From a virus (taxonomy: Duplodnaviria; Caudoviricetes): a DNA stretch of 55,205 nt. The first letter of the stretch is position 1. The number at the start of each line of letters is the position of its first letter. The notes beneath the pieces were generated by a model, which was not told the DNA's origin, did not search any database, and saw only the letters and a list, made by a program, of their open reading frames with translations. The stretch covers positions 1-55,205 of the IMG/VR virus record IMGVR_UViG_3300003660_000066. The stretch is one strand, 5' to 3'. A program made the position numbers and the translations under genes. Shown piece by piece: positions 1 to 55,205 of this stretch.

Positions 1-4
1 GCCC

Positions 5-334
5 CTATGAGCAGACCCAGACCCAGCCGCCGGGAATCGGTCGCCAGCAGCGGCCTACGCCGTAGGGATACCAACGGCCGCCCCAGTAGCGCCCGCGTCC
101 CCAGCCGCGATGGCCCCAACCTCTGCGACCATGGTCCCACCCGCCGCCACGCCGCCAGCCGCCGCCTCGACCGTCCCATCCGCCTTTGCGGCCGCCATCC
201 CAGCCGCCGTCCCGATGACTGCCTCGTCCATGCCCGCCGCCTCCGCCGTGTCCGCCGCCGCGCCCTGCGAGAACAGTCGACGGAAGCGCCAAGGCGCCGA
301 GCAATGCGAGCAAAATAGTCAGTCTGCGAAGCAT
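5..334 (-). CDS. Host Gly/Trp/Arg-rich exported protein
   Basis: Start moved to MLRRLTILLALLGALALPSTVLA (signal peptide-like). GGW/GRG repeats; C-terminal CWRPIPGGWVWVC. Lies outside the att repeat. Confidence 0.7.
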   Translation of the reverse strand: MLRRLTILLALLGALALPSTVLAGRGGGHGGGGGHGRGSHRDGGWDGGRKGGWDGRGGGWRRGGGWDHGRRGWGHRGWGRGRYWGGRWYPYGVGRCWRPIPGGWVWVCS

Positions 335-521
335 TAGCTTCCTCCTATTGAATCGTAAGCAGAGCGCTATGGCGGCTGCTGGATGGCTGTCGGGTGGAAG
401 CAAGGTAACTACGTCACTTGTCTTGGACGGCAATTGACGAACGTCCGTTTTCTTTCAAACGGATCTGCGCGCGGCTCTGACGATTTTTCGGGCCGTCGAA
501 GCTCGAGATGTGCAGCTTGGG

Positions 522-570
522 TGGTGGGCCGGGCAGGACTCGAACCTGCAACCAGACCGTTATGAGCGGC
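522..570 (-). repeat. Left att core: duplicated 3' 49 bp of the tRNA
   Basis: tggtgggccgggcaggactcgaacctgcaaccagaccgttatgagcggc is identical to 52591-52639; flanking bases differ. Confidence 0.97.
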
Positions 571-675
571 TAGCAGCAAAATAAAATGCACGAAAAACAA
601 GGATTCTGCCTATAGAAACTGTCCGTTTGTTCCGGTTGGGTTCTATAGTTTCTGGCGCAATCCGGAGAATTGCAC

Positions 676-708
676 AAAAAAACCCCGCCGGCCGGAGCCT
701 ACGGGGTT
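676..708 (-). terminator. Rho-independent terminator of the late/lysis operon
   Basis: Minus strand AACCCCG-TAGGCTCCGGCCGG-CGGGGTT followed by a T run, ~70 nt after the last late gene. Confidence 0.75.
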
Positions 709-779
709 CATGAGCCGCTCTCGTCAGAAGAACGGCGGAGGCGGACCGCGCGTGCGGCCGCTAACATCTCTTGACGCGC

Positions 780-1211
780 TCACTCCGGCGGCAGCGTCTT
801 GAAGCCTGGAAGACGGATCGCCGACAGCACGAATTTCACCCGCTTGGTGAACCAGGCGCAGGCGTCGAGCCCGACGACGCCGAGCGTGAAGCCGGTCAGG
901 CCTGGAATCGCGTCGGCGGGGATCAGCGCCGGGTCCGCCCCGAGCTGCTGATAGACCCAGACGACGCCGACCTGCATCAGCGGCGCGAAGATCGGCGTCG
1001 CGACCCAGGAGAAGGCCCCGCCGACGAGCGCGGCGACGATGCGATCTGGCCAGGTTCCGGCGATCAGCAGCGCCGAGACGCTCGCGCCGGCGACGACGGC
1101 GATCGGCGCCGCCACATGATAGGATTCATTCGGCATAAAGCGCTGCGCCCCCTTCAGCGTCGAGTGGGCGGCCGATACGCGGGCGCGCCAGTCTTGATTC
1201 ACGGTCATCAC
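780..1211 (-). CDS. Multi-pass membrane protein, holin/antiholin candidate
   Basis: Several hydrophobic segments and a basic C-terminus; ATGA overlap with the upstream lipoprotein; last gene of the lysis cassette. Confidence 0.6.
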   Translation of the reverse strand: MMTVNQDWRARVSAAHSTLKGAQRFMPNESYHVAAPIAVVAGASVSALLIAGTWPDRIVAALVGGAFSWVATPIFAPLMQVGVVWVYQQLGADPALIPADAIPGLTGFTLGVVGLDACAWFTKRVKFVLSAIRLPGFKTLPPE

Positions 1212-1549
1212 GACAACGCCTTACGTTTTGCCGGCTTGCCCCGCCTGCAGATCAAGGTCTCCGCGTCGAAGCGATCGAGGCGGTCGACGATCGCCACGGC
1301 GTCAGTATCCTCGGCAAGCCGCAGCACGAAAGCGGCGGCTTGCTCGCGCTCCGCATTCGTCAGGGGCGCCGGACAGGCGCGCGCGATCTTCTCCAGGATG
1401 ATCGCCTTGCGCTGCGCCGGCGGCGCGTCATGGATCTGGCCCAGCACCGCCTTCGGATCGAATCCGCTCTCGCAAGCGCTCAGCGATATCGCGAGCGCTC
1501 CCGCCGCGAGCAACCTGACTGCGTTCATCGGCAATCTCGGCAATGACAT
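1208..1549 (-). CDS. Lipoprotein, putative o-spanin (Rz1-like)
   Basis: MSLPRLPMNAVRLLAAGALAISLSAC lipobox (start may be 1528); overlaps the 3' end of the i-spanin candidate in another frame. Confidence 0.65.
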   Translation of the reverse strand: MSLPRLPMNAVRLLAAGALAISLSACESGFDPKAVLGQIHDAPPAQRKAIILEKIARACPAPLTNAEREQAAAFVLRLAEDTDAVAIVDRLDRFDAETLICRRGKPAKRKALS

Positions 1550-1718
1550 CGGTCGTCTCCGCTTCGGCTTCGGATGCGGCGCTCTTGCGAATGGCGTCGT
1601 CGCGCTCCCCGTCCTGCCGTTTCGTCCGAAGCGCCGAAAGCAGCGGAGAGAGGAGCGCGGTGAGAAGCGGCGCCACAAACTGGGCGACGCTCCTCAACCA
1701 CGCCGGGAGGGCGATCAT
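1428..1718 (-). CDS. Putative i-spanin (Rz-like)
   Basis: TGATG-coupled start MIALPAWLRSV; N-terminal hydrophobic helix followed by a charged helical domain. Confidence 0.6.
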   Translation of the reverse strand: MIALPAWLRSVAQFVAPLLTALLSPLLSALRTKRQDGERDDAIRKSAASEAEAETTDVIAEIADERSQVARGGSARDIAERLRERIRSEGGAGPDP

Positions 1719-2107
1719 CAGACCTTGCGTTCGTTCTTGGCGTTGCCGAAGTTCGCCGCGAGAATGTTGAGCACGGTGCGCAGCATGTCCCACGCGCCGC
1801 CGGTCTGGCCCTGCGGCAGGATCGCCATGGCGAGGCCGATGAGCCAGGCAATCGCCGCCGGCGTGCTGACATAGGCCCAGACATTGGCGAACCAGCCGGA
1901 GTCGGCGAGGCCGGCCGGCGCTTCATTCGCCAGCGCGGCGAAAGGCGAGACAATCGAGAGCGTGAATAGGAGCGCAAGATAGCCGGCCATGCGGCGCAGC
2001 CGCGGCGCGGGGCGGGCGCGCAGCATGGGGATGTAGCGCGTGAGCTCGGCGACGACGAAAAGCGCCAGCGCCAGAACGAGCAGCGCCGTAACGAGAGACA
2101 TAAGCAT
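1718..2107 (-). CDS. Membrane protein, holin candidate
   Basis: AAGGA RBS; about three hydrophobic segments; C-terminal LNILAANFGNAKN; upstream of the spanins. Confidence 0.6.
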   Translation of the reverse strand: MLMSLVTALLVLALALFVVAELTRYIPMLRARPAPRLRRMAGYLALLFTLSIVSPFAALANEAPAGLADSGWFANVWAYVSTPAAIAWLIGLAMAILPQGQTGGAWDMLRTVLNILAANFGNAKNERKV

Positions 2108-2197
2108 CAGGGAATATCCTTCTTTGGTTATGCGTCCGCCGGCGCTCATCGAACGCCGGCGCGCAAGGGTTTGACGTTTCGAGCTTGGCGCGGGCGC

Positions 2198-2491
2198 TTA
2201 GACCGCCGCGCCGTCGACCGACGCTTCGCCGGACGTCTCGGCTTCAGCCGCAGCCGCAGCCTCAGCCGGCTTGTCGAGATCCATGCTGTCGGCATAGGCG
2301 TTCATCTCGCCGAGCAGCGCCTGCAGGCCTTCGCTGACCGGCGGGGCGACGGTCGTCGCGGGCGCGGCGGCCGCGGCCGCGAGGTCTTCCTGGAACTTGC
2401 GCTCGAGCGCTTCGGTCTTCACGCGGATGAATTCGGCGGTCTCGCTCTTGATGCGCACGAATGCGGCGCGCAGATCGTCGTCGATGGCCAT
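2198..2491 (-). CDS. Acidic Ala-rich hypothetical protein
   Basis: AGGAG RBS before MAIDDDLRAAF; contains the EMNAYAD motif. Confidence 0.7.
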   Translation of the reverse strand: MAIDDDLRAAFVRIKSETAEFIRVKTEALERKFQEDLAAAAAAPATTVAPPVSEGLQALLGEMNAYADSMDLDKPAEAAAAAEAETSGEASVDGAAV

Positions 2492-2585
2492 TGTCTTGCT
2501 CCTGGGGGATTTGCCGCAGAGGCCGCCGCGGCGCGGATCGTCTCCGGGCCCATCGCCGGAGAGAATTTCGGTTGGACGCCGCCGG

Positions 2586-2765
2586 TCAGCGCCGCTCATT
2601 GACCATACGTCCGACGAGAGCGGCGGGAACCGCATTGCCGCGACGCCAGTCCATCGATGCGCCGACAAGCGATTGCTGGCCCATGCCAGCCGGGCCGCAG
2701 GCGGAAAGCGTCGCTGCGCCGAAGATGAGTGCTAGAATGGTCGCCGCGAAGATCAGCGCGCGCAT
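2586..2765 (-). CDS. 59-aa lipoprotein-like microprotein
   Basis: MRALIFAATILALIFGAATLSAC lipobox; TGATG coupling and GGAG RBS. Confidence 0.65.
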   Translation of the reverse strand: MRALIFAATILALIFGAATLSACGPAGMGQQSLVGASMDWRRGNAVPAALVGRMVNERR

Positions 2766-2842
2766 CACAGCGTCTCCATAAACAGCACGGCGAGCGCGCA
2801 TAGGAACAGCAGGCCGATAAATCCGAGCGCTATTTCCAGCAT
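2765..2842 (-). CDS. 25-aa single-TM microprotein
   Basis: MLEIALGFIGLLFLCALAVLFMETL; TGATG overlaps at both ends. Confidence 0.65.
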   Translation of the reverse strand: MLEIALGFIGLLFLCALAVLFMETL

Positions 2843-2925
2843 CAGCGGCGACACACGGCGATGACGGCGACGGCGAATAAAACGAGTGCAGAAAGCGCCA
2901 CGCAGACGAATTCGATAATGATCAT
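2842..2925 (-). CDS. 27-aa single-TM microprotein
   Basis: MIIIEFVCVALSALVLFAVAVIAVCRR; AGGAGG RBS overlapping the previous TAG. Confidence 0.7.
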   Translation of the reverse strand: MIIIEFVCVALSALVLFAVAVIAVCRR

Positions 2926-2934
2926 TTGCGCCTC

Positions 2935-3036
2935 CTAAAGCCGCAGAATCCAGACGAGGCCACAGACGACCATGACGCCGACGAGCGCCGTGCAGAGCGC
3001 GGCGACTCTGCGGGCGATCGTCTCAGGCGCGGGCAT
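2935..3036 (-). CDS. 33-aa single-TM microprotein
   Basis: MPAPETIARRVAALCTALVGVMVVCGLVWILRL; starts inside the preceding micro-ORF. Confidence 0.55.
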   Translation of the reverse strand: MPAPETIARRVAALCTALVGVMVVCGLVWILRL

Positions 3037-3136
3037 TGCGAAGCTTCTCGATTGCGACGCTGACAAGCGCGAGGATAACGCCGAGCGGCGCGCCGAGCGC
3101 GACGGCGCTGGCGTCATAGAGCGCTCGGCGGATCAT
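3023..3136 (-). CDS. 37-aa single-TM microprotein
   Basis: MIRRALYDASAVALGAPLGVILALVSVAIEKLRNARA; ATGA overlap with the endolysin stop. Confidence 0.6.
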   Translation of the reverse strand: MIRRALYDASAVALGAPLGVILALVSVAIEKLRNARA

Positions 3137-3648
3137 CGGAGCCGCGCAAACTGGAAATGCATGCCGTCGCAGGCGCGCTCGTCGAGACTGTCGCCGTCGC
3201 CGTCCCAGTCGCCGCCCCAGACGCCGCCGAGCGCGAGGAAAGGCTTCACCACCTGCTCGCGCAGCGTCGCGAAATGCGGCGTGCGGTCATATTGGCCGTT
3301 GCGCGGGGCATCGAAATCCACGGCGCACCCGTAGGAGTGCATAGAGAGCGCCGAGCCGCCGCGCATGACGCGGTAGTTGTAGGCGCCGGCATAATTATCC
3401 ATGCCCCAGTCTTTGATGACCTTGCGGTCCCTGCCGGCGTTCGCCCACACCGCTTCGAGCCATGTCATGAACGGGTCGTAGCACTTCTTGTGAACGCGCA
3501 TCTTCGCCGGCTTGCCGACAAAGAAGATCGGGAACGGCGGGACGAGCAGCGTGAGGCTCTTGACCTCCCAAGATGCGTTCGCCTGGCCGTTGCGCCCGCG
3601 AGGGTCGCCGTAAAAAGTCGCGCAGTCGCGTTGAAGCGGCCAATTCAT
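3133..3648 (-). CDS. Endolysin, peptidase M15 family
   Basis: YNYR...SMHSYGCAVDFD (SxHxxGxAxD) and DGMHFQ zinc-ligand motifs; AAGGAG RBS. Confidence 0.88.
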   Translation of the reverse strand: MNWPLQRDCATFYGDPRGRNGQANASWEVKSLTLLVPPFPIFFVGKPAKMRVHKKCYDPFMTWLEAVWANAGRDRKVIKDWGMDNYAGAYNYRVMRGGSALSMHSYGCAVDFDAPRNGQYDRTPHFATLREQVVKPFLALGGVWGGDWDGDGDSLDERACDGMHFQFARLR

Positions 3649-3696
3649 TGGCGCATCTCCTTTGTGGTTCGAAGGCGTTTGGTTGGGGGAGTCAGC

Positions 3697-3786
3697 TCAG
3701 CGCAACAGCGCGTCGAGCAGCGTCGCCGCGAAGAACATCGCCGCCATAAGTCCGAGCGTCATCAAGGCAAGGCGTATCCGAACCAT
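3697..3786 (-). CDS. 29-aa single-TM microprotein
   Basis: MVRIRLALMTLGLMAAMFFAATLLDALLR; GAGGGG RBS. Confidence 0.6.
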   Translation of the reverse strand: MVRIRLALMTLGLMAAMFFAATLLDALLR

Positions 3787-3800
3787 CCCCTCGATGAGGC

Positions 3801-3953
3801 TCAGCGGTTTGCCTTGACCCAGTCGGCGGCAACCCCAAGACCGACGCCGAGCAGAGCAGTCACGACGACCAGCATCAGCCCCATGTCGGTTCCGGGGCCC
3901 AGGAGGGCCAGAGCAGCAAACGCAAGGCAGCCCATCGCCACGTTCATCGCCAT
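3801..3953 (-). CDS. 50-aa two-TM microprotein
   Basis: MAMNVAMGCLAFAALALLGPGTDMGLMLVVVTALLGVGLGVAADWVKANR; GGAGGGTAAGGA upstream. Confidence 0.7.
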   Translation of the reverse strand: MAMNVAMGCLAFAALALLGPGTDMGLMLVVVTALLGVGLGVAADWVKANR

Positions 3954-3958
3954 TTTCC

Positions 3959-4066
3959 TTACCCTCCGAAGATGACAAGAGCGGTTTTGACGTAGAAGAA
4001 CAGCACGCCGATGCTCACGGCGCCGAAAACGAGCTTGAAAGCCAGATCAAGTTCATCTGGCGTCAT
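3959..4066 (-). CDS. 35-aa single-TM microprotein
   Basis: MTPDELDLAFKLVFGAVSIGVLFFYVKTALVIFGG; ATGA overlap. Confidence 0.65.
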   Translation of the reverse strand: MTPDELDLAFKLVFGAVSIGVLFFYVKTALVIFGG

Positions 4067-4197
4067 TCTTCCGACCAATGTTTCCCATAACGCCCGGAGT
4101 CGCCATCGCGATTGACCATGAACCGCCAGCGAACGAAGCGCACAAGCATGCGCAGCGACGCGCACAGACCGATCGCGGCGAGCGCATAGATGATCAT
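4063..4197 (-). CDS. 44-aa N-terminal-TM microprotein
   Basis: MIIYALAAIGLCASLRMLVRFVRWRFMVNRDGDSGRYGKHWSEE; ATGA overlaps at both ends; GAGG RBS. Confidence 0.65.
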   Translation of the reverse strand: MIIYALAAIGLCASLRMLVRFVRWRFMVNRDGDSGRYGKHWSEE

Positions 4198-4283
4198 GGG
4201 AGCCGCCTCAGTTCGATCAGGAAACGCGCCAGAGTCATGACGACGGCGACCCAGAACAGCGCCCGGAACAGAGGCGCGCGCAT
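4194..4283 (-). CDS. 29-aa single-TM microprotein
   Basis: MRAPLFRALFWVAVVMTLARFLIELRRLP; weak RBS, stop coupled to the next ATG. Confidence 0.55.
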   Translation of the reverse strand: MRAPLFRALFWVAVVMTLARFLIELRRLP

Positions 4284-4305
4284 GTCACAGGCTCGCGCAG
4301 AAACG

Positions 4306-4410
4306 TCAGGACCGATTGACGAACAACCAGATGAAGAGATCAGGCGCGAGCCAAGATGCGAGGGCGAGCGCCGCGATGGCGCCGGCGACGATGATGAGAG
4401 CCGCTTTCAT
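4306..4410 (-). CDS. 34-aa single-TM microprotein
   Basis: MKAALIIVAGAIAALALASWLAPDLFIWLFVNRS; GAGAGGA RBS. Confidence 0.7.
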   Translation of the reverse strand: MKAALIIVAGAIAALALASWLAPDLFIWLFVNRS

Positions 4411-4458
4411 TTGGAAGTCCTCTCAGTTGAATCGCGTCACGCGTGCTGCGGGGCATTG

Positions 4459-4677
4459 TCATTTCGCAGCCTGCTTTGGTTTAATCTGGGTATTGATTTT
4501 CTCGACGATCGCCGCAGCCTCTATTCGACTGCGCTCAGCCTGCAGTAGCAGTTGCAACTCTCCGAGCGTCAATGTCACAGGCTGGTTGGGATCTGGAGGG
4601 AGCGGCTTCTGCTCTTCCGCCAATGCTGGCATGCATGACGCTATTATAGCGAGCGCGATTATTGCTGGACGCATCAT
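4459..4677 (-). CDS. Small exported protein
   Basis: Signal peptide ending ALA, then a short helical domain; AGGAG RBS. Confidence 0.7.
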   Translation of the reverse strand: MMRPAIIALAIIASCMPALAEEQKPLPPDPNQPVTLTLGELQLLLQAERSRIEAAAIVEKINTQIKPKQAAK

Positions 4678-4682
4678 TGCTC

Positions 4683-6434
4683 CTACGGTTCAATCGCGAT
4701 TTGCTGTGCCGCCCCTGTCGCGAACAATATTGAGCAGCGCGTTTTTCCGGCCCCGTTGTCGTCGCAGTAGAGTCGCGCGCCATTGGCCGCTGGGGCGGCA
4801 GGGGGCGTCATTTCAGCAACATCAAAATAGTTGCCCAAAAAAATGTTACGCAGCGGAAGGGCCGCGCTCCCGACGTCATATGACGATGCTGCGCCAGGCA
4901 GCATGTGACCAAGATTGGTAATCTCCCATCTCTTCGTGCCATTTGAGACGGCATTGGTCGAAGCCGTGTAAAGCGATATGCCAGTCGAAGCGGTGAGGGA
5001 CGCCGTCCCCCCGCCGATAAAAATATCGTTGTTTGTGCTTGAATTTGATCCAAATATTAGCGCGGTTGGATTGGTCGCGTTGGTATAGTGAGCGACTGAA
5101 ATGATACCCGTCTTTGTCGTAGCATCAGATAGTGTGTTGCTTAGTTTCACATATGTCGACAGCACATTGAGAGTATTTAATGATGCGAATAACGACGCGT
5201 CTCGCGCGTCGGCGCTGCTCAGCCAACGAATTTCCATTGGCCGCGCCAACTCAACCGCCACGCCACCGCCGCTCTCTCCTTGAGAGGTGTCGAGAGAATA
5301 GGGATTCGCATAAACTATTATTCCTTTTTTAAATTTAGTTCCGGTTGCCGCAGATGCGCCGATATATAGAGCCGCGGTAATGTTGTGCGTCGCTATGGAG
5401 GAGAAAACGCCTGGCGACAGTCCAAGAGAATAGGCCGTGTTTCCGACGACGCCGCCATATGGCGTTGTGTTGGCCGTCTCCACCAATGATCCGACGTCGA
5501 GTTGATTTAGCGTGATGCCGGTTGCTACGGCCTGAACGCCTTGTCCGCAAATCGGACAAGCAATGGCGCCGCCTAGGGCGTCGTCGTTAACGGCGAGGCC
5601 GGTTACGCCCTGAGACCCTCCGGATGGGCTACCGGGAACCCACGTCCTGAAATCACTGGTGCGAGAAGCGCCGGTAACCGCAAGGCCGCCGATCGCGGAA
5701 GTCGCAGATAATTGGGATATAGCATTCCAGTTCGGAATATATGTATCTGTCCAAATAGCGGAGGTGTCAGGGCGATCGCCGCTTGTCAGCGCGGACGCGC
5801 CGACGAGAATTCTGTTAAATCGAGAAACCTTGCCACTGGCGGAATTTCCAAAAAAATTCGTTTGATGAAACTTTTCTGCGGAACCTATGACTGTTGTTGC
5901 GTCCGTCCACGGCTGATTGGTGGGTAGGCGGGCGATATCAAGCGTGCCTGAAAGATCGGCGGCCGGAATCGTGCTCGACGCGGTTGGATCACCGCCGACG
6001 CCATTGGCCTTGACATAGCCGGTCAGCGGCAAGCGCGGAACGACGGTGAATATCTTCTGCGCCGCAAAGGTGCTTGCGGTGTCATTGCGCGTGACGATGC
6101 CAGGAAGGCGCGCGGCGTTGAGCGTGCCACTCGTCAGAAGGCTAGCGTCGGTTGTGCCGGCAGCGACCTCACAGGTCGCTGGGCTCGCGCCATTCGCCTT
6201 CCAGAAGCAATTGGAGTTCGTCGACAGGATCGGGATGAAACTGTCGGCGACGTCCTGGAATGAATTATTGACGTCAGGCGCGGTGACGAGCTTCTTGCCG
6301 TTCGCCGGGAATTTCGACGCGCTCTCCGCCTTGATCGTCCCCGGCGTCTTCTGCGCGGCGAGGACCGGCGCGGAGAGAGCAACCGCAAGAATAGCGAGCG
6401 CGACGGAGGCGGAACGGACAATCTGTTTCAGCAT
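4683..6434 (-). CDS. Tail-fibre/adhesin-like protein with an N-terminal signal-peptide-like sequence
   Basis: G/S/T-rich; DASLLTSGTLNAARLP and PGAASSYDVGSAALPLRNIF fibre-type motifs; lower-GC central part. Confidence 0.6.
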   Translation of the reverse strand: MLKQIVRSASVALAILAVALSAPVLAAQKTPGTIKAESASKFPANGKKLVTAPDVNNSFQDVADSFIPILSTNSNCFWKANGASPATCEVAAGTTDASLLTSGTLNAARLPGIVTRNDTASTFAAQKIFTVVPRLPLTGYVKANGVGGDPTASSTIPAADLSGTLDIARLPTNQPWTDATTVIGSAEKFHQTNFFGNSASGKVSRFNRILVGASALTSGDRPDTSAIWTDTYIPNWNAISQLSATSAIGGLAVTGASRTSDFRTWVPGSPSGGSQGVTGLAVNDDALGGAIACPICGQGVQAVATGITLNQLDVGSLVETANTTPYGGVVGNTAYSLGLSPGVFSSIATHNITAALYIGASAATGTKFKKGIIVYANPYSLDTSQGESGGGVAVELARPMEIRWLSSADARDASLFASLNTLNVLSTYVKLSNTLSDATTKTGIISVAHYTNATNPTALIFGSNSSTNNDIFIGGGTASLTASTGISLYTASTNAVSNGTKRWEITNLGHMLPGAASSYDVGSAALPLRNIFLGNYFDVAEMTPPAAPAANGARLYCDDNGAGKTRCSILFATGAAQQIAIEP

Positions 6435-6459
6435 ATGGATTTCCTTGCGGAGCGTTTTT

Positions 6460-6491
6460 CGTGGATGGCCGGGACAAGCCCGGCCATGACG
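6460..6491. repeat. Alphaproteobacterial REP/RPE-like palindrome
   Basis: CGTGGATGGCCGGGACAAGCCCGGCCATGACG; related copies at 37132-37163 and 37186-37217. Confidence 0.8.
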
Positions 6492-6516
6492 TAGGGAAGA
6501 GTTGGGCGAGACCGCC

Positions 6517-7953
6517 CTACATCATGAAGGAGAAGCGCAGGCCGGTGGCGCCGCCATACCAGGTGGTCGTGGTGACGCCGGCGCCGTTCTCGAGCAGCTG
6601 CACGAAGTGCTTGCCGAACACATTGCCGGCAAGCCGCGCGGTCATTCCGATCTTGAAGCTGGCCCCGCCGCAGGTGACAAGGCCGGTCTGCCCGCTCGGG
6701 CTGCTGGTGGAATCGAGGCCGACGCCGGACTCGCCGTCGCCGGACGCGCCGTTCTGGCCAAGCGCCGTCGACCCTTCGGCATTAAAGAAATCTTCCGAAG
6801 CGCCGGAAACGAAGGTCGCGCGATTCGCGTTGGAATTGTTGGCAGCGCGCCAGGCGTTCGTGCTGTAGTCCCATGACGCCGTGGAATCGACGGTGAGCGA
6901 GTCGATCCGCACGCGATTGTAGGCGTTCCAGACGCCGAGGATCGCGGCGCCGCCGCCCGCAGCCGAGGAGCCAAGCACCCAGTTGAATTTGCTCGCGCCG
7001 TCCGACATCACCGTTCCGACCCATGTGCCGCGCCCGGCGGCGGGCCCGTTGGTGATCGCCGAATTGTTCGTCCAGATCCCGCCGTTGCGGGTCAGCGTGT
7101 AGCCGCGCGTCGTGTCATTCGTCCATGCGGGCCCGCGCGAGACGCGCAGCGTGCCGGCATCGTCCCAGACGAAGACGTCATAGACCTTGTCGGCCGCGAC
7201 GGCCGCCGGGCTCTTGGTCGCGTCGGTCGCCGCCTGCGACAACTCGGCGAAGGCCTTGTAGACGATCTTGACGCTATCCCAGAGCGGGATGCGGTCGCCG
7301 AGATAGGGCGTGTAGTAGAGCGTTCCGGCGGCGGAGACTGTCGCGTTCATCGCCGGAACGCCGGTCGCCAGCGTCAGCCGTCCCTGCGGCAGGCAGAGCG
7401 GCAGTTCCGATTGCGTCAGATCGTTGTAGGAGCCGGAGACGGCGACCGCATGCAGGCCCAGCGCGGTGCGCTGCTCCTCATCGTCTTCCGCCGTCAGCAG
7501 CGTGCGGCCGGCGGCGGTCGAATCAGAAATATCAGCGGCGAGCAGAACGTCGTTGCGGATCTTCCGCCACGCGCCGTCGAGAAAGACGGCGAGATCATTG
7601 ACGCGCCAGCCCGACTTGCCGTCGAGCGTCGTCGCGCCCGCCGTGCCGACGCGGAACACATAGCCGTTTGTGCCGACGCCGGAGGCGAGCGTTGGACTGT
7701 TGCTCGAGGCGTTCCAGGTCCCGGCCGGAAACAGCGCCCCCTCGGCCGAGACGACGCCGGGCACGAGGATCTCCCAGTCGCCGTCGACGCCTGGCGTCGC
7801 ATCGGTCTGGACATTGGCGACCCACAACCCGCCGCCGAAGGTGACGACCGCGCCCTGCGGATAAGCGCCGGCGACCCATGCGCCATAGGGCCTCAGACCC
7901 CATGCGTCCTTATTCGACGGGTCGTCGATCGCGATAACGATGTTGCCTGGCAT
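6517..7953 (-). CDS. Tail-fibre-like protein (paralogue 1)
   Basis: N-terminal W-x4-Y-x2-G-x-VV CBM5/12-like motif; GTWNASSNSPTL module; QGRLTLATGVP C-terminal domain; tail-distal position. Confidence 0.65.
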   Translation of the reverse strand: MPGNIVIAIDDPSNKDAWGLRPYGAWVAGAYPQGAVVTFGGGLWVANVQTDATPGVDGDWEILVPGVVSAEGALFPAGTWNASSNSPTLASGVGTNGYVFRVGTAGATTLDGKSGWRVNDLAVFLDGAWRKIRNDVLLAADISDSTAAGRTLLTAEDDEEQRTALGLHAVAVSGSYNDLTQSELPLCLPQGRLTLATGVPAMNATVSAAGTLYYTPYLGDRIPLWDSVKIVYKAFAELSQAATDATKSPAAVAADKVYDVFVWDDAGTLRVSRGPAWTNDTTRGYTLTRNGGIWTNNSAITNGPAAGRGTWVGTVMSDGASKFNWVLGSSAAGGGAAILGVWNAYNRVRIDSLTVDSTASWDYSTNAWRAANNSNANRATFVSGASEDFFNAEGSTALGQNGASGDGESGVGLDSTSSPSGQTGLVTCGGASFKIGMTARLAGNVFGKHFVQLLENGAGVTTTTWYGGATGLRFSFMM

Positions 7954-7956
7954 GGG

Positions 7957-9015
7957 CTACTTTTTCCGTCCGAAGATGTGGATCTTGCCAGCAGCGATAT
8001 TGCCGCTGCTCATCTGAAATCTGACGCCGGTGATGGCGCCGACTCCGCCGGTCCACTCGCCGACAAACTGGATATTGTTCACGGCGCCGGGCGCGCTATT
8101 GATTGCTCGGCCCCAGATCTTCTTATGCCCGCCGCCGTTCACGCCGTTGATGCGCAGGCTGCCGGACAGGCCCTTGTTCGCCGCATTCGAAACGCGATTG
8201 CCGCCGCCGGATAGTTGGATGTGAGTCGTCGACGACGCAAAGGCGTAGGAACTGTCGAGAATGCCCGCGCCAGCGACATAATCCGCTGTCTGAAACGCGC
8301 CCCCGGAATGAACCTGCATCTGGAAATCGACATTGTTCGTCGCCGCCAGAATGTTCTCGAAGACGATCTCATATTCATCATAGTCGGCGATGAAATTCGT
8401 CGTGTCGGACAGGCTCGGCGAGTCCGAAGCGACCAGCGTCGCGAGCCACACCCAATTGCCGATCGCGGCCTGCGCCTTTGGAACCTGCGTCGCGGTCGCC
8501 AGCGGCCCGAGGCCGAGCGTCGCGCGCGCCTCGGCGGCGTCCTCGGATTCAATCAGCGACTGGCCGAAGATGGTGATGCCGAGCTGGTCAGAAATGACAG
8601 GGATTTCGTTTGGGACTTTGCGCCAGACGCCGTCGAGAAAGATCGCGAGATCGTTGATCCGCCACTCGACGATGCCGCCAAGCGGCGTCGCGCCCGCCAC
8701 TGCGACGCGGAGCACATAGCCTTCCAGCCCCGCGCCAGATGCGGCGAGCGGCGGCGAATTGATCGCGGCGTTCCAGACGCCGACCGGAACCAATGTCCCG
8801 CTGGTCGCGACAATATCCTGCAGGAGCCGGATCCAGCTCCCGTCGACGCCGGGGGTTGCATCCGTCTTAGAGAGGGCGATCCAGAGCGCGCTCGCGAAAC
8901 TGACGACAGAGCCGGACGGATAGTCGCCGGCGACCCATGGCGCATAGGCTCTCGAACCCCAGGAGTCGCGATTGGCGGGGTCAGCGAGCGGGAAGACGAT
9001 GTCGGTCGGAAGCAT
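7957..9015 (-). CDS. Tail-fibre-like protein (paralogue 2)
   Basis: First ~170 aa homologous to 6517-7953, with a different C-terminal domain. Confidence 0.65.
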   Translation of the reverse strand: MLPTDIVFPLADPANRDSWGSRAYAPWVAGDYPSGSVVSFASALWIALSKTDATPGVDGSWIRLLQDIVATSGTLVPVGVWNAAINSPPLAASGAGLEGYVLRVAVAGATPLGGIVEWRINDLAIFLDGVWRKVPNEIPVISDQLGITIFGQSLIESEDAAEARATLGLGPLATATQVPKAQAAIGNWVWLATLVASDSPSLSDTTNFIADYDEYEIVFENILAATNNVDFQMQVHSGGAFQTADYVAGAGILDSSYAFASSTTHIQLSGGGNRVSNAANKGLSGSLRINGVNGGGHKKIWGRAINSAPGAVNNIQFVGEWTGGVGAITGVRFQMSSGNIAAGKIHIFGRKK

Positions 9016-9024
9016 GACCGCGCG

Positions 9025-9534
9025 TCAGTGTTCTTTGGCGAGTTCGACGAGGGCTTTGGCGACGTCCGCATCAAGCGGCGGCCACAGCGCGTCATCGGAA
9101 ATGTCCCGCGTATCCATTTCCTTTGCGTCGCCGAGACGCTTGGCGGCAGCGATCATCGCGCGCTCCCACAGTCCGGCCGCGACAAGCGTGCCGAGATGCG
9201 CTTCCTGCGTTTTTGATCTCTCGCCCGACGCAGCGAGGAGCGCAAGATAACCGTAAAGCGAGAGCCGGCGGCCCGAGTCGGCATAGGCGGTGCACACGCG
9301 CCGCAGGCGCTCGGCGCGGATCTCCATCAGCCAGACGTCGCGCGGCTTCGGCGGCGGCTCGAACGGATCGATCGGCCCGAATTCACCAGCCATCGCGCGA
9401 GCGAAGGCGTCGCTACCCTCCTTCACGGTCGCGGGGTGCGAACCGTCGACGCCGGGAATGAACACATGGAGGTCGATCAAGGTCTTCGCGGCGTCGCCGA
9501 AACGCGGCGCGCGGGAAATATCTACGCGAACCAT
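9025..9534 (-). CDS. Tail fibre assembly protein candidate
   Basis: Follows the fibre gene; AGEFGPIDPFEPP and DDALWP motifs. Confidence 0.55.
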   Translation of the reverse strand: MVRVDISRAPRFGDAAKTLIDLHVFIPGVDGSHPATVKEGSDAFARAMAGEFGPIDPFEPPPKPRDVWLMEIRAERLRRVCTAYADSGRRLSLYGYLALLAASGERSKTQEAHLGTLVAAGLWERAMIAAAKRLGDAKEMDTRDISDDALWPPLDADVAKALVELAKEH

Positions 9535-9541
9535 GAGAGCC

Positions 9542-10435
9542 TCACGCGATGCGGCGCCAGCGGAATTCCCAGACCGTCACGAATCCCTCATTGCTGCCCC
9601 ACGACGTTTCGTCGAGCCGCCATGTGCCGGTGAGGTTTGCGCCATTCCAATAGCCATTGTCGGCGGTCTGGCTGCGCTTGAACTGGCTCGCCGTGACGCC
9701 GGGAACCGCGCCGGCGTCGAGCTGTGCGCCTGAAGCCGTCATGCCGATGTAATAGCCATGGCTGAAGGGCGTGGCGCCAAGCGCGCCGCCCGCGCCGGTC
9801 GTCACATATTGACCGACCTCCGTGCCATATCTGAAGGAGGGAATGCTGGCGATGAGCGGACTGTTCGGCGTGCCGTCGCCGGTGATCGTGTTGCCGTCGG
9901 TCTTGACGCCGTAGTTCGTGTTGAGGATGCGGAACTGCGCCCCGTCGTATTGAGCGCAGATCAATCGGCCGGTCTTGACGTCGCCGGCCTGCAAGGCGCT
10001 GTTGTCGCCGCGCTTCAGATTCTTGACGACCGAGCCGCCGCCGTCGAGCATGATCTCGATCGTCGCCGGCCCCGGCGAGTCATTGGTCGGCACGAAGAAG
10101 ATCATGAAGCCCGTCGAGACCGACGTGGCGACGGGCGAGGGCGTCATCTTCGGCGCGTTGGCGACGCCGACGTCGACGCCGAAATGCACGAGCGAGGCGT
10201 CGCTCGGCCCGCCGCCGGGCGCCGGCAGCAGCGCGAGAATCGCCTGCCTGACCTGGGTGAGATCGCCGCCGGACGGCGTCAGGCCGGCATAGGTGATCAG
10301 GTCGAGCAGCTCCGCCTGCAGATGATTGAAAAATTTCGCCGGCGGAATCGAGCCGTCGACGCCATGCGCGGCGTCGAGATCGACATAGGGCGCGTCCGGA
10401 ACGCTCGGCTGATCATACGGCTGAATATACTTCAA
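9542..10435 (-). CDS. Baseplate-anchored tail fibre (Mu gp49-like N-terminus)
   Basis: TTG start; GSIPPAKFFNHLQAELLDLITYAGLTPS...LTQVRQAI anchor motif; directly after the YmfQ-like gene. Confidence 0.75.
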   Translation of the reverse strand: MKYIQPYDQPSVPDAPYVDLDAAHGVDGSIPPAKFFNHLQAELLDLITYAGLTPSGGDLTQVRQAILALLPAPGGGPSDASLVHFGVDVGVANAPKMTPSPVATSVSTGFMIFFVPTNDSPGPATIEIMLDGGGSVVKNLKRGDNSALQAGDVKTGRLICAQYDGAQFRILNTNYGVKTDGNTITGDGTPNSPLIASIPSFRYGTEVGQYVTTGAGGALGATPFSHGYYIGMTASGAQLDAGAVPGVTASQFKRSQTADNGYWNGANLTGTWRLDETSWGSNEGFVTVWEFRWRRIA

Positions 10436-10452
10436 TTTTTATCTCCGTTCGA

Positions 10453-11172
10453 TCAGGAGAAGGGCGGCGGCGGATCGCCGGTGTAGACGTAGTGGAAGCG
10501 GATCTGCGTATGCGCCGGCTTCCATTTGTTGAGCAGGCATTCGAGGTCCTTGGCGCGGCCGAAGGTGCCGAGCGGATCCTTGCCGCAGCGCGAGCCGCCA
10601 GCGCGAAACCAGATGATCTCTGACGAAGGGATGAAGACTTCCCAGAAGACCTCGTTATTGGGCCCGCCGATCTGCGTATGCCCGCAGCGCCCCTCGCCGC
10701 AGCGAAAGACGACGAATTCCTTGATCTCGATTTCATAGCCGAGCGTCAGCGCGAGGCATTTGAAATAGGCCGCCGACTGTCCGCCCTGCGCCGCGACCTT
10801 CATGCGCAGCAGCAGTTTGCGCCGGTCCACGGTCTGCGGAACATCGGCGATGCACGGCTCCGGCAGGCCGAATTCATGCTCCCAATCGGCGAGCGACTCA
10901 TTCGCCGGATCTTCCGGGCCGATCAGCGTCGCTGCGGTCGAATTGAGCGCGACCTTCCACAGCTTGGCGTAATAGTCGCGCAGCGGATCGGCGAGCGCGC
11001 GCCAGAAGCGATGCTGGAACGAGTCGTGATGGCCGTCGGCCATCTCGTCCGTGCGCCAGGCGGGCCCGCGCGGCGTCTGCGCGATGATCGACGGCAGCAG
11101 CGCGTCGCCGGTCGGATCGGAGAGCGCATCCGAGATCGGCGTCGGCGCGCCGGGCGGCGCGGGACAGGTCAT
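10453..11172 (-). CDS. Baseplate wedge protein, YmfQ/Mu gp48-like
   Basis: PRGPAW, LADWEHEFGLPEPC, GGQSAAYF, LECLLNKWKPAHT motifs; start placed at MTCPAPP. Confidence 0.85.
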   Translation of the reverse strand: MTCPAPPGAPTPISDALSDPTGDALLPSIIAQTPRGPAWRTDEMADGHHDSFQHRFWRALADPLRDYYAKLWKVALNSTAATLIGPEDPANESLADWEHEFGLPEPCIADVPQTVDRRKLLLRMKVAAQGGQSAAYFKCLALTLGYEIEIKEFVVFRCGEGRCGHTQIGGPNNEVFWEVFIPSSEIIWFRAGGSRCGKDPLGTFGRAKDLECLLNKWKPAHTQIRFHYVYTGDPPPPFS

Positions 11173-11223
11173 TTTTTGCTCATTCGCTCTGGGCGAGCCC
11201 AACCGCTCATGAGGGCGCGCGCC

Positions 11224-12354
11224 TTAAAACCCGAAGTCGATCTCGCCGAGGATCGGCAGGTCGCCGGCCTCGAAAACTCTGTCTTCCTTCGGCGTGATCA
11301 TGCGGTGGCGCTGATAGCCGGGCGCCCTTGCAATGGCCTCGTCGATCCAGGCGACCGGCAGGCTGAACTGATTTTCGGCGGTGACGACCGGCACGCGCTC
11401 GTAGAACATCTTCTTCAGATTGTCCTGAATCGCGGCGCGCAGATAGGACGTGTCGCCGGCAAGGCCGCCGATCGAGATGAAGACCGGCACGGGGCGCGGC
11501 GCAACAACATAGACCCGCGCCGTCACCGGCCTTGCGTTGGTCGGCGAGCCGTCGGGCGCGGCCTCAAAACGCTGCGCGACCGCAAGGAGATCATAGGCGT
11601 TCGGCACGCCGTTGAGCCGCGTCTTGTCGAACAGCGGATAGACGGTGAGCGCCGCCGCGACGGCGTTGGCGTTGGTCGTCTTGAACGGCGAGACGAAGAC
11701 GCGCGTCACGCCGGCGACTTCGAGCGCCCATTGCTCATAGTCAGATCGCGAGCCGCCATGCGGCGGTTCGCGCTTGCGCTTGAGCACGCGGGCGCGCAGC
11801 TCGTCGTCGGATTCGATGTCGGCGCCGCCTCCGAAACCGTCAGGCCCGACATTGGCGTTCGCCGGCAGGCCTGGATAGGCGGCGTCGGCGGGGATCTCGA
11901 GCGGCGTTCCCGGCAGCAGATTGCCGCTCGCGCCGGGCTCGACAGCGCGCACTTCGACGCTCGTCAGCCCATTGGCGTCCGGAACCGCCGGCGCGAGGAA
12001 CATGATCACGGCGCCATTGGGGGCGATGACATGAAACTCCGCCGGGATCGTCGCGGCGGGCAGCGTCTGCTGAAAGCTGATCAGCCCCTGCGCCGGCGCG
12101 GCGGCCTTGCGCGAGATGCCATATTCGAAGGCGTGCCGATATTCGAGATGCTCGGCGTCGGCAGAGGAGGCGAAGATCTGACGATAGAGATAATGCGCGC
12201 GCTCATAGGCGGAGCCGAGCGACAGCGCGAAGCTGCGGCCGACGACCGAGATGTTATTGGGCTCGATCCACGCATCCGTTCCCGGCATGAAGGCGCGCGC
12301 GGAGTCGCGCCAGCGCGTCCAGATGTCTCTCAGCGACGGCGTGGTGAAGGGCAT
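11224..12354 (-). CDS. Baseplate J / Mu gp47-like protein
   Basis: GGADIESDDELRARV and PPHGGSRSDYEQWALEVAGVTR motifs. Confidence 0.92.
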   Translation of the reverse strand: MPFTTPSLRDIWTRWRDSARAFMPGTDAWIEPNNISVVGRSFALSLGSAYERAHYLYRQIFASSADAEHLEYRHAFEYGISRKAAAPAQGLISFQQTLPAATIPAEFHVIAPNGAVIMFLAPAVPDANGLTSVEVRAVEPGASGNLLPGTPLEIPADAAYPGLPANANVGPDGFGGGADIESDDELRARVLKRKREPPHGGSRSDYEQWALEVAGVTRVFVSPFKTTNANAVAAALTVYPLFDKTRLNGVPNAYDLLAVAQRFEAAPDGSPTNARPVTARVYVVAPRPVPVFISIGGLAGDTSYLRAAIQDNLKKMFYERVPVVTAENQFSLPVAWIDEAIARAPGYQRHRMITPKEDRVFEAGDLPILGEIDFGF

Positions 12355-12379
12355 GTCGCCTCTTTAAGCTTGCAGCGGC

Positions 12380-12967
12380 TCAGGCTTGCAGCGGACGCGC
12401 GACGCCGAGCGAGGCCTTCCAGAGCAGCGCGAAATTGACGCTCGCCGCGCGCTGGCCGGATTCGCGAAAGCCGTCGACGGTCATCTCCAGCCGGCCGAGT
12501 TCGTAATTCGGCGTCGCCGCGATCTTGAATTCGGCGACGGCGTTCTGATCGATCAGCGTCTGCAGCGCCTCATGCGCGAAGACGATCGAGAGATCGGCGA
12601 TCTCCTGCGTCAGCTCGCGGCGGCGCAGCTGCCAGAGGCGGGAGCCGAGCGGCGCGAGGTCTGGATCGATCGCGTCTCCCGCCCAGCCGCGCGGGTCGCC
12701 GGAGCCGTCCGGAATGAAATCATTCGTCTCGGCGCGGCGGTCCGACATCAGGCAGAGCAGAATGGCGGTATGCAGCGGCGCCCGCGCGCGCAGGCCGCCG
12801 GATGGATTGACCGGCGCGCCGCCAAAGTCGTCGGAGAAATCATTCGAGAAGTCGCCGGCGGTCGCCTTCTCCGGCGCCCAATCGCCGACGAAGCCGTCCC
12901 AGACCGTGTCCCAGAGATAGTTCGGCTCGGCCTTGATGCGCTCGACGATGTTGAGAGAGACGCTCAT
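12380..12967 (-). CDS. Mu gp46-like baseplate protein
   Basis: LHTAILLCLMSDRRA, RGWAGD, LGSRLWQLRR, EALQTLID motifs. Confidence 0.88.
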   Translation of the reverse strand: MSVSLNIVERIKAEPNYLWDTVWDGFVGDWAPEKATAGDFSNDFSDDFGGAPVNPSGGLRARAPLHTAILLCLMSDRRAETNDFIPDGSGDPRGWAGDAIDPDLAPLGSRLWQLRRRELTQEIADLSIVFAHEALQTLIDQNAVAEFKIAATPNYELGRLEMTVDGFRESGQRAASVNFALLWKASLGVARPLQA

Positions 12968-13013
12968 CTTTGCTCACTCGCTCTGCGCCAGCGCAACCGC
13001 TCGTGAGAGCCGG

Positions 13014-13583
13014 TCACTTCTTCGCATAGACGTTCGACGAATAGACGCCGCCTTCGAGCGCGACGCGGGCGCAGTCGCTCCCGTCAGAAGAGCCGAGATA
13101 GACCTTGCCTTCGGAGGCGACGAACACATCGCCCTTGGCGGTGATCTTCACCTTGCCCTTCTTCGTCTCGACGGTGACGTCTTTTTCCTTCACCGTGACG
13201 GAGAAGCCGCCCTTTTCGACGGTCGTCGCATGATCGCCCTTGGCGACCGCCGTTGCGACGCCATCGTCGGCGAGCGCGCCGACCGAATTGCCGGCCTTGT
13301 CGTAAAGCTTCGACTGGCCTTCCTTCAGCTTCGTCGGGCGGTGATCGTCATGCTCGCCGCCGAAAAACACCGAGCGGTTGCGCTCGCCGCCGAGCGAGCC
13401 GACGACGCCGGTCGAGCCTTTCGGCGGATGAGAGGAGAAGCCGAACGGCTGCGGCCGATAGACCTCCGAATGCTTCTCGCCGGCGAGGCCGTGATGCGTG
13501 ACGGTCTGCTGCTTGCCTTCGTCGTCGACCTCGAGCAGCTCGGCGAGCGCGAATTGCGGATGATAGCCGCGGGGCGGACGCAT
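13014..13583 (-). CDS. Baseplate spike, Mu gp45-like
   Basis: QPFGFSSHPP, LGGERN, RPTKLKEGQSKLYD motifs. Confidence 0.85.
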   Translation of the reverse strand: MRPPRGYHPQFALAELLEVDDEGKQQTVTHHGLAGEKHSEVYRPQPFGFSSHPPKGSTGVVGSLGGERNRSVFFGGEHDDHRPTKLKEGQSKLYDKAGNSVGALADDGVATAVAKGDHATTVEKGGFSVTVKEKDVTVETKKGKVKITAKGDVFVASEGKVYLGSSDGSDCARVALEGGVYSSNVYAKK

Positions 13584-13638
13584 TAAGAACTCCAGCGGTG
13601 AGGCGGTGCGCGCAGCCCGAAGACTGCGCGCGTGAGGA

Positions 13639-13914
13639 TCAATCGGCTTGCGTGAAGTCGAGATAGTATTCCTTGCCGACTTCGAAGCACTCGACCGCGG
13701 CGGCGCTGACGATGCTCAATTCAAGCTTCCCGCCCGGCGAAGCCTGCCAGAACTTCGTGTTTTCGTGATTGGGATCGCCATTTCCATAAACCGGCGACAT
13801 GACGACCGTGCGCGCTGGCGTCGGATAGGTCTGTTTTGCGTCAGGATCATAAACATGCGTGATCAGGTGAGTGATCTGGTCACAGCGAAACTTCGCTCGG
13901 ACAGTTGATTGCAT
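13639..13914 (-). CDS. Hypothetical protein inserted in the baseplate cluster
   Basis: VRAKFRC...ENTKFWQASPGG...GKEYYLDF; AGAAGG upstream. Confidence 0.7.
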   Translation of the reverse strand: MQSTVRAKFRCDQITHLITHVYDPDAKQTYPTPARTVVMSPVYGNGDPNHENTKFWQASPGGKLELSIVSAAAVECFEVGKEYYLDFTQAD

Positions 13915-13960
13915 CTGCCTTCTCCTTTTTTGCCCGGAAACCGCCGGACGCGGATTTGCG

Positions 13961-15013
13961 TTACTCCAGCCCCGTATCCCATGCGGCGTTCGACTTGCCC
14001 TTGCCGTCCTTGCCGCCGAGCGCCTGCGGATCGACGAGCGACAGCGTCGTCACCGTGCCTTCCGAGTCGTTCTGCAGGAATCGCAGATGGCGGATCGCCA
14101 TCACCTGCGAAATCTTCAAGCGTTTCGATTCGACGAAGACCAGCTTCTCCGGATCCCACAGATCGCCGTTCGAATCGCGCCAGCCCCTGACTTTGATCGT
14201 CGCCGTCGTCGCCCAGCCGGCCGCCCGGGCCACCTGCCATTTGGCGCGCTCCTTCAGGCGCTCGTCGTCGGTCTCGCCCTCGGCGAGAACGATCATCGGG
14301 CGATGCCGCTCGACGGTCTTGTCGCGCGAGACATATTCGAGCCGATGTGCCTTCTCGCCGGAGCCGAGCCGCTTCTGGCCGCGGGCGATGACGCGGTCGT
14401 GCTTGCCGCGCTCGGAGAGCTGCGCCGCCGCCTGGATGATGTTGACGCCTTCCTGAATGGCGCCGCCGTGCATGCCGAATTTGTCGGCCTTGGTGAGCTT
14501 CAGCCCACCGTCGGCCAGGCCGACGATCAGCGCGCCTTCCTGACGCGCAAGCGCTTCCAGTTCCTCGAAAACCGTCGAGCCCGGCGCGAGTCGCCAGACC
14601 GGGATTTCCTTCGACTTCAATTCGGATTGCAGATCAATCTTGAACGGCTTTAACAGATCCTTGCCGATCTCGTCGATCTTCTTTTTCTTCCATTCGCCGT
14701 TCTCATGCACGGCGGAGGAGTCGACCGCGTCCTTGGCCTTGGAGCGCCCGGAGATGACGGCGCGGTGATAATCGACGCCGAACTCCGGCGCATAATCGTC
14801 GACGAAGCCCTTGACCAGCAGCGAGCCTGAGGCGCGCACCGAGACTTCTGCGCCGGGGCGAAACGTCCAATCATCCTGAATGAGCTGATTTGGCTCCGCC
14901 GCGATGATCGAGAAGGCGCGGACGGCCTGCTGCGCGCCAGCTTCGACCGTCGCTTCCAGCCAGGTCGAATATTGCCGGCCACGCGTTTCGACTGTCACAA
15001 ACTCGAAAGCCAA
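13961..15013 (-). CDS. Baseplate hub, Mu gp44 (P)-like
   Basis: ISGRSKAKDAVDSS and GWRDSNGDLWDP motifs; position. Confidence 0.85.
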   Translation of the reverse strand: MAFEFVTVETRGRQYSTWLEATVEAGAQQAVRAFSIIAAEPNQLIQDDWTFRPGAEVSVRASGSLLVKGFVDDYAPEFGVDYHRAVISGRSKAKDAVDSSAVHENGEWKKKKIDEIGKDLLKPFKIDLQSELKSKEIPVWRLAPGSTVFEELEALARQEGALIVGLADGGLKLTKADKFGMHGGAIQEGVNIIQAAAQLSERGKHDRVIARGQKRLGSGEKAHRLEYVSRDKTVERHRPMIVLAEGETDDERLKERAKWQVARAAGWATTATIKVRGWRDSNGDLWDPEKLVFVESKRLKISQVMAIRHLRFLQNDSEGTVTTLSLVDPQALGGKDGKGKSNAAWDTGLE

Positions 15014-15018
15014 AGCCG

Positions 15019-16212
15019 CTACCTCGCAGCCGCCTCAAACACCGTCGGCATGAAGCATGGCGTCGCGACCCGGTTGCGCTGCGCCAGCTCCAGGCCTCTG
15101 TTCGGATCGCCATAGAGCCGATAGGCCAGCACATTCGACGGCAGCGACACGCCGAGCTCGACGATGATCACCGGCGCGAGGTCCGGGATGCGGCTCGACA
15201 GATGGCGCGCCGCAAGCCCATAGATGTCGTCGAAGGCCGCGCAGGCCATAGAGCCGAGTTCGGCGTAGACCGAAGTCACCGCGCCGGCCAGTTGGCCGAT
15301 CTTCGCCCGCGCGGCCTGCGCCGAGGCACGATCGAGATAGTCTGAGACCGCATAGAGCCGCGTGGCGTGCGCCGCGTAGAACACGGCGGCGGCGAGCGGC
15401 ACAATCGAGACGAGCGGCGAGATACCCCATTGGCCGAGCGAGGCCTGTCGATCCTTCAGCGCCTTGTCGGTCATGTCGACGAGCAGCTGCACCGGATCGC
15501 CGCCGGAAGCCTCTGTGACGATCGTATCGAGCGCGCCGCCGAGCGTCGCCAGCGCGCCCGCCGCATCGGCGGAATGGTCGGAGAGATCCGACCGCGCGTC
15601 GGCGATCGTCAGCCTGACGTCGCTGTCCTTATTCGCCGGCAACGGCGTTGCGGCGCGGAAACGCTCGATATCGTCGGCGACGACGATCGACGCTTCGCGC
15701 ATGTCCGCCAGGATGAAATCCGCCTGCGCGGAGGCGACGCCATCGCCCGGAAGGCTCAGCTGAACCGCATTGGCGATGGTCGCCGCAAGCCCCGCGGCCA
15801 TGAAGGCGAGGCCGGCTTCGCCGAGCCCCAGGGGAGCGGGCGCGAAGGCGCTGCCTTCCTCGACGAAAGTGACCTGAAAGCCGACATAATTGAGCGCCTG
15901 CCGGTTCCAGACCGGCCGCCCCTCGATCGCCCGCACGCGCAGCGCGCCGAACATCGGGATGACCAGCATGCCGGCGCCGCCCTGTTCGATGCGGGCGCGC
16001 AGCGCGGCGGAGTCCGTATCGGCGGTTTCGGAGACGAAATAGGCGGTGAGTTCGATCCGGCCGGCCTTGCGGCCCATGTCCTCGACGTCATGGCGCTCGG
16101 AGCCGGGATATTCATGAATGACGAGTCGGCGGCCGCGCTGCAGCTCCGAGGCGTCGACATAGAAGGACGCGCCGTCGAAATTCGCCTTTGGCCAGAGCCA
16201 GCTACGCGCCAT
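15019..16212 (-). CDS. Mu gp43 (N)-like 'DNA circularisation' tail protein
   Basis: ANFDGASFYV...GRRLVIHEYPG...VEDMGR N-terminus; LAYRLYGDPNR C-terminus. Confidence 0.9.
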   Translation of the reverse strand: MARSWLWPKANFDGASFYVDASELQRGRRLVIHEYPGSERHDVEDMGRKAGRIELTAYFVSETADTDSAALRARIEQGGAGMLVIPMFGALRVRAIEGRPVWNRQALNYVGFQVTFVEEGSAFAPAPLGLGEAGLAFMAAGLAATIANAVQLSLPGDGVASAQADFILADMREASIVVADDIERFRAATPLPANKDSDVRLTIADARSDLSDHSADAAGALATLGGALDTIVTEASGGDPVQLLVDMTDKALKDRQASLGQWGISPLVSIVPLAAAVFYAAHATRLYAVSDYLDRASAQAARAKIGQLAGAVTSVYAELGSMACAAFDDIYGLAARHLSSRIPDLAPVIIVELGVSLPSNVLAYRLYGDPNRGLELAQRNRVATPCFMPTVFEAAAR

Positions 16213-16370
16213 CAGTCGTCATTCCATTTGATCGGCGCGACCGTGAGGTCGCAGGGGCCGAGCGCGACGCGGAAATAGAGCTGCGCGGCGCCGGGAACGC
16301 CGAGGCGAACGAAAAGCGAGAGGACGCGCGCCAGAAGCCGGCGCGGCCGTGACAGGGCCAATCTGCGCAT
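16212..16370 (-). CDS. 52-aa basic hypothetical microprotein
   Basis: MRRLALSRPRRLLARVLSLFVRLGVPG...WNDD; GGAGG RBS and TGATG coupling to gp43. Confidence 0.55.
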   Translation of the reverse strand: MRRLALSRPRRLLARVLSLFVRLGVPGAAQLYFRVALGPCDLTVAPIKWNDD

Positions 16371-16372
16371 TG

Positions 16373-17647
16373 CTACCTCCCCGCCGTCGACGTTTGCGGA
16401 GCCGTCCCCTGCGGCGTTGCGCCGCCCGCGACGGCCCGCGGCGAGGCGCCGGTAGAGCCCGACGCGAGAAAGCGCTCGACCTGCGGGCCCCAGATGCGCC
16501 GCATGCGCTCGACATGCTGCGCGACGCTGCCGTTTCTGTCGCGCGCGCGATAGAGGCCGGGTCGGCCGGCAAGCACCGTCGAATAGGCGTCGAGCTGGCC
16601 CATGCCGGGCCTGTAGCCGCGACCGAGCAGAAAGCGCTCCGCGGAGCCGAGCTGCTCGCGGAACGTCTGCCGGTCATGCACGCCATATTCGCGCCGCTCG
16701 CGCGGCCCGAACTGGATCAGACCCATATAGCGGCCGCCCCTGCCGCCCCATTTCTTCGGGCTGAAAGAGCCGATCGTTTCATGGGCGATGATCTGCGCCA
16801 GATGCTCCGGCGGCATGCCGAGGCGTCCAGCGCTTTCTCTCAACGCGCGGGCGTTCTCGCCGGTGAAATATTCGTTTGGCCTCGCGCGGCGCGCGAGCGG
16901 CGCGCGCCCCGGCATGCGCGACGCCATCTGCTGAGCGAAGTCGCGCCGACGCTGCGCGGCGGCCGCTTCCCATTGCGCCGGCGTTCCGGTAGGCGGCGCG
17001 AAGGCGGCGCCGCGATGCATGATCCTGTTGCGCGCACTCCCAGCGGCTCGCTCCGGGCCAGCCCGACCGCTTGCCGAGTCGCCCGCAAGCGGTTGCGCTG
17101 GCGCAGAGCGAGCAGCAGAGGAAGCTGCATGCGGTGGAACCGGGACGGCGCTGCGCGGCGCCAGGCCGCGGGCGAAATCATGCGGGCCGACATCACGGGA
17201 GGTCGGCGTGTCCGGCAGGCGTCCGGAGACGCCGCGCGCAAAATCATGTGGGCCGACGCTTGAGCGGTTTTCTGCGAGCGGTCGAACCGTTTCGGAGCGA
17301 GCAGAAGAAGGCTTCGCCGGAGCGCCCGGCGCGGTTCGAGATGGCGTCGGCGCGGAGGCCGGCGCTTTTGGCGTCGTCGGACCTTCATGGCCGCGTCGAT
17401 GCGACGGCGGACGCTGAAGATCCGTAGGCGTCGCGCGATCATGTCCAATTGGCGAGAGCCGGTCGCCGCCGCGACTTTCGTGCAAATCCTGCACGAAATT
17501 CGGCGCATCGTCAGTCTCGCGCAGAGCCGCTATGTCCGCGCCAAATTCTGAAGACTGCCCCGCCGTCGCGCTCGACGATGAGCCGCCAGTTCCGTGCTGA
17601 CCAAACAGCAGCCTTGTTTCAAGCGTGACCGTGCGAGAAATCGCCAC
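16373..17647 (-). CDS. Lytic-transglycosylase-like protein with a low-complexity, repeat-rich N-terminus
   Basis: C-terminal LAQIIAHET and GLIQFG motifs; start uncertain (GTG). Confidence 0.6.
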   Translation of the reverse strand: MAISRTVTLETRLLFGQHGTGGSSSSATAGQSSEFGADIAALRETDDAPNFVQDLHESRGGDRLSPIGHDRATPTDLQRPPSHRRGHEGPTTPKAPASAPTPSRTAPGAPAKPSSARSETVRPLAENRSSVGPHDFARGVSGRLPDTPTSRDVGPHDFARGLAPRSAVPVPPHAASSAARSAPAQPLAGDSASGRAGPERAAGSARNRIMHRGAAFAPPTGTPAQWEAAAAQRRRDFAQQMASRMPGRAPLARRARPNEYFTGENARALRESAGRLGMPPEHLAQIIAHETIGSFSPKKWGGRGGRYMGLIQFGPRERREYGVHDRQTFREQLGSAERFLLGRGYRPGMGQLDAYSTVLAGRPGLYRARDRNGSVAQHVERMRRIWGPQVERFLASGSTGASPRAVAGGATPQGTAPQTSTAGR

Positions 17648-17656
17648 CGCGAAAGC

Positions 17657-19504
17657 TTAATCTTGCCGCATCGTCACGCCGACATCCGAGCGCAGTGCGC
17701 CCCGCGCATCGACGCGCTGCTCGATGCGCGCCAGGAAGTCAGGCGACGGCTCGATGATGACCCTGTTCGAGATCACCGCGTCGCCCTTCAATTCCGCTTC
17801 GATCTTGCCGTGCTGCCCGGCGCGGGCGAGCGAGCGATAGACAAGCGAGTCGAGACTGCTCCAAAGATCGCTGACGCCGCTCGCGCCAAATCCGAACTTG
17901 TTCGACCCGGAAGGGATCGACGGAAACCCCGTCATTGCGCTCTTTGGAACGGCGCTCTCGCCGAGATCCGACCCGAGCTGCATATTGATCTGCGGCCGGC
18001 TGTTGTCGACAAATCTCGACCAGAGCGAGGGCGCGGGCGCGCCCTGATCATTGACGCCGTTCAAAAACAGCGCGCGGTTCTTCGCGCCAAAGGGCACAGG
18101 CGACTTCTCCTGAAGCCGCTCGATCGGCTTGCCGTCTGCGCCGGCAAGGAAGCCCGTCTCTTTCGCCGTCTCGAACGCTTTGAGCGTCTTTTCGAGCTGC
18201 GCATTAATCGACGGCAGCGCCCAGCGCGTCAGCCTGTCGCCGACCTCAGACGTCAGCGCGCCGAACCGCTCAAGATGTTTGGACGTCGTTTCGAGATCGA
18301 CGGCGAGGCTCTTGGAGAGCGAGCCCTCGGCCCCGCCGCCGGACAGAGCGGTTTTCAGCCGCTTCATTTCCGGCAGCGCCGATTTGATGCGCAGGAATTC
18401 GTCCCACCATTCCTTGCCGCCGAGACCAACGGCGACGCTCACCGCATCCCTGCTCTTTCCCAACCGCTCGAGCACGTTAAAGATCGTGCCCATCGCGTCT
18501 TTCTTCATGCCGGCTTCGACGCCCGTCGCCGACAGTCCCAGCTTCTTGAGCGCGTCCGGCGCGCCCTTTTGCGCCGACGCCGTGCGCAGACGCGAGGACA
18601 ATTGCCCGAAGGCGCGCGACGAGACGTCTTCCTGCATGCCGACCGAACGCATCGCGGTCAGCGCGATCATCGCATCGTCATAGGCGACGCCGGCTTCTTT
18701 CGCGCCGGCGCTGGTCTTCGCCCACATCGCCGAGATGTCTTTTTCGGCGGCGGCGGAGATGTCGCCGAGGTAATTCACCTTGTTGGCGTAAGTCTCAAGC
18801 TCCTTGTTGGTCCAGCCGGTCTGCGCCTTGATTTCGGCGAGGGTCTGCGCCGCCTCTTTCGCGCCGATGTCCCAGGCCGTCGAGGCCTTCGCGGCCAGCA
18901 TCATGAATTCGGAAAGGTCCTTATAGGCGATGCCGGATTGGCCGGCTTGCGCGGCGAGCGCCGCCATCTCTTCGCGCGAAATGCCGACCTTGCGCGCCAC
19001 CTTGCCGATCATCGCCTCGACATCGGCCCATGTCGCGCCGGCTTCGAGATTGACCTTCTTTTTGACGTCGGCCATCGCCTTGTCGAAAGAGATCGCCTGG
19101 CGAACGCCATAGGCCGTCGCGCCGCCGAGCGCGAGGCCGGAGACAGCCGCGCCGCCCATGCCGAGCATCATGCCGGCGGTTCCCGGCGCTGCGGCGGCAG
19201 CGAAATCGGAAAGGCCCGAGCGAATGCTCGCCATTTTCTGATTGATGGCGGAGACCTTTGAGCCGACCGCAGCGCCAGCAAGGGGAATGCCCCATCCCGC
19301 CGACATGCGCTGCGCGATGCTCGCGTGCAGCTGCGCAGAGCGCCCGACGGCCGACATGCCGCGCGCGACGCTGTCCATGCGGCGCGACGCCGAGGCGGCG
19401 TTCTGCTCCAGCCCGCGCAGCTTCTGCGCGACGGCGGCGAATGTATTGCCGGTCCTGTCCTGCGCCGAGATGACGGCGCGCGTCTCGATCGTCTTGGTGG
19501 CCAT
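17657..19504 (-). CDS. Tail tape measure protein
   Basis: ISAQDRTG N-terminus; AISFDKAMADVKK TP901-type core; GGAGG RBS. Confidence 0.92.
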   Translation of the reverse strand: MATKTIETRAVISAQDRTGNTFAAVAQKLRGLEQNAASASRRMDSVARGMSAVGRSAQLHASIAQRMSAGWGIPLAGAAVGSKVSAINQKMASIRSGLSDFAAAAAPGTAGMMLGMGGAAVSGLALGGATAYGVRQAISFDKAMADVKKKVNLEAGATWADVEAMIGKVARKVGISREEMAALAAQAGQSGIAYKDLSEFMMLAAKASTAWDIGAKEAAQTLAEIKAQTGWTNKELETYANKVNYLGDISAAAEKDISAMWAKTSAGAKEAGVAYDDAMIALTAMRSVGMQEDVSSRAFGQLSSRLRTASAQKGAPDALKKLGLSATGVEAGMKKDAMGTIFNVLERLGKSRDAVSVAVGLGGKEWWDEFLRIKSALPEMKRLKTALSGGGAEGSLSKSLAVDLETTSKHLERFGALTSEVGDRLTRWALPSINAQLEKTLKAFETAKETGFLAGADGKPIERLQEKSPVPFGAKNRALFLNGVNDQGAPAPSLWSRFVDNSRPQINMQLGSDLGESAVPKSAMTGFPSIPSGSNKFGFGASGVSDLWSSLDSLVYRSLARAGQHGKIEAELKGDAVISNRVIIEPSPDFLARIEQRVDARGALRSDVGVTMRQD

Positions 19505-19522
19505 GCGATTCCTCCGGAGCTG

Positions 19523-19702
19523 CTATCGACGGCGCTTCACATCGTCGAGAAACTTTATCGCCTGCGTCGTCCAGAATTGCAGACGCGCCAGCGTCATTGA
19601 TTCGACCGACCAGACGTCTAAGCCGAAGCGGAAGATGAGGACTCTGGCGATGGCGTCGATTGATTCTGTTGCTTGAGCGGCGCCATCGCCTCTTGGAAAA
19701 AA
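19523..19702 (-). CDS. -1 frameshift extension of the tail chaperone (GpE'/gpGT-like)
   Basis: Slippery T TTT TTC at 19702-19696; the -1 frame reads ...FRFGLDVWSVESMTLARLQFWTTQA...RRR* and ends 19 nt before the tape measure gene. Confidence 0.75.
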   Translation of the reverse strand, partial: FFPRGDGAAQATESIDAIARVLIFRFGLDVWSVESMTLARLQFWTTQAIKFLDDVKRRR

Positions 19703-19971
19703 TCCAGCACAGCCTCACGCAGGGCCATCGCATCGCGAAGATTGAGGAATTCCATGAAATTCGGGTCGCAATCCGCGAGCTTCTCGATCCACGCTTGAAC
19801 GACGGAATCAGCGATCTGTTCGAACGCGCCGCCGCCCTTCACATAGACATATGTCGACGGCGCGCCGATCTCGAAGAGTTCGCCGTAGATTGGATCGCGC
19901 AGCGTGATCGACGTGATCTTCACGCCGTTCGGCCCGGCGATGGGCGATGAAAGCTGGATGGTTTTTGGCAT
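19618..19971 (-). CDS. Tail assembly chaperone
   Basis: MPKTIQLSSPI...ITSITLRDP...LDFF; between tube and tape measure genes. Confidence 0.85.
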   Translation of the reverse strand: MPKTIQLSSPIAGPNGVKITSITLRDPIYGELFEIGAPSTYVYVKGGGAFEQIADSVVQAWIEKLADCDPNFMEFLNLRDAMALREAVLDFFQEAMAPLKQQNQSTPSPESSSSASA

Positions 19972-20030
19972 TATTGCCCCGCTTATACCCATTCGCTCCG
20001 GGCCGGCCCGACCGCGAATGCGATAACGAA

Positions 20031-20408
20031 CTACTGCTTGGTCCGCAGATAGGCGTCTGTCGAAATCGAGAGACCGGAGACCTCGCCCGTCTCGAAATTG
20101 ATGGCTGGCTCGCCGATCACCTTGGCGTTCGAGAATTGATGCAGCACGCCGCGATCGATCTCCAGCACGGTGACGTTGTGGAAATCGCGCATGAAGGCTT
20201 CGTTGAAGCGATCGATCTCTTTCGGGCCGACGTCGAAGGTGAATTCCGCCGTCGCCGGCTTGTTCATCGTCCCGAAGCCGACGCTTTGGTCGTGGTTGGG
20301 ATAGACTGTGTTCTCCTGCCGCGCAGGCCGGATCACCGGCGCCGTGCGCGGAATATAGCTGACGCCGTCGATGGTGACGCGCGTGCGGCCGCCTGCCTGG
20401 TGGCTCAT
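20031..20408 (-). CDS. Tail tube protein (Mu gpM-like)
   Basis: AGGRTRVTIDG start; 125 aa; follows the sheath. Confidence 0.8.
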   Translation of the reverse strand: MSHQAGGRTRVTIDGVSYIPRTAPVIRPARQENTVYPNHDQSVGFGTMNKPATAEFTFDVGPKEIDRFNEAFMRDFHNVTVLEIDRGVLHQFSNAKVIGEPAINFETGEVSGLSISTDAYLRTKQ

Positions 20409-20472
20409 GGCTCAAATTCCTTTTTCATGGTGCGAAGAGGAAGCTGCTTTATCGCGCGATATGGAGGTCGCG

Positions 20473-20631
20473 CTATAGAGCGGTGAATCTCTCTGCCAAG
20501 ATCGACAGACCAGCCAGAACCCTCAGCGACAAAGAAATTGCGAGACGCCAGCATAGACATGCCAGCCGCCAGCACTGTCTCGTCGTATCGTTATGATCGC
20601 TGGGTGGCTCGGAAATGCGCTCTTTTTTCAT
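20473..20631 (-). CDS. 52-aa hypothetical protein between sheath and tube
   Basis: MKKERISEPP...CWRLACLCWRLAISLSLRVLAGLSILAERFTAL; lower-GC ~230-bp insert. Confidence 0.4.
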   Translation of the reverse strand: MKKERISEPPSDHNDTTRQCWRLACLCWRLAISLSLRVLAGLSILAERFTAL

Positions 20632-20639
20632 TTTTGCAC

Positions 20640-22142
20640 CTAGATATTCGCCGCGTTGAGGAACGTCGTGGCGTTGCCCGCGAAGATCCTGAGCTGGTTC
20701 GCCACGTCGAGCGGCAGATAGACGTTGACCCGGTTGGGATCGCTCGCCTGTTCGACGACGAGATTGTCGGCGAAGAGCTGCTTGTTCTTCATCACGCCGG
20801 CGTCGACGAGGCGCGAATAGGCGTGGATGACCGTCGACTTGATGTCGGTCGGCGTCGTGAAGCCCTGCAGATTGCCCGGATTGTCCGGAATCAGCGCGAC
20901 GCGCGCATAGACCGAGGTGACGACCTGCTTGAGATAGCGCAGCGCATAGGCGGTCTGGTAGCGCGTCTCGACGTCGAGCCATGTCGCGTCCGGCGAGCCC
21001 CAGGCGTTGAGCTGATAGGTCGAGATCAGCCGATTGATCGCCACCTGGCCGTCCGGCGTGACGTGATAGCCGGAGATCCCGTCATAATAGAGCGTCTGGA
21101 AGTCGGGCGTCGTCCAGAGATGCGCGATGCTTTTCGGCGGCATGACCTCCTTGAGGATCAGCGAATGCATCGGCCGCGAAATCTCGCCGGCCTGCGAGAG
21201 GTCAGCGCCGAGATTCTTGTGCGCCTGCACCTGCGCGCCGATCGCCGCCGCCCAGATCCATGTCGGCGTCGGCGAGCCGTTATAGCCCATGATATGGGTG
21301 TTGGGATCGTTGCGGGCGTTGCCGAGCGTCGATTGCGCCGAGAGATTGCCGGAATTCGCGGTGAACGCGCCGCCATAAAGACCCTGCAGCGGCTCCCACC
21401 GCGCGCCGAGGAAATCGCGCATCGCATTGAGCGAGGTCGCGTCGGCGTAGGGGAAGGAGATCATGTCGAATTCGGTCGCGCCGCAGGCGGCGAGGCCGGC
21501 GGTCAGCGTCGGCGTGCCGGAACCTGGCGTCGTCGCCGCGATGGTGATCAGCGCGGCGTTCGGGCCCTCGTCGCCGATCCGGTCCTTTTCGACGCCGATC
21601 GTATTGCCGACGAGACCGACGTGGCGCGCCGTCAGCGTGACGACCCCGAGCGCCGAGGTCGCCGAGACCGGATGCAGATAGGTCTGGCCGTCGAGATCGA
21701 CCCAGCCGGCGTTGATCGCGGCGGCGAGCGCGGCGGCGACGGTCGTCACCGTGTCGGCGGCGGTGACGCTGACCGTCACCCTGCGCCCGGCGATGTAGAG
21801 GACGGCGACGCCAGGCGTCAGCGTGCCGGCGATCGTCGCGGTCCAGACGGCGGCGGCGCCGGAAGGATCTGCGAGCGGCAAAGCCCACAGCTCGCCGATC
21901 TGATTGTTCTTCTTGGCGACGCGGATCATGTCGACCAGCATCGAGCCGGCGCCGAAGCGCGCCTCGATGTCGTCGATCTGCACGATCTGCGGGACATCCG
22001 CCGCCGCGGCGCCGCCGGACAGCTTCTGGCCGATGACGAGATGCTTGGAATTGCCGGCGAAGAAGGAAAGCCCGCTGTTGACCTCCGCATAGAAGAGCGG
22101 GGGCCTCAAATTGGTGGGGATCTGATTAAAGGCGACGCCCAT
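20640..22142 (-). CDS. Contractile tail sheath (Mu gpL-like)
   Basis: FNQIPTNLRPPLFYAE, FGAGSML, DPNRVNV, NQLRIFA motifs. Confidence 0.95.
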   Translation of the reverse strand: MGVAFNQIPTNLRPPLFYAEVNSGLSFFAGNSKHLVIGQKLSGGAAAADVPQIVQIDDIEARFGAGSMLVDMIRVAKKNNQIGELWALPLADPSGAAAVWTATIAGTLTPGVAVLYIAGRRVTVSVTAADTVTTVAAALAAAINAGWVDLDGQTYLHPVSATSALGVVTLTARHVGLVGNTIGVEKDRIGDEGPNAALITIAATTPGSGTPTLTAGLAACGATEFDMISFPYADATSLNAMRDFLGARWEPLQGLYGGAFTANSGNLSAQSTLGNARNDPNTHIMGYNGSPTPTWIWAAAIGAQVQAHKNLGADLSQAGEISRPMHSLILKEVMPPKSIAHLWTTPDFQTLYYDGISGYHVTPDGQVAINRLISTYQLNAWGSPDATWLDVETRYQTAYALRYLKQVVTSVYARVALIPDNPGNLQGFTTPTDIKSTVIHAYSRLVDAGVMKNKQLFADNLVVEQASDPNRVNVYLPLDVANQLRIFAGNATTFLNAANI

Positions 22143-22171
22143 GGGTCTGGTCCTTCAGTAGCGCGGGAAGA

Positions 22172-22519
22172 TTATTCAGCGGCGGCGGTTCGGCGCGCGC
22201 GAGGCGAAGAGTCTTTCTGACCGACCGCCGTGGTTTCCATCCCCTCGTCAGCGGGAGCAGGAGGCGCCAGCATTGACGACTCGGCAGCGGCTTTCAGCCC
22301 ATCGGCATAGGCGTTCATTTCATCGGCGAGGCCGCGGGGATCGGCGGCCTTGTCTGCGGCGGGCTCAGCCTCGACGACATCGCCGGTGAGGATGAGGCGC
22401 CGCCAGAGCAGTGAATCCTCGACCCACGCGCCTTCCGGCGGCAGGGGGCGCATGTCGCGATCGGCCTGGCGCACGAGCGCGTCGTCGACGGCGGGCTTGA
22501 CGAAAATCTTGCCGGTCAT
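22172..22519 (-). CDS. DUF2635/Mu gp38-like small protein with a C-terminal extension
   Basis: IFVKPA...VR...PLPPEGAWV...WRRLILTGDV; immediately before the sheath. Confidence 0.8.
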   Translation of the reverse strand: MTGKIFVKPAVDDALVRQADRDMRPLPPEGAWVEDSLLWRRLILTGDVVEAEPAADKAADPRGLADEMNAYADGLKAAAESSMLAPPAPADEGMETTAVGQKDSSPRARRTAAAE

Positions 22520-22571
22520 TTTGTCTCCACTTCGCGCGAGCGGTCGAACTGGTTCGGAGCGAGAGCGCAAA

Positions 22572-23333
22572 TCACTGCGGGATATTCCAGGTCGCGATCT
22601 GAGGATCGTCAGGATGTTCGGATGGCGGAACCTGCGGCGGCGGCGGAATAGTCGCGACCATCTCCTCGAAGGCGGGCCGCGCCGGCGCGGTCAGGAGATC
22701 TGCGAGACGCGCGGCCTTTTCGCGCTCGGGCGAGTCGCTCGGCCAGGCAAGCGCGACGCTCTTCCATGGCTCCGGCAGTCGATCGAGGCCCGACAGCGAA
22801 GCGTCGAAGATCGGGATTTCAGGATCGGCGATCTCTATCGAATAGGTGACGTAGCGCAGCGCGAATTTCGCCGAGGACTTCGGATCGGTGAAGCGGATCG
22901 CTGTCTTTTTCGACGTCTGCTTGGTCAGCAGCCGAAAGGCGACGCTCGCCGGCTCGACGCGCCGAAACAGGGCGAGCTCCGCCTGGCCTTCGATCACGTC
23001 GAGCGTCATTTCGAGGTGATCGTCGGTCAGCGGCGCATCGACGACATAGGCCTCGTCGTTTTCCGACTTGAACAGGCCTTGCATGGCGATCTCGAGCACA
23101 AGCTCAATTTCGGGCCGGAAGGGCGGGCCGCCATTAGCCGAGGACAGCGCCTCGCCGGAATCCTGCTCGGTATAGACGCCGATCGAGCCCGCGACGTCGG
23201 CAAGATTCGGCATGAAGGTTTCAGGATCGAGCGCGGCGATGCGCGAGTCGAACACCTGCTCGCCGACCAGCGTCATGTTGCGCAGCGCCGCGCAGGCGGC
23301 AAGACGCAGAAAGGAACGGCCGAACGCGCTCAT
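22572..23333 (-). CDS. Putative tail completion/terminator protein
   Basis: TLVGEQVFDSRI and IGVYTEQD motifs; start placed at MSAFGRSF. Confidence 0.6.
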   Translation of the reverse strand: MSAFGRSFLRLAACAALRNMTLVGEQVFDSRIAALDPETFMPNLADVAGSIGVYTEQDSGEALSSANGGPPFRPEIELVLEIAMQGLFKSENDEAYVVDAPLTDDHLEMTLDVIEGQAELALFRRVEPASVAFRLLTKQTSKKTAIRFTDPKSSAKFALRYVTYSIEIADPEIPIFDASLSGLDRLPEPWKSVALAWPSDSPEREKAARLADLLTAPARPAFEEMVATIPPPPQVPPSEHPDDPQIATWNIPQ

Positions 23334-23412
23334 GACTCTCGCGAGCGGCTGGAGTATGGCGCCGATGTTTCGAGCGCCAAGAAGCAATCACCCAGAGCGA
23401 GCGAGCAAAGAG

Positions 23413-23811
23413 TCATTGGACCCCCAGTCTCACGACGCGCAGCTTGACGCGGGCGAGGCCGTCCTCAAGCACGCCGGAGACTTCATAGACCGCGCCGTCA
23501 GAGACGCGGATGAAGCGGTCCTTGGCGCGCGCCCGATAGGGCAGCGCCGCAGCGGCGACGTCGATCTGCGCTTCGCTCGCGCCATGCTGAGAGGCGACGC
23601 CCTTGGACATGCCGGAGGCGTTGCGCTCGCCGATCGGATCGAACAACTGCGCCGACTCGGTCAGCGCCGCGACGAGCGCGACTTGCGCGCGATCCGGATC
23701 TGCGACGAGCCGGCCGCCGACCTGCGCCATCGGATGAAAGAGGAAGTCCGCGCCGAAGCAATCATCGATGTTCGACGCGGCCGCCGCCCATTCGTCTGAG
23801 AAGCGCGACAT
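23413..23811 (-). CDS. Head-tail joining protein (gpFII-like)
   Basis: Position after the capsid; KDRFIR...YEV...DG C-terminal beta motif. Confidence 0.6.
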   Translation of the reverse strand: MSRFSDEWAAAASNIDDCFGADFLFHPMAQVGGRLVADPDRAQVALVAALTESAQLFDPIGERNASGMSKGVASQHGASEAQIDVAAAALPYRARAKDRFIRVSDGAVYEVSGVLEDGLARVKLRVVRLGVQ

Positions 23812-23828
23812 GGTAAGCGCGCCCCTGT

Positions 23829-24848
23829 TTAGGTGCGCTTGCCCTTGATGAGCGACTTCGGACGCGTGCAGTAATTGAGGGCGTTCATCTGTGTGTCGAG
23901 ATTTACGCCCTTGCCGTTCTTCATCTCATACTGCTTGGAATACATCGGCCGACCGAGCGTGTTGACGGTCTCGACATAGTCCGCCGGCGCGAACACGGTC
24001 CTGAATAGGCCAGGCACGCCTTCCGGGAAGATGTGGCATTTGTCTGCGTTGACGAACGGCGTGCCGCCATAGGAGCCGCGATAATTCTCCCAGACGATGC
24101 CGCCGAACTCGAAGGCGCCATAGGACTGGCCATTCGCCTCGATATAGCCTTCGCGCAGGATCTTCGCTTCAGACCACCCGTCGTAGGTCGCGCGAACTTC
24201 GGTGTGGGCGAGGAGATCGTCGAAGAAGTTATCGCCGCAGAACGCGCGCAGGCCGGAGAACGGGACGCCGTCGAGAATGCCGGCGACCTGCCGATAGACG
24301 CCGGCGCATTTCTTGCGCAGCGCGCCCGCGGCTGGCGTGGCGTTGTCGAGATCGAAGTCGATCTCGCCCTCCTGCGAAACGCCGAATTCGGTGAACAGGT
24401 TCAGCGTCGAAGCGTCCGCATAGGTGATGACGCCGATGACGGCGCCGACGCGGGCGTGCTCAAGCGTCATCATCAGAGATGCGCCCGCTTCGGCCATGCG
24501 CTCCATGATTTTCATCTGGACCGTTTCGAGGCCGCTTTCGTCGCCGAACGGGCGCACGTTCTGGACCTCTTCCGCATACACCGCGTCATTGATCTCGAAA
24601 TGCGGCACGACGAGCGAGCGCATGGTGCGCTTCGCCTTGTCCATCGTTTCGCCCGGCGCGCCGCGCGGCGACGGCGCCACGAGCTTCAGCACGCCGTCTT
24701 TTTCCTCGATCGACACGGTCGTCGTCGAGATTGCGGAGTTGATGAAAAGCCCAGACGCGGAAAGCCGGCCGGGAACGAATTTCAGCTTATTGATCGCATC
24801 GGTAAGCGAAGTAATGCTGAAAGCGTCGCCTTTGAAGACGTCCAACAT
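23829..24848 (-). CDS. Major capsid protein, lambda gpE family
   Basis: DAFSITSLTDAINK, FEFGGIVWENYRG, FAPADYVETVNTLG, QMNALNYCTRP motifs. Confidence 0.95.
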   Translation of the reverse strand: MLDVFKGDAFSITSLTDAINKLKFVPGRLSASGLFINSAISTTTVSIEEKDGVLKLVAPSPRGAPGETMDKAKRTMRSLVVPHFEINDAVYAEEVQNVRPFGDESGLETVQMKIMERMAEAGASLMMTLEHARVGAVIGVITYADASTLNLFTEFGVSQEGEIDFDLDNATPAAGALRKKCAGVYRQVAGILDGVPFSGLRAFCGDNFFDDLLAHTEVRATYDGWSEAKILREGYIEANGQSYGAFEFGGIVWENYRGSYGGTPFVNADKCHIFPEGVPGLFRTVFAPADYVETVNTLGRPMYSKQYEMKNGKGVNLDTQMNALNYCTRPKSLIKGKRT

Positions 24849-24883
24849 TTGCGTATCTCCTGATTGCGTCTGTTGGACGCGGG

Positions 24884-25558
24884 TTAGCGAACGATGACGC
24901 CGACGGCGGCGAGCTCGGCGATTTTCGTCGCCTTCTTCGGCGCGTCGTCGACGGCGGCGTCATAGGTGAGCAGATTGCCGTTCACCTCGGCGTGCCGGAC
25001 GATGCCGACATCGATCGCGTCGGCCGAAGTGGCGTCGACGCCATTGAGCAGGATCGCCGCGGCGACCTCGGAGCCGTCCGTGTTCGTCGGATCGGCGCTG
25101 CGATATTTGCCGACGCCGGTCGGGTCCGCGATAGTGATGGCGAGCGTGAATTGCGCGGCGGCGGAGAAATCCGTCGAGCCGTCGGCGATGGTGAACTTCA
25201 CCTGGCCGTCATAGGCGACGCCGACCGATGCATGACCGTCGATCGTGCCGTCGGGGCGGACGACTTCGAACTGACCAGCGTCGGCTCCAGCCTCGATCAG
25301 CCGGACCTTATAGGTGCCTTCCTGCACCCCGGCGCCATAGGCAGGCGTCGCCTTCGTCAGCACGCCATTGCCTGTGCCCGTGAAGGCCGGATTGCCGACC
25401 GTCACCGCGCCTTTGTCGGCCAGCACCTTGCCGAGCACGTGGCCGGCGCGCAGCACGCCCTCCCCGGAGAGAATGGTGATTTTTTCGCGGCTGTAGTGGC
25501 CGTCGCCTTCGTTCATGATGAATTCGCCCGCGTGACGGGCTTCGGTCAATGCCGCCAT
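24884..25558 (-). CDS. Head decoration protein (gpD-like) with an internal insertion
   Basis: YSREKITI...GHVLGK and DGSEVAAAIL motifs split by a ~100-aa beta-rich insert. Confidence 0.85.
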   Translation of the reverse strand: MAALTEARHAGEFIMNEGDGHYSREKITILSGEGVLRAGHVLGKVLADKGAVTVGNPAFTGTGNGVLTKATPAYGAGVQEGTYKVRLIEAGADAGQFEVVRPDGTIDGHASVGVAYDGQVKFTIADGSTDFSAAAQFTLAITIADPTGVGKYRSADPTNTDGSEVAAAILLNGVDATSADAIDVGIVRHAEVNGNLLTYDAAVDDAPKKATKIAELAAVGVIVR

Positions 25559-25611
25559 GGAAATCTCCTATGTGTTGGCGGTTGCGCGGCCCGTCACCGG
25601 ACTCGCGAAGA

Positions 25612-26061
25612 TCAGACGCGAAACCGCGCGTTCGCTTTGGCGACGACGGAATCCCAACCGTGACTGGCGTCACGCGGCGCTTTCTCGCCGCCGGGCCCGA
25701 GATCGGGCCGTCGCTGTTCGGACATCGCTTTGGCGAGCGGCGAGAGTGCTTCCTTCGCGGCCTCGGCCGGCGCTTTCTCCAATGCGGCGAGCGCCTGTTC
25801 GGCCGACTGATCGGTTTCGAAGGCGAAGTGGCGCGCGAGGGACTCGCGGCCTTTGGCCTTGTCATCGTCGAGAATGGCGGCGATGCGCTTGCGCTCCGCC
25901 GACGCGCCTTCCTTGACGCCCTCGGCCTTGCCGGCTGTTTCCCCTTCGACATGTCCAGCAGCGCGGGCCGCAGAAACGCCGGCGTCATATTCCGCCTGCG
26001 AATAGGTTTTGGTCGGCTCCTTGGCCGCGAGCACGCTCGAAACCAGTGAACTGTTGCTCAT
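25612..26061 (-). CDS. Scaffold-like protein
   Basis: GASAERKRIAAIL motif typical of Nu3/gpC C-termini; helical and Ala-rich. Confidence 0.65.
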   Translation of the reverse strand: MSNSSLVSSVLAAKEPTKTYSQAEYDAGVSAARAAGHVEGETAGKAEGVKEGASAERKRIAAILDDDKAKGRESLARHFAFETDQSAEQALAALEKAPAEAAKEALSPLAKAMSEQRRPDLGPGGEKAPRDASHGWDSVVAKANARFRV

Positions 26062-26084
26062 TTCCAGTGTCTCCGATTGTCGGC

Positions 26085-27005
26085 CTAACGGGCCATTTCG
26101 CGAACGAAGAGATCGAACGCCTCATTGACGTGGCCGAAGGCGTCGGCCATCCCCATCGCGACGGCGTCGCGGCCATCGAAAGATGCGGCCTCTGTCGTCA
26201 TCGCCTGTTTCGCGGTGAAGCGCGCGCCACGATTTCTACCAACCGACGCCGCAAAGGTTTCGCGGATCCGCTCGAGATCCTGAATGATGGCGGCAGACGC
26301 CTGCTCGCTCAGCGCTTCGTAGGGGTTGCCCTCGGCCTTTCGCTTGCCGGCGCGTAGCACTGTGACTTTGACGCCATCTTTTTCGAGTGCTTTCGAATAG
26401 TCCGCGTGCAGGGAAATCGCGCCGATCGAGCCGATTGATCCATGCTCCGGCATGATGATCTGACGCGCGGCGCTCGCCAGCGCGTAGCCGGCCGAAAGCG
26501 CATGATCCGTCAGCAGCGCCAGCGTCGGCTTCTCGGCGGAGAGCTTGGCTAGCATCTCCGAAGTCTCCATAAGCCCGGCGGCCTCGCCGCCATACGAGTC
26601 GACCTCGAAAACGACGCCACGCACTTTTGGATCGCGCGCTGCGCGGACGATTTGCGCCTGCAGACCCTGATATGAGGTTCGGCCACTCGACGCGCCGACA
26701 TAATTCCCCTTGTGAACCAGCGTGCCTTCGATCGGAATGACGGCGACATTGCCGACCATGTCGTAGACGGGCGTTTCAGTGCGATCGTAAGAGCGGCCGG
26801 TGCGGTCGCCGAGACGACCAGCAGACGGACGCCCTCCTTGAAAGGCGTGATGATCGATCGCCTCCGCGCCGATAAAGACAATTTCCGCGGCGCCGAAAAT
26901 ACGCGGGCCCAACGCCTCTACGATCGCTGCCGCTTTCGCTTCGTCGACGCAAAGGCGCGCGGGATCGAACAGGCGCGCGGCGATCTCGGGCAGCAAAATC
27001 GTCAT
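26085..27005 (-). CDS. Prohead protease, S49 family (gpC-like)
   Basis: VAVIPIEGTLV, VDSYGGEA, SAGYALAS, GSIG, AGKRKAEGNPYE motifs. Confidence 0.93.
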   Translation of the reverse strand: MTILLPEIAARLFDPARLCVDEAKAAAIVEALGPRIFGAAEIVFIGAEAIDHHAFQGGRPSAGRLGDRTGRSYDRTETPVYDMVGNVAVIPIEGTLVHKGNYVGASSGRTSYQGLQAQIVRAARDPKVRGVVFEVDSYGGEAAGLMETSEMLAKLSAEKPTLALLTDHALSAGYALASAARQIIMPEHGSIGSIGAISLHADYSKALEKDGVKVTVLRAGKRKAEGNPYEALSEQASAAIIQDLERIRETFAASVGRNRGARFTAKQAMTTEAASFDGRDAVAMGMADAFGHVNEAFDLFVREMAR

Positions 27006-28612
27006 GCAGCGGCGCTCTCATCCTTATCGTCTGAGTCTGGCTCGGCCGCCGTCGCGCCGCCGGCGCCGAACACGCGCTGCGGCAATCCGAGACGATCGCG
27101 CTCGCGGGCTTCGCGCGCCTGCTGGACCAGATTTTCCTTCCAGTCCATGCCTTGCTCCGCCGCCTCGCGCTCGTCGGTCGAGACGCCAATCTGCAGGCGC
27201 TTCTCGGCCGCCTGCGCTTCCTTGTAGGGATCGACCCATCCGCGGCCCGGTCCGATCCAGTCGGCCTGGCAATAGGCGGTCTTCGCCTCGTAAAAACTCG
27301 GAGCGCCGGGCGGCAGACGGATGTCGCCCTTGTCGATCGCCTCCTCGAGCACCGCCGCATAGATCGGCTGGGCGTATTGAAAGGCGAAATTGTCCTTGCG
27401 CGCCGTGAAGCCGCGCCAGATCTCGATCAGCGCGGCGCGCGCTGACGAATAATTGACCTGGCTCCAATCCATCGACAGCTGCTCATAGGAGACGCCGATC
27501 GCCGTCGCGATATTGCGCAGCACGGCGCGCTCATAGGCCTCAAAGACGCTGTTCGGATGGTTGGGGTTGGTGAGCTTGACGTCCTCGCCCGGCGACAGGA
27601 AGTTCACCTTCACGCCGGGCAGAGAGATCGGCATTTCCTTATGTGCGTCGATTCTGCATTGCTGATAGGCGGAAATCATCGTGACGTCGCCTTCGCCCAT
27701 CGCGGCGGCGAGCTGCTCGTGATCAAAGGGAGACGTCACGAAGGCAGCCAGCACCGCGTTCAGGATCGCCGCCTGCAACTCCGCTTCGTCATAGCGGCCG
27801 ATCATGCGGATCTTCTTCAGGATCGGCGCGAGCGGCGAGACGCCGCGAAACTGTCCCGCAGCTTCCGGCTCAAAGGCGTGCACGACCTGCGGACGACCCC
27901 AATCCGTGCGCCGCGCGACATATTCCCAGCGATAGTCGCGGATGTCGTTGAGCGCGGCCTCGCCCGGGTGCGACGCGCGAAACCAGTAGCCCTGCGGCGC
28001 ACCGCGGCGATCGAGCGCGACGCCGCTGCGCAGATAGGTCGTGTCGGCGGAGCCGTTGGGATTCGACAGGCGGTCGGGGTGAATGACCTGCACCGCGGTT
28101 GAATAGGCGTAGCTGCGCTCGATCCAGTCGAGATGCGCGATGGCTTCGCCGTCCCAGATGCGGTGACGAAAGCCGAGCGCGAGCAGCCCGCCGAAATTGA
28201 GCCTGCCGGACGCGTCGCAACTCGCGTCGACGTCATCGGCCCAGATCTTCCAATGCGCTTCGAACTGATCGGCGAGCTCGAACGCCGCGTCGTCGGTAAT
28301 CCCCAGCGCCTTAGCGTTCGGTTTCGAGGCGAGACGCCAGCCGGAGCCGATGATCGAATCGACGATGCGGGCGACGCCGCCCGACGCCCAGCCGTCATTG
28401 CGCGCAAGATCATGGATGCGCGCGGCGAGATTGTCGCGGTCGGAGGCGATAGCCGCCTGCGGCGAGGGATTGCGCGTCGACCAGGTCGAGAGATCTGGAT
28501 CGGACAGCGACGCGCCGTGATAGGCGCGCGCATAGGCGCCGGCGCGGGGGCGCTTAAGCGGCGCGGAGGCGATCGGACGCGCGTCGGGGCCGAGGAGAAC
28601 GGGAAGAGTCAT
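27002..28612 (-). CDS. Portal protein, lambda gpB family
   Basis: ARIHDLARND, SQVNYSSARAAL, GRGWVDPYKE motifs. Confidence 0.95.
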   Translation of the reverse strand: MTLPVLLGPDARPIASAPLKRPRAGAYARAYHGASLSDPDLSTWSTRNPSPQAAIASDRDNLAARIHDLARNDGWASGGVARIVDSIIGSGWRLASKPNAKALGITDDAAFELADQFEAHWKIWADDVDASCDASGRLNFGGLLALGFRHRIWDGEAIAHLDWIERSYAYSTAVQVIHPDRLSNPNGSADTTYLRSGVALDRRGAPQGYWFRASHPGEAALNDIRDYRWEYVARRTDWGRPQVVHAFEPEAAGQFRGVSPLAPILKKIRMIGRYDEAELQAAILNAVLAAFVTSPFDHEQLAAAMGEGDVTMISAYQQCRIDAHKEMPISLPGVKVNFLSPGEDVKLTNPNHPNSVFEAYERAVLRNIATAIGVSYEQLSMDWSQVNYSSARAALIEIWRGFTARKDNFAFQYAQPIYAAVLEEAIDKGDIRLPPGAPSFYEAKTAYCQADWIGPGRGWVDPYKEAQAAEKRLQIGVSTDEREAAEQGMDWKENLVQQAREARERDRLGLPQRVFGAGGATAAEPDSDDKDESAAA

Positions 28613-28840
28613 TTAGAAGGCGACGCGCCGCGCGCGGATCCGACCGCCGGCGACGCCGGTGAGCGTCGCGATCTGACCCTTGAGATCGTTGATATAGGCG
28701 AGAAGCGCTTCGGGTTTGTTGAAGCGCATGGCCTCGCCGAGACCGTGACGGATCTCGACGACGAGCTTGCCGATCATCATCTTGTGATAGGCGGCCTCGG
28801 CCTCGGCGAGGCGCGCCTGCAGCGTCGCAAGATCGGTCAT
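28613..28840 (-). CDS. gpW-like head completion protein
   Basis: MTDLATLQARLAEAEAAYHKMMIG...LLAYINDLK; ATGA-coupled to the terminase. Confidence 0.85.
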   Translation of the reverse strand: MTDLATLQARLAEAEAAYHKMMIGKLVVEIRHGLGEAMRFNKPEALLAYINDLKGQIATLTGVAGGRIRARRVAF

Positions 28841-30786
28841 TGCTTGCTTCCGGTGAAGGCGCGGGCGAGGCCCGCGAACGAACTTTGCGGCCGCGCGGGC
28901 GGCTTGTTCGCAGACGGCTGTGCAGTAGCGCCGGCGCCATCCATTTCGAGATCGAGCTGCTCTTCCTGGAGCGGGCCGCCGCGCTCGGATTCGTATCGAT
29001 CCCAGGCCGCCGGCGGCATGTCGCGCACGCCGAATTTGATCGCGACCGCTTCCGCCTGGCACATGGTGTCCAGCGCTTCATTGCGCTGATCGCTGTCCTT
29101 GACCCACTCGTAGCGGCCGAATCCCGCCTTGTTCTTTTTCTCGACGCGGCGCTCGGCCGTCAGTTCCTTGAAATAATCGTCGCCCATGCCGCCCGGCAGG
29201 CCGACGAAGCCGCGCTTCAACGGATCGTCGATCGGCAATTGCCGGTAGAGCGACCATTTCAGGATCGAGGTCGCAAAATTGTAGAAGCGGCTCGAATATT
29301 TCAGGAGCTTGCCAGTTCGACGGTTGCGCTCTTTCTTCACCCGAGCGATGAGCGGCTTGTCGTCGCCGTCGACGCCGCGCAGCATCACCACTTTCGAGAC
29401 GGGATGGCGCTTAGCCCATTCCCAAACCGACTCGGTCCAGGCGTTGCCGTCGATCCCGAGACTGTCGACGCCGATCATGCGGCCAGATTCATGTCGCCAT
29501 TTCGAGGCGAGCAGATCGTCGAGCTTTTTGTGCGTCGCCTCATCGGTGATCGCCCCGTCGATGCGGCGATAATCGATGACGTGCCGGCGTCCGTCGCGGG
29601 TCCAGGCGACCGCCTGCCAAGCGAGCCAGCCGTCCTGCACGTCGAGGCCGATCGTGACGATGAGGCCGGAGGCCGGGATGGTCGCGCGCGCATGGCCGAG
29701 CGCTTCGGCCCTGTCGCGCAGCCCTTCCCACGGCGGCGCCTCGCCCTTGACGCGATAGGCGCGGCCCGCCGTGTCGTTGTAGAAGACCTTTTCCTTGTCG
29801 GGCGAGCCGCGCGCCGCGAGCCATTCGCGGGCGATGCGCTCGAAACTCTGCAGGCGCGAATAGGCCGACCAGAGATGAAAGCTGCGGTGCTCGCGCAGCG
29901 CCTTGGGGTTGCGCGCCCGCCATGTCCCGCGCCGGATCATCTCGGCGCGGTAGTGCTCGTGAATCAAGCCGCCGCATTCGACGCAGGAGAAGCAGCTCTT
30001 TTCCGGCGCGTCCTCGTCGATATTGGCGATGAAGTTCTCGACCTCGAGCGTCTGCTCGTGGCCGCAATGCGGGCAGGGAACGTAGTAATATTCCTGACTG
30101 CCCGCCTCGAAATTCGCGGTGATGCGGCAGCCCGGCGCCACCAGCGGCGTGCTGATCTTGAAGATCTTCGCGAATTCGAAGCCGCGCGAGCGGGAATCGG
30201 CCTGGTTTTCAGGATCGCCTGCCGGGTTCGTCTCCCATTTGGCGAGATCGTCCTGCACCTGGCGGCGCATCGAGACTTGCGACAGCGACGACGGCGAATT
30301 GGCGCCGGAGATGAGGATCGAGCCGCGCCCGTCGGCGCGCTCCTTGAACAGCACCGAATCCGAGCCGTCGCGGCTCTTTTCCGGGAAGATTTCGCGCAGT
30401 TTCGGCGACGTGCGCAGCATGGCCGCGAGCTTCAGCTTCGACCAGCGCCGCGCGTTGTCTTCGGTCGGATGGACATAGAGAAAATCGCAGGGATCGAGGT
30501 CCTGCGAACCGAGCGTGAAGACGTTGGCGAGGATCGTGCCGCCGAGCTGCGCCGATTTGCAGAAGCTGACGACGCGGCACGGATCATCTGGCCCGAGCGC
30601 GCGATAGATTTCCGAGAAAAACGGAAAGAGGTCAGGATTGAACGGGCCGGGGAACTGCGACTCGCGGTCCGTAAAGCTGATGTTCTTCGTCGCCCAGGCT
30701 TCGAAGTCGACGGGCGGCGGCGGTTCGATCACCGCGGCGAAGGCCTGATAGGCGAGCCGCCGCGAATTAGCGAGAGCGATCGTCAC
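28837..30786 (-). CDS. Terminase large subunit, lambda gpA family
   Basis: KSAQLGGT Walker A, ISTP, VPCPHCG, GLDVQD, RNEALD motifs. Confidence 0.96.
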   Translation of the reverse strand: MTIALANSRRLAYQAFAAVIEPPPPVDFEAWATKNISFTDRESQFPGPFNPDLFPFFSEIYRALGPDDPCRVVSFCKSAQLGGTILANVFTLGSQDLDPCDFLYVHPTEDNARRWSKLKLAAMLRTSPKLREIFPEKSRDGSDSVLFKERADGRGSILISGANSPSSLSQVSMRRQVQDDLAKWETNPAGDPENQADSRSRGFEFAKIFKISTPLVAPGCRITANFEAGSQEYYYVPCPHCGHEQTLEVENFIANIDEDAPEKSCFSCVECGGLIHEHYRAEMIRRGTWRARNPKALREHRSFHLWSAYSRLQSFERIAREWLAARGSPDKEKVFYNDTAGRAYRVKGEAPPWEGLRDRAEALGHARATIPASGLIVTIGLDVQDGWLAWQAVAWTRDGRRHVIDYRRIDGAITDEATHKKLDDLLASKWRHESGRMIGVDSLGIDGNAWTESVWEWAKRHPVSKVVMLRGVDGDDKPLIARVKKERNRRTGKLLKYSSRFYNFATSILKWSLYRQLPIDDPLKRGFVGLPGGMGDDYFKELTAERRVEKKNKAGFGRYEWVKDSDQRNEALDTMCQAEAVAIKFGVRDMPPAAWDRYESERGGPLQEEQLDLEMDGAGATAQPSANKPPARPQSSFAGLARAFTGSKQ

Positions 30787-31442
30787 GAGGCCGGCGTTTC
30801 GTTCGGATCGTCGACGGTTTCCGCCTCTGCGGCGGCGAGCTCGGCAAACTCAGCGGCGACGCGGGCGCGGATCTTGCGGAACTCGGCGCGCAGCAGATGC
30901 GTCACGTCGCGGGCGGGCAGTTGCCACTTCGCCGCGATCGCGGCGGCGAGATCAGGAACGGCGCCGTCGAAAGAGGCGACGAGTTGCGCGGCGGCGCGGA
31001 GGGCGTCGTCGCGCGCGTCGGCGGCGATGATGTAGACGCCGCGCGAGAGGCGGTCCTGCTCCTCGGCGCGCGCGGTGGCGAGCTGCGCCTGGCGGAGCTT
31101 CTCGCGCTTGATCTGCTCTTCGACAGAGAGTTCTAAGGGCTCGCTGCGCGCCGGCGCGGGCGCTGCGGATCGAGCAGAAGACGGCGTTGGATCTGCAGGC
31201 GACTCTTCGAGGAGGTCCAGCTTCGTGGAGATGCCGTTGAGGCCAAAGCGCTGGCTCGGGTCCAGGCTTTCCTTGAGGTGCCGCGTCGCGATCTCGACGT
31301 TGATCTTTGCGCTGCGGCCTTCACCGACGAGAGCTTCCGGCTTGATCTTTCCTTCCGCCAGCCACTGCGAAACGCGTCCCGGCGAAACGCCGCGCAGCGC
31401 AGCGAACTCAGACTTTCCGACGACCTGCGCGGATTGCAGCAT
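30783..31442 (-). CDS. Terminase small subunit
   Basis: N-terminal HTH (KSEFAALRGVSPGRVSQW) and coiled coil; overlaps the TerL start. Confidence 0.85.
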   Translation of the reverse strand: MLQSAQVVGKSEFAALRGVSPGRVSQWLAEGKIKPEALVGEGRSAKINVEIATRHLKESLDPSQRFGLNGISTKLDLLEESPADPTPSSARSAAPAPARSEPLELSVEEQIKREKLRQAQLATARAEEQDRLSRGVYIIAADARDDALRAAAQLVASFDGAVPDLAAAIAAKWQLPARDVTHLLRAEFRKIRARVAAEFAELAAAEAETVDDPNETPAS

Positions 31443-31452
31443 AAAACAACTC

Positions 31453-31557
31453 TTTAGCCTCCATTTTTAGGGGCTTTTTTAGGCTTCAGAAACGACTGCG
31501 ACTGCCGGAATCCCGGGGCGCGGCGGCCCGCAGGCGGAGGGGGATGGGGAAGGACCC
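31453..31557 (-). other. Putative cos packaging site (cosQ/cosN/cosB-like)
   Basis: Minus-strand GGGTCCT (lambda cosQ sequence) at 31557-31551, GC-rich GGGCCGCCGCGCC ~22 nt later, then three CTAAA repeats before terS. Confidence 0.6.
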
Positions 31558-31566
31558 GCGAGCCCG

Positions 31567-32109
31567 TCATCCGATCTGTCGCAGCAGCCATTTCTCGACC
31601 GCCGGACCGAGCATCTCCTGGCTCACGCGGTAGAAAGTCGCCTCTGCCTCATCCTTCACCATCTCCTTGGGGATGTTCGGCCCCCAGAGCTTCTTGATCG
31701 GCAGCCGCGCCGCGCCTTGGCGCACGTAGACATGCCCACCAGGCCCGAGAAAGGTGTGTGGGAAGACCCGACGCTTCGCCCAGGGCCGCGCCGATACGCC
31801 TTTCTTCCCCTGCTTGGGCGAGAATTCCTTGAGGCTGAGCGTCACATCCCGCGCGACAATCTGATACTCGCCGTTGCCAACGCCCATGGCCTGCCGCGAG
31901 ACGATCACGCCCTTCGCCTTGCCGTATTTGACGCCGGCTTGCTTGGCGACGGCGCGCGTGACCTGCGTCTTGGTCTTGTTGCCGACCTCGTCGATCGCCT
32001 TCGCGACGGCGTAGGGAGACTTCAGCCCCGCCTTTTCGAAGAGCTTCGAGATGTCCTTGTCGAAGCCGACCTTGACGACGACCGCACCGAACATGCGCGC
32101 CCCGATCAT
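31567..32109 (-). CDS. Lambda gpZ-like minor tail/morphogenesis protein
   Basis: Basic; GHVYVR...RLPIKKLWGPNIP motif. Confidence 0.6.
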   Translation of the reverse strand: MIGARMFGAVVVKVGFDKDISKLFEKAGLKSPYAVAKAIDEVGNKTKTQVTRAVAKQAGVKYGKAKGVIVSRQAMGVGNGEYQIVARDVTLSLKEFSPKQGKKGVSARPWAKRRVFPHTFLGPGGHVYVRQGAARLPIKKLWGPNIPKEMVKDEAEATFYRVSQEMLGPAVEKWLLRQIG

Positions 32110-32364
32110 TCGTCTGTCGTGAAAAGCTTCGCACTTCGCGCCAGGCGCGTTGGGCCTTGGCTGCGGAGTTACGCAATCGCGCTTCGGATGCGGAGCATAG
32201 CGCCCGCGCGATGCGTCCAGGTCTATTTGCGTGGCGACCCAGAGCCTATGGTTCGGCGTCTGTCCCGCTTTCCCTTCGGAGACCTCCGGCTTTCCGCCGG
32301 CGCCTGGCGCCCGGTTCTGCGGTAGCGCGTCGCGATAGAATCGACGCGCCGCCGAATATGTTTA

Positions 32365-32394
32365 GGGATACGGCTCACATGGCTAAAGAGTCAA
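32365..32394 (-). promoter_or_regulatory. Putative late promoter
   Basis: TTGACT-N18-TATCCC, followed by a ~250-nt structured leader. Confidence 0.45.
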
Positions 32395-32473
32395 CTCGCG
32401 ACTAAAATCAGTTGACCGGGTTGACGCCGAAGCCCTTTCGCGGCTTGGCCTCGCCTTGTGGACAAGACGCGCC

Positions 32474-33142
32474 TCACGCATGCGCCGGCGCTTTGCGCTT
32501 CTTCGCCGCGGCGACGCGCCCGACGCCCTTCTCCACCAGTTCGAGATGATCGAGCGGCACGACGAGCGGACCATTCCAGACGCCATCACGCGATTCGAGC
32601 CGAGCCGCCATGTTGGAAACCGACTTCACCACGCCGATCACGCCCGTCGCCGGCCCGACGGCGATGCGCACCTTGTCGGTCGGCGCAAAGCGTGCCTCAT
32701 CCTCGCCGCCGACCGACGCGAGACCCTTGCGATAGAACTCGACGAGCTCATTCGGCACGCTCGCCGGCTCTTCCGTTCCCGCCATGCAGACGAAACCAGC
32801 GACGCCTGGCGTATCGACAACCGCAGAGCGCAGGAAATTCGACATGACGTGATTCAAAAACACATAGCGACCGAAGATGGCGATCTTCTTTTCGGTCTTC
32901 ACGGGCTTCATCACGCCTTCGACCATCACCCGGCGCGTCACGACGACTTTTTCGACCGGGCGCCAGCACTCGAAGCCGGCCGAAACGAGCTTCAGGCAGA
33001 CATCGAAATCCTTGCCTTCCTTCGCTTCGACGACATACCACTGCGCCTCGCTGCGCCGGCGCTCGGCCCATCTCTTTCCAGCTTCGTTGAGCGGCTTCAT
33101 TGCCGCTGCGGATTGATCCTTGACCGCATCTTCGCCGACCAT
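32474..33142 (-). CDS. NusG-family paralogue (late antiterminator candidate)
   Basis: NGN motifs QWYVV, IFGRYVFL, TPGVAGFV; KOW-like DKVRIAVGPATG; sits in the Q position. Start at MVGED (GGAGA RBS). Confidence 0.85.
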   Translation of the reverse strand: MVGEDAVKDQSAAAMKPLNEAGKRWAERRRSEAQWYVVEAKEGKDFDVCLKLVSAGFECWRPVEKVVVTRRVMVEGVMKPVKTEKKIAIFGRYVFLNHVMSNFLRSAVVDTPGVAGFVCMAGTEEPASVPNELVEFYRKGLASVGGEDEARFAPTDKVRIAVGPATGVIGVVKSVSNMAARLESRDGVWNGPLVVPLDHLELVEKGVGRVAAAKKRKAPAHA

Positions 33143-33232
33143 GCGCGTTTTCTCCAGATGATCCTTTTGCGCTTCGCTCCGGGACAGCCCGACCGCTCGC
33201 GACATCGAAAAACGCAGCACGCAACCCGCAAC

Positions 33233-34378
33233 TCACGCCCTCGCTTGATCGCCCTCCGGACCGTCGCGCGGGGCGTCGGCATGCGCGGCGGAGGGCGGCC
33301 ATTCACTCGGCTTCACGACAGCCGCCTCCCAAAATCCAACCCGCTGAAACGCCAACGCGACGCCGTCGTAGCGCGCCCAGGCGGCGGCCTGCGGCGTGCC
33401 CTTGCGCACGACGATCCCGCCGTATTTCTGGCGCTGTAGCTCGTGCGTTTTGGCCTTGGCGGCGGCGAGCTGCTCGCGCTTCATTTCGAGTTTCGACTTC
33501 GCGCGCTCGGCTTCCCACGACTGCCAGCCCTTGCCGTCGAGCCACGTCCTGGCGTGCGCGATCTTGCGGTCGCGCCTGACGCAATCCTCGATGTAGCGCG
33601 GGCCGCAGGCCACAGCGGCGAGCTGCTCGTCGTTCGACAGCGCCATGAACGTCCGGCGGGCCTTTTCCGGCAGCTCGGTCGTGTCCCATGGCCATTCGCG
33701 GCGGAATTTCTCCCACCTCGTGAGCCGCGCGCCGTCTTCGTCGGCCTCGCCGCGTCCGCAGCGTCGACGGTTCGCCTCCGCCTCGCCGTTCGTTGTTCCG
33801 GAAAGCGAAGCTTTCTCCCCCTCTCCCTCCCCCCGGAGGGGGGGTAGGGGGGGATTGTTAAATACCGTTAGAGTCTGTTCTGTAGCCGCAGCAGTGCGGC
33901 TTGGTTCCGTCTCCCCTGCGGCTTGGTTCCGTTCTCCCTGCGGCCTGGACCAGGCCGCAGCCTGCGGCTTGGATGAATTAGAATCGGATCCATTCGTTCG
34001 TTCTGCCGAACGATCTGCGGTTTCCATTTCATCGTCGCTCTCTAGGGCGCTGATCTCACCATCCCATCCGTTCGCGCTCGCGTGCAGGCGCGCGCGCTCG
34101 TTGAGTAAAACGATGTATCGGTTCGAGATCTTGCAGCCATCGTCGCCGCGCCGTTTCATGACGTAGAGATAGCCGAGCGCGCAGAGATCCTTGACGCGCC
34201 GCTGCGTCGTGTCGCTGGAGACGTGCGCCTTACGCGCCAACGTTTCATGGCGCACGTCGCATTCGAAGTCTTTCTCCTCCCGCGCGGCGTCGGCGATCGC
34301 GAGCAGAACGAGCTTCGCGACTGGCGTCAGCCGCGCATCGTCGAGTTCGAACGCCCATGTGATCGCCTTGAGGCTCAT
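33233..34378 (-). CDS. Replication initiator (N-terminal winged helix)
   Basis: MSLKAITWA...AKLVLLAIAD...SNRY; central NPPLPP linker; internal iterons. Confidence 0.8.
   Translation of the reverse strand: MSLKAITWAFELDDARLTPVAKLVLLAIADAAREEKDFECDVRHETLARKAHVSSDTTQRRVKDLCALGYLYVMKRRGDDGCKISNRYIVLLNERARLHASANGWDGEISALESDDEMETADRSAERTNGSDSNSSKPQAAAWSRPQGERNQAAGETEPSRTAAATEQTLTVFNNPPLPPLRGEGEGEKASLSGTTNGEAEANRRRCGRGEADEDGARLTRWEKFRREWPWDTTELPEKARRTFMALSNDEQLAAVACGPRYIEDCVRRDRKIAHARTWLDGKGWQSWEAERAKSKLEMKREQLAAAKAKTHELQRQKYGGIVVRKGTPQAAAWARYDGVALAFQRVGFWEAAVVKPSEWPPSAAHADAPRDGPEGDQARA
33884..33972. repeat. Iterons of the putative phage origin
   Basis: TGCGGC(T/C)TGG at 33895, 33917, 33939 and 33963, plus inverted copies at 33884 and 33950, next to an AT-rich patch. 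Confidence 0.7.
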
Positions 34379-34395
34379 TGCGCAGCCGACCGTGA

Positions 34396-34746
34396 TCAGC
34401 ACTCGATGCCGGCGCGCTGCATCGCATCGCGCCAGGCAAATTCGTCGGCGAAAAACTCCTGCTCCAGCCGCGGGTCAGACACGATATCGAGCATTTTTTT
34501 ATTGATCGGCAAAACGACCATGAGGCGCGCGCCGTCGACGTGAAAGATCAGCTTGCGCGCGGCGAGCGCGAGCAGAATCGCTTTGAGGCGCTCCAGCGAC
34601 ATTTCAGCGCGGGCCGCGAGGCGATCAGGGTCTGGCCAGCAGTCGCAAAGTGGCCCCGCGATGTCGCCGAGCAATATCAAAACGAGTTTTTCCTCAGGAG
34701 ACCCTGCCGTCTGCTGTGAGGCCCATGCGGATGCTTCAAAGCTCAT
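34396..34746 (-). CDS. Winged-helix protein paralogous to the initiator N-terminus
   Basis: MSFEASAWA...KLVLILLGD...CWP...LAARAEMS. Confidence 0.7.
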   Translation of the reverse strand: MSFEASAWASQQTAGSPEEKLVLILLGDIAGPLCDCWPDPDRLAARAEMSLERLKAILLALAARKLIFHVDGARLMVVLPINKKMLDIVSDPRLEQEFFADEFAWRDAMQRAGIEC

Positions 34747-34982
34747 TTTACTCTCCTCAGATGCAAAGATTTCAGCGCCCGCGCGTTGAACGCCCGCCGG
34801 ATCGCATAGGTCAGCGCGATCGAGACGACCGTCATGATCGCCGTCGCGGTGAAATTCTCGCCGAGCGACATGGCGATCCCGAACACCGGAAAGACATAGG
34901 CGACGGCGAGCATGGACAGAGCGAAGCCGATCGCCGTGTTGGCGACGCTTTCGACGAGGCTATGCGCGCGCGATTGGCTCAC
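34743..34982 (-). CDS. Two-TM phage membrane protein
   Basis: GTG start; QSRAHSLVESVANTAIG...YAIRRAFN. Confidence 0.7.
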   Translation of the reverse strand: MSQSRAHSLVESVANTAIGFALSMLAVAYVFPVFGIAMSLGENFTATAIMTVVSIALTYAIRRAFNARALKSLHLRRVK

Positions 34983-35314
34983 TGCCGCACCTCCATGCCG
35001 CAGGCCTTCAGCGCACGCAGGAGAAGGTCGTAACAGCCGCGCCGCGTGCGGTGATGGCCTTCCGCGAGCGCGACGATCATCTCTTCGTCTTCTCCCGCAA
35101 GCGCGCGATTGATCGCTTCGCCGTCCGACGTCACACTCCCCTTGCGCCAGGCGGCGCGCAGCGCACCCGCAAAGGGCGGGCATTTCTTCATCACGACGGC
35201 GTAATCCGCCGTTCCGTTCGGATAGAGCTTAATCAGCGCCATCTCCATCAGGCCGATCGTGCGCTTCTTTTCCTCGCAGCCGCCCGGCAATATTTCGAAG
35301 GTCACGCGGAGCAT
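34979..35314 (-). CDS. Hypothetical protein
   Basis: MLRVTFEILPGG...YDLLLRALKACG; GAGG RBS; overlaps its neighbours. Confidence 0.7.
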   Translation of the reverse strand: MLRVTFEILPGGCEEKKRTIGLMEMALIKLYPNGTADYAVVMKKCPPFAGALRAAWRKGSVTSDGEAINRALAGEDEEMIVALAEGHHRTRRGCYDLLLRALKACGMEVRQ

Positions 35315-36330
35315 TCGGCTACCTCGCGACTCGCTTGCTCCGCCTCGTTCCCCCACGCGTCCCATCCCGGCCGCGGCGGACCGCGGCGGTTCAGTTCGAT
35401 CTTCGGCAGGTTGGGGAAATAGGCTTCGATCATTTCGGCGAAGACTTCCGGCTTTGCCGAATGTTCGCCGACGGGCGCTTCGATCAGCGATGGCCATTGA
35501 TCGCCCATGGCGGGTGCAGGGACATTGCCTCTTGTCCCGACCAGCAGGATCTCGCATTTGTCGCGAAACCAGTAGCCGGTGCCGAGCCTGTCCTTCGCCC
35601 AGACGCAGCGCGATTTATACTCAAAGCCCCAGGCCGACATCACCGCGAGCGCCTGCGGCAGCATGGGCTGCGTCGACCAGAGAAACAGCACGCAATCATC
35701 CGCTTCGATCGACGCGACGTCGCGCGCGCAAATGTCGGTCGCCGCGCTTGTCGGATAATGATTGTCTGCGGCGCGATCCATGCCGGTCTCGCGCGAATAG
35801 ACCTCGAAGCGCCATTCAGGGTCCGCGTAAATCACGCCGTATTTCTTGTCGGGCAGCGCGCGCTGCTTTTGCCCGATATCTGCCTCACGCGACGCTCGAC
35901 GCTCTTTCTTCTCGGCCTGCCTCTCGGCGCGGGTGGCTTCAACTGTTTTTCCGACCTCGCGGCTTGCCGCAGCTAGACGCTGTTCGAAAGCGACCTCTTC
36001 AAGCCTGGCAATTTGTTGCCAGCGGTGCGACTGGCTGTGCGAGACGCCGAGGTCAGCGAGTTTCAAACTTTCGTCACGCGAGTTTGATCGACGGTCCCCG
36101 CCTTGACCAAGTCGCTCGCCGCTCTCGCGTAGTTTTATGAGTAGCGCGCCTGCCTTTCGCTCAGCGCGCATGCGGATCTCGATCGCCCAGCGCAGGAATT
36201 CGTCATCCTTCGCTTGCCGCGCGTAAGCTTCAAAGGCTACCGCCTTGTCGCGGATCGACTTTACTTCATCGACGCTCTTCGCTTCGGCTAGGGCCGCTCG
36301 AGCAGCCTCGTATCGGACGAGTTGTTGCAT
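35302..36330 (-). CDS. MT-A70-family N6-adenine methyltransferase with a helical N-terminal domain
   Basis: YGVIYADPEW, LFLW, WGFEYKS, GTGYWFR, HSAKP, IELN motifs; TAATG coupling. Confidence 0.9.
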   Translation of the reverse strand: MQQLVRYEAARAALAEAKSVDEVKSIRDKAVAFEAYARQAKDDEFLRWAIEIRMRAERKAGALLIKLRESGERLGQGGDRRSNSRDESLKLADLGVSHSQSHRWQQIARLEEVAFEQRLAAASREVGKTVEATRAERQAEKKERRASREADIGQKQRALPDKKYGVIYADPEWRFEVYSRETGMDRAADNHYPTSAATDICARDVASIEADDCVLFLWSTQPMLPQALAVMSAWGFEYKSRCVWAKDRLGTGYWFRDKCEILLVGTRGNVPAPAMGDQWPSLIEAPVGEHSAKPEVFAEMIEAYFPNLPKIELNRRGPPRPGWDAWGNEAEQASREVAECSA

Positions 36331-36893
36331 TATGGCGACCGCCTCATCTTCGCGTAAATGTCGTAAATTACCCGCATCTCTTCTATCGGAAAGTCCAAGA
36401 TCACATCGATTTGCGCTCTGCCGATCGTCTGTCGCTTCGCAAAATACTGGGAGATGATGATGTGGACGGCGGCGTGATGTGTTGGGCATAGCCAGACATG
36501 ATCGTGCAGCGCCTCGCGAATGCCGATGTCGTATTGAACCCCAAGCGGCGTTAGATGATGCGCTTGAGCGACTGAGGCATATTTCCCGCAGACCGCGCAG
36601 GGGGCGCGCTGTGACGGCGTGAAGTCGCGCCTAGCAGCCGCGATCCACTCCTCTTTGGCGCATTGAGACGGAATCTCCCCCCGCGCCTCCATTTCATTGA
36701 GAAATTCCCCGGCCTTCCGCTCGGCGCGCATGCGCAGCTCGATTGCGTCTGCGAGGAGCGCGCTGTCCTTTGCGGACCGCGCTAGGCGCTCAATCGCCGC
36801 GGCTTCGTCAATGACCGCTTTTGCATCGAAAACGTTTTTCGCCTCGACGAGCGCCTGCCGCGCAGCCTCATATTTGATCAGCTGCGCCGTCAA
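36330..36893 (-). CDS. HNH nuclease fused to the same N-terminal domain as the MTase
   Basis: TTG start; CAVCG...AHH...VWLCPTHHAAVH. Confidence 0.7.
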   Translation of the reverse strand: MTAQLIKYEAARQALVEAKNVFDAKAVIDEAAAIERLARSAKDSALLADAIELRMRAERKAGEFLNEMEARGEIPSQCAKEEWIAAARRDFTPSQRAPCAVCGKYASVAQAHHLTPLGVQYDIGIREALHDHVWLCPTHHAAVHIIISQYFAKRQTIGRAQIDVILDFPIEEMRVIYDIYAKMRRSP

Positions 36894-37486
36894 ATCTGGA
36901 CGCCCTTCCTGCACGCGTAGCCAAGCAGGTTCGTCACCGAATTCGGATTGATCTCCATTTCAGCGGCGACGATCTTCCTGTCGCCATGCTTGCGCATGAG
37001 CAGCACCGCGCGACGCTCGCTGGCGTTGAGCCGCGCGAATGCGGCTGCGTCGTCAGAAACGGTCGATGGCGGCAATTCCCGTTTCGCGACGGCCTCTCCT
37101 TTCTGCGCGAAAGCAGGCTCAGATCCACGCGCGTCATGCCCGCGCTCGTCGCGGGCATCCACGCCGGAACGCTCCAGAGCGCTTTCGTGGATGGCCGGAT
37201 CAAGTCCGGCCATGACGCGGGGAGAAGCCGCTGCCGCGCGCTGTGTCACATATGGCCTGGAAGACCGAGCGATCATTTCGGCGACGTCGACGGAATGATT
37301 CTTTGGCGGTTGCGGCATATCGACGGGCGCCGTCGGCGGCGCCGCGTTCTCCTCAATCGCATCAGGATTCAGCGCAAAGAAAATGCCCCAGAGACGCTCG
37401 CAAAAGGCGTCGATCTCCGCTTCGCTCGTAAAGCGCCCCGCGACTTCGATCGCCTCGCCTTCGACGGTAATGCGCGATGCGCTCAT
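36890..37486 (-). CDS. Hypothetical protein with a C-terminal HTH and an in-frame REP doublet
   Basis: LNASERRAV...IVAAEMEINPNSV sigma-r4-like end; start may be GTG 37552. Confidence 0.65.
   Translation of the reverse strand: MSASRITVEGEAIEVAGRFTSEAEIDAFCERLWGIFFALNPDAIEENAAPPTAPVDMPQPPKNHSVDVAEMIARSSRPYVTQRAAAASPRVMAGLDPAIHESALERSGVDARDERGHDARGSEPAFAQKGEAVAKRELPPSTVSDDAAAFARLNASERRAVLLMRKHGDRKIVAAEMEINPNSVTNLLGYACRKGVQI
37132..37217. repeat. Inverted REP/RPE doublet inside a CDS
   Basis: CGTCATGCCCGCGCTCGTCGCGGGCATCCACG...CGTGGATGGCCGGATCAAGTCCGGCCATGACG. Confidence 0.8.
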
Positions 37487-37548
37487 TTCACCGATCCCCT
37501 GTTTCACGTGAAGCGAAGCTGAGCGGTAAACGCGCAGCCGCTCCAATC

Positions 37549-38520
37549 TCACGCTTCCGCCGCAAGCCCGCGCGCCGCGCGCCATTTCCGGCGCATCTCG
37601 GCGCGGTCCGCCGGCGAGTCGTAGGCGACCGCGGCGCAATGCGGGCAATAAGGCTTGCCCGCCTCAACCGGCGCGCCGCAGAAGCCGAAGGATTCGCCAC
37701 GCGGATCGCCGAGTGGCCATTTGCAATCCCCTTCGCGCAGCTCGAGCAGCGTCAGTCGACGCGGCTCCCATTCGACGAGCGCGACAGGCTCGACGATTTC
37801 CACCTCGCATTGCGCCTTCGGCGCGCAGCCGTTGGTCTGTGGCGCGCCCTGACGAGCGCGTGCGGAAGCTCGCGGCTTCCGCGCCGCTGCGGCGCGCGGC
37901 GAGTCGCGCCTCGGTCGCCCTGTCGGCGCCGTGAAGGACAGGCCAAGCCTGCGCGCCATGCCGATCACGGCGTTTCTGGTGAAGAGCCGCCCGAATTTCT
38001 CCGAGAGCGCGACAGCAGTCGCGGCGCCGGATAGCTTCTGGACGACGGCGGCCTCGCGCAATGCGGCGAGGTGTTCGTCATCCCATGCACGCTTTTTCTT
38101 GACGATGTCGCGCAGGCCTGTCGCTGCCGCGATGACGTCTCCGGCCCGCCAGCCGCGCCGGAACGCGACCTGCTGAACCATGTTGCGATTGAACGGCCGA
38201 CCGAACGCGGCGGAAAGCTGCGCAGCCGCGGCGGCCGGGCCCATGCCCTTGACGACGACCGCGTCATAGAGCGCCGCAAGCGCCTCGTCAGTCCAGATCT
38301 TGTCCGGCTGTTCGAGCAACCCGCGCTGGCGCAGCTTCGCAAGCACGCAGGCGACATAGTAATAATTCGAGCCCGTCTGTTCGGAGATCTGCTTTTGCGA
38401 GACGCCTTCCTTGGCGAGGCGCAGGATCGTGGCCGTCTGCGTTCCCTCTCTCGGGACGATGGGCGCGCCATCTCCTTCGCCGCGAGCCCCAATGACGGAT
38501 AAATCGCAACTCATGCTCAT
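37549..38520 (-). CDS. gcrA: GcrA-family regulator with a duplicated N-domain
   Basis: WTDEALAAL...FNRNMV and WDDEHLAAL...TRNAVIGMARRLGL; C-terminal LLELREGDCKWPLGDP...FCG...PYCPHC. Confidence 0.85.
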   Translation of the reverse strand: MSMSCDLSVIGARGEGDGAPIVPREGTQTATILRLAKEGVSQKQISEQTGSNYYYVACVLAKLRQRGLLEQPDKIWTDEALAALYDAVVVKGMGPAAAAAQLSAAFGRPFNRNMVQQVAFRRGWRAGDVIAAATGLRDIVKKKRAWDDEHLAALREAAVVQKLSGAATAVALSEKFGRLFTRNAVIGMARRLGLSFTAPTGRPRRDSPRAAAARKPRASARARQGAPQTNGCAPKAQCEVEIVEPVALVEWEPRRLTLLELREGDCKWPLGDPRGESFGFCGAPVEAGKPYCPHCAAVAYDSPADRAEMRRKWRAARGLAAEA

Positions 38521-38843
38521 CGACTATCCTCACGCTGTTCGTCGCTCGCCAGAAGATCCAGCGCCGCGCCGATGACGCCGGCCGGCGCGCCGTCGCTGCC
38601 GCGCGTCACCGCCTGACGAATGGTTTCCGCGGGCACCCCGAATTGCAGCGCGAGCGACAGGCAGAGCGCCGCGTCGCGGGCGTCGTCGGCGGAGTCGGTC
38701 GAGGCCTTTTCGGCGTCGATAAAGACTTCGGCGAGCGCGCCGTCCTCGAAGCGGCCGACGGTCAGTCGATAGTCGCGCCCGCGAAACGCCATCTCGCGCG
38801 TTTCATTGGCGCGGCGCTGGGGGAGACGGCGGCGGGCAGTCAT
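38517..38843 (-). CDS. Stand-alone ribonucleotide-reductase C-terminal (TSCPD-like) domain
   Basis: RRRLPQRR, EVFID, SLALQFGVP motifs. Confidence 0.75.
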   Translation of the reverse strand: MTARRRLPQRRANETREMAFRGRDYRLTVGRFEDGALAEVFIDAEKASTDSADDARDAALCLSLALQFGVPAETIRQAVTRGSDGAPAGVIGAALDLLASDEQREDSR

Positions 38844-38920
38844 GCCGACGCTCCGGCGGCGCACCCAAGCGCGTAGTCTCCAGGGCGCCCGATGAGGATT
38901 TCCAAGGTCACGCGGAGCAT
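38840..38920 (-). pseudogene. 26-aa remnant paralogous to 34979-35314
   Basis: MLRVTLEIL...DYA; first 17 bp identical to the other gene; coupled at both ends. Confidence 0.5.
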
Positions 38921-39855
38921 CAGCGCAGCCTCACGACATTGCCGGGCGCTTCGCCGGTGACGGCCGTCTGTGGCGCGGCGTCGATCTCATCGGCGCGCGG
39001 AATCGGCCATGGCAAAGCACGCACGGCGGAATCTTTCTCGCCGAGCGACCAGAGCCGCGGCTTCCCGACGTCTGGATGCGGATGAATAGTTGCGAGCGCG
39101 CGCGCGATCGTGGCGTCGCGAGCCATGTCGTAACCGAGCTTGGGACCAAGCACGAATTGCCTCTTCAAGCCTTCGCATAGCTTACGGATAAGCGCCGGCG
39201 ATGCGGTCTCAAGAGACTCGCCGAGCGCGCGCAGTGCGTCGGGCGGCAGGCCGAATGGCGCAAGATAGCGCGCCGTGATCAGTTCTCGCTCGCGTTGCCC
39301 AGGCAACTCGAGCGTGAGATGGATGTCGAACCGCCGCCAGATTGCCTGGTCGATATGTGCGCCGTAATTCGTCGCGGCGATGATGAAGCCCTTGTGCTGT
39401 TCGATGCGCTGTAGAAGCGTGTTGACTTCTTCGTTACGGGAATCGTCGGCAGCCTGCTCGCTGCGGCGGCGCTGGCGCGAAAGAGCGTCGAACTCATCGA
39501 TGAAGAGAACGATTGGATCGTCTTCATCCGAGGCAAGATCGAATAATTCACCGATCCTCTGGCCCGTCTCGCCGACATATTTCGAGATCATGCGCTCCGG
39601 CCGCACCGCGAGCATGGGCAGACCAAGTCGCGCGGCGAGGTGATGCGCCAACGTCGTCTTGCCGACGCCTGGCTTGCCGTCGAACATAGCGCGCTTTCGC
39701 GCCGAAATGCCGACCTCAGCGAGATCGGCTTCCGCCCAGATCTCCTCGAGCCATTCCTGCAGCGCATCGCGCATGCCGCGCGCAAGTATCGGCTCTTGCG
39801 CTTCCTGCGGCTCGAACACGTCGCCAAAGCGCGAAATGTCGTAACTGCGCGCCAT
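38920..39855 (-). CDS. AAA+ ATPase
   Basis: GKPGVGKT, LFIDEFD, AATN, DQAIWRRFD. Confidence 0.92.
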   Translation of the reverse strand: MARSYDISRFGDVFEPQEAQEPILARGMRDALQEWLEEIWAEADLAEVGISARKRAMFDGKPGVGKTTLAHHLAARLGLPMLAVRPERMISKYVGETGQRIGELFDLASDEDDPIVLFIDEFDALSRQRRRSEQAADDSRNEEVNTLLQRIEQHKGFIIAATNYGAHIDQAIWRRFDIHLTLELPGQRERELITARYLAPFGLPPDALRALGESLETASPALIRKLCEGLKRQFVLGPKLGYDMARDATIARALATIHPHPDVGKPRLWSLGEKDSAVRALPWPIPRADEIDAAPQTAVTGEAPGNVVRLR

Positions 39856-40529
39856 TATTCAGGCCCAAATCCGCCGTTTCCAGACCCGACACGCCAGCCC
39901 TTATCCCACCGCCGGCGACGATCGTCTCCGAAGGGAAACGGGTTTTTGATGATCGGCACATTGTCGCGCGCGGCCTGCGCGCCGAGAGATTCGGCTTCGT
40001 CCGGCGAGACGTTCGGGACATCCTGCGTCGCGCGGTTACGGCGGCCAGATGCCGCGACGCCAGAAGTTGGCGCTGGACGTTCGACAACCTCTTGCGACGT
40101 CACCGCTCCGTCTTTGTCGCGCGTTAGCCGCACCGGAGCGCCGCCGGCTTCGATGACGATCGAACCGTTTTCTGGAACGAAATTCTTGAGCGCTTCGATG
40201 ACGGACTCTCTGGCGGCGATGTCGACGCCGATGCGGTTGGCCGCGCGGAACAATGGCGGCTCCGTCACCATGCCGAGCGCGGAGAGATACATGTCGGCAA
40301 GCGCTTGCGCTTCATGATAGTCGGCGGGTTTCCTTGTCCTCACCTTGATGCAGTGACGAAGAATCTTCGTGTCAAATCCAGCGGCCTTGGCTTCCACCAT
40401 CACCAGTTTTTGATCTTCGGAAATCTCTTTCTTTTCGACTTCGAGCCGCTCATAGCGCTCGACATAGGATCTGATCTGCTCACCACTGACTGAGTTTTTT
40501 CCCGTCACGGTTGGATTCGTGTCGCTCAT
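39855..40529 (-). CDS. gapR: GapR/DUF2312-family DNA-binding protein with a C-terminal extension
   Basis: QIRSYVERYERLEVEKK...EAKAAGFDTKILR...YLSALGM. Confidence 0.82.
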   Translation of the reverse strand: MSDTNPTVTGKNSVSGEQIRSYVERYERLEVEKKEISEDQKLVMVEAKAAGFDTKILRHCIKVRTRKPADYHEAQALADMYLSALGMVTEPPLFRAANRIGVDIAARESVIEALKNFVPENGSIVIEAGGAPVRLTRDKDGAVTSQEVVERPAPTSGVAASGRRNRATQDVPNVSPDEAESLGAQAARDNVPIIKNPFPFGDDRRRRWDKGWRVGSGNGGFGPE

Positions 40530-40571
40530 GTCTGCCGAACCTCTCATGTCATTCCGCCCCATGTTCGTTGC

Positions 40572-40913
40572 TCATGCGCCCGCCCTCAACGGTATGCGCC
40601 AGTGCTCCAGCGCGACGCGCAGATCGTCGAGCGAGCGGGCGACGCAATAGAGAGTGCCGTGCGCGGCGCACCAGCACAGCCATGCTTCCTGTTCTTCGGA
40701 GAGCGCGCAGCCTTCCGCCAGGGGTTCGATGAAGTAGATCCGCCCGGCGCCGACGATCGCGAGACGCGGCGCGCCGGCGCGCAAGCCGGGGATCGGCGGA
40801 AGATGCGCGCAGTTCGGAATCGCGAGGCTGCGATAGGCCCTCGGCAGAACGGCGTCGAGATGCGCGACGATGGCGCGCGCAAGATCATCCTTACTTGCCG
40901 TCGTCGCGCCCAT
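40572..40913 (-). CDS. Degenerate VRR-NUC-like protein
   Basis: AIPN, GLRAGAPRL, YFIE, LSEEQEAW, ARSLDDL; the PD and K catalytic residues appear lost. Confidence 0.6.
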   Translation of the reverse strand: MGATTASKDDLARAIVAHLDAVLPRAYRSLAIPNCAHLPPIPGLRAGAPRLAIVGAGRIYFIEPLAEGCALSEEQEAWLCWCAAHGTLYCVARSLDDLRVALEHWRIPLRAGA

Positions 40914-40966
40914 TCGCCGCCCTCTTCGCGTCTTCGAGCACAGCCCGCGCCCGGTCTCGTAATGCG

Positions 40967-41566
40967 TCAGTCTTCCGCGCCATCCACAGCATCAGCCGCG
41001 CGGCCAACAGTGCTTTTGTCGCGATGGCACGAGGCGTATCGCTCGATTGCTGCATTGGTTGCGGCTGTGATGGATTTTGGCGGCCTGTATCTAAGCGACC
41101 AGATGATGCCGTCACTAACCCCGATTTCTGATGCGACTAGCGAAATCGCTTTGCGATAGTCGCGCCCACATTTCGGTAGAGCCAACTCAACTGCGCTAGC
41201 GACGACATCCACTGCATTTTCAACAAATGCTTGGTCCTCGATCGTCGCTATCTTATTGCGTGGTTTTGGCGAATTGCATGCCATGACGCCAGCGACGCCC
41301 ATGATTCCGCGCTTTGCGATCAAATCGGCGATGGCGCTACGCAATAGAGCATCATCATCAAACCACTCACCGCCGATACGGAAAGCTTCGAACTCTCGGT
41401 GTATAGCTCTCTCTATTTTGAATGATCCGGGTATAATCCCGATAACGTCTATTGTAGATCCTGCTCGCTGAGCGCGGATGGTGGAAAGACGTTCTTCTAG
41501 GTTTCGCGTTGACCCAATCTTTATGAGCCCGTCGCACGTGATGAAATAGACCACACTAGCCATCAT
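40967..41566 (-). CDS. T5orf172/GIY-YIG-domain protein with an HTH-like C-terminus
   Basis: VYFI...IKIGST...ERAIHREF...GEWF; lower GC. Confidence 0.8.
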   Translation of the reverse strand: MMASVVYFITCDGLIKIGSTRNLEERLSTIRAQRAGSTIDVIGIIPGSFKIERAIHREFEAFRIGGEWFDDDALLRSAIADLIAKRGIMGVAGVMACNSPKPRNKIATIEDQAFVENAVDVVASAVELALPKCGRDYRKAISLVASEIGVSDGIIWSLRYRPPKSITAATNAAIERYASCHRDKSTVGRAADAVDGAED

Positions 41567-41937
41567 ACTTTTGCCACCTCACGAAGCGCCGCAAGATCCT
41601 CCTCAATCTCCGCAACTTCGTCGCAGCGAGCATCCAAGCCAATTTGTAGAGCCATATGGCGCTCGTTTTCGAGCCTTCGGATTTCATCCCCTACCTCGCG
41701 CAGGAATGCCGAGCGGATTCTTTCAAAGACCGTCGTGCTGATGCCTTTGCGTCGACGCCGCTCAATGTTTTCCAGCGTCCCAGGAACAACGCCGATTTCC
41801 TCTGCGACAGCGCGCCGGACCTCAGGCTTGTTCGCGCCAGAGCGTTTTTGCTCACGCTCTTGAAGCTTTATGACCCAACTGCGGGCCTTCTCTTCAATCG
41901 CCAACGCGGACATTTTATCCCTCTCATTGGACGCCAT
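41563..41937 (-). CDS. HTH protein (CII position)
   Basis: VAEEIGVVPGTLENIERRR. Confidence 0.7.
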   Translation of the reverse strand: MASNERDKMSALAIEEKARSWVIKLQEREQKRSGANKPEVRRAVAEEIGVVPGTLENIERRRRKGISTTVFERIRSAFLREVGDEIRRLENERHMALQIGLDARCDEVAEIEEDLAALREVAKV

Positions 41938-42224
41938 CGCCGTTCCCCATGTGCTTCATTGCTCACATGAGAGAGACGCCACACACTCACTCGGATGATT
42001 GGACGCTGATCGGCCTGCCAGCCGCGCGCGTCCTGGAACAACTGCTCAACACTACGAACAAGGAACGCGGGGCGGCGAAAGGTTTCGCGTCCGCCGCCCC
42101 AACCAGGTCCGCCTACAAACGACGCGCCGGGATTGCTTCGGCTCGCTCCCGCCGGCGAGGCAAAACGCGCCAACCATGGGAACTAGCCAAGGAGCAGGCG
42201 CGCCCGAACTGAATTCATCGCCCC

Positions 42225-42316
42225 AAAAAACGCCGGAGGCCGAAGCCCCCAGCAGTTAAGGGAGGAAACGCCCAAGGAGGGCTCAACGAAGCGCTGCGGC
42301 TCTCAACGCAACGCCA
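42225..42316 (-). ncRNA. MmgR/alpha-r8 (suhB motif)-like small RNA
   Basis: Hairpin 1, GCCC-TCCTT-GGGC hairpin, TTTCCTCCCT core, then terminator hairpin and T6; 5' end approximate. Confidence 0.7.
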
Positions 42317-42383
42317 CGACCGCACATTCCCTGCGGCTCGGGACTCAGCGGCGCAATGGGAAACCGCCGCGAAGCACGCCTCA

Positions 42384-42524
42384 CTAAGGTCCGAGCGCGA
42401 GGCTGAGCGCCTCATCGATCGCGAGCTTAATGAAATAGAAGAACAGGCCAACGGCGAGTCCGACGCCGCCGATGACGAGAAGCGAGGCTGTCGTGCCGAG
42501 ACGGATGTCGTCAGGATCTTTCAT
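42384..42524 (-). CDS. 46-aa single-TM microprotein
   Basis: MKDPDDIRLGTTASLLVIGGVGLAVGLFFYFIKLAIDEALSLALGP; ATGA overlap. Confidence 0.6.
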   Translation of the reverse strand: MKDPDDIRLGTTASLLVIGGVGLAVGLFFYFIKLAIDEALSLALGP

Positions 42525-42667
42525 TTGCGCGCGCTCCGCCGCTCAATCGCATCCAGCGCGAGGATGGCGAGAAAACAGGCGTTCGCCACGTCATATCTGT
42601 CGACGAACGCGCTGAGCGCCGACAGGCCCAGGAGAAGCACGACGAGTATGGAGCCGATCGCGCGCAT
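42521..42667 (-). CDS. 48-aa two-TM microprotein
   Basis: MRAIGSILVVLLLGLSALSAFVDRYDVANACFLAILALDAIERRSARK; TGATG overlap. Confidence 0.6.
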   Translation of the reverse strand: MRAIGSILVVLLLGLSALSAFVDRYDVANACFLAILALDAIERRSARK

Positions 42668-42756
42668 CACCACGCCCCCATGATTTTCGCATAACCCGAC
42701 AAAGCGATGCCGGAGATGAACGCGCATGCGAGGTAGAAATCGGCGAGATGTGTCAT
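42667..42756 (-). CDS. 29-aa single-TM microprotein
   Basis: MTHLADFYLACAFISGIALSGYAKIMGAW; ATGA overlap. Confidence 0.55.
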   Translation of the reverse strand: MTHLADFYLACAFISGIALSGYAKIMGAW

Positions 42757-42971
42757 GACGCGCCCCCATCCTCGCGAATGACGATCCGCTTCGAGCGCCC
42801 GTCGCGCACCATGCCGATGGCTTCGATCAGCATCCCGGCGTCGGTCGCCGGCAGGCCGATCGTCTCGATCCGCGCCTTGTCGTCGCGCGAGCGGAAGGAA
42901 ATCTCGATCTCTCCTTCGTCGCCCATGGCGACAGTCAAGACCTCGGCCCGATGCAGGATGTGCGTCGTCAC
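42753..42971 (-). CDS. Hypothetical protein
   Basis: GTG start overlapping the cro stop; GGAGG RBS. Confidence 0.6.
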   Translation of the reverse strand: MTTHILHRAEVLTVAMGDEGEIEISFRSRDDKARIETIGLPATDAGMLIEAIGMVRDGRSKRIVIREDGGAS

Positions 42972-43255
42972 TGCGCCGCCTCCGTGAAAGGGGACGGAGC
43001 GGATTCTTCCGGCGTCGGCGCGGAAGCGGTCGGACGCGTGACGTCCTCCGGCCATTCAGCGCCTTCAGGCCAATTGTTCGAAAGCCAGTCCATCGCTTTC
43101 GCGATTCGACGCACGCCGATGTCCGTCGTTCCGCTGCGCAACTGCCGGACGCGCGAACCGGCCCCGAAGAGAGCCGTCGATAAGGTCGCCTCCGACTTAT
43201 TTGTCGCTGCGCAGTATCGTTCGATGACCGCGAACAGGGCTTCGATTTGATCCAT
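42968..43255 (-). CDS. cro: Cro-like repressor
   Basis: SEATLSTALFG...WLSNNWPEGAEWP; divergent from cI. Confidence 0.75.
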   Translation of the reverse strand: MDQIEALFAVIERYCAATNKSEATLSTALFGAGSRVRQLRSGTTDIGVRRIAKAMDWLSNNWPEGAEWPEDVTRPTASAPTPEESAPSPFTEAAQ

Positions 43256-43262
43256 GCGCGAC

Positions 43263-43338
43263 AGTATGCGGGACATATCCCGCGTTTGTCAAGGACATGT
43301 CCCGATCTGTTTTGCGCACCATGCGGGATATATTCCGC
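43263..43338. promoter_or_regulatory. OR-like region: three operators and divergent promoters
   Basis: GCGGGACATATCCCGC (43268), CAAGGACATGTCCCGA (43290), GCGGGATATATTCCGC (43323); minus-strand TTGACA-N18-CATACT. Confidence 0.8.
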
Positions 43339-43340
43339 CA

Positions 43341-44012
43341 ATGCATGAGGATATTCGCGCGCGCATCAACCAACGTCTTGCAGCGCTTAAGAAATCTGAG
43401 AGGAATGCCGCGCGGGAAGCCGGTCTCGGAGAGTCGGCTATTCGCGACATCGGCAGACTTAAGCGGGGGAAGCCGGTGTCGCCGACGATCGCGACGATCG
43501 TCAAAATCGCCGACGCTCTTGAAAGCCGGCCTGCTTGGATCGCTTTCGGCGAGGGCGGCGAAGAGCGCAGCCGTCTGCACCCGGGCTTATCCATCGTGGG
43601 AGAGGTGGCGGCCGGGGTCTGGCGACAAGCAGACGCTGACGCCGTGGAAGATCAGGCCACGCTCGCGATTCCAGACCCGCGCTTTCCGAGCGACAGCCAG
43701 TATCTTTTGCGGGCGGTCGGCACATCCATGAATCGCGTCATCGAGCCCGGTGCGATCATCCACTGCGTGGACATCTTCAAATCCGGCCTGTCCATCCGTC
43801 CAGGCGACATTGTCGTTGTCGAGCGCCGGAGGATATCCGGCGAGCGTGAGGTTTCGGCCAAGCGCTTTTTCAAGGACAAGCGCGGCCCGGTTTTCAGAGC
43901 CGACTCTACTGATCCGGCTTGGGCTGGATATGAACTTTCCACGAAACTCAATGAAGGCGATGAAATCGTCGCTACGGCGCTGGTGCTGAGAGTTTTGAAG
44001 GAACTGTCCTAA
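43341..44012 (+). CDS. cI: CI-like repressor (HTH + S24 peptidase)
   Basis: HTH, VGEVAAG cleavage site, GTSMN and SAKR catalytic motifs. Confidence 0.92.
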   Translation: MHEDIRARINQRLAALKKSERNAAREAGLGESAIRDIGRLKRGKPVSPTIATIVKIADALESRPAWIAFGEGGEERSRLHPGLSIVGEVAAGVWRQADADAVEDQATLAIPDPRFPSDSQYLLRAVGTSMNRVIEPGAIIHCVDIFKSGLSIRPGDIVVVERRRISGEREVSAKRFFKDKRGPVFRADSTDPAWAGYELSTKLNEGDEIVATALVLRVLKELS

Positions 44013-44029
44013 CGCTGCGGAGCCCGCTC

Positions 44030-44518
44030 ATGCGTGGATTCTTCGGGAGGTTGTTCGGACGCGAAAGGGAGCCGCTAGGCGCTGAGGCACCGAGAGACGT
44101 CCCGCCTGATCGTCCCGCGGCGACGGAGACAACTCAGGCGCCTGAGCTTCAGACAGTTGTGCGGTCCGAAGCGCCTCGACAAATGCCCAATCTCTTGAGA
44201 GGCCGCACGCCGGCGCCTGAGCCTCCTAGAACCATGCCGAACCTGGTTGCCGGCAGTAAGGAATACAGCACGGTCGGCTTGGTTTACCGGGACGCCGAGG
44301 GAGATCGAACAGAGCGCATTGTCACCATCACTGCGATCGTGCGCGACGGCGCGCGGCGCGACATCTTCGGCTACTGCCACCTTCGTCGCCGCTTCCGCCA
44401 ATTCAGGGCAGACCGCATTGAAGGTTTTTTCGACCCCGAGACCGGTGAAACATTCGACACTGCTCATTTGAAAGTTCACGACGGACCAGTGCCAGCTTTC
44501 CCACAACTAAGACGCTGA
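44030..44518 (+). CDS. WYL-domain protein
   Basis: LVYRDAEGDRTERIV...GYCHLRRRFRQFRADRI. Confidence 0.8.
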   Translation: MRGFFGRLFGREREPLGAEAPRDVPPDRPAATETTQAPELQTVVRSEAPRQMPNLLRGRTPAPEPPRTMPNLVAGSKEYSTVGLVYRDAEGDRTERIVTITAIVRDGARRDIFGYCHLRRRFRQFRADRIEGFFDPETGETFDTAHLKVHDGPVPAFPQLRR

Positions 44519-44540
44519 AACTGAGGGCAAAGTTCCAGGC

Positions 44541-44592
44541 GCGGGAAATATCCCTCTTTTCCATTGACGCGGGACATTTCCCGCAGTAGTCT
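44541..44592 (+). promoter_or_regulatory. OL-like operators and early promoter
   Basis: GCGGGAAATATCCCTC (44541), GCGGGACATTTCCCGC (44569); TTGACG-N17-TAGTCT. Confidence 0.8.
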
Positions 44593-44628
44593 TCCTCCAT
44601 AGGCCATTCGCCTATGGAGACCGCGACC

Positions 44629-44841
44629 ATGTCATTCCTTCAATCGATCCTGACCGAGAAGCAGCTCGCCAATTTCATTTTCTTCGGCCTTTGGCTCGGG
44701 CCGCTGACGATCGGCGGAATTATCGCGCAGATCTATCTGCAGATCGTGGAGGAGAAGGCGCGCCTGGCGCAGCTGCGCGGCCTGCGCGCGCTGGCGAGAT
44801 CGCGCCCCGCGCCGCTCCGCCGCGACGTCGGCTTCCTCTAA
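44629..44841 (+). CDS. Small single-TM protein
   Basis: FIFFGLWLGPLTIGGIIAQI; GGAG RBS. Confidence 0.65.
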   Translation: MSFLQSILTEKQLANFIFFGLWLGPLTIGGIIAQIYLQIVEEKARLAQLRGLRALARSRPAPLRRDVGFL

Positions 44842-44854
44842 AGGGGCGCGCGCC

Positions 44855-45109
44855 ATGACGCAGCAGCGACGCCGCGGCTTCGCCGCGATGAGCCCCGAGC
44901 GCCAGCGCGAACTCGCCGCCAAGGGCGGCAAGAGCGTGCCGGACGACAAGCGCACGTTCTCGCTGAACCGCGATCTCGCCGCCGAGGCGGGGCGCAAGGG
45001 CGGCAAGGCGCATCGCGCCAATCGTTCCTTCAACGATCGCGCCTTCGCGACAGAGTGCGCCCGCAAGGGCGGACTGGCGAAGCGCGGCGCCGGCAAGGGA
45101 AGCGCGTGA
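44855..45109 (+). CDS. KGG-repeat stress-induced-type protein
   Basis: RRGFAAMSPERQRELAAKGG, AGRKGG, ARKGG. Confidence 0.88.
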   Translation: MTQQRRRGFAAMSPERQRELAAKGGKSVPDDKRTFSLNRDLAAEAGRKGGKAHRANRSFNDRAFATECARKGGLAKRGAGKGSA

Positions 45110-45393
45110 TGGCCTTCAAAGCGCGACCAGCCTTTGAGCTCGAATACCGCCATGATCGGCGCAAGCATCGTCACCGCTGCCGGTGCTGCAACAAAATCGT
45201 TGAGGCGGGCGAGCGCGTTTTGATGGTTCCCAAGCGCAATGGGACGTGGGTGATCCACATCACCTGCGCAGACAAGCCTCACAGCGCCAACGGCACGTGG
45301 CGCGATGCCTTTGAATCATGGGGAACCGAGCGGTTGCGCAAATGCGGCTACCCCATTCCAGAGCACCCGTATTCAATGGTTGGCCGATCATGA
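45109..45393 (+). CDS. Zn-finger-like hypothetical protein
   Basis: CRCC...HITC; TGATG coupling. Confidence 0.6.
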   Translation: MAFKARPAFELEYRHDRRKHRHRCRCCNKIVEAGERVLMVPKRNGTWVIHITCADKPHSANGTWRDAFESWGTERLRKCGYPIPEHPYSMVGRS

Positions 45394-45539
45394 ATGCGAC
45401 CCGCTTCCATCTCGCGATCATCGTCGTCATGGCGCTCGCCTATGCGGCCGACTCGCTCTGGGTCAAGCCGCGCCGTCGTCATCTCGATTTCCTCTCCTCG
45501 CGCGATTGCGCATTTCAAGGAAGGTGTTGGATCAGATGA
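45390..45539 (+). CDS. 49-aa N-terminal-TM microprotein
   Basis: MNATRFHLAIIVVMALAYAADSLWV; ATGA overlaps at both ends. Confidence 0.55.
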   Translation: MNATRFHLAIIVVMALAYAADSLWVKPRRRHLDFLSSRDCAFQGRCWIR

Positions 45540-45628
45540 AAAACATCGACGCCATTCTCGTCGCCATCCTGCCGATCGCCGTCGCAGCGTTCGGACTCTA
45601 CTCCGCCTTTCATGGAGCGAACCCGTGA
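45536..45628 (+). CDS. 30-aa single-TM microprotein
   Basis: MKNIDAILVAILPIAVAAFGLYSAFHGANP; coupled at both ends. Confidence 0.55.
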   Translation: MKNIDAILVAILPIAVAAFGLYSAFHGANP

Positions 45629-45888
45629 GCGCGGGAGACGCTGCGAGCGGTTGGGCTGGCCCAGAGCGAGCAGCCGACAGATCACGCGAGTTCAACCGCG
45701 CCGTGATCGCCGCTTTCGGCCTGGTCCGCTCGTTCTGGCTGATCGAAGCCGGGCCCCGCGCGGTGATGATCGCCTGCCGGCAGGCGCATCCGCGCAGCGC
45801 CGCCGAGCGCGCCGCGCTCGAACATCTTCACGCGCTCGCGGGTCGCCTCGCGCCGCTGGAGCCGCCGGCGCTGTTCGGCCGTCGCTAG
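45625..45888 (+). CDS. Hypothetical protein starting with a copy of the structured repeat
   Basis: GTG start overlapping the previous stop; ASGWAGPERAA is encoded by the repeat. Confidence 0.5.
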   Translation: MSAGDAASGWAGPERAADRSREFNRAVIAAFGLVRSFWLIEAGPRAVMIACRQAHPRSAAERAALEHLHALAGRLAPLEPPALFGRR

Positions 45889-45904
45889 CAAAGGATTTTA
45901 CGGG

Positions 45905-46114
45905 ATGACCAGACAGGATCTGCTTGCCTTCGCGAAAGGCTTCAAAAACGGCGTGGGCGCCGGAGCCATTTTGATGCTCTGCGCCGCAGGCCTCGCCGGC
46001 TGGATCATGAACATCGCCGCGATCCAGCGCGACGGCGGCTTCAACGGCGCGACCGCGCTCCGCCTGATCGGCATCCCCTTCTGGCCGCTCGGCGCAATCC
46101 TCGGATGGCTGTGA
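45905..46114 (+). CDS. Two-TM small protein
   Basis: GWIMNI...LRLIGIPFWPLGAILGW. Confidence 0.7.
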   Translation: MTRQDLLAFAKGFKNGVGAGAILMLCAAGLAGWIMNIAAIQRDGGFNGATALRLIGIPFWPLGAILGWL

Positions 46115-46332
46115 TGACGCGCGTCGTCAACATCTACGCCGACGGGCGCCTCGCCTATACCGGCCCGCTTGATCGCGCCGCCGAGCGCTTCGACACGACC
46201 GAGCGCGCGCTGGCGCTGATCATCGACGGCGGGCTGTTTCTGGCCAATCCGCACGAGTCGCGCTTCTACCAGACGCCGGACGGGCGCTGGCCGCGCGAAA
46301 CCCGCTACAGCGCCAAATGGAGAGACGCATGA
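46114..46332 (+). CDS. Hypothetical protein
   Basis: Coupled starts and stops in the early operon. Confidence 0.55.
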   Translation: MTRVVNIYADGRLAYTGPLDRAAERFDTTERALALIIDGGLFLANPHESRFYQTPDGRWPRETRYSAKWRDA

Positions 46333-46613
46333 AGCGCGCGCCCCGCATCTCTCCCGCCGCCCATGCGACGCTCACCCGCCCGCTGATCTTCGAGGACGGG
46401 CGCTTCAACCGCGGCGCGATCAGCGCCAAGGCCCGCCGCGACTTCCGCGCCGGCCATGCAAGGACATGGTCGCAGGCGATGGAGAACGCCTGGGATCTCG
46501 CGCGACGCCAGCTCGAGAAGGCCCGGCAATATGACGCCGATCGCCGCGCCTTTTATCGCGCGCCGATCGCGCGCACGCGCACCGCACGCGACTTTCCGCA
46601 ACACGCCGCATGA
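46329..46613 (+). CDS. Hypothetical protein
   Basis: GRFNRGAI...WSQAMENAW; ATGA overlaps. Confidence 0.6.
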   Translation: MKRAPRISPAAHATLTRPLIFEDGRFNRGAISAKARRDFRAGHARTWSQAMENAWDLARRQLEKARQYDADRRAFYRAPIARTRTARDFPQHAA

Positions 46614-46891
46614 GGAACGCCATGGTTGCAGAATTCAATATTGCCGGCCTCACGCTTCTGCCGCTGGCCTATCTCTACATGGTCTACCGCGCCGAGTGTG
46701 AAGAGGCGCGGGCGATCGCGACGGCGCGACGACGCGCTCGGGAAATCCATCGCGCTTATGTCTCTGGTTTTCAGCTGGGAGTCGAGGAAGGCGAATACCG
46801 CGCCGGCAAGAAGCTGACGCCCGAGCGCTACACGATCGGCGAATGGTTCTTCGCCCTGCGCGACGGGCGCACGGCGCTGCGGCTGAAATAA
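46610..46891 (+). CDS. Hypothetical protein with an N-terminal hydrophobic segment
   Basis: ATGA overlap. Confidence 0.55.
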   Translation: MRNAMVAEFNIAGLTLLPLAYLYMVYRAECEEARAIATARRRAREIHRAYVSGFQLGVEEGEYRAGKKLTPERYTIGEWFFALRDGRTALRLK

Positions 46892-46917
46892 CGATTCCAA
46901 CGAAAGGCTGATGCGCG

Positions 46918-47703
46918 ATGACTGATAAGCCGAAGAGCGGTCTTCCGAACTGTCACGCGCGTTTCAGGGCGCGCTATCTCAACGCGCTGCGCGGACTGCT
47001 CAATGCGGCGCGCGAGATCGCCTTCGCGACGCCATCCGCAGGACTCTTCATCGAGCCGGCGGAGAAGGGCTGCTTTCTCATCGCCAGCACAGGCAAGGCC
47101 TTGGGAGTTATTCACGACGAAGAGGGATTCGCCAACAAGCCCTTTCGCGCCTTGCTGCCGAAGGAATTTTGTTGGCGCGCGGCGCCGCCGGCGCCCGTGG
47201 AGATATTCCTGGAAGGGCCTTACGAACTCGCGCTGCCAGAATGGGCGCAGCCCGGCGACGTGCACATCCTGCCTGTGTGCGCGCTGCTCATGCCGCAGAT
47301 GAATCACCCTTCCGTAGAGGATGAGGAATATGCGCCGGCGCTCGCAAACGCTCGGATCGAGACTGGCAACCATTGGCGCGAAGACGACTTCCGCCTATTC
47401 GAAAACGCATCAATTCCATGGCGAAAGGTATTCGATCGCGAAAGCGGCGCGCGGGACAAGCTGAACCTCGACCCTCGCTATGTCGCGCTCTTTCAATCGC
47501 TCGGCGAGGACGACCCGCGCGGCTTCGCGTGGGGATTTAACTTTGATTTTCCGGCTCGCGACGATCAGGCGGTCATAATTCGCGCGCGCGAGATGCCTGA
47601 ATTCGTGGGCGCCGTCATGCCGCAGAAGGCCTGCGAATACCCGCCGATGCCAGAGTGGATCGCGAGCGAGCCGAAGAACGCTGAGGAGCCGTCTGCGCCA
47701 TGA
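46918..47703 (+). CDS. Hypothetical protein, possibly beta-clamp-like fold
   Basis: LIASTGKALGV, IPWRKV and FVGAVMP resemble DnaN-type motifs. Confidence 0.45.
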   Translation: MTDKPKSGLPNCHARFRARYLNALRGLLNAAREIAFATPSAGLFIEPAEKGCFLIASTGKALGVIHDEEGFANKPFRALLPKEFCWRAAPPAPVEIFLEGPYELALPEWAQPGDVHILPVCALLMPQMNHPSVEDEEYAPALANARIETGNHWREDDFRLFENASIPWRKVFDRESGARDKLNLDPRYVALFQSLGEDDPRGFAWGFNFDFPARDDQAVIIRAREMPEFVGAVMPQKACEYPPMPEWIASEPKNAEEPSAP

Positions 47704-48245
47704 ACATCATGCTTGATCTAGAAACCCTGTCCTCGCGTCCCGACGCATGCATTGTCGCGATCGGGGCGGCGACGTTTTCTGAGGATGGTGCCGATCAGGA
47801 CCGAGTATTTTTTTCGCGGCGCAGGTTCTATTTCGCCGTGGACCCATGCTCAGCGCAAAATGCGGGCGGAGGCCTGGATGCGCGAACAATCCAGTGGTGG
47901 GCGAAGCAGTCAGACGCCGCGCGTGCGGCGCTTAACGATCGTTCCGCCGTCAGCGTCGAAGAGGCGCTGCGCCGCTTCACCCTCTTCTGTGAGCTATTGG
48001 GAGACGTGAAAGTCTGGGGCAATGGCGCGAGCTTCGACAATGTCGTGCTGCGCCAGGCCTATGAGCGGCTCGGCCAGGAAGCGCCATGGAGCTTCCGCAA
48101 CGAGCGCTGCTACCGAACCTTAAAGAACCTGCGGCCGGACATCGCCTTCGAACCGTTCGGGACGGCGCATCACGCGCTGGACGACGCCATCGCCCAGGCG
48201 CGTCACGCCGAGCGCATCCTCGCCGCGCTGCGTGGGCCGCAATGA
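47700..48245 (+). CDS. DEDDh 3'-5' exonuclease
   Basis: MLDLETL, WGNGASFD, HHALDDA. Confidence 0.9.
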   Translation: MNIMLDLETLSSRPDACIVAIGAATFSEDGADQDRVFFSRRRFYFAVDPCSAQNAGGGLDARTIQWWAKQSDAARAALNDRSAVSVEEALRRFTLFCELLGDVKVWGNGASFDNVVLRQAYERLGQEAPWSFRNERCYRTLKNLRPDIAFEPFGTAHHALDDAIAQARHAERILAALRGPQ

Positions 48246-49393
48246 CCAAGATCGAATGGGCCTCGCTCGGCCTTCCCAAAGGCGTGACCTGGAATCCGAT
48301 CCGCGCGCGCAATCTGCGCGGCGGCGACGAACAGGGTTGGTATTGCGAGAAGGTCTCGCCGGCGTGCGAAAATTGCTACGCCGAGAGGCTCAATCGAAAG
48401 CCTGGGGCTACTGGCGGAACCGGCTTTCCTTATAAGCCTGGACATAGGGGCGACGTCGAAATCTATCTCGACGAGAAGACGCTGTTGCAGCCGCTGTCAT
48501 GGCGGGCGCCAAGAGGCGTGTTCGTATGCTCGATGACCGATCTTTTTGGCGACTGGGTTCCGGACGAATGGCTTGATCGCATTCATGCTGTTGAAGCGCT
48601 TTGCCCGCAGCATCGGTTCGCGCATCTGACGAAGCGGCCGAAGCGGATGCGGGAGTATCTGACGAAGCCCATGCGGAAACGGACTATCGCAGAGCGCGTG
48701 ATGTGTGTTTCAGAGGCGCTCGCACGCTTACATGGCTTTAAAGCACGCATCGAAATGGAGCATTTCAGCAAGTGCTTCAAGGGAGACGGCCCGTTCTTAA
48801 ATATTTGGCTCGGCGTCACCGCCGAAGACCAGAAGCGCGCCGACGAGCGCATTCCGGATCTCCTCGCCACGCCGGCGGCGGTCCGCTTCGTCTCGATCGA
48901 GCCGATGCTTGGGCCGATAGATCTCTATAATGGAGACCCAGATCCGCGGCTTGGCGGACACGAGGCGACGCAGACCTTTCTTGGTCAATGGTGGGAGCCT
49001 GGCGACAACCTGAAGGGGCCGCCGCGGCGCGGTGTTGATTGGGTTATCGCAGGCGGAGAGAGTGGAGGAGGCGCTCGGCCCAGTCATCCGGACTGGCTTC
49101 GAAGTCTTCGCGACCAATGCCTCGCTGCCGAAGTCCCATTTTTCTTTAAGCAGTTTGGAGATTTTTCGCCGCACGAAATCCGCGATGGCGGCCAAATCAT
49201 CCCTCCCATGCCGTGCTTTGGCAACATCAAAAACTTCTATCGCTGGCGCGAAGGCGCATTCGTTCCTGTCGACGGACGTGAGAACTGCGTGACGGCGTTC
49301 GCGCCCGGAACGATCTCCGTCCGCATCGGCAAGCAGCGCGCCGACCGCATGCTCGACGGCAAGGAATACAGCGAATTCCCGGAGGCGAGATGA
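48242..49393 (+). CDS. Phage Gp37/Gp68 (DUF5131) radical-SAM-like protein
   Basis: TKIEW, CEKVSPACENCYA, FVCSMTDLF, LTKRP, SIEPMLG, WVIAGGESG, FFFKQ. Confidence 0.9.
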   Translation: MTKIEWASLGLPKGVTWNPIRARNLRGGDEQGWYCEKVSPACENCYAERLNRKPGATGGTGFPYKPGHRGDVEIYLDEKTLLQPLSWRAPRGVFVCSMTDLFGDWVPDEWLDRIHAVEALCPQHRFAHLTKRPKRMREYLTKPMRKRTIAERVMCVSEALARLHGFKARIEMEHFSKCFKGDGPFLNIWLGVTAEDQKRADERIPDLLATPAAVRFVSIEPMLGPIDLYNGDPDPRLGGHEATQTFLGQWWEPGDNLKGPPRRGVDWVIAGGESGGGARPSHPDWLRSLRDQCLAAEVPFFFKQFGDFSPHEIRDGGQIIPPMPCFGNIKNFYRWREGAFVPVDGRENCVTAFAPGTISVRIGKQRADRMLDGKEYSEFPEAR

Positions 49394-49656
49394 TGGACAG
49401 CCTCGAAGCGGCAAATGAGAACTTTGTAGGACTCGGCGCAGTTCCCGTCGATGAATGGCCGATTGAAATCGACGAAGAGGTCGAGCTCTATGTCGTCCAT
49501 TCAAACGCGCAATACGTCTCTAAAGTCGAGGATCTTTCCGATTGGTGCGGTTGGCGCCGGGGAAAGTGGATTGACCACAACGGCGGCGGCTGGACGTGGA
49601 ACGGCCATTGCGGGCGCGTGACGCATGTGCGGCCCCTGCGCGAGGAGGCGAGATGA
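49390..49656 (+). CDS. Hypothetical protein
   Basis: Flanked by the GGAGGCGAGATGA direct repeat. Confidence 0.6.
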   Translation: MMDSLEAANENFVGLGAVPVDEWPIEIDEEVELYVVHSNAQYVSKVEDLSDWCGWRRGKWIDHNGGGWTWNGHCGRVTHVRPLREEAR

Positions 49657-50360
49657 CCGGAACGCTCACGCTGGCGCGACCCATCAATCGCTCGAACGAA
49701 GAGCTCGCCATGCGCGCGCTTATCGTTCCGGAGCTGCGCAAGCGATGGCCCGGCGCGCGGATCATCCATGAATTGCCGACCCGCTATTCCACCAACCGGA
49801 TTGATCTCGCTGCGGTGACGCCGGACCGCATCATTTCCGTCGAGATCAAATCAAGCCGCGACGTGTCGGATCGGCTTGAGGCGCAACTGCATGCCTTCGC
49901 TCCTGTCTCGCATCAGACCATCGTCTGCCTCGCGCCGAAATGGCTAGAGCGACCGCCTGTCCTCCAAAAGCCCAACAAGTTTGGCGGCGTGAGCTTCATC
50001 ACGCAATGCTCAGAAGTTGAACAGATCATCCAGCGCGTGCGAAACGGCCGCGAGGGAATAAGAACATGGTCCGTCGACGCCGGAGCCGGGACGATCGAGC
50101 CGGATTACGAGAGCCGGATCATATCGCGCCCATGGACGGCGCGCCTGCTTGATCTGCTGCATGTCGCCGAACTGCGCGAAATAGCGTCACGCAAGCGCTG
50201 CGCTGTCGTTCATCCGCGCAGCAGGCATGACGAGCTGCTCGGCGGCTGTTTCGATACGCTGACGAGCCGCGAGATTGTGGCGGAGACATGCCGTGCTTTG
50301 CGGGCGCGGGACGCATTCGGCGCGGAGTCTGATCCGCCGATCGTTGGAGAGTCCGCATGA
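49653..50360 (+). CDS. PD-(D/E)XK nuclease-like protein
   Basis: IIHEL...RIDLAAV...SVEIKSSRD...RL..Q. Confidence 0.7.
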   Translation: MTGTLTLARPINRSNEELAMRALIVPELRKRWPGARIIHELPTRYSTNRIDLAAVTPDRIISVEIKSSRDVSDRLEAQLHAFAPVSHQTIVCLAPKWLERPPVLQKPNKFGGVSFITQCSEVEQIIQRVRNGREGIRTWSVDAGAGTIEPDYESRIISRPWTARLLDLLHVAELREIASRKRCAVVHPRSRHDELLGGCFDTLTSREIVAETCRALRARDAFGAESDPPIVGESA

Positions 50361-50569
50361 ACCCGAACCTTGTCAAATATCGTGGACCAAATCCGTGCTG
50401 GTGCTGCGAAGGAACCGGAAAGGCCTTCAATGCGATCAACATGGAATGGGATCACTGTCTGATTTGCGATGCGACGGGCGCGCAGCCACGAACACGACTT
50501 GCAAATGACAACGCCGAGAGCAGCGAGCCCCGCCCGCCGATCTTCCCCGCGGAGTGGCTGGATGACTGA
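50357..50569 (+). CDS. Small CxxCxGxG Zn-finger protein
   Basis: CWCCEGTG and CLICDATG. Confidence 0.6.
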   Translation: MNPNLVKYRGPNPCWCCEGTGKAFNAINMEWDHCLICDATGAQPRTRLANDNAESSEPRPPIFPAEWLDD

Positions 50570-51167
50570 CCGCCCCATAATCTTCTCAGCGCCAATGATC
50601 CGTGCGTTGCTCGAAGGACGGAAGACGCAGACGCGGCGGATCTTGAAGCCCAAGAAAGGCGTCACGATTGCCGATTTCGAGACGTGCGAGCCACATGCGA
50701 GCGGCATTGGAAATTGGATGCGTATTGGCCGCGACATGGTCCAAGAGCCACGATTTGCGCCCGGCGATCGTCTTTGGGTGCGAGAAAGCTGGAGCCACTC
50801 ACGCGACGGAGTTTGGTCGATATCAGACGCAAGGCTTTGCGGGCCTGGGGGCGCGCTCTATGCCGCCGATGGCCATTACGCAAAATGGTTTCCGTCCATT
50901 CATATGCCTCGCGAGTTTTCCCGCCTCACGCTGATCGTCGAGAGCGTGAAGGTCGAGCGGCTGCAGGCGATGAACAGAGGCGACGCGATGGAAGAGGGAT
51001 GCCCATTCCCCAACATGGCGAACGGCGAAAATCCGATCGAATGGTTTCGCGCTCTTTGGACTGTGATACACGGCGCCGGCTCATGGGACGCTAATCCCTT
51101 TGTCGCCGCCATTTCCTTCAGCGTCATCAAGGCCAACATCGACGCGCTGGCGAAGGATTCGCCATGA
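50562..51167 (+). CDS. ASCH/PUA-like phage protein
   Basis: RPIIFSAPMIRALLEGRKTQTRR, GDRLWVRE, PSIHMPR, WDANPFV. Confidence 0.8.
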   Translation: MTDRPIIFSAPMIRALLEGRKTQTRRILKPKKGVTIADFETCEPHASGIGNWMRIGRDMVQEPRFAPGDRLWVRESWSHSRDGVWSISDARLCGPGGALYAADGHYAKWFPSIHMPREFSRLTLIVESVKVERLQAMNRGDAMEEGCPFPNMANGENPIEWFRALWTVIHGAGSWDANPFVAAISFSVIKANIDALAKDSP

Positions 51168-51607
51168 CCAATAGCCAGATTTGCGCGGCCACCACCTTCA
51201 CGCAGGGTGACTTATCCCCCGATTCCCCGTTATCCCTGGAGGAGGCCGCAGCCGTTCTGTTGCGCGGCCTGGTCAAGGCGTCCACTCTCCGCGCCGCCGC
51301 CGCAAAGGGGGATCTAGCCATTGCGCGGCTCGGGCGCAGGATCGTCGTCACGCCGGCGGCGATCGACGTATGGAGAGAATTATGCCTAGACCGAGAAAGG
51401 GCCCGCGCCTCTATCTGCGCCCGCCAAAGCGCAAAGCCGGCGCCATCATCTCCCCCGCGCGATGGGTCATCCGCGACGGCGGAAGTGATCTTAGCACGGG
51501 ACTCGGCCCTGAAGATCATCGAGAAGCTGAAAAGCGACTTGCAGAATACCTCGCGGAAAAGCACCGGCCGCCGCGGCGGGAGCGTGCATTATCTGAAATC
51601 CCGGTAG
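51164..51607 (+). CDS. Excisionase-like HTH protein
   Basis: PLSLEEAA...STLR...RLGRRIVVTPAAI; overlaps the integrase start. Confidence 0.7.
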   Translation: MTNSQICAATTFTQGDLSPDSPLSLEEAAAVLLRGLVKASTLRAAAAKGDLAIARLGRRIVVTPAAIDVWRELCLDRERARASICARQSAKPAPSSPPRDGSSATAEVILARDSALKIIEKLKSDLQNTSRKSTGRRGGSVHYLKSR

Positions 51608-52518
51608 GCGACGTCATCGGACTCTACGTCAAGGACGTCGTGCCCGGGCAGGCGAGGCCGGAGAAGGCGATCGAGCGCGCGGAGCGGCTGCTCGCGTTCT
51701 TTGGCGAGAAACGCCTCGACGAGATCTCAGGCGAGCTCTGCCGCGCCTATGCCGAGCAGCGGGAAGGGAAGGGCAGATCCACGAAAGGGAAGGGCGGCGG
51801 CGCGAGGCGCGACCTTCAGGATTTGGCCGCAGCGATCAATCATCACCATCGGGAGGGGCTTCATCGCGCCTCTGTGCGCGTCGCGCTGCCGCCCCAGGGC
51901 AAGTCCCGCAAACGCTGGCTGACCCGCTCCGAGGCCGCGCGGCTGCTCTGGATCTGTTGGCGCACGCGTGAGGTCCAGGAGGCCGCGGCGACCGACAAGC
52001 GGCCCCTACGGCATCTCTGCCGCTTCCTGCTGCTCGGCCTCTACACCGGATCGAGGCCGGGGGCGATTCTCAACGCCTCCTGGTTCGAGGGCCCCAGCCT
52101 TTCCTATGTCGACCTCGCGCACAACGTTTTTCACCGTCACGCCTCCGGAGAGATCGAGACAGCCAAGAGCCAGCCGACGGTCAAATTATCCCCGCGACTG
52201 GCGTCGCATCTTCGCCGCTGGAGCAGGATCGACGCTGGCGCGAGCCCGAGGCCGATCTTCGTCGTCACCTACGCCGGGCAGCAAATCCAGAGCGTGAAGA
52301 CAGCGCTTAATCGCGCCTGCTCACTCGCCAAGCTGGAGGGTGCGGTCACCGCCTACACGCTGCGCCACAGCTGCGCGTCGTGGCTGGTCTCCAAGGGGGT
52401 ATCGACGCGCAAAGTCGCGGAATTCATCGGCACAAGCGAACAGATGGTCATCAAGCACTATGGCCATCTGGACCCGGAATATCAGGAGGAGGCCGTCGCC
52501 GCGCTGTCGAGAAAATGA
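51382..52518 (+). CDS. int: Tyrosine integrase
   Basis: LYTGSR, YTLRHSCASW, HYGH catalytic motifs; adjacent to the tRNA att. Confidence 0.95.
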   Translation: MPRPRKGPRLYLRPPKRKAGAIISPARWVIRDGGSDLSTGLGPEDHREAEKRLAEYLAEKHRPPRRERALSEIPVGDVIGLYVKDVVPGQARPEKAIERAERLLAFFGEKRLDEISGELCRAYAEQREGKGRSTKGKGGGARRDLQDLAAAINHHHREGLHRASVRVALPPQGKSRKRWLTRSEAARLLWICWRTREVQEAAATDKRPLRHLCRFLLLGLYTGSRPGAILNASWFEGPSLSYVDLAHNVFHRHASGEIETAKSQPTVKLSPRLASHLRRWSRIDAGASPRPIFVVTYAGQQIQSVKTALNRACSLAKLEGAVTAYTLRHSCASWLVSKGVSTRKVAEFIGTSEQMVIKHYGHLDPEYQEEAVAALSRK

Positions 52519-52590
52519 GAGTTTCCGGGGAATAACCGGAGTTTCACACGAAACAGGGCCGGCTCTGAGATCGCAAATCGTTGATTTTTA

Positions 52591-52666
52591 TGGTGGGCCG
52601 GGCAGGACTCGAACCTGCAACCAGACCGTTATGAGCGGCCGGCTCTAACCATTGAGCTACCGGCCC
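52591..52666 (-). tRNA. tRNA with CAU anticodon, probably tRNA-Ile2 (lysidine); contains the right att core 52591-52639
   Basis: 76-nt cloverleaf GGGCCGGTAGCTCAATGGTTAGAGCCGGCCGCTCATAACGGTCTGGTTGCAGGTTCGAGTCCTGCCCGGCCCACCA; lacks initiator features. Confidence 0.92.
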
Positions 52667-52781
52667 CGAGACGGGGACGCCCCTCCTATACCGCAACCCG
52701 AGCACGCGCAATATCGCCCCGCCTTTGCGGTCTTCCCTCGGCGCTTGTCATGAGCGGCGCCGCGCCTGTAAGGCTTGCCGC

Positions 52782-53435
52782 ATGAACGAGCGCGAGGAGC
52801 GCGCGGCGATCGTCGGCGCCGCGCAGGAGATGGAGCGGCTGGGGCTCAATCACGGCTCGGCCGGCAATCTGTCGTTGCGGGTGGGCGACGCCGGGCTTGT
52901 GACGCCGAGCGGCGTTCCGAGCCGCGAACTCTCGCCTGAGGCGATCGCGCGCATGCCGCTTGCCGGCGAGGGGACATTCGAGGGTCCTTTGCCACCCTCA
53001 AGCGAGTGGCGCTTTCATCTCGACATCTATCGCGCCCGGCCGGACGTGAACGCGATCGTCCATATGCATTCGCCCTATGCGACGACGATCGCGACCTTGC
53101 GGCGCGACATTCCCGCTGTGCATTACATGATCGCCGCCTTCGGCGGTCCGACCGTGCGCTGCGTGGATTATGCGCCTTACGGAACGGCGGAGCTGTCGCA
53201 GCTCGTCGTCGCCGGGCTAAAGGATCGCGACGGCGTGCTGCTCGCCAATCACGGCGCTATCGTCACTGGCGCGAATATGCGCAGAACCATGTGGCGCGCC
53301 GTCGAACTCGAAGCGCTCGCGCAGGTCTTCTACCTCGGCGCGCTCGCCGGCGAGCCGGTCGTGCTTTCCGATGAGGAAATTATGCGCACGGTGGAGCGCT
53401 TCAAGAATTACGGAACGCGCGAGACGACAAAGTAG
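52782..53435 (+). CDS. Class II aldolase (FucA-like)
   Basis: GNLSLR, TPSG, PSSEWRFH, HMHSPYA, LLANHG. Confidence 0.9.
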   Translation: MNEREERAAIVGAAQEMERLGLNHGSAGNLSLRVGDAGLVTPSGVPSRELSPEAIARMPLAGEGTFEGPLPPSSEWRFHLDIYRARPDVNAIVHMHSPYATTIATLRRDIPAVHYMIAAFGGPTVRCVDYAPYGTAELSQLVVAGLKDRDGVLLANHGAIVTGANMRRTMWRAVELEALAQVFYLGALAGEPVVLSDEEIMRTVERFKNYGTRETTK

Positions 53436-53440
53436 CACCT

Positions 53441-53545
53441 TTGTCATTCCCGGAAGGCCGAAGGCCTAACCGGGAATCCAGTTCAACGTCTTCATGATGG
53501 CTTGTTCTGGATTCCCGATCGCGCTGCGCGCGTCGGGAATGACAA
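53441..53545. repeat. Host REP-like inverted doublet between convergent genes
   Basis: TTGTCATTCCCG...CGGGAATCCAG ... CTGGATTCCCG...CGGGAATGACAA. Confidence 0.8.
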
Positions 53546-53566
53546 GAGCCTGCAGCGTCCATGCGG

Positions 53567-54655
53567 CTAACCGGCAAGGTCCGGGAACAATCCCTTCAGC
53601 CCTTCTTCCGTGGCGGCGCAGACGCCGCGCTCGGTGATCAGCCCCGTGACGAAGCGCGACGGCGTCACGTCGAAGCCGAAATTGCGCGCCGTGGAACCGT
53701 CGGGCGTGAGCTGAATCTCGATTGGCGCGCCGTCGGCGTTGCGTCCACTGATATGCGTCACTTCGCGCGCGCTGCGCTCTTCGATCGGGATATCGCGGAC
53801 GCCGTCGGCGATGCGCCAGTCCACGGTCGACGACGGCAGCGCGACATAGAACGGCACGTCATTGTCATGCGCGGCGAGCGCCTTGAGATAGGTGCCGATC
53901 TTGTTGCACACGTCTCCGGCGCGGGTCGTGCGGTCGCTGCCGACGATGACGAGATCGACAAGCCCGTGCTGCATGAGATGGCCGCCGGCGTTGTCGGCGA
54001 TGATCGTGTGCGGAATCTCTTCGCCCAGCAGTTCGAAGGCGGTGAGGCTTGCGCCCTGATTGCGCGGACGGGTCTCGTCGACCCAGACATGAATGGGCGC
54101 GCCCTGCCGCGCAGCCGTGTAGATCGGCGCCAGCGCCGTGCCCCAGTCGACCGTGGCGAGCCAGCCGGCGTTGCAATGGGTGAGAATGTTGATCGGACCG
54201 TCGCCCCGGCGCGCCCTGTCGATGAGTTCGGCGCCGGCTGTGCCGATGGCTTGGCAGGCGGCCACGTCTTCTTCCGCGATCTTGCCGGCTTCGGCATAGG
54301 CTAGGTCGGCCCGCGCCGACGGCGGCGCCGCGAGCAGCGCCGCGCGCAGCCGGTCGAGCGCCCAGCGCAGATTGACGGCCGTCGGCCGCGTGGCGAGCAG
54401 CAGCGCATGGGCGCTTTCGATCGCCGCGTCGCTTGGATCGCGCGCGGCGGCGAGGGCCATGCCATAGGCGCCCGTTACGCCGATCAGCGGCGCTCCGCGC
54501 ACCGTCATGTCGCGAATGGCGGCGGCGGCGTCTTCGCAGCTCGCGAGCGCTTTCGTCTCGAAACGATGCGGCAGCCTGGTCTGGTCGATGACTTGGACTC
54601 GCCGCCCGTCTGAGTCGAGCCAGATCGTTCTGTAGTCGCGGCCGTTGATTCTCAT
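53567..54655 (-). CDS. mtnA: S-methyl-5-thioribose-1-phosphate isomerase
   Basis: [47 protein letters not shown]. Confidence 0.95.
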
Positions 54656-54773
54656 GTTTTTCGTTCTGCCTGCTCAAAAGTCGCGCTTGGACGACGGCGT
54701 CCTTCGCGCCATGTTAGAGGGCGCCGCGACGCCATGCTAGAAGCCTATCGAACGCGGCTGCTCCACTGGACAC

Positions 54774-55205
54774 ATGGCGCAAAGATTATCGGTTCGATAC
54801 GCCGAATCGCTCGACCGCGTCGCGGCGGCGGCCTGGGACGCCTGCGCGAATCCCGCAGGCCTGCCGGATTCGGTCGGCGAGCGACACAATCCTTTCGTTT
54901 CGCACGCCTTCCTGCGCGCGCTTGAAGCGTCGAAGTCGGTCGGCGCGCGCGCCGGATGGCGGGTCGCGCATACGCTGGTAGAGGATTCGCTGGGGCGTCT
55001 TGTCGCCTGCGCGCCGGCCTATATCAAGACGCATAGTCTCGGCGAATATGTGTTCGATCAGAGCTGGGCGCAGGCCTATGAGCTTGCCGGCGGGCGATAT
55101 TATCCGAAGATCCAGGTCGCGGCGCCTTTTACGCCGGTCACGGGGCGCCGGCTGCTGGTCGCGAAGGACGCGCCGGCGGGCGCGCGCGAGGCGCTGATCG
55201 CCGGG
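54774..55205 (+). CDS. FemAB-like GNAT-family protein (partial, runs off the window)
   Basis: NPFVSHAFLRALE, HSLGEYVFD, YYPK, PFTPVTG; absent from the ORF track because it has no stop in the window. Confidence 0.85.
   Translation, partial: MAQRLSVRYAESLDRVAAAAWDACANPAGLPDSVGERHNPFVSHAFLRALEASKSVGARAGWRVAHTLVEDSLGRLVACAPAYIKTHSLGEYVFDQSWAQAYELAGGRYYPKIQVAAPFTPVTGRRLLVAKDAPAGAREALIAG

What the first reader, a model, noticed from the sequence alone, without database searches (positions are those of the whole stretch)
2586..4410. Array of eleven hydrophobic microproteins wrapped around the endolysin
Seen: the ~1.3 kb flanking the M15 endolysin is tiled almost without gaps by same-strand ORFs of 25-59 aa. 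Upstream: 4306-4410, 4194-4283, 4063-4197, 3959-4066, 3801-3953, 3697-3786. Downstream: 3023-3136, 2935-3036, 2842-2925, 2765-2842, 2586-2765. Each is essentially a TM helix with charged ends, all differ in sequence, and most are joined by ATGA/TGATG overlaps or have clear RBSs. Chance would not tile and couple hydrophobic ORFs like this, and all fall below the 60-aa cut-off, so standard annotation would miss them. Known: single-TM phage peptides act as pinholin/antiholin modulators, membrane disruptors and exclusion factors, but typically one or two per cassette. Inference: an undescribed multi-peptide lysis or membrane-remodelling module, for example for a host with extensive internal membranes, or an expandable peptide repertoire against membrane-bound defences.
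Basis: partly seen in the sequence, partly recalled or inferred. Interest (0 to 1): 0.85.

Follow-up and report, generated by a model that had tools for sequence, protein, structure and literature searches.

The report
Eleven membrane micro-genes around a phage endolysin
A prophage of a methane-oxidising bacterium packs eleven tiny, unrelated membrane-peptide genes tightly around its cell-wall-cutting enzyme, far more than its relatives carry, and they look like real genes whose roles in host lysis or membrane defence are still unknown.

Summary
All eleven minus-strand ORFs (25-59 aa) exist at the stated coordinates. They cover about 92% of the 1.3 kb flanking a Peptidase_M15_4 endolysin.

They look like real genes:
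- All 11 have a hydrophobic core that 0 of 87 out-of-frame control ORFs reach.
- Codon bias is positive in all 11. Six starts overlap the preceding stop codon.
- Two belong to conserved small-protein families: u4 (44 aa) and the lipoprotein d5 (59 aa).
- A relative in two metagenomes keeps the d1-d5 block at about 83-85% DNA identity, with no frame-breaking gaps visible.

The peptides are unrelated to one another and match no Pfam or PHROG family. By one uniform criterion the window has 12 such ORFs, against at most 3 in 35 loci with related endolysins.

The element is a 52-kb temperate myovirus integrated at tRNA-Met in a Methylocystis-like host. A canonical lysis set lies just downstream: a holin-like protein (d7), an i-spanin and an o-spanin. 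The micro-genes are therefore extras.

Best reading: single-pass peptides acquired one by one in a mosaic region and expressed late. Some probably tune lysis and some are probably exclusion-type cargo. Their function is inferred, not shown. This is a new variant of a known kind (multi-holin-like lysis cassettes), of moderate interest.

The parts
4459..4677 (-). u7: 72-aa exported protein or possible lipoprotein, directly after the tail-fibre gene. It is not one of the eleven.
   Evidence: Hydrophobic N-terminus with a lipobox-like I-A-S-C, and an AGGAG ribosome-binding site. The codon score is weak, -0.19 bits per codon. No Pfam or PHROG hit.
4306..4410 (-). u6: 34-aa single-pass peptide.
   Evidence: Hydropathy (KD17) 2.49 and codon score 0.40, above all 87 controls. 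SD pairing -5.8. No hit in phages, Pfam or PHROGs.
4194..4283 (-). u5: 29-aa basic hydrophobic peptide. One of the weaker calls.
   Evidence: KD17 1.99 and codon score 0.20. Weak SD and a 22-nt gap. Marginal similarity (50% over 28 aa, E 0.013) to a 31-aa ORF just upstream of the endolysin in L062.
4063..4197 (-). u4: 44-aa peptide with an N-terminal TM helix, a basic juxtamembrane stretch and a conserved hydrophilic tail. It belongs to a conserved small-protein family.
   Evidence: Six homologues of 42-48 aa at 49-63% identity, E from 1e-10 to 8e-4, among 1.84 billion representatives. Gly32, Ser34, Gly35 and Arg36 are invariant. The ATGA start overlaps the u5 stop, and SD pairing is -7.6.
3959..4066 (-). 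u3: 35-aa peptide with an acidic N-terminus and one TM helix.
   Evidence: KD17 2.22 and codon score 0.47. ATGA overlap with the u4 stop. No phage hit.
3801..3953 (-). u2: 50-aa hairpin of two hydrophobic segments, pinholin-like in layout only.
   Evidence: Two uncharged runs, 5-19 and 24-43. Strongest SD in the array, -10.0. Codon score 0.39. The protein collection holds only the identical sequence, on 4 contigs, with no diverged homologue.
3697..3786 (-). u1: 29-aa single-pass peptide. The weakest call.
   Evidence: KD17 2.10. The codon score is only 0.04, and its own frame is not the best of six. A metagenome contig matches 3697-3764 at 60 of 68 bases, then diverges upstream.
3133..3648 (-). 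Endolysin: a soluble Peptidase_M15_4 enzyme with no signal or SAR segment.
   Evidence: PF13539 at 8e-10 and phrog_17001 at 4e-21. Of the 29 visible substitutions in metagenome relatives, 23 are synonymous.
3023..3136 (-). d1: 37-aa single-pass peptide translationally coupled to the endolysin.
   Evidence: ATGA overlap with the endolysin stop. KD17 2.40 and codon score 0.42. A metagenome contig covers 3002-3137 with 20 substitutions and 0 gaps. Relatives also carry a small hydrophobic ORF at this position, with unrelated sequence.
2935..3036 (-). d2: 33-aa single-pass peptide.
   Evidence: KD17 2.54 and codon score 0.29. It overlaps d1 by 14 nt. The 60-aa long form found nothing in the protein collection. 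No phage hit.
2842..2925 (-). d3: 27-aa single-pass peptide.
   Evidence: KD17 3.02. TAGGAGG site with SD pairing -10.2. Codon score 0.16. Covered by the metagenome contig 2659-2958, which has 50 substitutions and 2 gaps in 300 nt.
2765..2842 (-). d4: 25-aa single-pass peptide, acidic at both ends.
   Evidence: KD17 2.86 and codon score 0.44. TGATG overlap with d3. Covered by the same metagenome contig.
2586..2765 (-). d5: 59-aa lipoprotein precursor, giving a mature peptide of about 36 aa. It belongs to a conserved small family.
   Evidence: Four homologues at 68-80% identity, with an invariant lipobox Cys23 and a conserved mature part. The six visible substitutions are 3 synonymous plus I>M, I>L and F>L.
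2198..2491 (-). d6: 97-aa soluble, acidic, Ala-rich protein of unknown role.
   Evidence: AGGAG site and codon score 0.61. About 90% identical in metagenome contigs, with indels in the Ala-rich tail. No family hit.
1718..2149 (-). d7: multi-TM protein, the holin candidate. It probably starts at Met15, giving 129 aa.
   Evidence: Homologues lie downstream of the endolysin in L013 (E 4e-12) and L042 (E 7e-11). The Atlas holds it from residue 15. Its nearest feature clusters include a 'putative Holin' cluster at 0.83, which is a lead only.
1428..1718 (-). i-spanin-like protein: 96 aa, an N-terminal TM helix followed by a charged helical domain.
   Evidence: Its ATG overlaps the d7 stop. Assigned by architecture only; no family hit. 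Analogous genes lie in L013 and L042.
1208..1549 (-). o-spanin-like lipoprotein. It starts inside the i-spanin gene in another frame.
   Evidence: L-S-A-C lipobox and the overlapped arrangement. 43% identity to an ORF downstream of the endolysin in L061, E 6e-9.
780..1208 (-). 142-aa multi-TM protein, the last gene of the operon.
   Evidence: Its ATG overlaps the o-spanin stop. Weak match to phrog_13918, 3e-4.
680..700 (-). Terminator-like hairpin with a T-run, closing the late operon.
   Evidence: Eight-pair stem followed by a T-run. It is a consensus match only.
522..570 (.). attL core: a 49-bp exact repeat of the 3' part of tRNA-Met at 52591-52639.
   Evidence: blastn gives 49 of 49. The tRNA-Met is at 52591-52666.

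Best explanation
The eleven ORFs are real, co-transcribed genes for unrelated inner-membrane microproteins: nine single-pass peptides, one two-segment hairpin (u2) and one small lipoprotein (d5). They accumulated one by one, through mosaic recombination, on both flanks of a soluble M15 endolysin. This is the att-proximal end of the late operon of a 52-kb temperate myovirus integrated at tRNA-Met in a Methylocystis-like host.

They are translated late, together with the endolysin. Several depend on stop-start coupling.

The core lysis pathway is canonical and complete without them. The holin-like d7 releases the cytoplasmic endolysin, and the i-spanin/o-spanin pair then breaches the outer membrane.

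The microproteins are accessories. Most likely several tune when the holin fires, either by mixing with holin TM helices (antiholin or co-holin behaviour) or by leaking proton-motive force (a pinholin-like role for u2). Others, with d5 the prime suspect, are exclusion-type envelope cargo.

Shown here: gene structure, coding signatures, conservation of u4 and d5, synteny, and the outlier count.

Inferred: membrane insertion, expression timing, and every functional role.
For: Coding signatures:
- 11 of 11 exceed the hydropathy of all 87 control ORFs, and 11 of 11 have positive codon scores. Eight of 11 score above all controls, and 10 of 11 are best in their own frame.
- Twelve of the window's 21 hydrophobic short ORFs sit here.
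- SD pairing is stronger than at random ATGs (p = 0.004), and six starts overlap the preceding stop.

Conservation:
- The d5 family has an invariant lipobox cysteine.
- The u4 family comprises six stand-alone homologues of 42-48 aa.
- Contigs in two metagenomes are collinear from about 1416 to 3764. They cover d1 with 0 gaps and d5N-d4-d3 with 2 gaps in 300 nt. Two single-base indels in run X2 lie 5 nt apart and compensate each other.
- The visible d5 substitutions are synonymous or hydrophobic-for-hydrophobic.

One operon: no terminator-like site with a strong T-run lies inside the array, and a hairpin sits at 700-680 after the last gene.

Canonical set present: d7 has homologues in L013 and L042, and the o-spanin has one in L061.

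Shared syntax, expanded here: relatives carry 0-3 small hydrophobic ORFs around the endolysin, often one coupled to its stop.

Mosaic accretion: homology with the 79%-identical endolysin locus ends at the gene borders, window 3651 to 3142. The peptides show no paralogy and the DNA no repeats.

[quoted passage not shown] P1 uses several holin-like proteins co-operatively (PMC9025707, abstract read).
Against: - There is no evidence of translation or of any phenotype.
- Nine of the 11 have no detectable homologue. u2 found only identical copies. The long form of d2 found nothing. tblastn gave no match in 50,697 phage records for u4, d5, d1, u6, u3 or d2. None of the 11 scored E < 0.01 in 37 related loci.
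- u1 and u5 rest on weak signals.
- None matches a holin, antiholin, spanin or releasin family.
- I saw only 6 of the substitutions inside the array; 250 rows of that table were not shown. Selection on d1-d4 is therefore not measured.
- The codon model was trained on soluble proteins. The hydropathy control is a comparison of composition, not proof of membrane insertion.
Confidence: 0.55

Rival explanations
1. The ORFs are real genes that have nothing to do with lysis. They form a cluster of independent 'moron'-type membrane peptides parked next to the att site. These could be superinfection-exclusion factors, blockers of membrane-bound defence systems, or modulators of host envelope proteins. 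On this reading they merely share the late transcript with the endolysin.
For: - The array lies at the extreme att-proximal end of the prophage, which is the usual place for accessory cargo.
- The peptides are unrelated to each other, and the region is mosaic.
- d5 is a conserved small lipoprotein. This resembles the exclusion or serum-resistance lipoproteins found beside lysis genes in lambdoid phages (Cor, Bor, Llp; recalled, not tested).
- The canonical lysis set is complete without them.
Against: - Tight stop-start coupling to the endolysin (d1) and placement inside the late operon predict expression only late in lytic growth. That is a poor time for exclusion by a lysogen.
- No sigma-70-like promoter was found on this strand in 400-6600. 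That scan is crude.
- No PADLOC or other defence library was searched.
Confidence: 0.3
2. Most of the ORFs are not genes. They would be chance ORFs, or the decayed remains of larger membrane-protein genes, in a fast-evolving spacer. Only u4 and d5 would be real.
For: - Nine of the 11 have no homologue.
- u1 scores no better than an antisense frame, and the u5 start has no good ribosome-binding site.
- High-GC DNA gives many long spurious ORFs.
Against: - 0 of 87 control ORFs reach the hydropathy that all 11 reach, and 8 of 11 beat every control in codon score.
- The low GC at codon position 2 runs against the 64% GC background.
- Coding density of about 92%, with six overlapping stop-start junctions, is not what decay produces.
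- A relative at 83-85% DNA identity keeps d1 and d3-d5 with no gaps, or only two, across these blocks.
- The frames differ between neighbours, and each ORF has its own start, so they are not pieces of one broken gene.
Confidence: 0.08
3. The array is a dedicated multi-peptide system adapted to a methanotroph. It would permeabilise or dismantle the stacked intracytoplasmic membranes so that endolysin, holin and virions can reach the envelope.
For: - The host flank is 85% identical and collinear with Methylocystis silviterrae.
- The array is an outlier in size.
Against: - The M. silviterrae prophage, with a 79%-identical endolysin, has only two such ORFs.
- The d5 family profile was not found in 301 genomes sampled from that host's family, nor the u4 family profile in 401 sampled from its order. 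The u4 search did find u4 in the window as a positive control.
- Nothing links any of the peptides to internal membranes.
Confidence: 0.05

Closest known systems
Lysis cassettes of Gordonia and Mycobacterium phages with several 'holin-like' TM protein genes (PMC9671378, abstract and section 31 read; PMC13056207, abstract start in a search listing only)
   Same: - Several unrelated small TM-protein genes lie directly beside the endolysin, and none is duplicated.
- Composition differs even between close phages.
- The authors infer that genes are gained and lost one at a time.
   Different: - Those cassettes hold at most four such genes, with 1-4 TM helices each, in Gram-positive hosts. The paper states that this organisation had not been described for Gram-negative hosts.
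- Here there are eleven, in a Gram-negative alphaproteobacterial host. They are 25-59 aa, lie on both sides of the endolysin, and come in addition to a larger holin-like protein and spanins.
Phage P1 multi-holin system: LydA, LydB, LydC, LydD (PMC9025707, abstract read)
   Same: A temperate myovirus of a Gram-negative host with more holin-like proteins than lysis strictly needs. They were shown to co-operate and to matter differently in different hosts and growth conditions.
   Different: - P1 has a SAR endolysin, and its holin-like genes are spread over three operons.
- There is no sequence similarity, and the proteins are larger.
- Function is demonstrated there and not here.
Phage Mu lysis region: gp19, gp20 and the gp25 releasin, DUF2730 (PMC9239132, abstract and passages read)
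   Same: - Small membrane proteins sit around the endolysin, and some proved dispensable for lysis.
- gp25 is an N-out, C-in single-pass protein with basic residues at the membrane junction. By charge distribution, u4 has a similar layout.
   Different: - gp25 is 99 aa and acts on a SAR endolysin. The endolysin here has no SAR segment.
- No DUF2730 match was found for any peptide at E <= 1.
Canonical Gram-negative cassette: holin, endolysin, i-spanin and o-spanin as in lambda S-R-Rz-Rz1, plus pinholins such as phage 21 S68 (recalled knowledge)
   Same: - A soluble endolysin, a multi-TM holin candidate (d7) and an overlapping i-spanin/o-spanin pair are all present.
- u2 has the two-segment hairpin layout of a pinholin.
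   Different: - One or two small membrane proteins are the norm, and here there are eleven extra.
- u2 is 50 aa and matches no holin family.
Related endolysin loci: the Methylocystis silviterrae prophage (L013) and metagenome contig L042
   Same: - The endolysins are 79-80% identical.
- The gene order is the same: small hydrophobic ORF(s), endolysin, a coupled small ORF, a d7 homologue, an i-spanin and an o-spanin.
   Different: - They carry only 2-3 small hydrophobic ORFs.
- Their small ORFs share no detectable sequence with the eleven.

Membership tests
Peptidase_M15_4 phage endolysin (the enzyme in the middle) | Match to PF13539 above the curated cut-off | tested here: met
   39.6 bits against a cut-off of 25, E 8e-10. 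phrog_17001 'endolysin' at E 4e-21.
Holin or pinholin (any of the eleven) | A small protein with at least one TM segment, encoded next to the endolysin in the late operon | tested here: met
   Hydropathy and position. This feature is necessary but not specific.
Holin or pinholin (any of the eleven) | Sequence membership in a described holin family | tested here: not met
   No Pfam or PHROG hit reaches significance for any of the eleven. The best are E 0.004-0.01, to unrelated families and below their cut-offs.
Holin or pinholin (any of the eleven) | Timed, energy-poison-triggerable lethal permeabilisation of the inner membrane that releases or activates the endolysin | not testable with these tools
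   This needs expression and lysis-curve experiments.
Two-component spanin (d5 as an o-spanin) | A lipobox lipoprotein encoded within, or overlapping, the gene of a TM-anchored i-spanin partner | tested here: not met
   d5 has the lipobox. It is preceded by the 25-aa d4 and followed by a 94-nt gap. The true overlapping pair lies at 1208-1718, and its o-spanin has a homologue in L061.
Mu gp25 releasin, DUF2730 (u4) | Match to PF10805, and a partner SAR endolysin | tested here: not met
   u4 has no Pfam hit at E <= 1. The endolysin N-terminus has no hydrophobic segment.
DUF1378 small lysis-region proteins (u4; an Atlas lead) | Match to PF07125 | tested here: not met
   Only a feature score of 0.79 at rank 16, below the level the tool treats as meaningful. 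No Pfam hit.
Tandem type I toxin peptide arrays (Ldr, Ibs or Hok type) | Paralogous repeated peptide genes, each with its own antisense RNA | tested here: not met
   No paralogy (best pairwise E 0.024). No direct DNA repeats beyond chance-level matches of at most 42 nt. Antisense RNAs were not tested.
Conserved small-protein family of u4 (unnamed) | A stand-alone protein of 42-48 aa with an N-terminal TM helix and a conserved Gly-x-Ser-Gly-Arg tail | tested here: met
   Six homologues, E from 1e-10 to 8e-4, with four invariant tail residues.
Conserved small lipoprotein family of d5 (unnamed) | A precursor of about 59-70 aa with an invariant lipobox cysteine and a conserved mature segment | tested here: met
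   Four homologues at 68-80% identity, with 35 invariant columns including Cys23.

The most novel reading that the evidence does not exclude
The eleven peptides form a purpose-built, expandable membrane-active toolkit. A methanotroph phage would use it to break down or permeabilise the host's stacked intracytoplasmic membranes, and to time that step relative to holin firing. That would be a fourth barrier-specific step of phage lysis, beyond inner membrane, cell wall and outer membrane.
Probability: 0.06. Interest if true: 0.85.

Novelty: new variant of a known kind. Interest (0 to 1): 0.5.

Why it matters
If the peptides are made, this is the densest cluster of distinct membrane microprotein genes around an endolysin that I could find. 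Four literature searches turned up nothing larger than four holin-like genes per cassette. The paper reporting that figure says the arrangement was undescribed for Gram-negative hosts (PMC9671378).

The locus offers:
- a compact natural set of eleven unrelated 25-59-aa membrane peptides to test for lysis timing, membrane depolarisation and exclusion;
- two new conserved microprotein families (u4 and d5);
- a concrete example of how small genes pile up at a recombination-prone module border.

It is also one of the few phage lysis regions described for Methylocystis-type methanotrophs, which are used in methane bioconversion.

It does not, on present evidence, reveal a new mechanism.

Tried and rejected
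Searches for relatives that gave nothing useful
- blastn of 2100-4750 against 50,697 phage records: no match.
- IMG/VR scans with d7, d5, the tail fibre, u2, the d5 alignment and two u4 alignments: no relatives.
- Metagenome scan with d7: none.
- Metagenome scan with the endolysin: 21 loci. None shares a microprotein. L042 shares d7.
- DNA search of 301 genomes of the host's family: only the endolysin matched, and the rest were GC-rich hits under about 120 nt that look like chance.
- u4 profile in 401 genomes of the order: none. The positive control on the window worked.
- d5 profile in 301 genomes of the family: none, and no positive control was run.
- tblastn against phages for u4, d5, d1, u6, u3 and d2 (E <= 0.1) and for d7 (E <= 0.01): no match.

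Expression
- No RNA holder was listed for the stretch. This says nothing about expression.

Coverage
- Parts of the upstream block (3818-3936 and 4413-4750) had no laid contig at 80% likeness. This is not evidence of absence.

Atlas
- d7's nearest feature clusters scored 0.83-0.87, one of them named 'putative Holin'. u4's scored 0.79-0.83, including DUF1378. All are below the tool's level of meaning, so they are leads only.

Ideas rejected
- One broken multi-TM gene: neighbouring frames differ, each ORF has its own start, and the d5 and u4 homologues stand alone.
- A paralogous toxin array: no paralogy was found.
- d5 as the o-spanin: a proper overlapping pair lies downstream.

Not done
- No structure or complex prediction was run, because I claim no binding.
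- No PADLOC search was run.
- Supplementary files of the papers were not opened and may list other phages with larger cassettes.

Full report
WHAT THE WINDOW IS

The window is a virus record of 55,205 bp at about 64% GC. It holds a temperate myovirus. PHROG matches identify tail sheath, tape measure, baseplate hub and wedge, portal, large terminase, a replication initiator and an integrase.

A 49-bp exact repeat (522-570 and 52591-52639) is the 3' part of the tRNA-Met gene at 52591-52666. This bounds a prophage of about 52.1 kb.

The DNA to the right of the prophage carries host genes, a class II aldolase and an IF-2B-family protein. It is collinear with, and 85% identical to, Methylocystis silviterrae (that genome is named by the record title of L013). 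The host is therefore a Methylocystis-like methanotroph of another species.

THE OBSERVATION

All eleven ORFs exist on the minus strand with ATG starts at the stated coordinates. I label them u6 to u1 upstream of the endolysin and d1 to d5 downstream.

The enzyme between them is a Peptidase_M15_4 endolysin: PF13539 at 39.6 bits against a cut-off of 25, and phrog_17001 at E 4e-21. It has no N-terminal hydrophobic segment, so it should need a holin.

The eleven ORFs fill about 92% of the flanking 1.3 kb. Six of their starts overlap the end of the preceding ORF (ATGA, TGATG, or 14 nt). The other gaps are 5-48 nt.

IS IT MORE THAN CHANCE?

I trained a codon log-odds model on 27 long genes of the window. 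As controls I used the 87 ATG ORFs of 25-60 aa that lie out of frame inside those genes.
- The 17-residue hydropathy maximum is 1.96-3.02 in all eleven. It never exceeds 1.89 in the 87 controls.
- Codon scores are positive in all eleven (0.04-0.47 bits per codon; the endolysin scores 0.52).
- Eight of the eleven exceed every control. d3, d5 and u1 are exceeded by 1%, 7% and 9% of controls.
- The ORF's own frame is the best of six for ten of the eleven (not u1).

All eleven show GC1 > GC2 < GC3, as the window's real genes do.

In the whole window only 21 short ORFs reach this hydropathy in any frame. Twelve of them lie in 2586-4677 on this strand.

Shine-Dalgarno pairing averages -5.3 kcal/mol, against -2.8 for 800 random ATGs (p = 0.004). 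It is similar to the training genes at -4.6. The starts that lack a good site (d1, d2, d4) are the ones that overlap the upstream stop. u5 has neither a good site nor an overlap.

The weakest members are u1 and u5.

CONSERVATION

Two members have diverged homologues.
- d5 (59 aa) has four homologues of 59-70 aa at 68-80% identity. The lipobox cysteine is invariant and the mature segment is conserved. It is a small lipoprotein, not a bare TM helix.
- u4 (44 aa) has six stand-alone homologues of 42-48 aa (49-63% identity, E 1e-10 to 8e-4) among 1.84 billion representatives. Conservation is concentrated in a hydrophilic tail after the TM helix. A seventh hit, a 2071-aa protein matched over 21 residues, I take as spurious.

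u2 found only identical copies on four contigs. The 60-aa long form of d2 found nothing. d1 was too short for that tool.

Contigs from a wastewater run and a sludge run are collinear with the window from about 1416 to 3764:
- about 90% identical over d7 and d6;
- 50 substitutions and 2 gaps in 300 nt over d5N, d4, d3 and d2C;
- 20 substitutions and 0 gaps in 136 nt over d1;
- 26 in 522 nt over the endolysin;
- 8 in 68 nt over the second half of u1, beyond which that contig no longer matches.

Two single-base indels in run X2, at 2755 and 2760, compensate each other.

Only 40 of about 290 substitution rows were printed:
- endolysin: 23 of the 29 visible substitutions are synonymous;
- d5: 3 of 6 are synonymous, and the others are I>M, I>L and F>L.

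This supports coding in the downstream block but does not measure selection on d1-d4. I could not obtain the contig sequences.

WHAT THE NEIGHBOURS SAY

The run of membrane genes continues downstream.
- d6 is a soluble acidic 97-aa protein.
- d7 (1718-2149) is multi-TM. It has homologues just downstream of the endolysin in the M. silviterrae prophage L013 (E 4e-12) and in metagenome contig L042 (E 7e-11). It is the holin candidate.
- Its stop overlaps the start of a 96-aa protein with an N-terminal TM helix and a charged tail.
- Inside that gene, in another frame, starts a lipoprotein (L-S-A-C lipobox) that is 43% identical to an ORF downstream of the endolysin in L061. This is the overlapped i-spanin/o-spanin arrangement.
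- A 142-aa multi-TM protein follows, again with an overlapping start.
- A terminator-like hairpin lies at 700-680.

The canonical lysis functions are therefore present without the eleven.

COMPARISON WITH RELATIVES

I collected 37 loci with related endolysins (44-84% identity) from IMG/VR, GTDB genomes and JGI metagenomes.

None of the eleven peptides has a tblastn hit below E 0.01 in them. The nearest is u5 against a 31-aa ORF just upstream of the endolysin in L062 (E 0.013).

With the closest locus (79% protein identity, 83% DNA identity), DNA similarity ends at the endolysin borders.

I then applied one criterion to all loci: same strand, within 1.5 kb, at most 75 aa, hydropathy at least 1.9. 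The window has 7 upstream and 5 downstream. The 35 relatives examined have 0-2 upstream and 0-3 downstream, never more than 3 in total. L003, a duplicate, and L016, a fragment, were left out. Some loci are truncated, and a few are the same contig fetched twice.

The syntax is nevertheless shared. L042 reads: fibre, 82-aa TM ORF, endolysin, 48-aa ORF with an ATGA overlap, 44-aa TM ORF, two larger proteins, d7 homologue, i-spanin, o-spanin. Several other relatives have a small hydrophobic ORF or lipoprotein coupled to the endolysin stop.

The window is thus an expanded version of a common layout.

The eleven are not paralogues (best pairwise E 0.024). The DNA holds no meaningful repeats. None matches Pfam or PHROGs.

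HOW IT MOST LIKELY WORKS

Shown: gene structure, coding signatures, two conserved families, synteny and the outlier count.

Inferred:
- The late transcript runs from the tail genes to the hairpin at 700-680.
- Ribosomes translate u6 to u1, then the endolysin, and re-initiate on d1 to d5.
- The peptides insert in the inner membrane, in mixed orientations judged by charge. d5 is lipidated.
- The endolysin waits in the cytoplasm until d7 forms holes. The spanins then open the outer membrane.

The extras most plausibly alter when d7 fires, by joining its TM helices or by leaking membrane potential. u2 has the two-segment hairpin layout of a pinholin. Some, d5 above all, may be exclusion-type cargo instead.

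I put about 0.85 on most of the eleven being real genes and about 0.4 on a lysis-accessory role for several. That gives 0.55 for the combined statement.

Rivals:
- unrelated membrane cargo, 0.3;
- mostly not genes, 0.08;
- a system aimed at the methanotroph's internal membranes, 0.05. This is weakened because the M. silviterrae prophage has only two such ORFs.

WHAT IS KNOWN

- Gordonia phage cassettes hold up to four unrelated holin-like genes that come and go singly. The authors state that this organisation had not been described for Gram-negative hosts (PMC9671378, abstract and section 31 read).
- P1 uses LydA, LydC and LydD together, with host-dependent weight (PMC9025707, abstract read).
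- Mu has small membrane proteins near its endolysin. Some are dispensable, and gp25 is a single-pass 'releasin' (PMC9239132, abstract and passages read).

Four full-text searches listed nothing with a larger array and nothing on Methylocystis phage lysis. That is a limited search, and supplements were closed.

VERDICT

This is a new variant of a known kind: a multi-holin-like lysis cassette, unusual in count, in peptide size, in lying on both sides of the endolysin, and in having a Gram-negative host. Interest is 0.5, because the genes are probably real and the number is striking, but no new mechanism is shown.

Noticed in passing
window 522-570 and 52591-52639: A 49-bp perfect direct repeat, equal to the 3' part of tRNA-Met (52591-52666). 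These are the attL and attR cores of a prophage of about 52.1 kb. The integrase gene at 51370-52518 lies next to attR.
   Followed up: yes
window about 53442-53544: An intergenic element of about 100 nt, between the host aldolase and IF-2B-family genes. It has more than 40 copies (74-100% identity) scattered over the Methylocystis silviterrae genome, so it looks like a REP- or MITE-like repeat.
   Followed up: no
window 5-334 (-): A host-side ORF with a signal-like N-terminus followed by a very Gly-, Trp-, Arg- and His-rich low-complexity region. It has a strong AGGAGG site and no Pfam match.
   Followed up: partly
window 42384-42524 and 42521-42769 (-); 44614-44841 and 45905-46114 (+): Four more short hydrophobic ORFs with gene-like GC patterns, in the early or lysogeny region of the prophage. 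They may be further membrane microproteins.
   Followed up: no
window 4001-6000: The tail-fibre-like gene (4683-6434) and u7 lie in a stretch of 54-58% GC, against about 64% elsewhere. This suggests a recently acquired host-range module next to the array. The fibre has no close relative in IMG/VR.
   Followed up: partly
L013 4684-5102: In the Methylocystis silviterrae prophage, the d7 homologue appears split between two reading frames (4684-4992 and 4938-5102). This could be a frameshift, an assembly error or a different start.
   Followed up: no
window 2243-2257 (d6 C-terminal region): The Ala-rich tail of d6 carries several short indels in the metagenome relatives. It looks like a length-variable low-complexity segment.
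   Followed up: no
L062 743-838: A 31-aa basic hydrophobic ORF about 130 nt upstream of an endolysin homologue. It is 50% identical to u5 over 28 residues (E 0.013 in a small database), so it is a possible but unproven homologue in the same position.
   Followed up: partly

Follow-up and report, generated by a model that had tools for sequence, protein, structure and literature searches.

Several described classes of hairpin repeat or hairpin site invite comparison with the locus presented here. Rickettsia palindromic elements (RPE) are alphaproteobacterial palindromic repeats of about 100-150 bp, known only from Rickettsia, which lie in frame in coding genes and are translated. RNase III sites in phage T7 and nut sites in lambda (boxA-boxB) are intercistronic hairpins in which two stems surround a conserved internal loop; they occur in one transcript orientation, are kept in relatives, and are either few (nut) or promoter-linked. 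In the attC sites of integrons, the outer stem is formed by the conserved R''/R' core sites, RYYYAAC and GTTRRRY.

REP and REPIN sequences are imperfect palindromes, short and rich in GC, that lie mostly outside genes and often just past stop codons, either alone, clustered or as inverted doublets folding to one long hairpin; their presence or absence varies between relatives, and their presumed substrate is a folded single strand. The available text of PMC3733652 gives their end tags as GTAG or CGTC, an excerpt of PMC2817692 puts their copy number at 'usually >100', and the accessible portion of PMC5082802 states, with reference to Liang et al. 2015, that ribosomes stall at REPs located no more than 15 nt from a stop codon. 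The latter portion also describes Br-REP1 and Br-REP2 of Bradyrhizobium (Hyphomicrobiales), REP-type stem-loops of 3'-UTRs and of the spaces between convergent genes, whose abundance differs strongly between related species. Finally, the available part of PMC4351075 reports more than 30 copies per genome of a 17-bp palindrome in Cluster O mycobacteriophages, between and within ORFs.

The window analysed here is the whole stretch of 55,205 nt of viral DNA. It contains a tRNA-integrated, myovirus-type prophage of ~52 kb (attL 522-570, attR 52591-52639), and all ten copies of the hairpin element described below are located inside this prophage (Table 1). With a probability of roughly 0.6, we consider these sites to be copies of a new small mobile hairpin element, REP-, REPIN- or RPE-like, that spread by insertion. 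Such an element would be a non-autonomous repeat of about 35-45 nt, with a unit of roughly 42 nt that reads, in order, a T-rich lead-in, a free-sequence outer stem of 4-5 bp, TCGCTC, a free inner hairpin of 4-5 bp, ACCGCTC, and the outer return arm.

Table 1. Positions and settings of the ten element copies in the window
Copy	Span	Strand	Core	Model score (bits)	Setting	Strand in mRNA	Remarks
1	11174..11218	+	11184-11208	51.6	51-nt gap, baseplate J-like gene (11224-12354, minus) / wedge gene (ATG 11172)	purine	
2	12968..13012	+	12978-13002	56	46-nt insert, gene 13014-13583 / W-like gene 12380-12967	purine	
3	17038..17082	+	17048-17072	48.6	in frame within SLT-domain tail gene 16373-17647 (minus)		half of inverted doublet
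4	17077..17121	-	17087-17111	49.1	in frame, SLT-domain tail gene 16373-17647		second half of REPIN-like inverted doublet
5	17266..17310	-	17276-17300	48.6	in frame, low-complexity linker of SLT-domain gene		
6	19983..20027	+	19993-20017	41.6	57-nt gap, tail tube gene (20031-20408) / chaperone gene (ATG 19973)		loop end CGA
7	22528..22572	-	22538-22562	48.2	52-nt gap, gene 22572-23387 / DUF2635 gene (ATG 22519)	pyrimidine	
Variant	23334..23414	-		11.9 (part covered only)	between gene 23413-23811 and gene 22572-23387		TCGCTC ... GCCGCTC, outer stem CTCGC/GCGAG; 45-nt arm replaces inner hairpin
9	33164..33208	+	33174-33198	39	between HTH_36 gene (33233-34402) and NusG-like gene (start near 33142)		
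10	45635..45679	-	45645-45669	58.7	early region		

The original prediction listed nine canonical cores, and its coordinates and strands were matched exactly, with both orientations present (mixed relative to transcription). These nine copies obtained 39-59 bits under a covariance model, and no other site in the window exceeded 16 bits. A loose pattern (TCGCTC-N12-ACCGC, at most one mismatch) gave 19 matches in the window against 5.4 expected, a number attained by none of 100 shuffled windows; nine of the ten exact matches are elements, while the remaining one (34846-34868) lacks a hairpin. The long-armed variant at 23343-23400 is likewise genuine, with flanks and loops kept around its inner arm: on the minus strand, a T-rich flank is followed by CTCGC, TCGCTC, the 45-nt inner arm, GCCGCTC and GCGAG, and the nested fold has an energy of -29.4 kcal/mol.

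The sequences TCGCTC and ACCGCTC are constant across copies while both the inner and the outer stems covary. The internal loop had been called nearly fixed, and so it is, the exceptions being CTT for CTC in the copies at 17048 and 17087, and CGA in that at 19993. This covariation is not a product of selection bias. A perfect 5-bp inner stem was present in 24 of 50 matches to an IMG/VR search pattern, compared to ~1% calculated by chance; apart from the loops, this pattern fixed no more than two positions of the stem. For the outer stem, 90 distinct copies were picked by core and inner stem only, leaving the outer stem free, and 43 of them showed at least four Watson-Crick pairs out of five, whereas with shuffled partners such copies numbered 6.1 on average and 15 at most. 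In the seed alignment, pairing was seen in 88.7% of cells versus 56.9% after shuffling, and fell to ~28% (27.0% and 29.1%) once the partner was shifted by a single column, a count that is partly circular because the seed was chosen for having stems. The invariant columns of a 47-sequence alignment are the loop positions, and the information content of the flanks delimits a unit that runs, counted from the start of the core, from roughly -11 to +30, in agreement with the period of the chromosomal arrays described below. Covariation of both stems around an invariant loop supports the proposal that the element is selected for its structure and read in the form of a folded single strand. The folding energy of single copies is unexceptional (z from -1.8 to +1.7), although most of the seven that were folded singly show the nested shape at minimum energy; the inverted pair at 17030-17130 reaches -68.1 kcal/mol (z = -5.3). 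The outer stems differ between copies and are not conserved terminal repeats, and so do not mark the boundaries of a mobile unit.

Six copies occupy short gaps ahead of starts, as had been claimed. The additional claim that four lie in frame in ORFs stands for those at 17048, 17087 and 17276, which are in a real gene, but not for that at 45645: every ORF overlapping this copy has a GC3 of at most 0.67 and, with no covering ORF of coding-like GC3, the site is probably intergenic. Seven of the ten copies are at cistron junctions, six of them beginning 2-10 nt past a stop codon, where 45645 is counted only if the ORF at 45682-45891 is real.

Comparison with relatives indicates how these positions came to be filled. 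The junctions bpV/bpW, J/wedge, g22572/DUF2635 and tube/chaperone hold fillers of 46-57 nt here, and in the related loci L169-L172 the same four junctions are stop/start overlaps or a 7-nt gap. Specifically, the site of copy 1 is empty in L169 (TGATG) and L172 (overlap), the junction of copy 2 is an ATGA overlap in L169, L171 and L172, the site of copy 6 is likewise empty, with a 7-nt gap in L171 and a TAATG overlap in L170, and the junction of copy 7 is an ATGA overlap in L171. The element had no match among 52 related loci (L169-L220), the covariance model run on L169-L172 with filters off scored at best 13 bits, and none of the four whole records of the closest relatives contains a copy. 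The relatives that provide the empty sites share only 60-63% protein identity, and loss in the relatives is therefore formally possible. The SLT-domain ORF can be aligned from end to end with its closest homologue, P0001 (70% identity in the alignment), and the 17048/17087 doublet encodes exactly the 23 residues missing from P0001 and other homologues. The reading frame stays open through all three copies in this gene; at copy 5 the homologue alignment is not clean, and the claim of insertion does not extend to it. By these comparisons, the copies are insertions in the prophage, the corresponding sites of relatives being tight or empty.

The family extends beyond this prophage. Five unrelated phage records carry 3, 3, 3, 5 and 6 copies, and the element was also seen within one ParB-like and one primase ORF; none of the window ORFs has homologues in more than two of these five records, and no phage protein common to all element-bearing phages was found, the NusG paralogue included. 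A few alphaproteobacterial chromosomes carry up to 32 copies: one of 4.0 Mb has 32, versus 0 for a reversed-pattern control, and five other genomes have 3-17 copies each, while none of the ~670 other genomes sampled showed multi-copy presence. The chromosomal copies often form tandem arrays with a period of ~42 and spacers of 7-17 nt, between or after housekeeping genes. The prophage holds ~10 copies per 52 kb, a density at least 20 times the highest value among the bacterial genomes searched (32 per 4 Mb), the true host not being among these genomes. Such a phage-dense distribution is as compatible with a phage-linked role as with a selfish element that thrives in phages.

At the gathering threshold, Rfam returned only tRNA and suhB/mmgR from the window and no element family, and permissive scans of 16950-17400 and of an array in L133 produced only weak microRNA-type or SymR matches, far below threshold. 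The suggested linkage to a RAYT/HUH transposase was not borne out: Y1_Tnp is present in four of nine element-rich genomes versus ten of 32 other relatives, and no model match above 11.5 bits occurs at any of 14 Y1_Tnp loci (44 kb). No transposase was found among the 38 window ORFs scanned against the families searched, and no mobilising gene of any sort was identified. According to the available part of PMC6006769, alphaproteobacteria have none or few tnpAY1 genes. Between the options offered by the original prediction, the data favor a new REP-like mobile class, because relatives have empty sites, one insertion lies in frame in a tail gene, and the same family occurs in unrelated phages and in chromosomal tandem arrays without corresponding to an Rfam family.

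Akin to the other option is a rival reading as a phage RNA signal (for processing, stability, translational coupling, or nut-like antitermination read with the NusG paralogue) that sets the stoichiometry of tail proteins. Like the T7 and lambda sites, the element has two stems around a conserved internal loop, which begins with CGCTC, in a possible resemblance to the start of boxA. The stems are kept paired by compensatory change, the element reaches a higher density in phages than in the bacterial genomes searched, and the copies in purine orientation place an A-rich spacer and an SD-like arm ahead of the ATG; the positions just past stop codons also recall the REPs said to stall ribosomes (PMC5082802, in part). 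Nevertheless, we regard this reading as unlikely. The transcript contains the purine strand at four junctions of the window and the pyrimidine strand at two, with ~11 pyrimidine and three purine cases in the other phages by crude gene calls, whereas the T7 and lambda sites keep one orientation. Relatives of the same gene order have tight overlaps and no copies, again contrary to those sites, three copies lie within an ORF, and only two of the five other element-bearing phages have a NusG-like gene. The chromosomal arrays between housekeeping genes and the absence of an Rfam match weigh in the same direction. A signal tuning late-operon stoichiometry or antitermination has no positive support: same-order relatives lack the element, orientation is mixed, copies are found inside an ORF and no phage protein is common to all carriers.

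A regulator or nucleoid protein that recognises CGCTC-N14-CGCTC in duplex DNA is quite improbable. The two loop halves are indeed direct repeats of CGCTC at a fixed spacing, independent of orientation and dispersed over the genome, and the phage encodes GcrA-like, GapR-like, HTH_36 and S24 repressor DNA-binding proteins; a comparable role has been proposed for the Cluster O palindromes, many per genome (PMC4351075, available part). A duplex site, however, gives no reason for two free-sequence stems to remain complementary, and the copies are insertions absent from relatives, with no DNA-binding protein common to all element-bearing phages. The Cluster O repeats, which resemble the element as tens of small dyad-symmetric sequences between ORFs and near ORF ends, are its opposite in design: in the same text, they have invariant arms and a variable centre, as expected of duplex sites, whereas in the present element it is the arms that vary, in a covarying manner, and the unpaired parts that stay invariant, and the copies are insertions. 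Least probable of all is a decoy function, in which solitary phage units would imitate a host repeat array and titrate a host factor, as do the solitary units that mimic CRISPR repeats in RNA anti-CRISPRs (PMC10651486, available text), since despite the contrast of tandem arrays in hosts with dispersed single units in phages, the ~42-nt period and 7-17-nt spacers show that the arrays are not CRISPR arrays, and insertion into a tail gene in frame and into coupled junctions is unexpected for a selected decoy.

Among known mobile hairpin elements, REP and REPIN are close parallels, sharing with this one the type of palindrome, the mostly extragenic placement often past stop codons, the single, clustered and inverted-doublet arrangements (the doublet here being that at 17038-17121), the varying presence among relatives and the presumed single-stranded substrate. 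The element differs in its conserved part, an internal loop between two free-sequence stems, in being dense in phages, and in lacking a RAYT association. No GTAG or CGTC tag (as given in the available text of PMC3733652) is present beside either stem in the 47-sequence alignment, bacterial genomes hold at most 32 copies versus 'usually >100' (PMC2817692, excerpt), and its chromosomal clusters are mostly head-to-tail, whereas those of REPs alternate. Br-REP1 and Br-REP2 agree with the element in being REP-type stem-loops of 3'-UTRs and convergent intergenic spaces in Hyphomicrobiales, with abundance very uneven among related species, but have printed consensus sequences unrelated to it and 50-200 sites per genome, with no phage copies reported in the available portion of PMC5082802. 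The 23 codons added to the SLT-domain tail protein are reminiscent of RPE, from which the element is set apart by its ~42 nt (against about 100-150 bp), by its location mostly at cistron junctions, and by a distribution that includes phages as well as genomes akin to a Rhodoblastus MAG and other lineages. The outer stems, being free in sequence, have no conserved AAC/GTT of the attC type.

We propose that this element entered the prophage at no fewer than seven separate places after the split from the nearest sampled relatives, mostly just past stop codons at junctions that would originally have been stop/start overlaps, and once as an inverted doublet, in frame, into the tail gene. Inside the loop, two central G-C pairs could form, flanked by pyrimidine-pyrimidine mismatches on one strand and, correspondingly, by G-A mismatches on its complement. 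The invariant loop, within a folded single strand, may be the recognition site of a trans-acting protein, probably host-encoded and probably acting on DNA, as the orientation relative to transcription is mixed. The inserted hairpins would be transcribed as intercistronic structures 2-10 nt past stop codons and may, as a by-product, change mRNA stability or translational coupling; any regulatory role would be secondary. More tentatively, one may envisage a structure-addressed mobile element living mainly in temperate phages, for which an enzyme other than Y1/RAYT would read the mismatch-flanked motif of two base pairs between arbitrary stems of a folded single strand, and would insert units of ~42 nt, singly or as an inverted doublet, beside stop codons and within coding linkers while leaving operons intact; the ~42-bp arrays of chromosomes would then be its footprints or reservoirs.

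The copies in the window differ in both stems, which excludes a recent burst of a single master copy; selection for structure over the long term, which would suggest a function, explains this divergence equally well. Of the two hallmarks of MITEs, conserved terminal inverted repeats and a target-site duplication of fixed length, the first was not seen here. As to the second, at three of the four compared junctions, a stop triplet is present on both sides of the insert (TGA...ATGA twice, TAG...TAATG), a recurrence that may reflect either target-site duplication or selection keeping both genes intact.

The element is a nested hairpin of some 42 nt, in which a variable outer stem encloses TCGCTC, an inner stem with a 2-nt loop, ACCGCTC and the return of the outer stem. 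The nine cores originally located by reading the window agree exactly with its sequence, while a tenth site shares the flanks, loops and outer stem of these copies and carries an inner arm of 45 nt. A loose pattern produced 19 matches in the window, against 5.4 expected from shuffling, and nine of the ten exact matches are elements. The covariance model R1, built from an alignment (A1) of 47 copies, scored the nine cores at 39-59 bits and all other sites in the window at 16 bits or less.

Both stems had been proposed to covary, and this structural claim is supported. The seed alignment is 88.7% paired, against 56.9% when shuffled, and contains 148 versus 51 double-change cells, a covariation count that is partly circular as the copies were selected for having stems. 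Two further tests are free of this bias. A search of IMG/VR in which the pattern specified just the loops plus two stem positions gave 50 matches in 44 stretches; the inner stem is a perfect 5 bp in 24 of them and reaches four of five pairs in 11 more (calculated chance ~1%). Among 90 distinct copies chosen on core and inner stem only, 43 have at least four of five Watson-Crick pairs in the outer stem, whereas 200 shuffles of the outer-stem partners averaged 6.1 such copies and never exceeded 15.

Minimum-energy folds return the nested shape for most single copies, with two G-C pairs at the centre of the nominal loop, and the mismatches flanking these pairs would be G-A on the purine strand. 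Given their composition, single copies have ordinary energies (z from -1.8 to +1.7); copies 3 and 4, as an inverted pair, fold into one long hairpin of -68 kcal/mol (z = -5.3). The compensated double loop variant TCCCTC...ACCGGTC is hairpin-bearing in two of seven matches, both from one phage, and uncompensated single variants have a hairpin context in 0/3 and 0/7 matches, which hints at covariation of the central loop pairs in a single lineage. The flanks are T-rich from -11 to -6 and their signal fades past +30, giving a unit length that agrees with the period, mostly 42 nt, of the arrays found in bacterial chromosomes. Wobble asymmetry gave no consistent signal for the folding strand: the fifth inner pair (A-C 21 versus G-T 1, mostly from one clade) favours the purine strand, whereas the outer stems (G-T 30 versus A-C 17) point in the opposite direction.

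The window comprises 55,205 bp at 64% G+C. A 49-nt perfect direct repeat matching the 3' part of a tRNA gene, together with the adjacent integrase gene, delimits a prophage of ~52 kb, with roughly 0.5 kb of host DNA to its left and 2.5 kb to its right; genes for a class II aldolase and an IF-2B/MtnA-type protein are located in this host DNA. Most prophage genes lie on the minus strand, and they include tail and baseplate genes (baseplate wedge, J-like, W-like, tape measure, tube and sheath) as well as regulatory and replication genes (NusG-like, HTH_36, MT-A70, GcrA-like, AAA ATPase, GapR-like, T5orf172, S24 repressor, Rv2179c-type exonuclease and DUF5131). All ten elements are in the prophage interior.

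Positions of the hairpin copies and of associated features (window coordinates unless another locus is named)
Feature	Position	Strand
Copy 1, core	11184-11208	+
Copy 2, core	12978-13002	+
Copy 3, core	17048-17072	+
Copy 4, core	17087-17111	-
Copy 5, core	17276-17300	-
Copy 6, core	19993-20017	+
Copy 7, core	22538-22562	-
Variant with long inner arm	23343-23400	
Copy 9, core	33174-33198	+
Copy 10, core	45645-45669	-
Inverted pair, folded segment	17030-17130	
3' outer arm, first	11209-11213	
3' outer arm, second	13003-13007	complement
3' outer arm, third	19988-19992	
Direct repeat, left	522-570	
Direct repeat, right	52591-52639	
tRNA gene	52594-52666	-
Integrase gene	51370-52518	
SLT-domain tail gene	16373-17647	-
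GPHDFARG motifs	17140-17260	
Tape measure stop TAA	17657-17659	
Candidate tail-fibre-like gene, first	6517-7953	-
Candidate tail-fibre-like gene, second	7957-9015	-
Common segments, first gene	7550-7943	
Common segments, second gene	8606-9002	
MT-A70 protein	35302-36489	
GcrA-like protein	37549-38520	
GapR-like protein	39855-40562	
suhB/mmgR match (RF00519)	42217-42289	-
Array, G001 locus L133	1967-2117	
Baseplate fillers, L170	9290-9490; 11108-11311	
Sheath/tube insert, L170	270-1860	

Comparison with related phages indicates that the copies arose by insertion. The nearest of the relatives sampled, four loci designated L169-L172, have 60-63% identity in the J-like protein and the same gene order. 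At the junction preceding the W-like gene, three of them read ...CTATGAGC..., with an ATGA stop/start overlap, where the window has TGA, a 46-nt filler with copy 2, and ATGAGC. The J/wedge junction is TGATG or an 11-nt overlap in the relatives and a 51-nt filler with copy 1 in the window; the g22572/DUF2635 junction is ATGA in L171 and a 52-nt filler with copy 7 in the window. Between tube and chaperone, a 7-nt gap (L171) or TAATG (L170) corresponds to 57 nt with copy 6, and the window retains TAATG at the start codon. A stop triplet stands on both sides of the filler at three of these four junctions, which could represent a short target-site duplication or the sole type of insertion that spares both genes. 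R1 found no match in the loci of 52 relatives, no score above 13 bits in L169-L172 when filters were switched off, and no match in four whole related records, two of which are 81-83% complete.

Copies 3, 4 and 5 lie within the SLT-domain tail gene, and its reading frame is open through all three. The closest homologue of its product, P0001 (347 aa; named in its source records as a hypothetical or SLT-domain protein of Methylocystis rosea), aligns along its entire length with 70% identity and is without exactly 23 residues at copies 3 and 4, where four other homologues are also gapped. The first 630 nt of the ORF (17018-17647, GC3 0.62) were considered as non-coding, a reading rejected on the full-length homologue in favour of a low-complexity coding linker; judged by this alignment, the ORF is a real gene.

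The element extends to five other viral records, with 3, 3, 3, 5 and 6 copies in 34-50 kb; one of these records has terminal repeats and is rated complete. The gene content of these phages hardly overlaps with that of the window. With crude, GC3-based gene calls, many of these copies occupy roughly 50-nt gaps between co-directional genes, and further ones fall within ORFs, for example a ParB-like ORF, with three copies, and a primase ORF. The inner-stem types TGCGC-CA-GCGCA and CGGGC-CA-GCCCG recur across unrelated phages. Megablast of 10000-24000 gave no match among named phages, and BLAST, which is poorly suited to this hairpin motif, gave only partial, non-significant matches for one 45-nt copy among named phages and plasmids, the best being a Tistrella plasmid (73% cover, E = 0.06).

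Among bacteria, the 4.0-Mb chromosome G001 contains 32 pattern matches against 0 in the reversed control, and five other genomes contain 3-17; at least five matches occur in nine of the 41 genomes nearest G001. In the chromosomes, copies are often arrayed head to tail in groups of 2-4 units (period 38-49 nt), located after or between ordinary genes, such as those for acetyl-CoA hydrolase, PHB depolymerase and polysaccharide deacetylase. At L133, a unit is repeated four times without change, every 42 nt exactly (14 codons), within an open frame; this array is close to the 5' end of an ORF of 757 codons, the later part of which matches GATase1_like, and it may be translated or may precede the true start codon. 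The element is not general among the bacterial genomes sampled: of 200 from the class, none beyond G001 exceeded three matches, counts close to the control; of 120 more from the family, only two, both known carriers, did so; and of 350 from the order, only two matched the full 25-nt pattern, once each. Its density per Mb is ~190 in the prophage, ~60-130 in the other phages (somewhat inflated, since these records were found via the pattern) and 8 in the densest bacterial genome. The prophage value is at least 20-fold that of any bacterial genome searched, a set that does not include the host genome: the flanking MtnA-type gene has 57-62% identity (69% for one partial fragment) to the 41 genomes around G001, which places the host outside them.

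REP-type repeats are usually viewed as chromosomal passengers tied to RAYT transposases, rare in phages and alphaproteobacteria. In contrast, the hairpin family described here is well defined, shows no link to RAYT and is denser in several unrelated phages than in the bacterial genomes searched; we read it as a REP/REPIN/RPE-like small mobile repeat. The original proposal of a REP-like mobile class is the branch that is supported, on the empty sites and the in-frame insertion in the tail gene, though without the RAYT link: Y1 transposases occur in 4 of 9 element carriers versus 10 of 32 non-carriers, and none of the 14 Y1 loci has a copy, so that Y1/RAYT genes do not track the element. A section of PMC6006769 describes few or no Y1/RAYT-type genes in alphaproteobacteria, and RAYT genes as normally flanked by their own REPs. 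The Bradyrhizobium Br-REP consensus sequences presented in part of PMC5082802 differ from the element. Rfam contained no family for it at gathering or permissive thresholds, and no description of the motif was found in the literature outside subscription journals and supplements.

The alternative proposal, a signal tuning the late operon, is without comparative support, as relatives with the same gene order have no copies and the orientation in mRNA is mixed. At the window junctions, four copies present the purine strand and two the pyrimidine strand, while the other phages have roughly 11 pyrimidine and 3 purine copies by the crude calls. A partner encoded by all element phages was ruled out at the tblastn level, no window ORF being present in more than two of the five other phages in a search that distant homologues would escape. 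GANTC (CcrM) sites are not enriched beside the window copies and are nearby only at the doublet and the variant. An intrinsic terminator does not fit, as the T-run is 5' of the hairpin on the pyrimidine strand and the A-run is 3' of it on the other, and the K-turn, attC and CRISPR repeat were ruled out on sequence.

For a mobile repeat of this kind, the invariant, mismatch-flanked loop may act as an address label displayed between two stems of arbitrary sequence. Stems kept paired through many compensatory changes, and inner-stem types that recur in unrelated phages, suggest that a protein would recognise the folded single strand; as it would not be phage-encoded, it is presumably encoded by the host. 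Because orientation is mixed, we infer that DNA is the more likely substrate. Purine-orientation copies put A-rich or SD-like sequence ahead of the next ATG, and this, with the positions right after stop codons, suggests that only insertions leaving the operon translatable may survive. The same features give the hairpins a potential influence on ribosome release, coupling or mRNA decay, and a portion of PMC5082802 treating REPs within 15 nt of stop codons is relevant here. The 3' outer arm of three junction copies in purine orientation, reading ATGAG, GTGAG or ATGGG, is similar to the opening codons of the gene that follows. Copies 1 and 2 have TGAGCAAA in common ahead of ATG, and a compensated change from T-A to C-G separates their outer stems.

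The system is compact: a 35-nt oligonucleotide could serve as ligand in finding the recognising protein, and the system could also reveal the way in which these elements move, and whether expression changes when small hairpins are placed between phage genes coupled in translation. For annotation, the element accounts for unusual gaps of 46-57 nt in a tail operon that is otherwise tightly packed, and for the extra residues in the SLT-domain protein.

The baseplate junctions of copies 1 and 2 appear prone to small insertions. The L170 provirus has ~200-nt fillers of another kind there, one with a long inverted repeat and the other with a possible small ORF, and elsewhere a 1.6-kb insert between sheath and tube. 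In the window, the SLT-domain gene resumes in the frame of the tape measure ORF three codons after its stop (GTG 17647); in L169 the frames of these genes differ. The SLT-domain protein contains the GPHDFARG motif twice, one copy being conserved in all aligned homologues and the second, with ~18 extra residues, missing from P0001. Three of the prophage proteins have homologues among the cell-cycle and nucleoid factors of alphaproteobacteria: MT-A70 (CcrM-type methyltransferase family), GcrA-like and GapR-like. The Rfam suhB/mmgR match within the prophage scores 42.8 bits against a gathering score of 41; phage carriage of an alphaproteobacterial sRNA family would be unusual. Finally, two neighbouring minus-strand genes share 128-138-nt segments at 71-73% identity, which suggests that a tail-fibre-like gene was duplicated in tandem.
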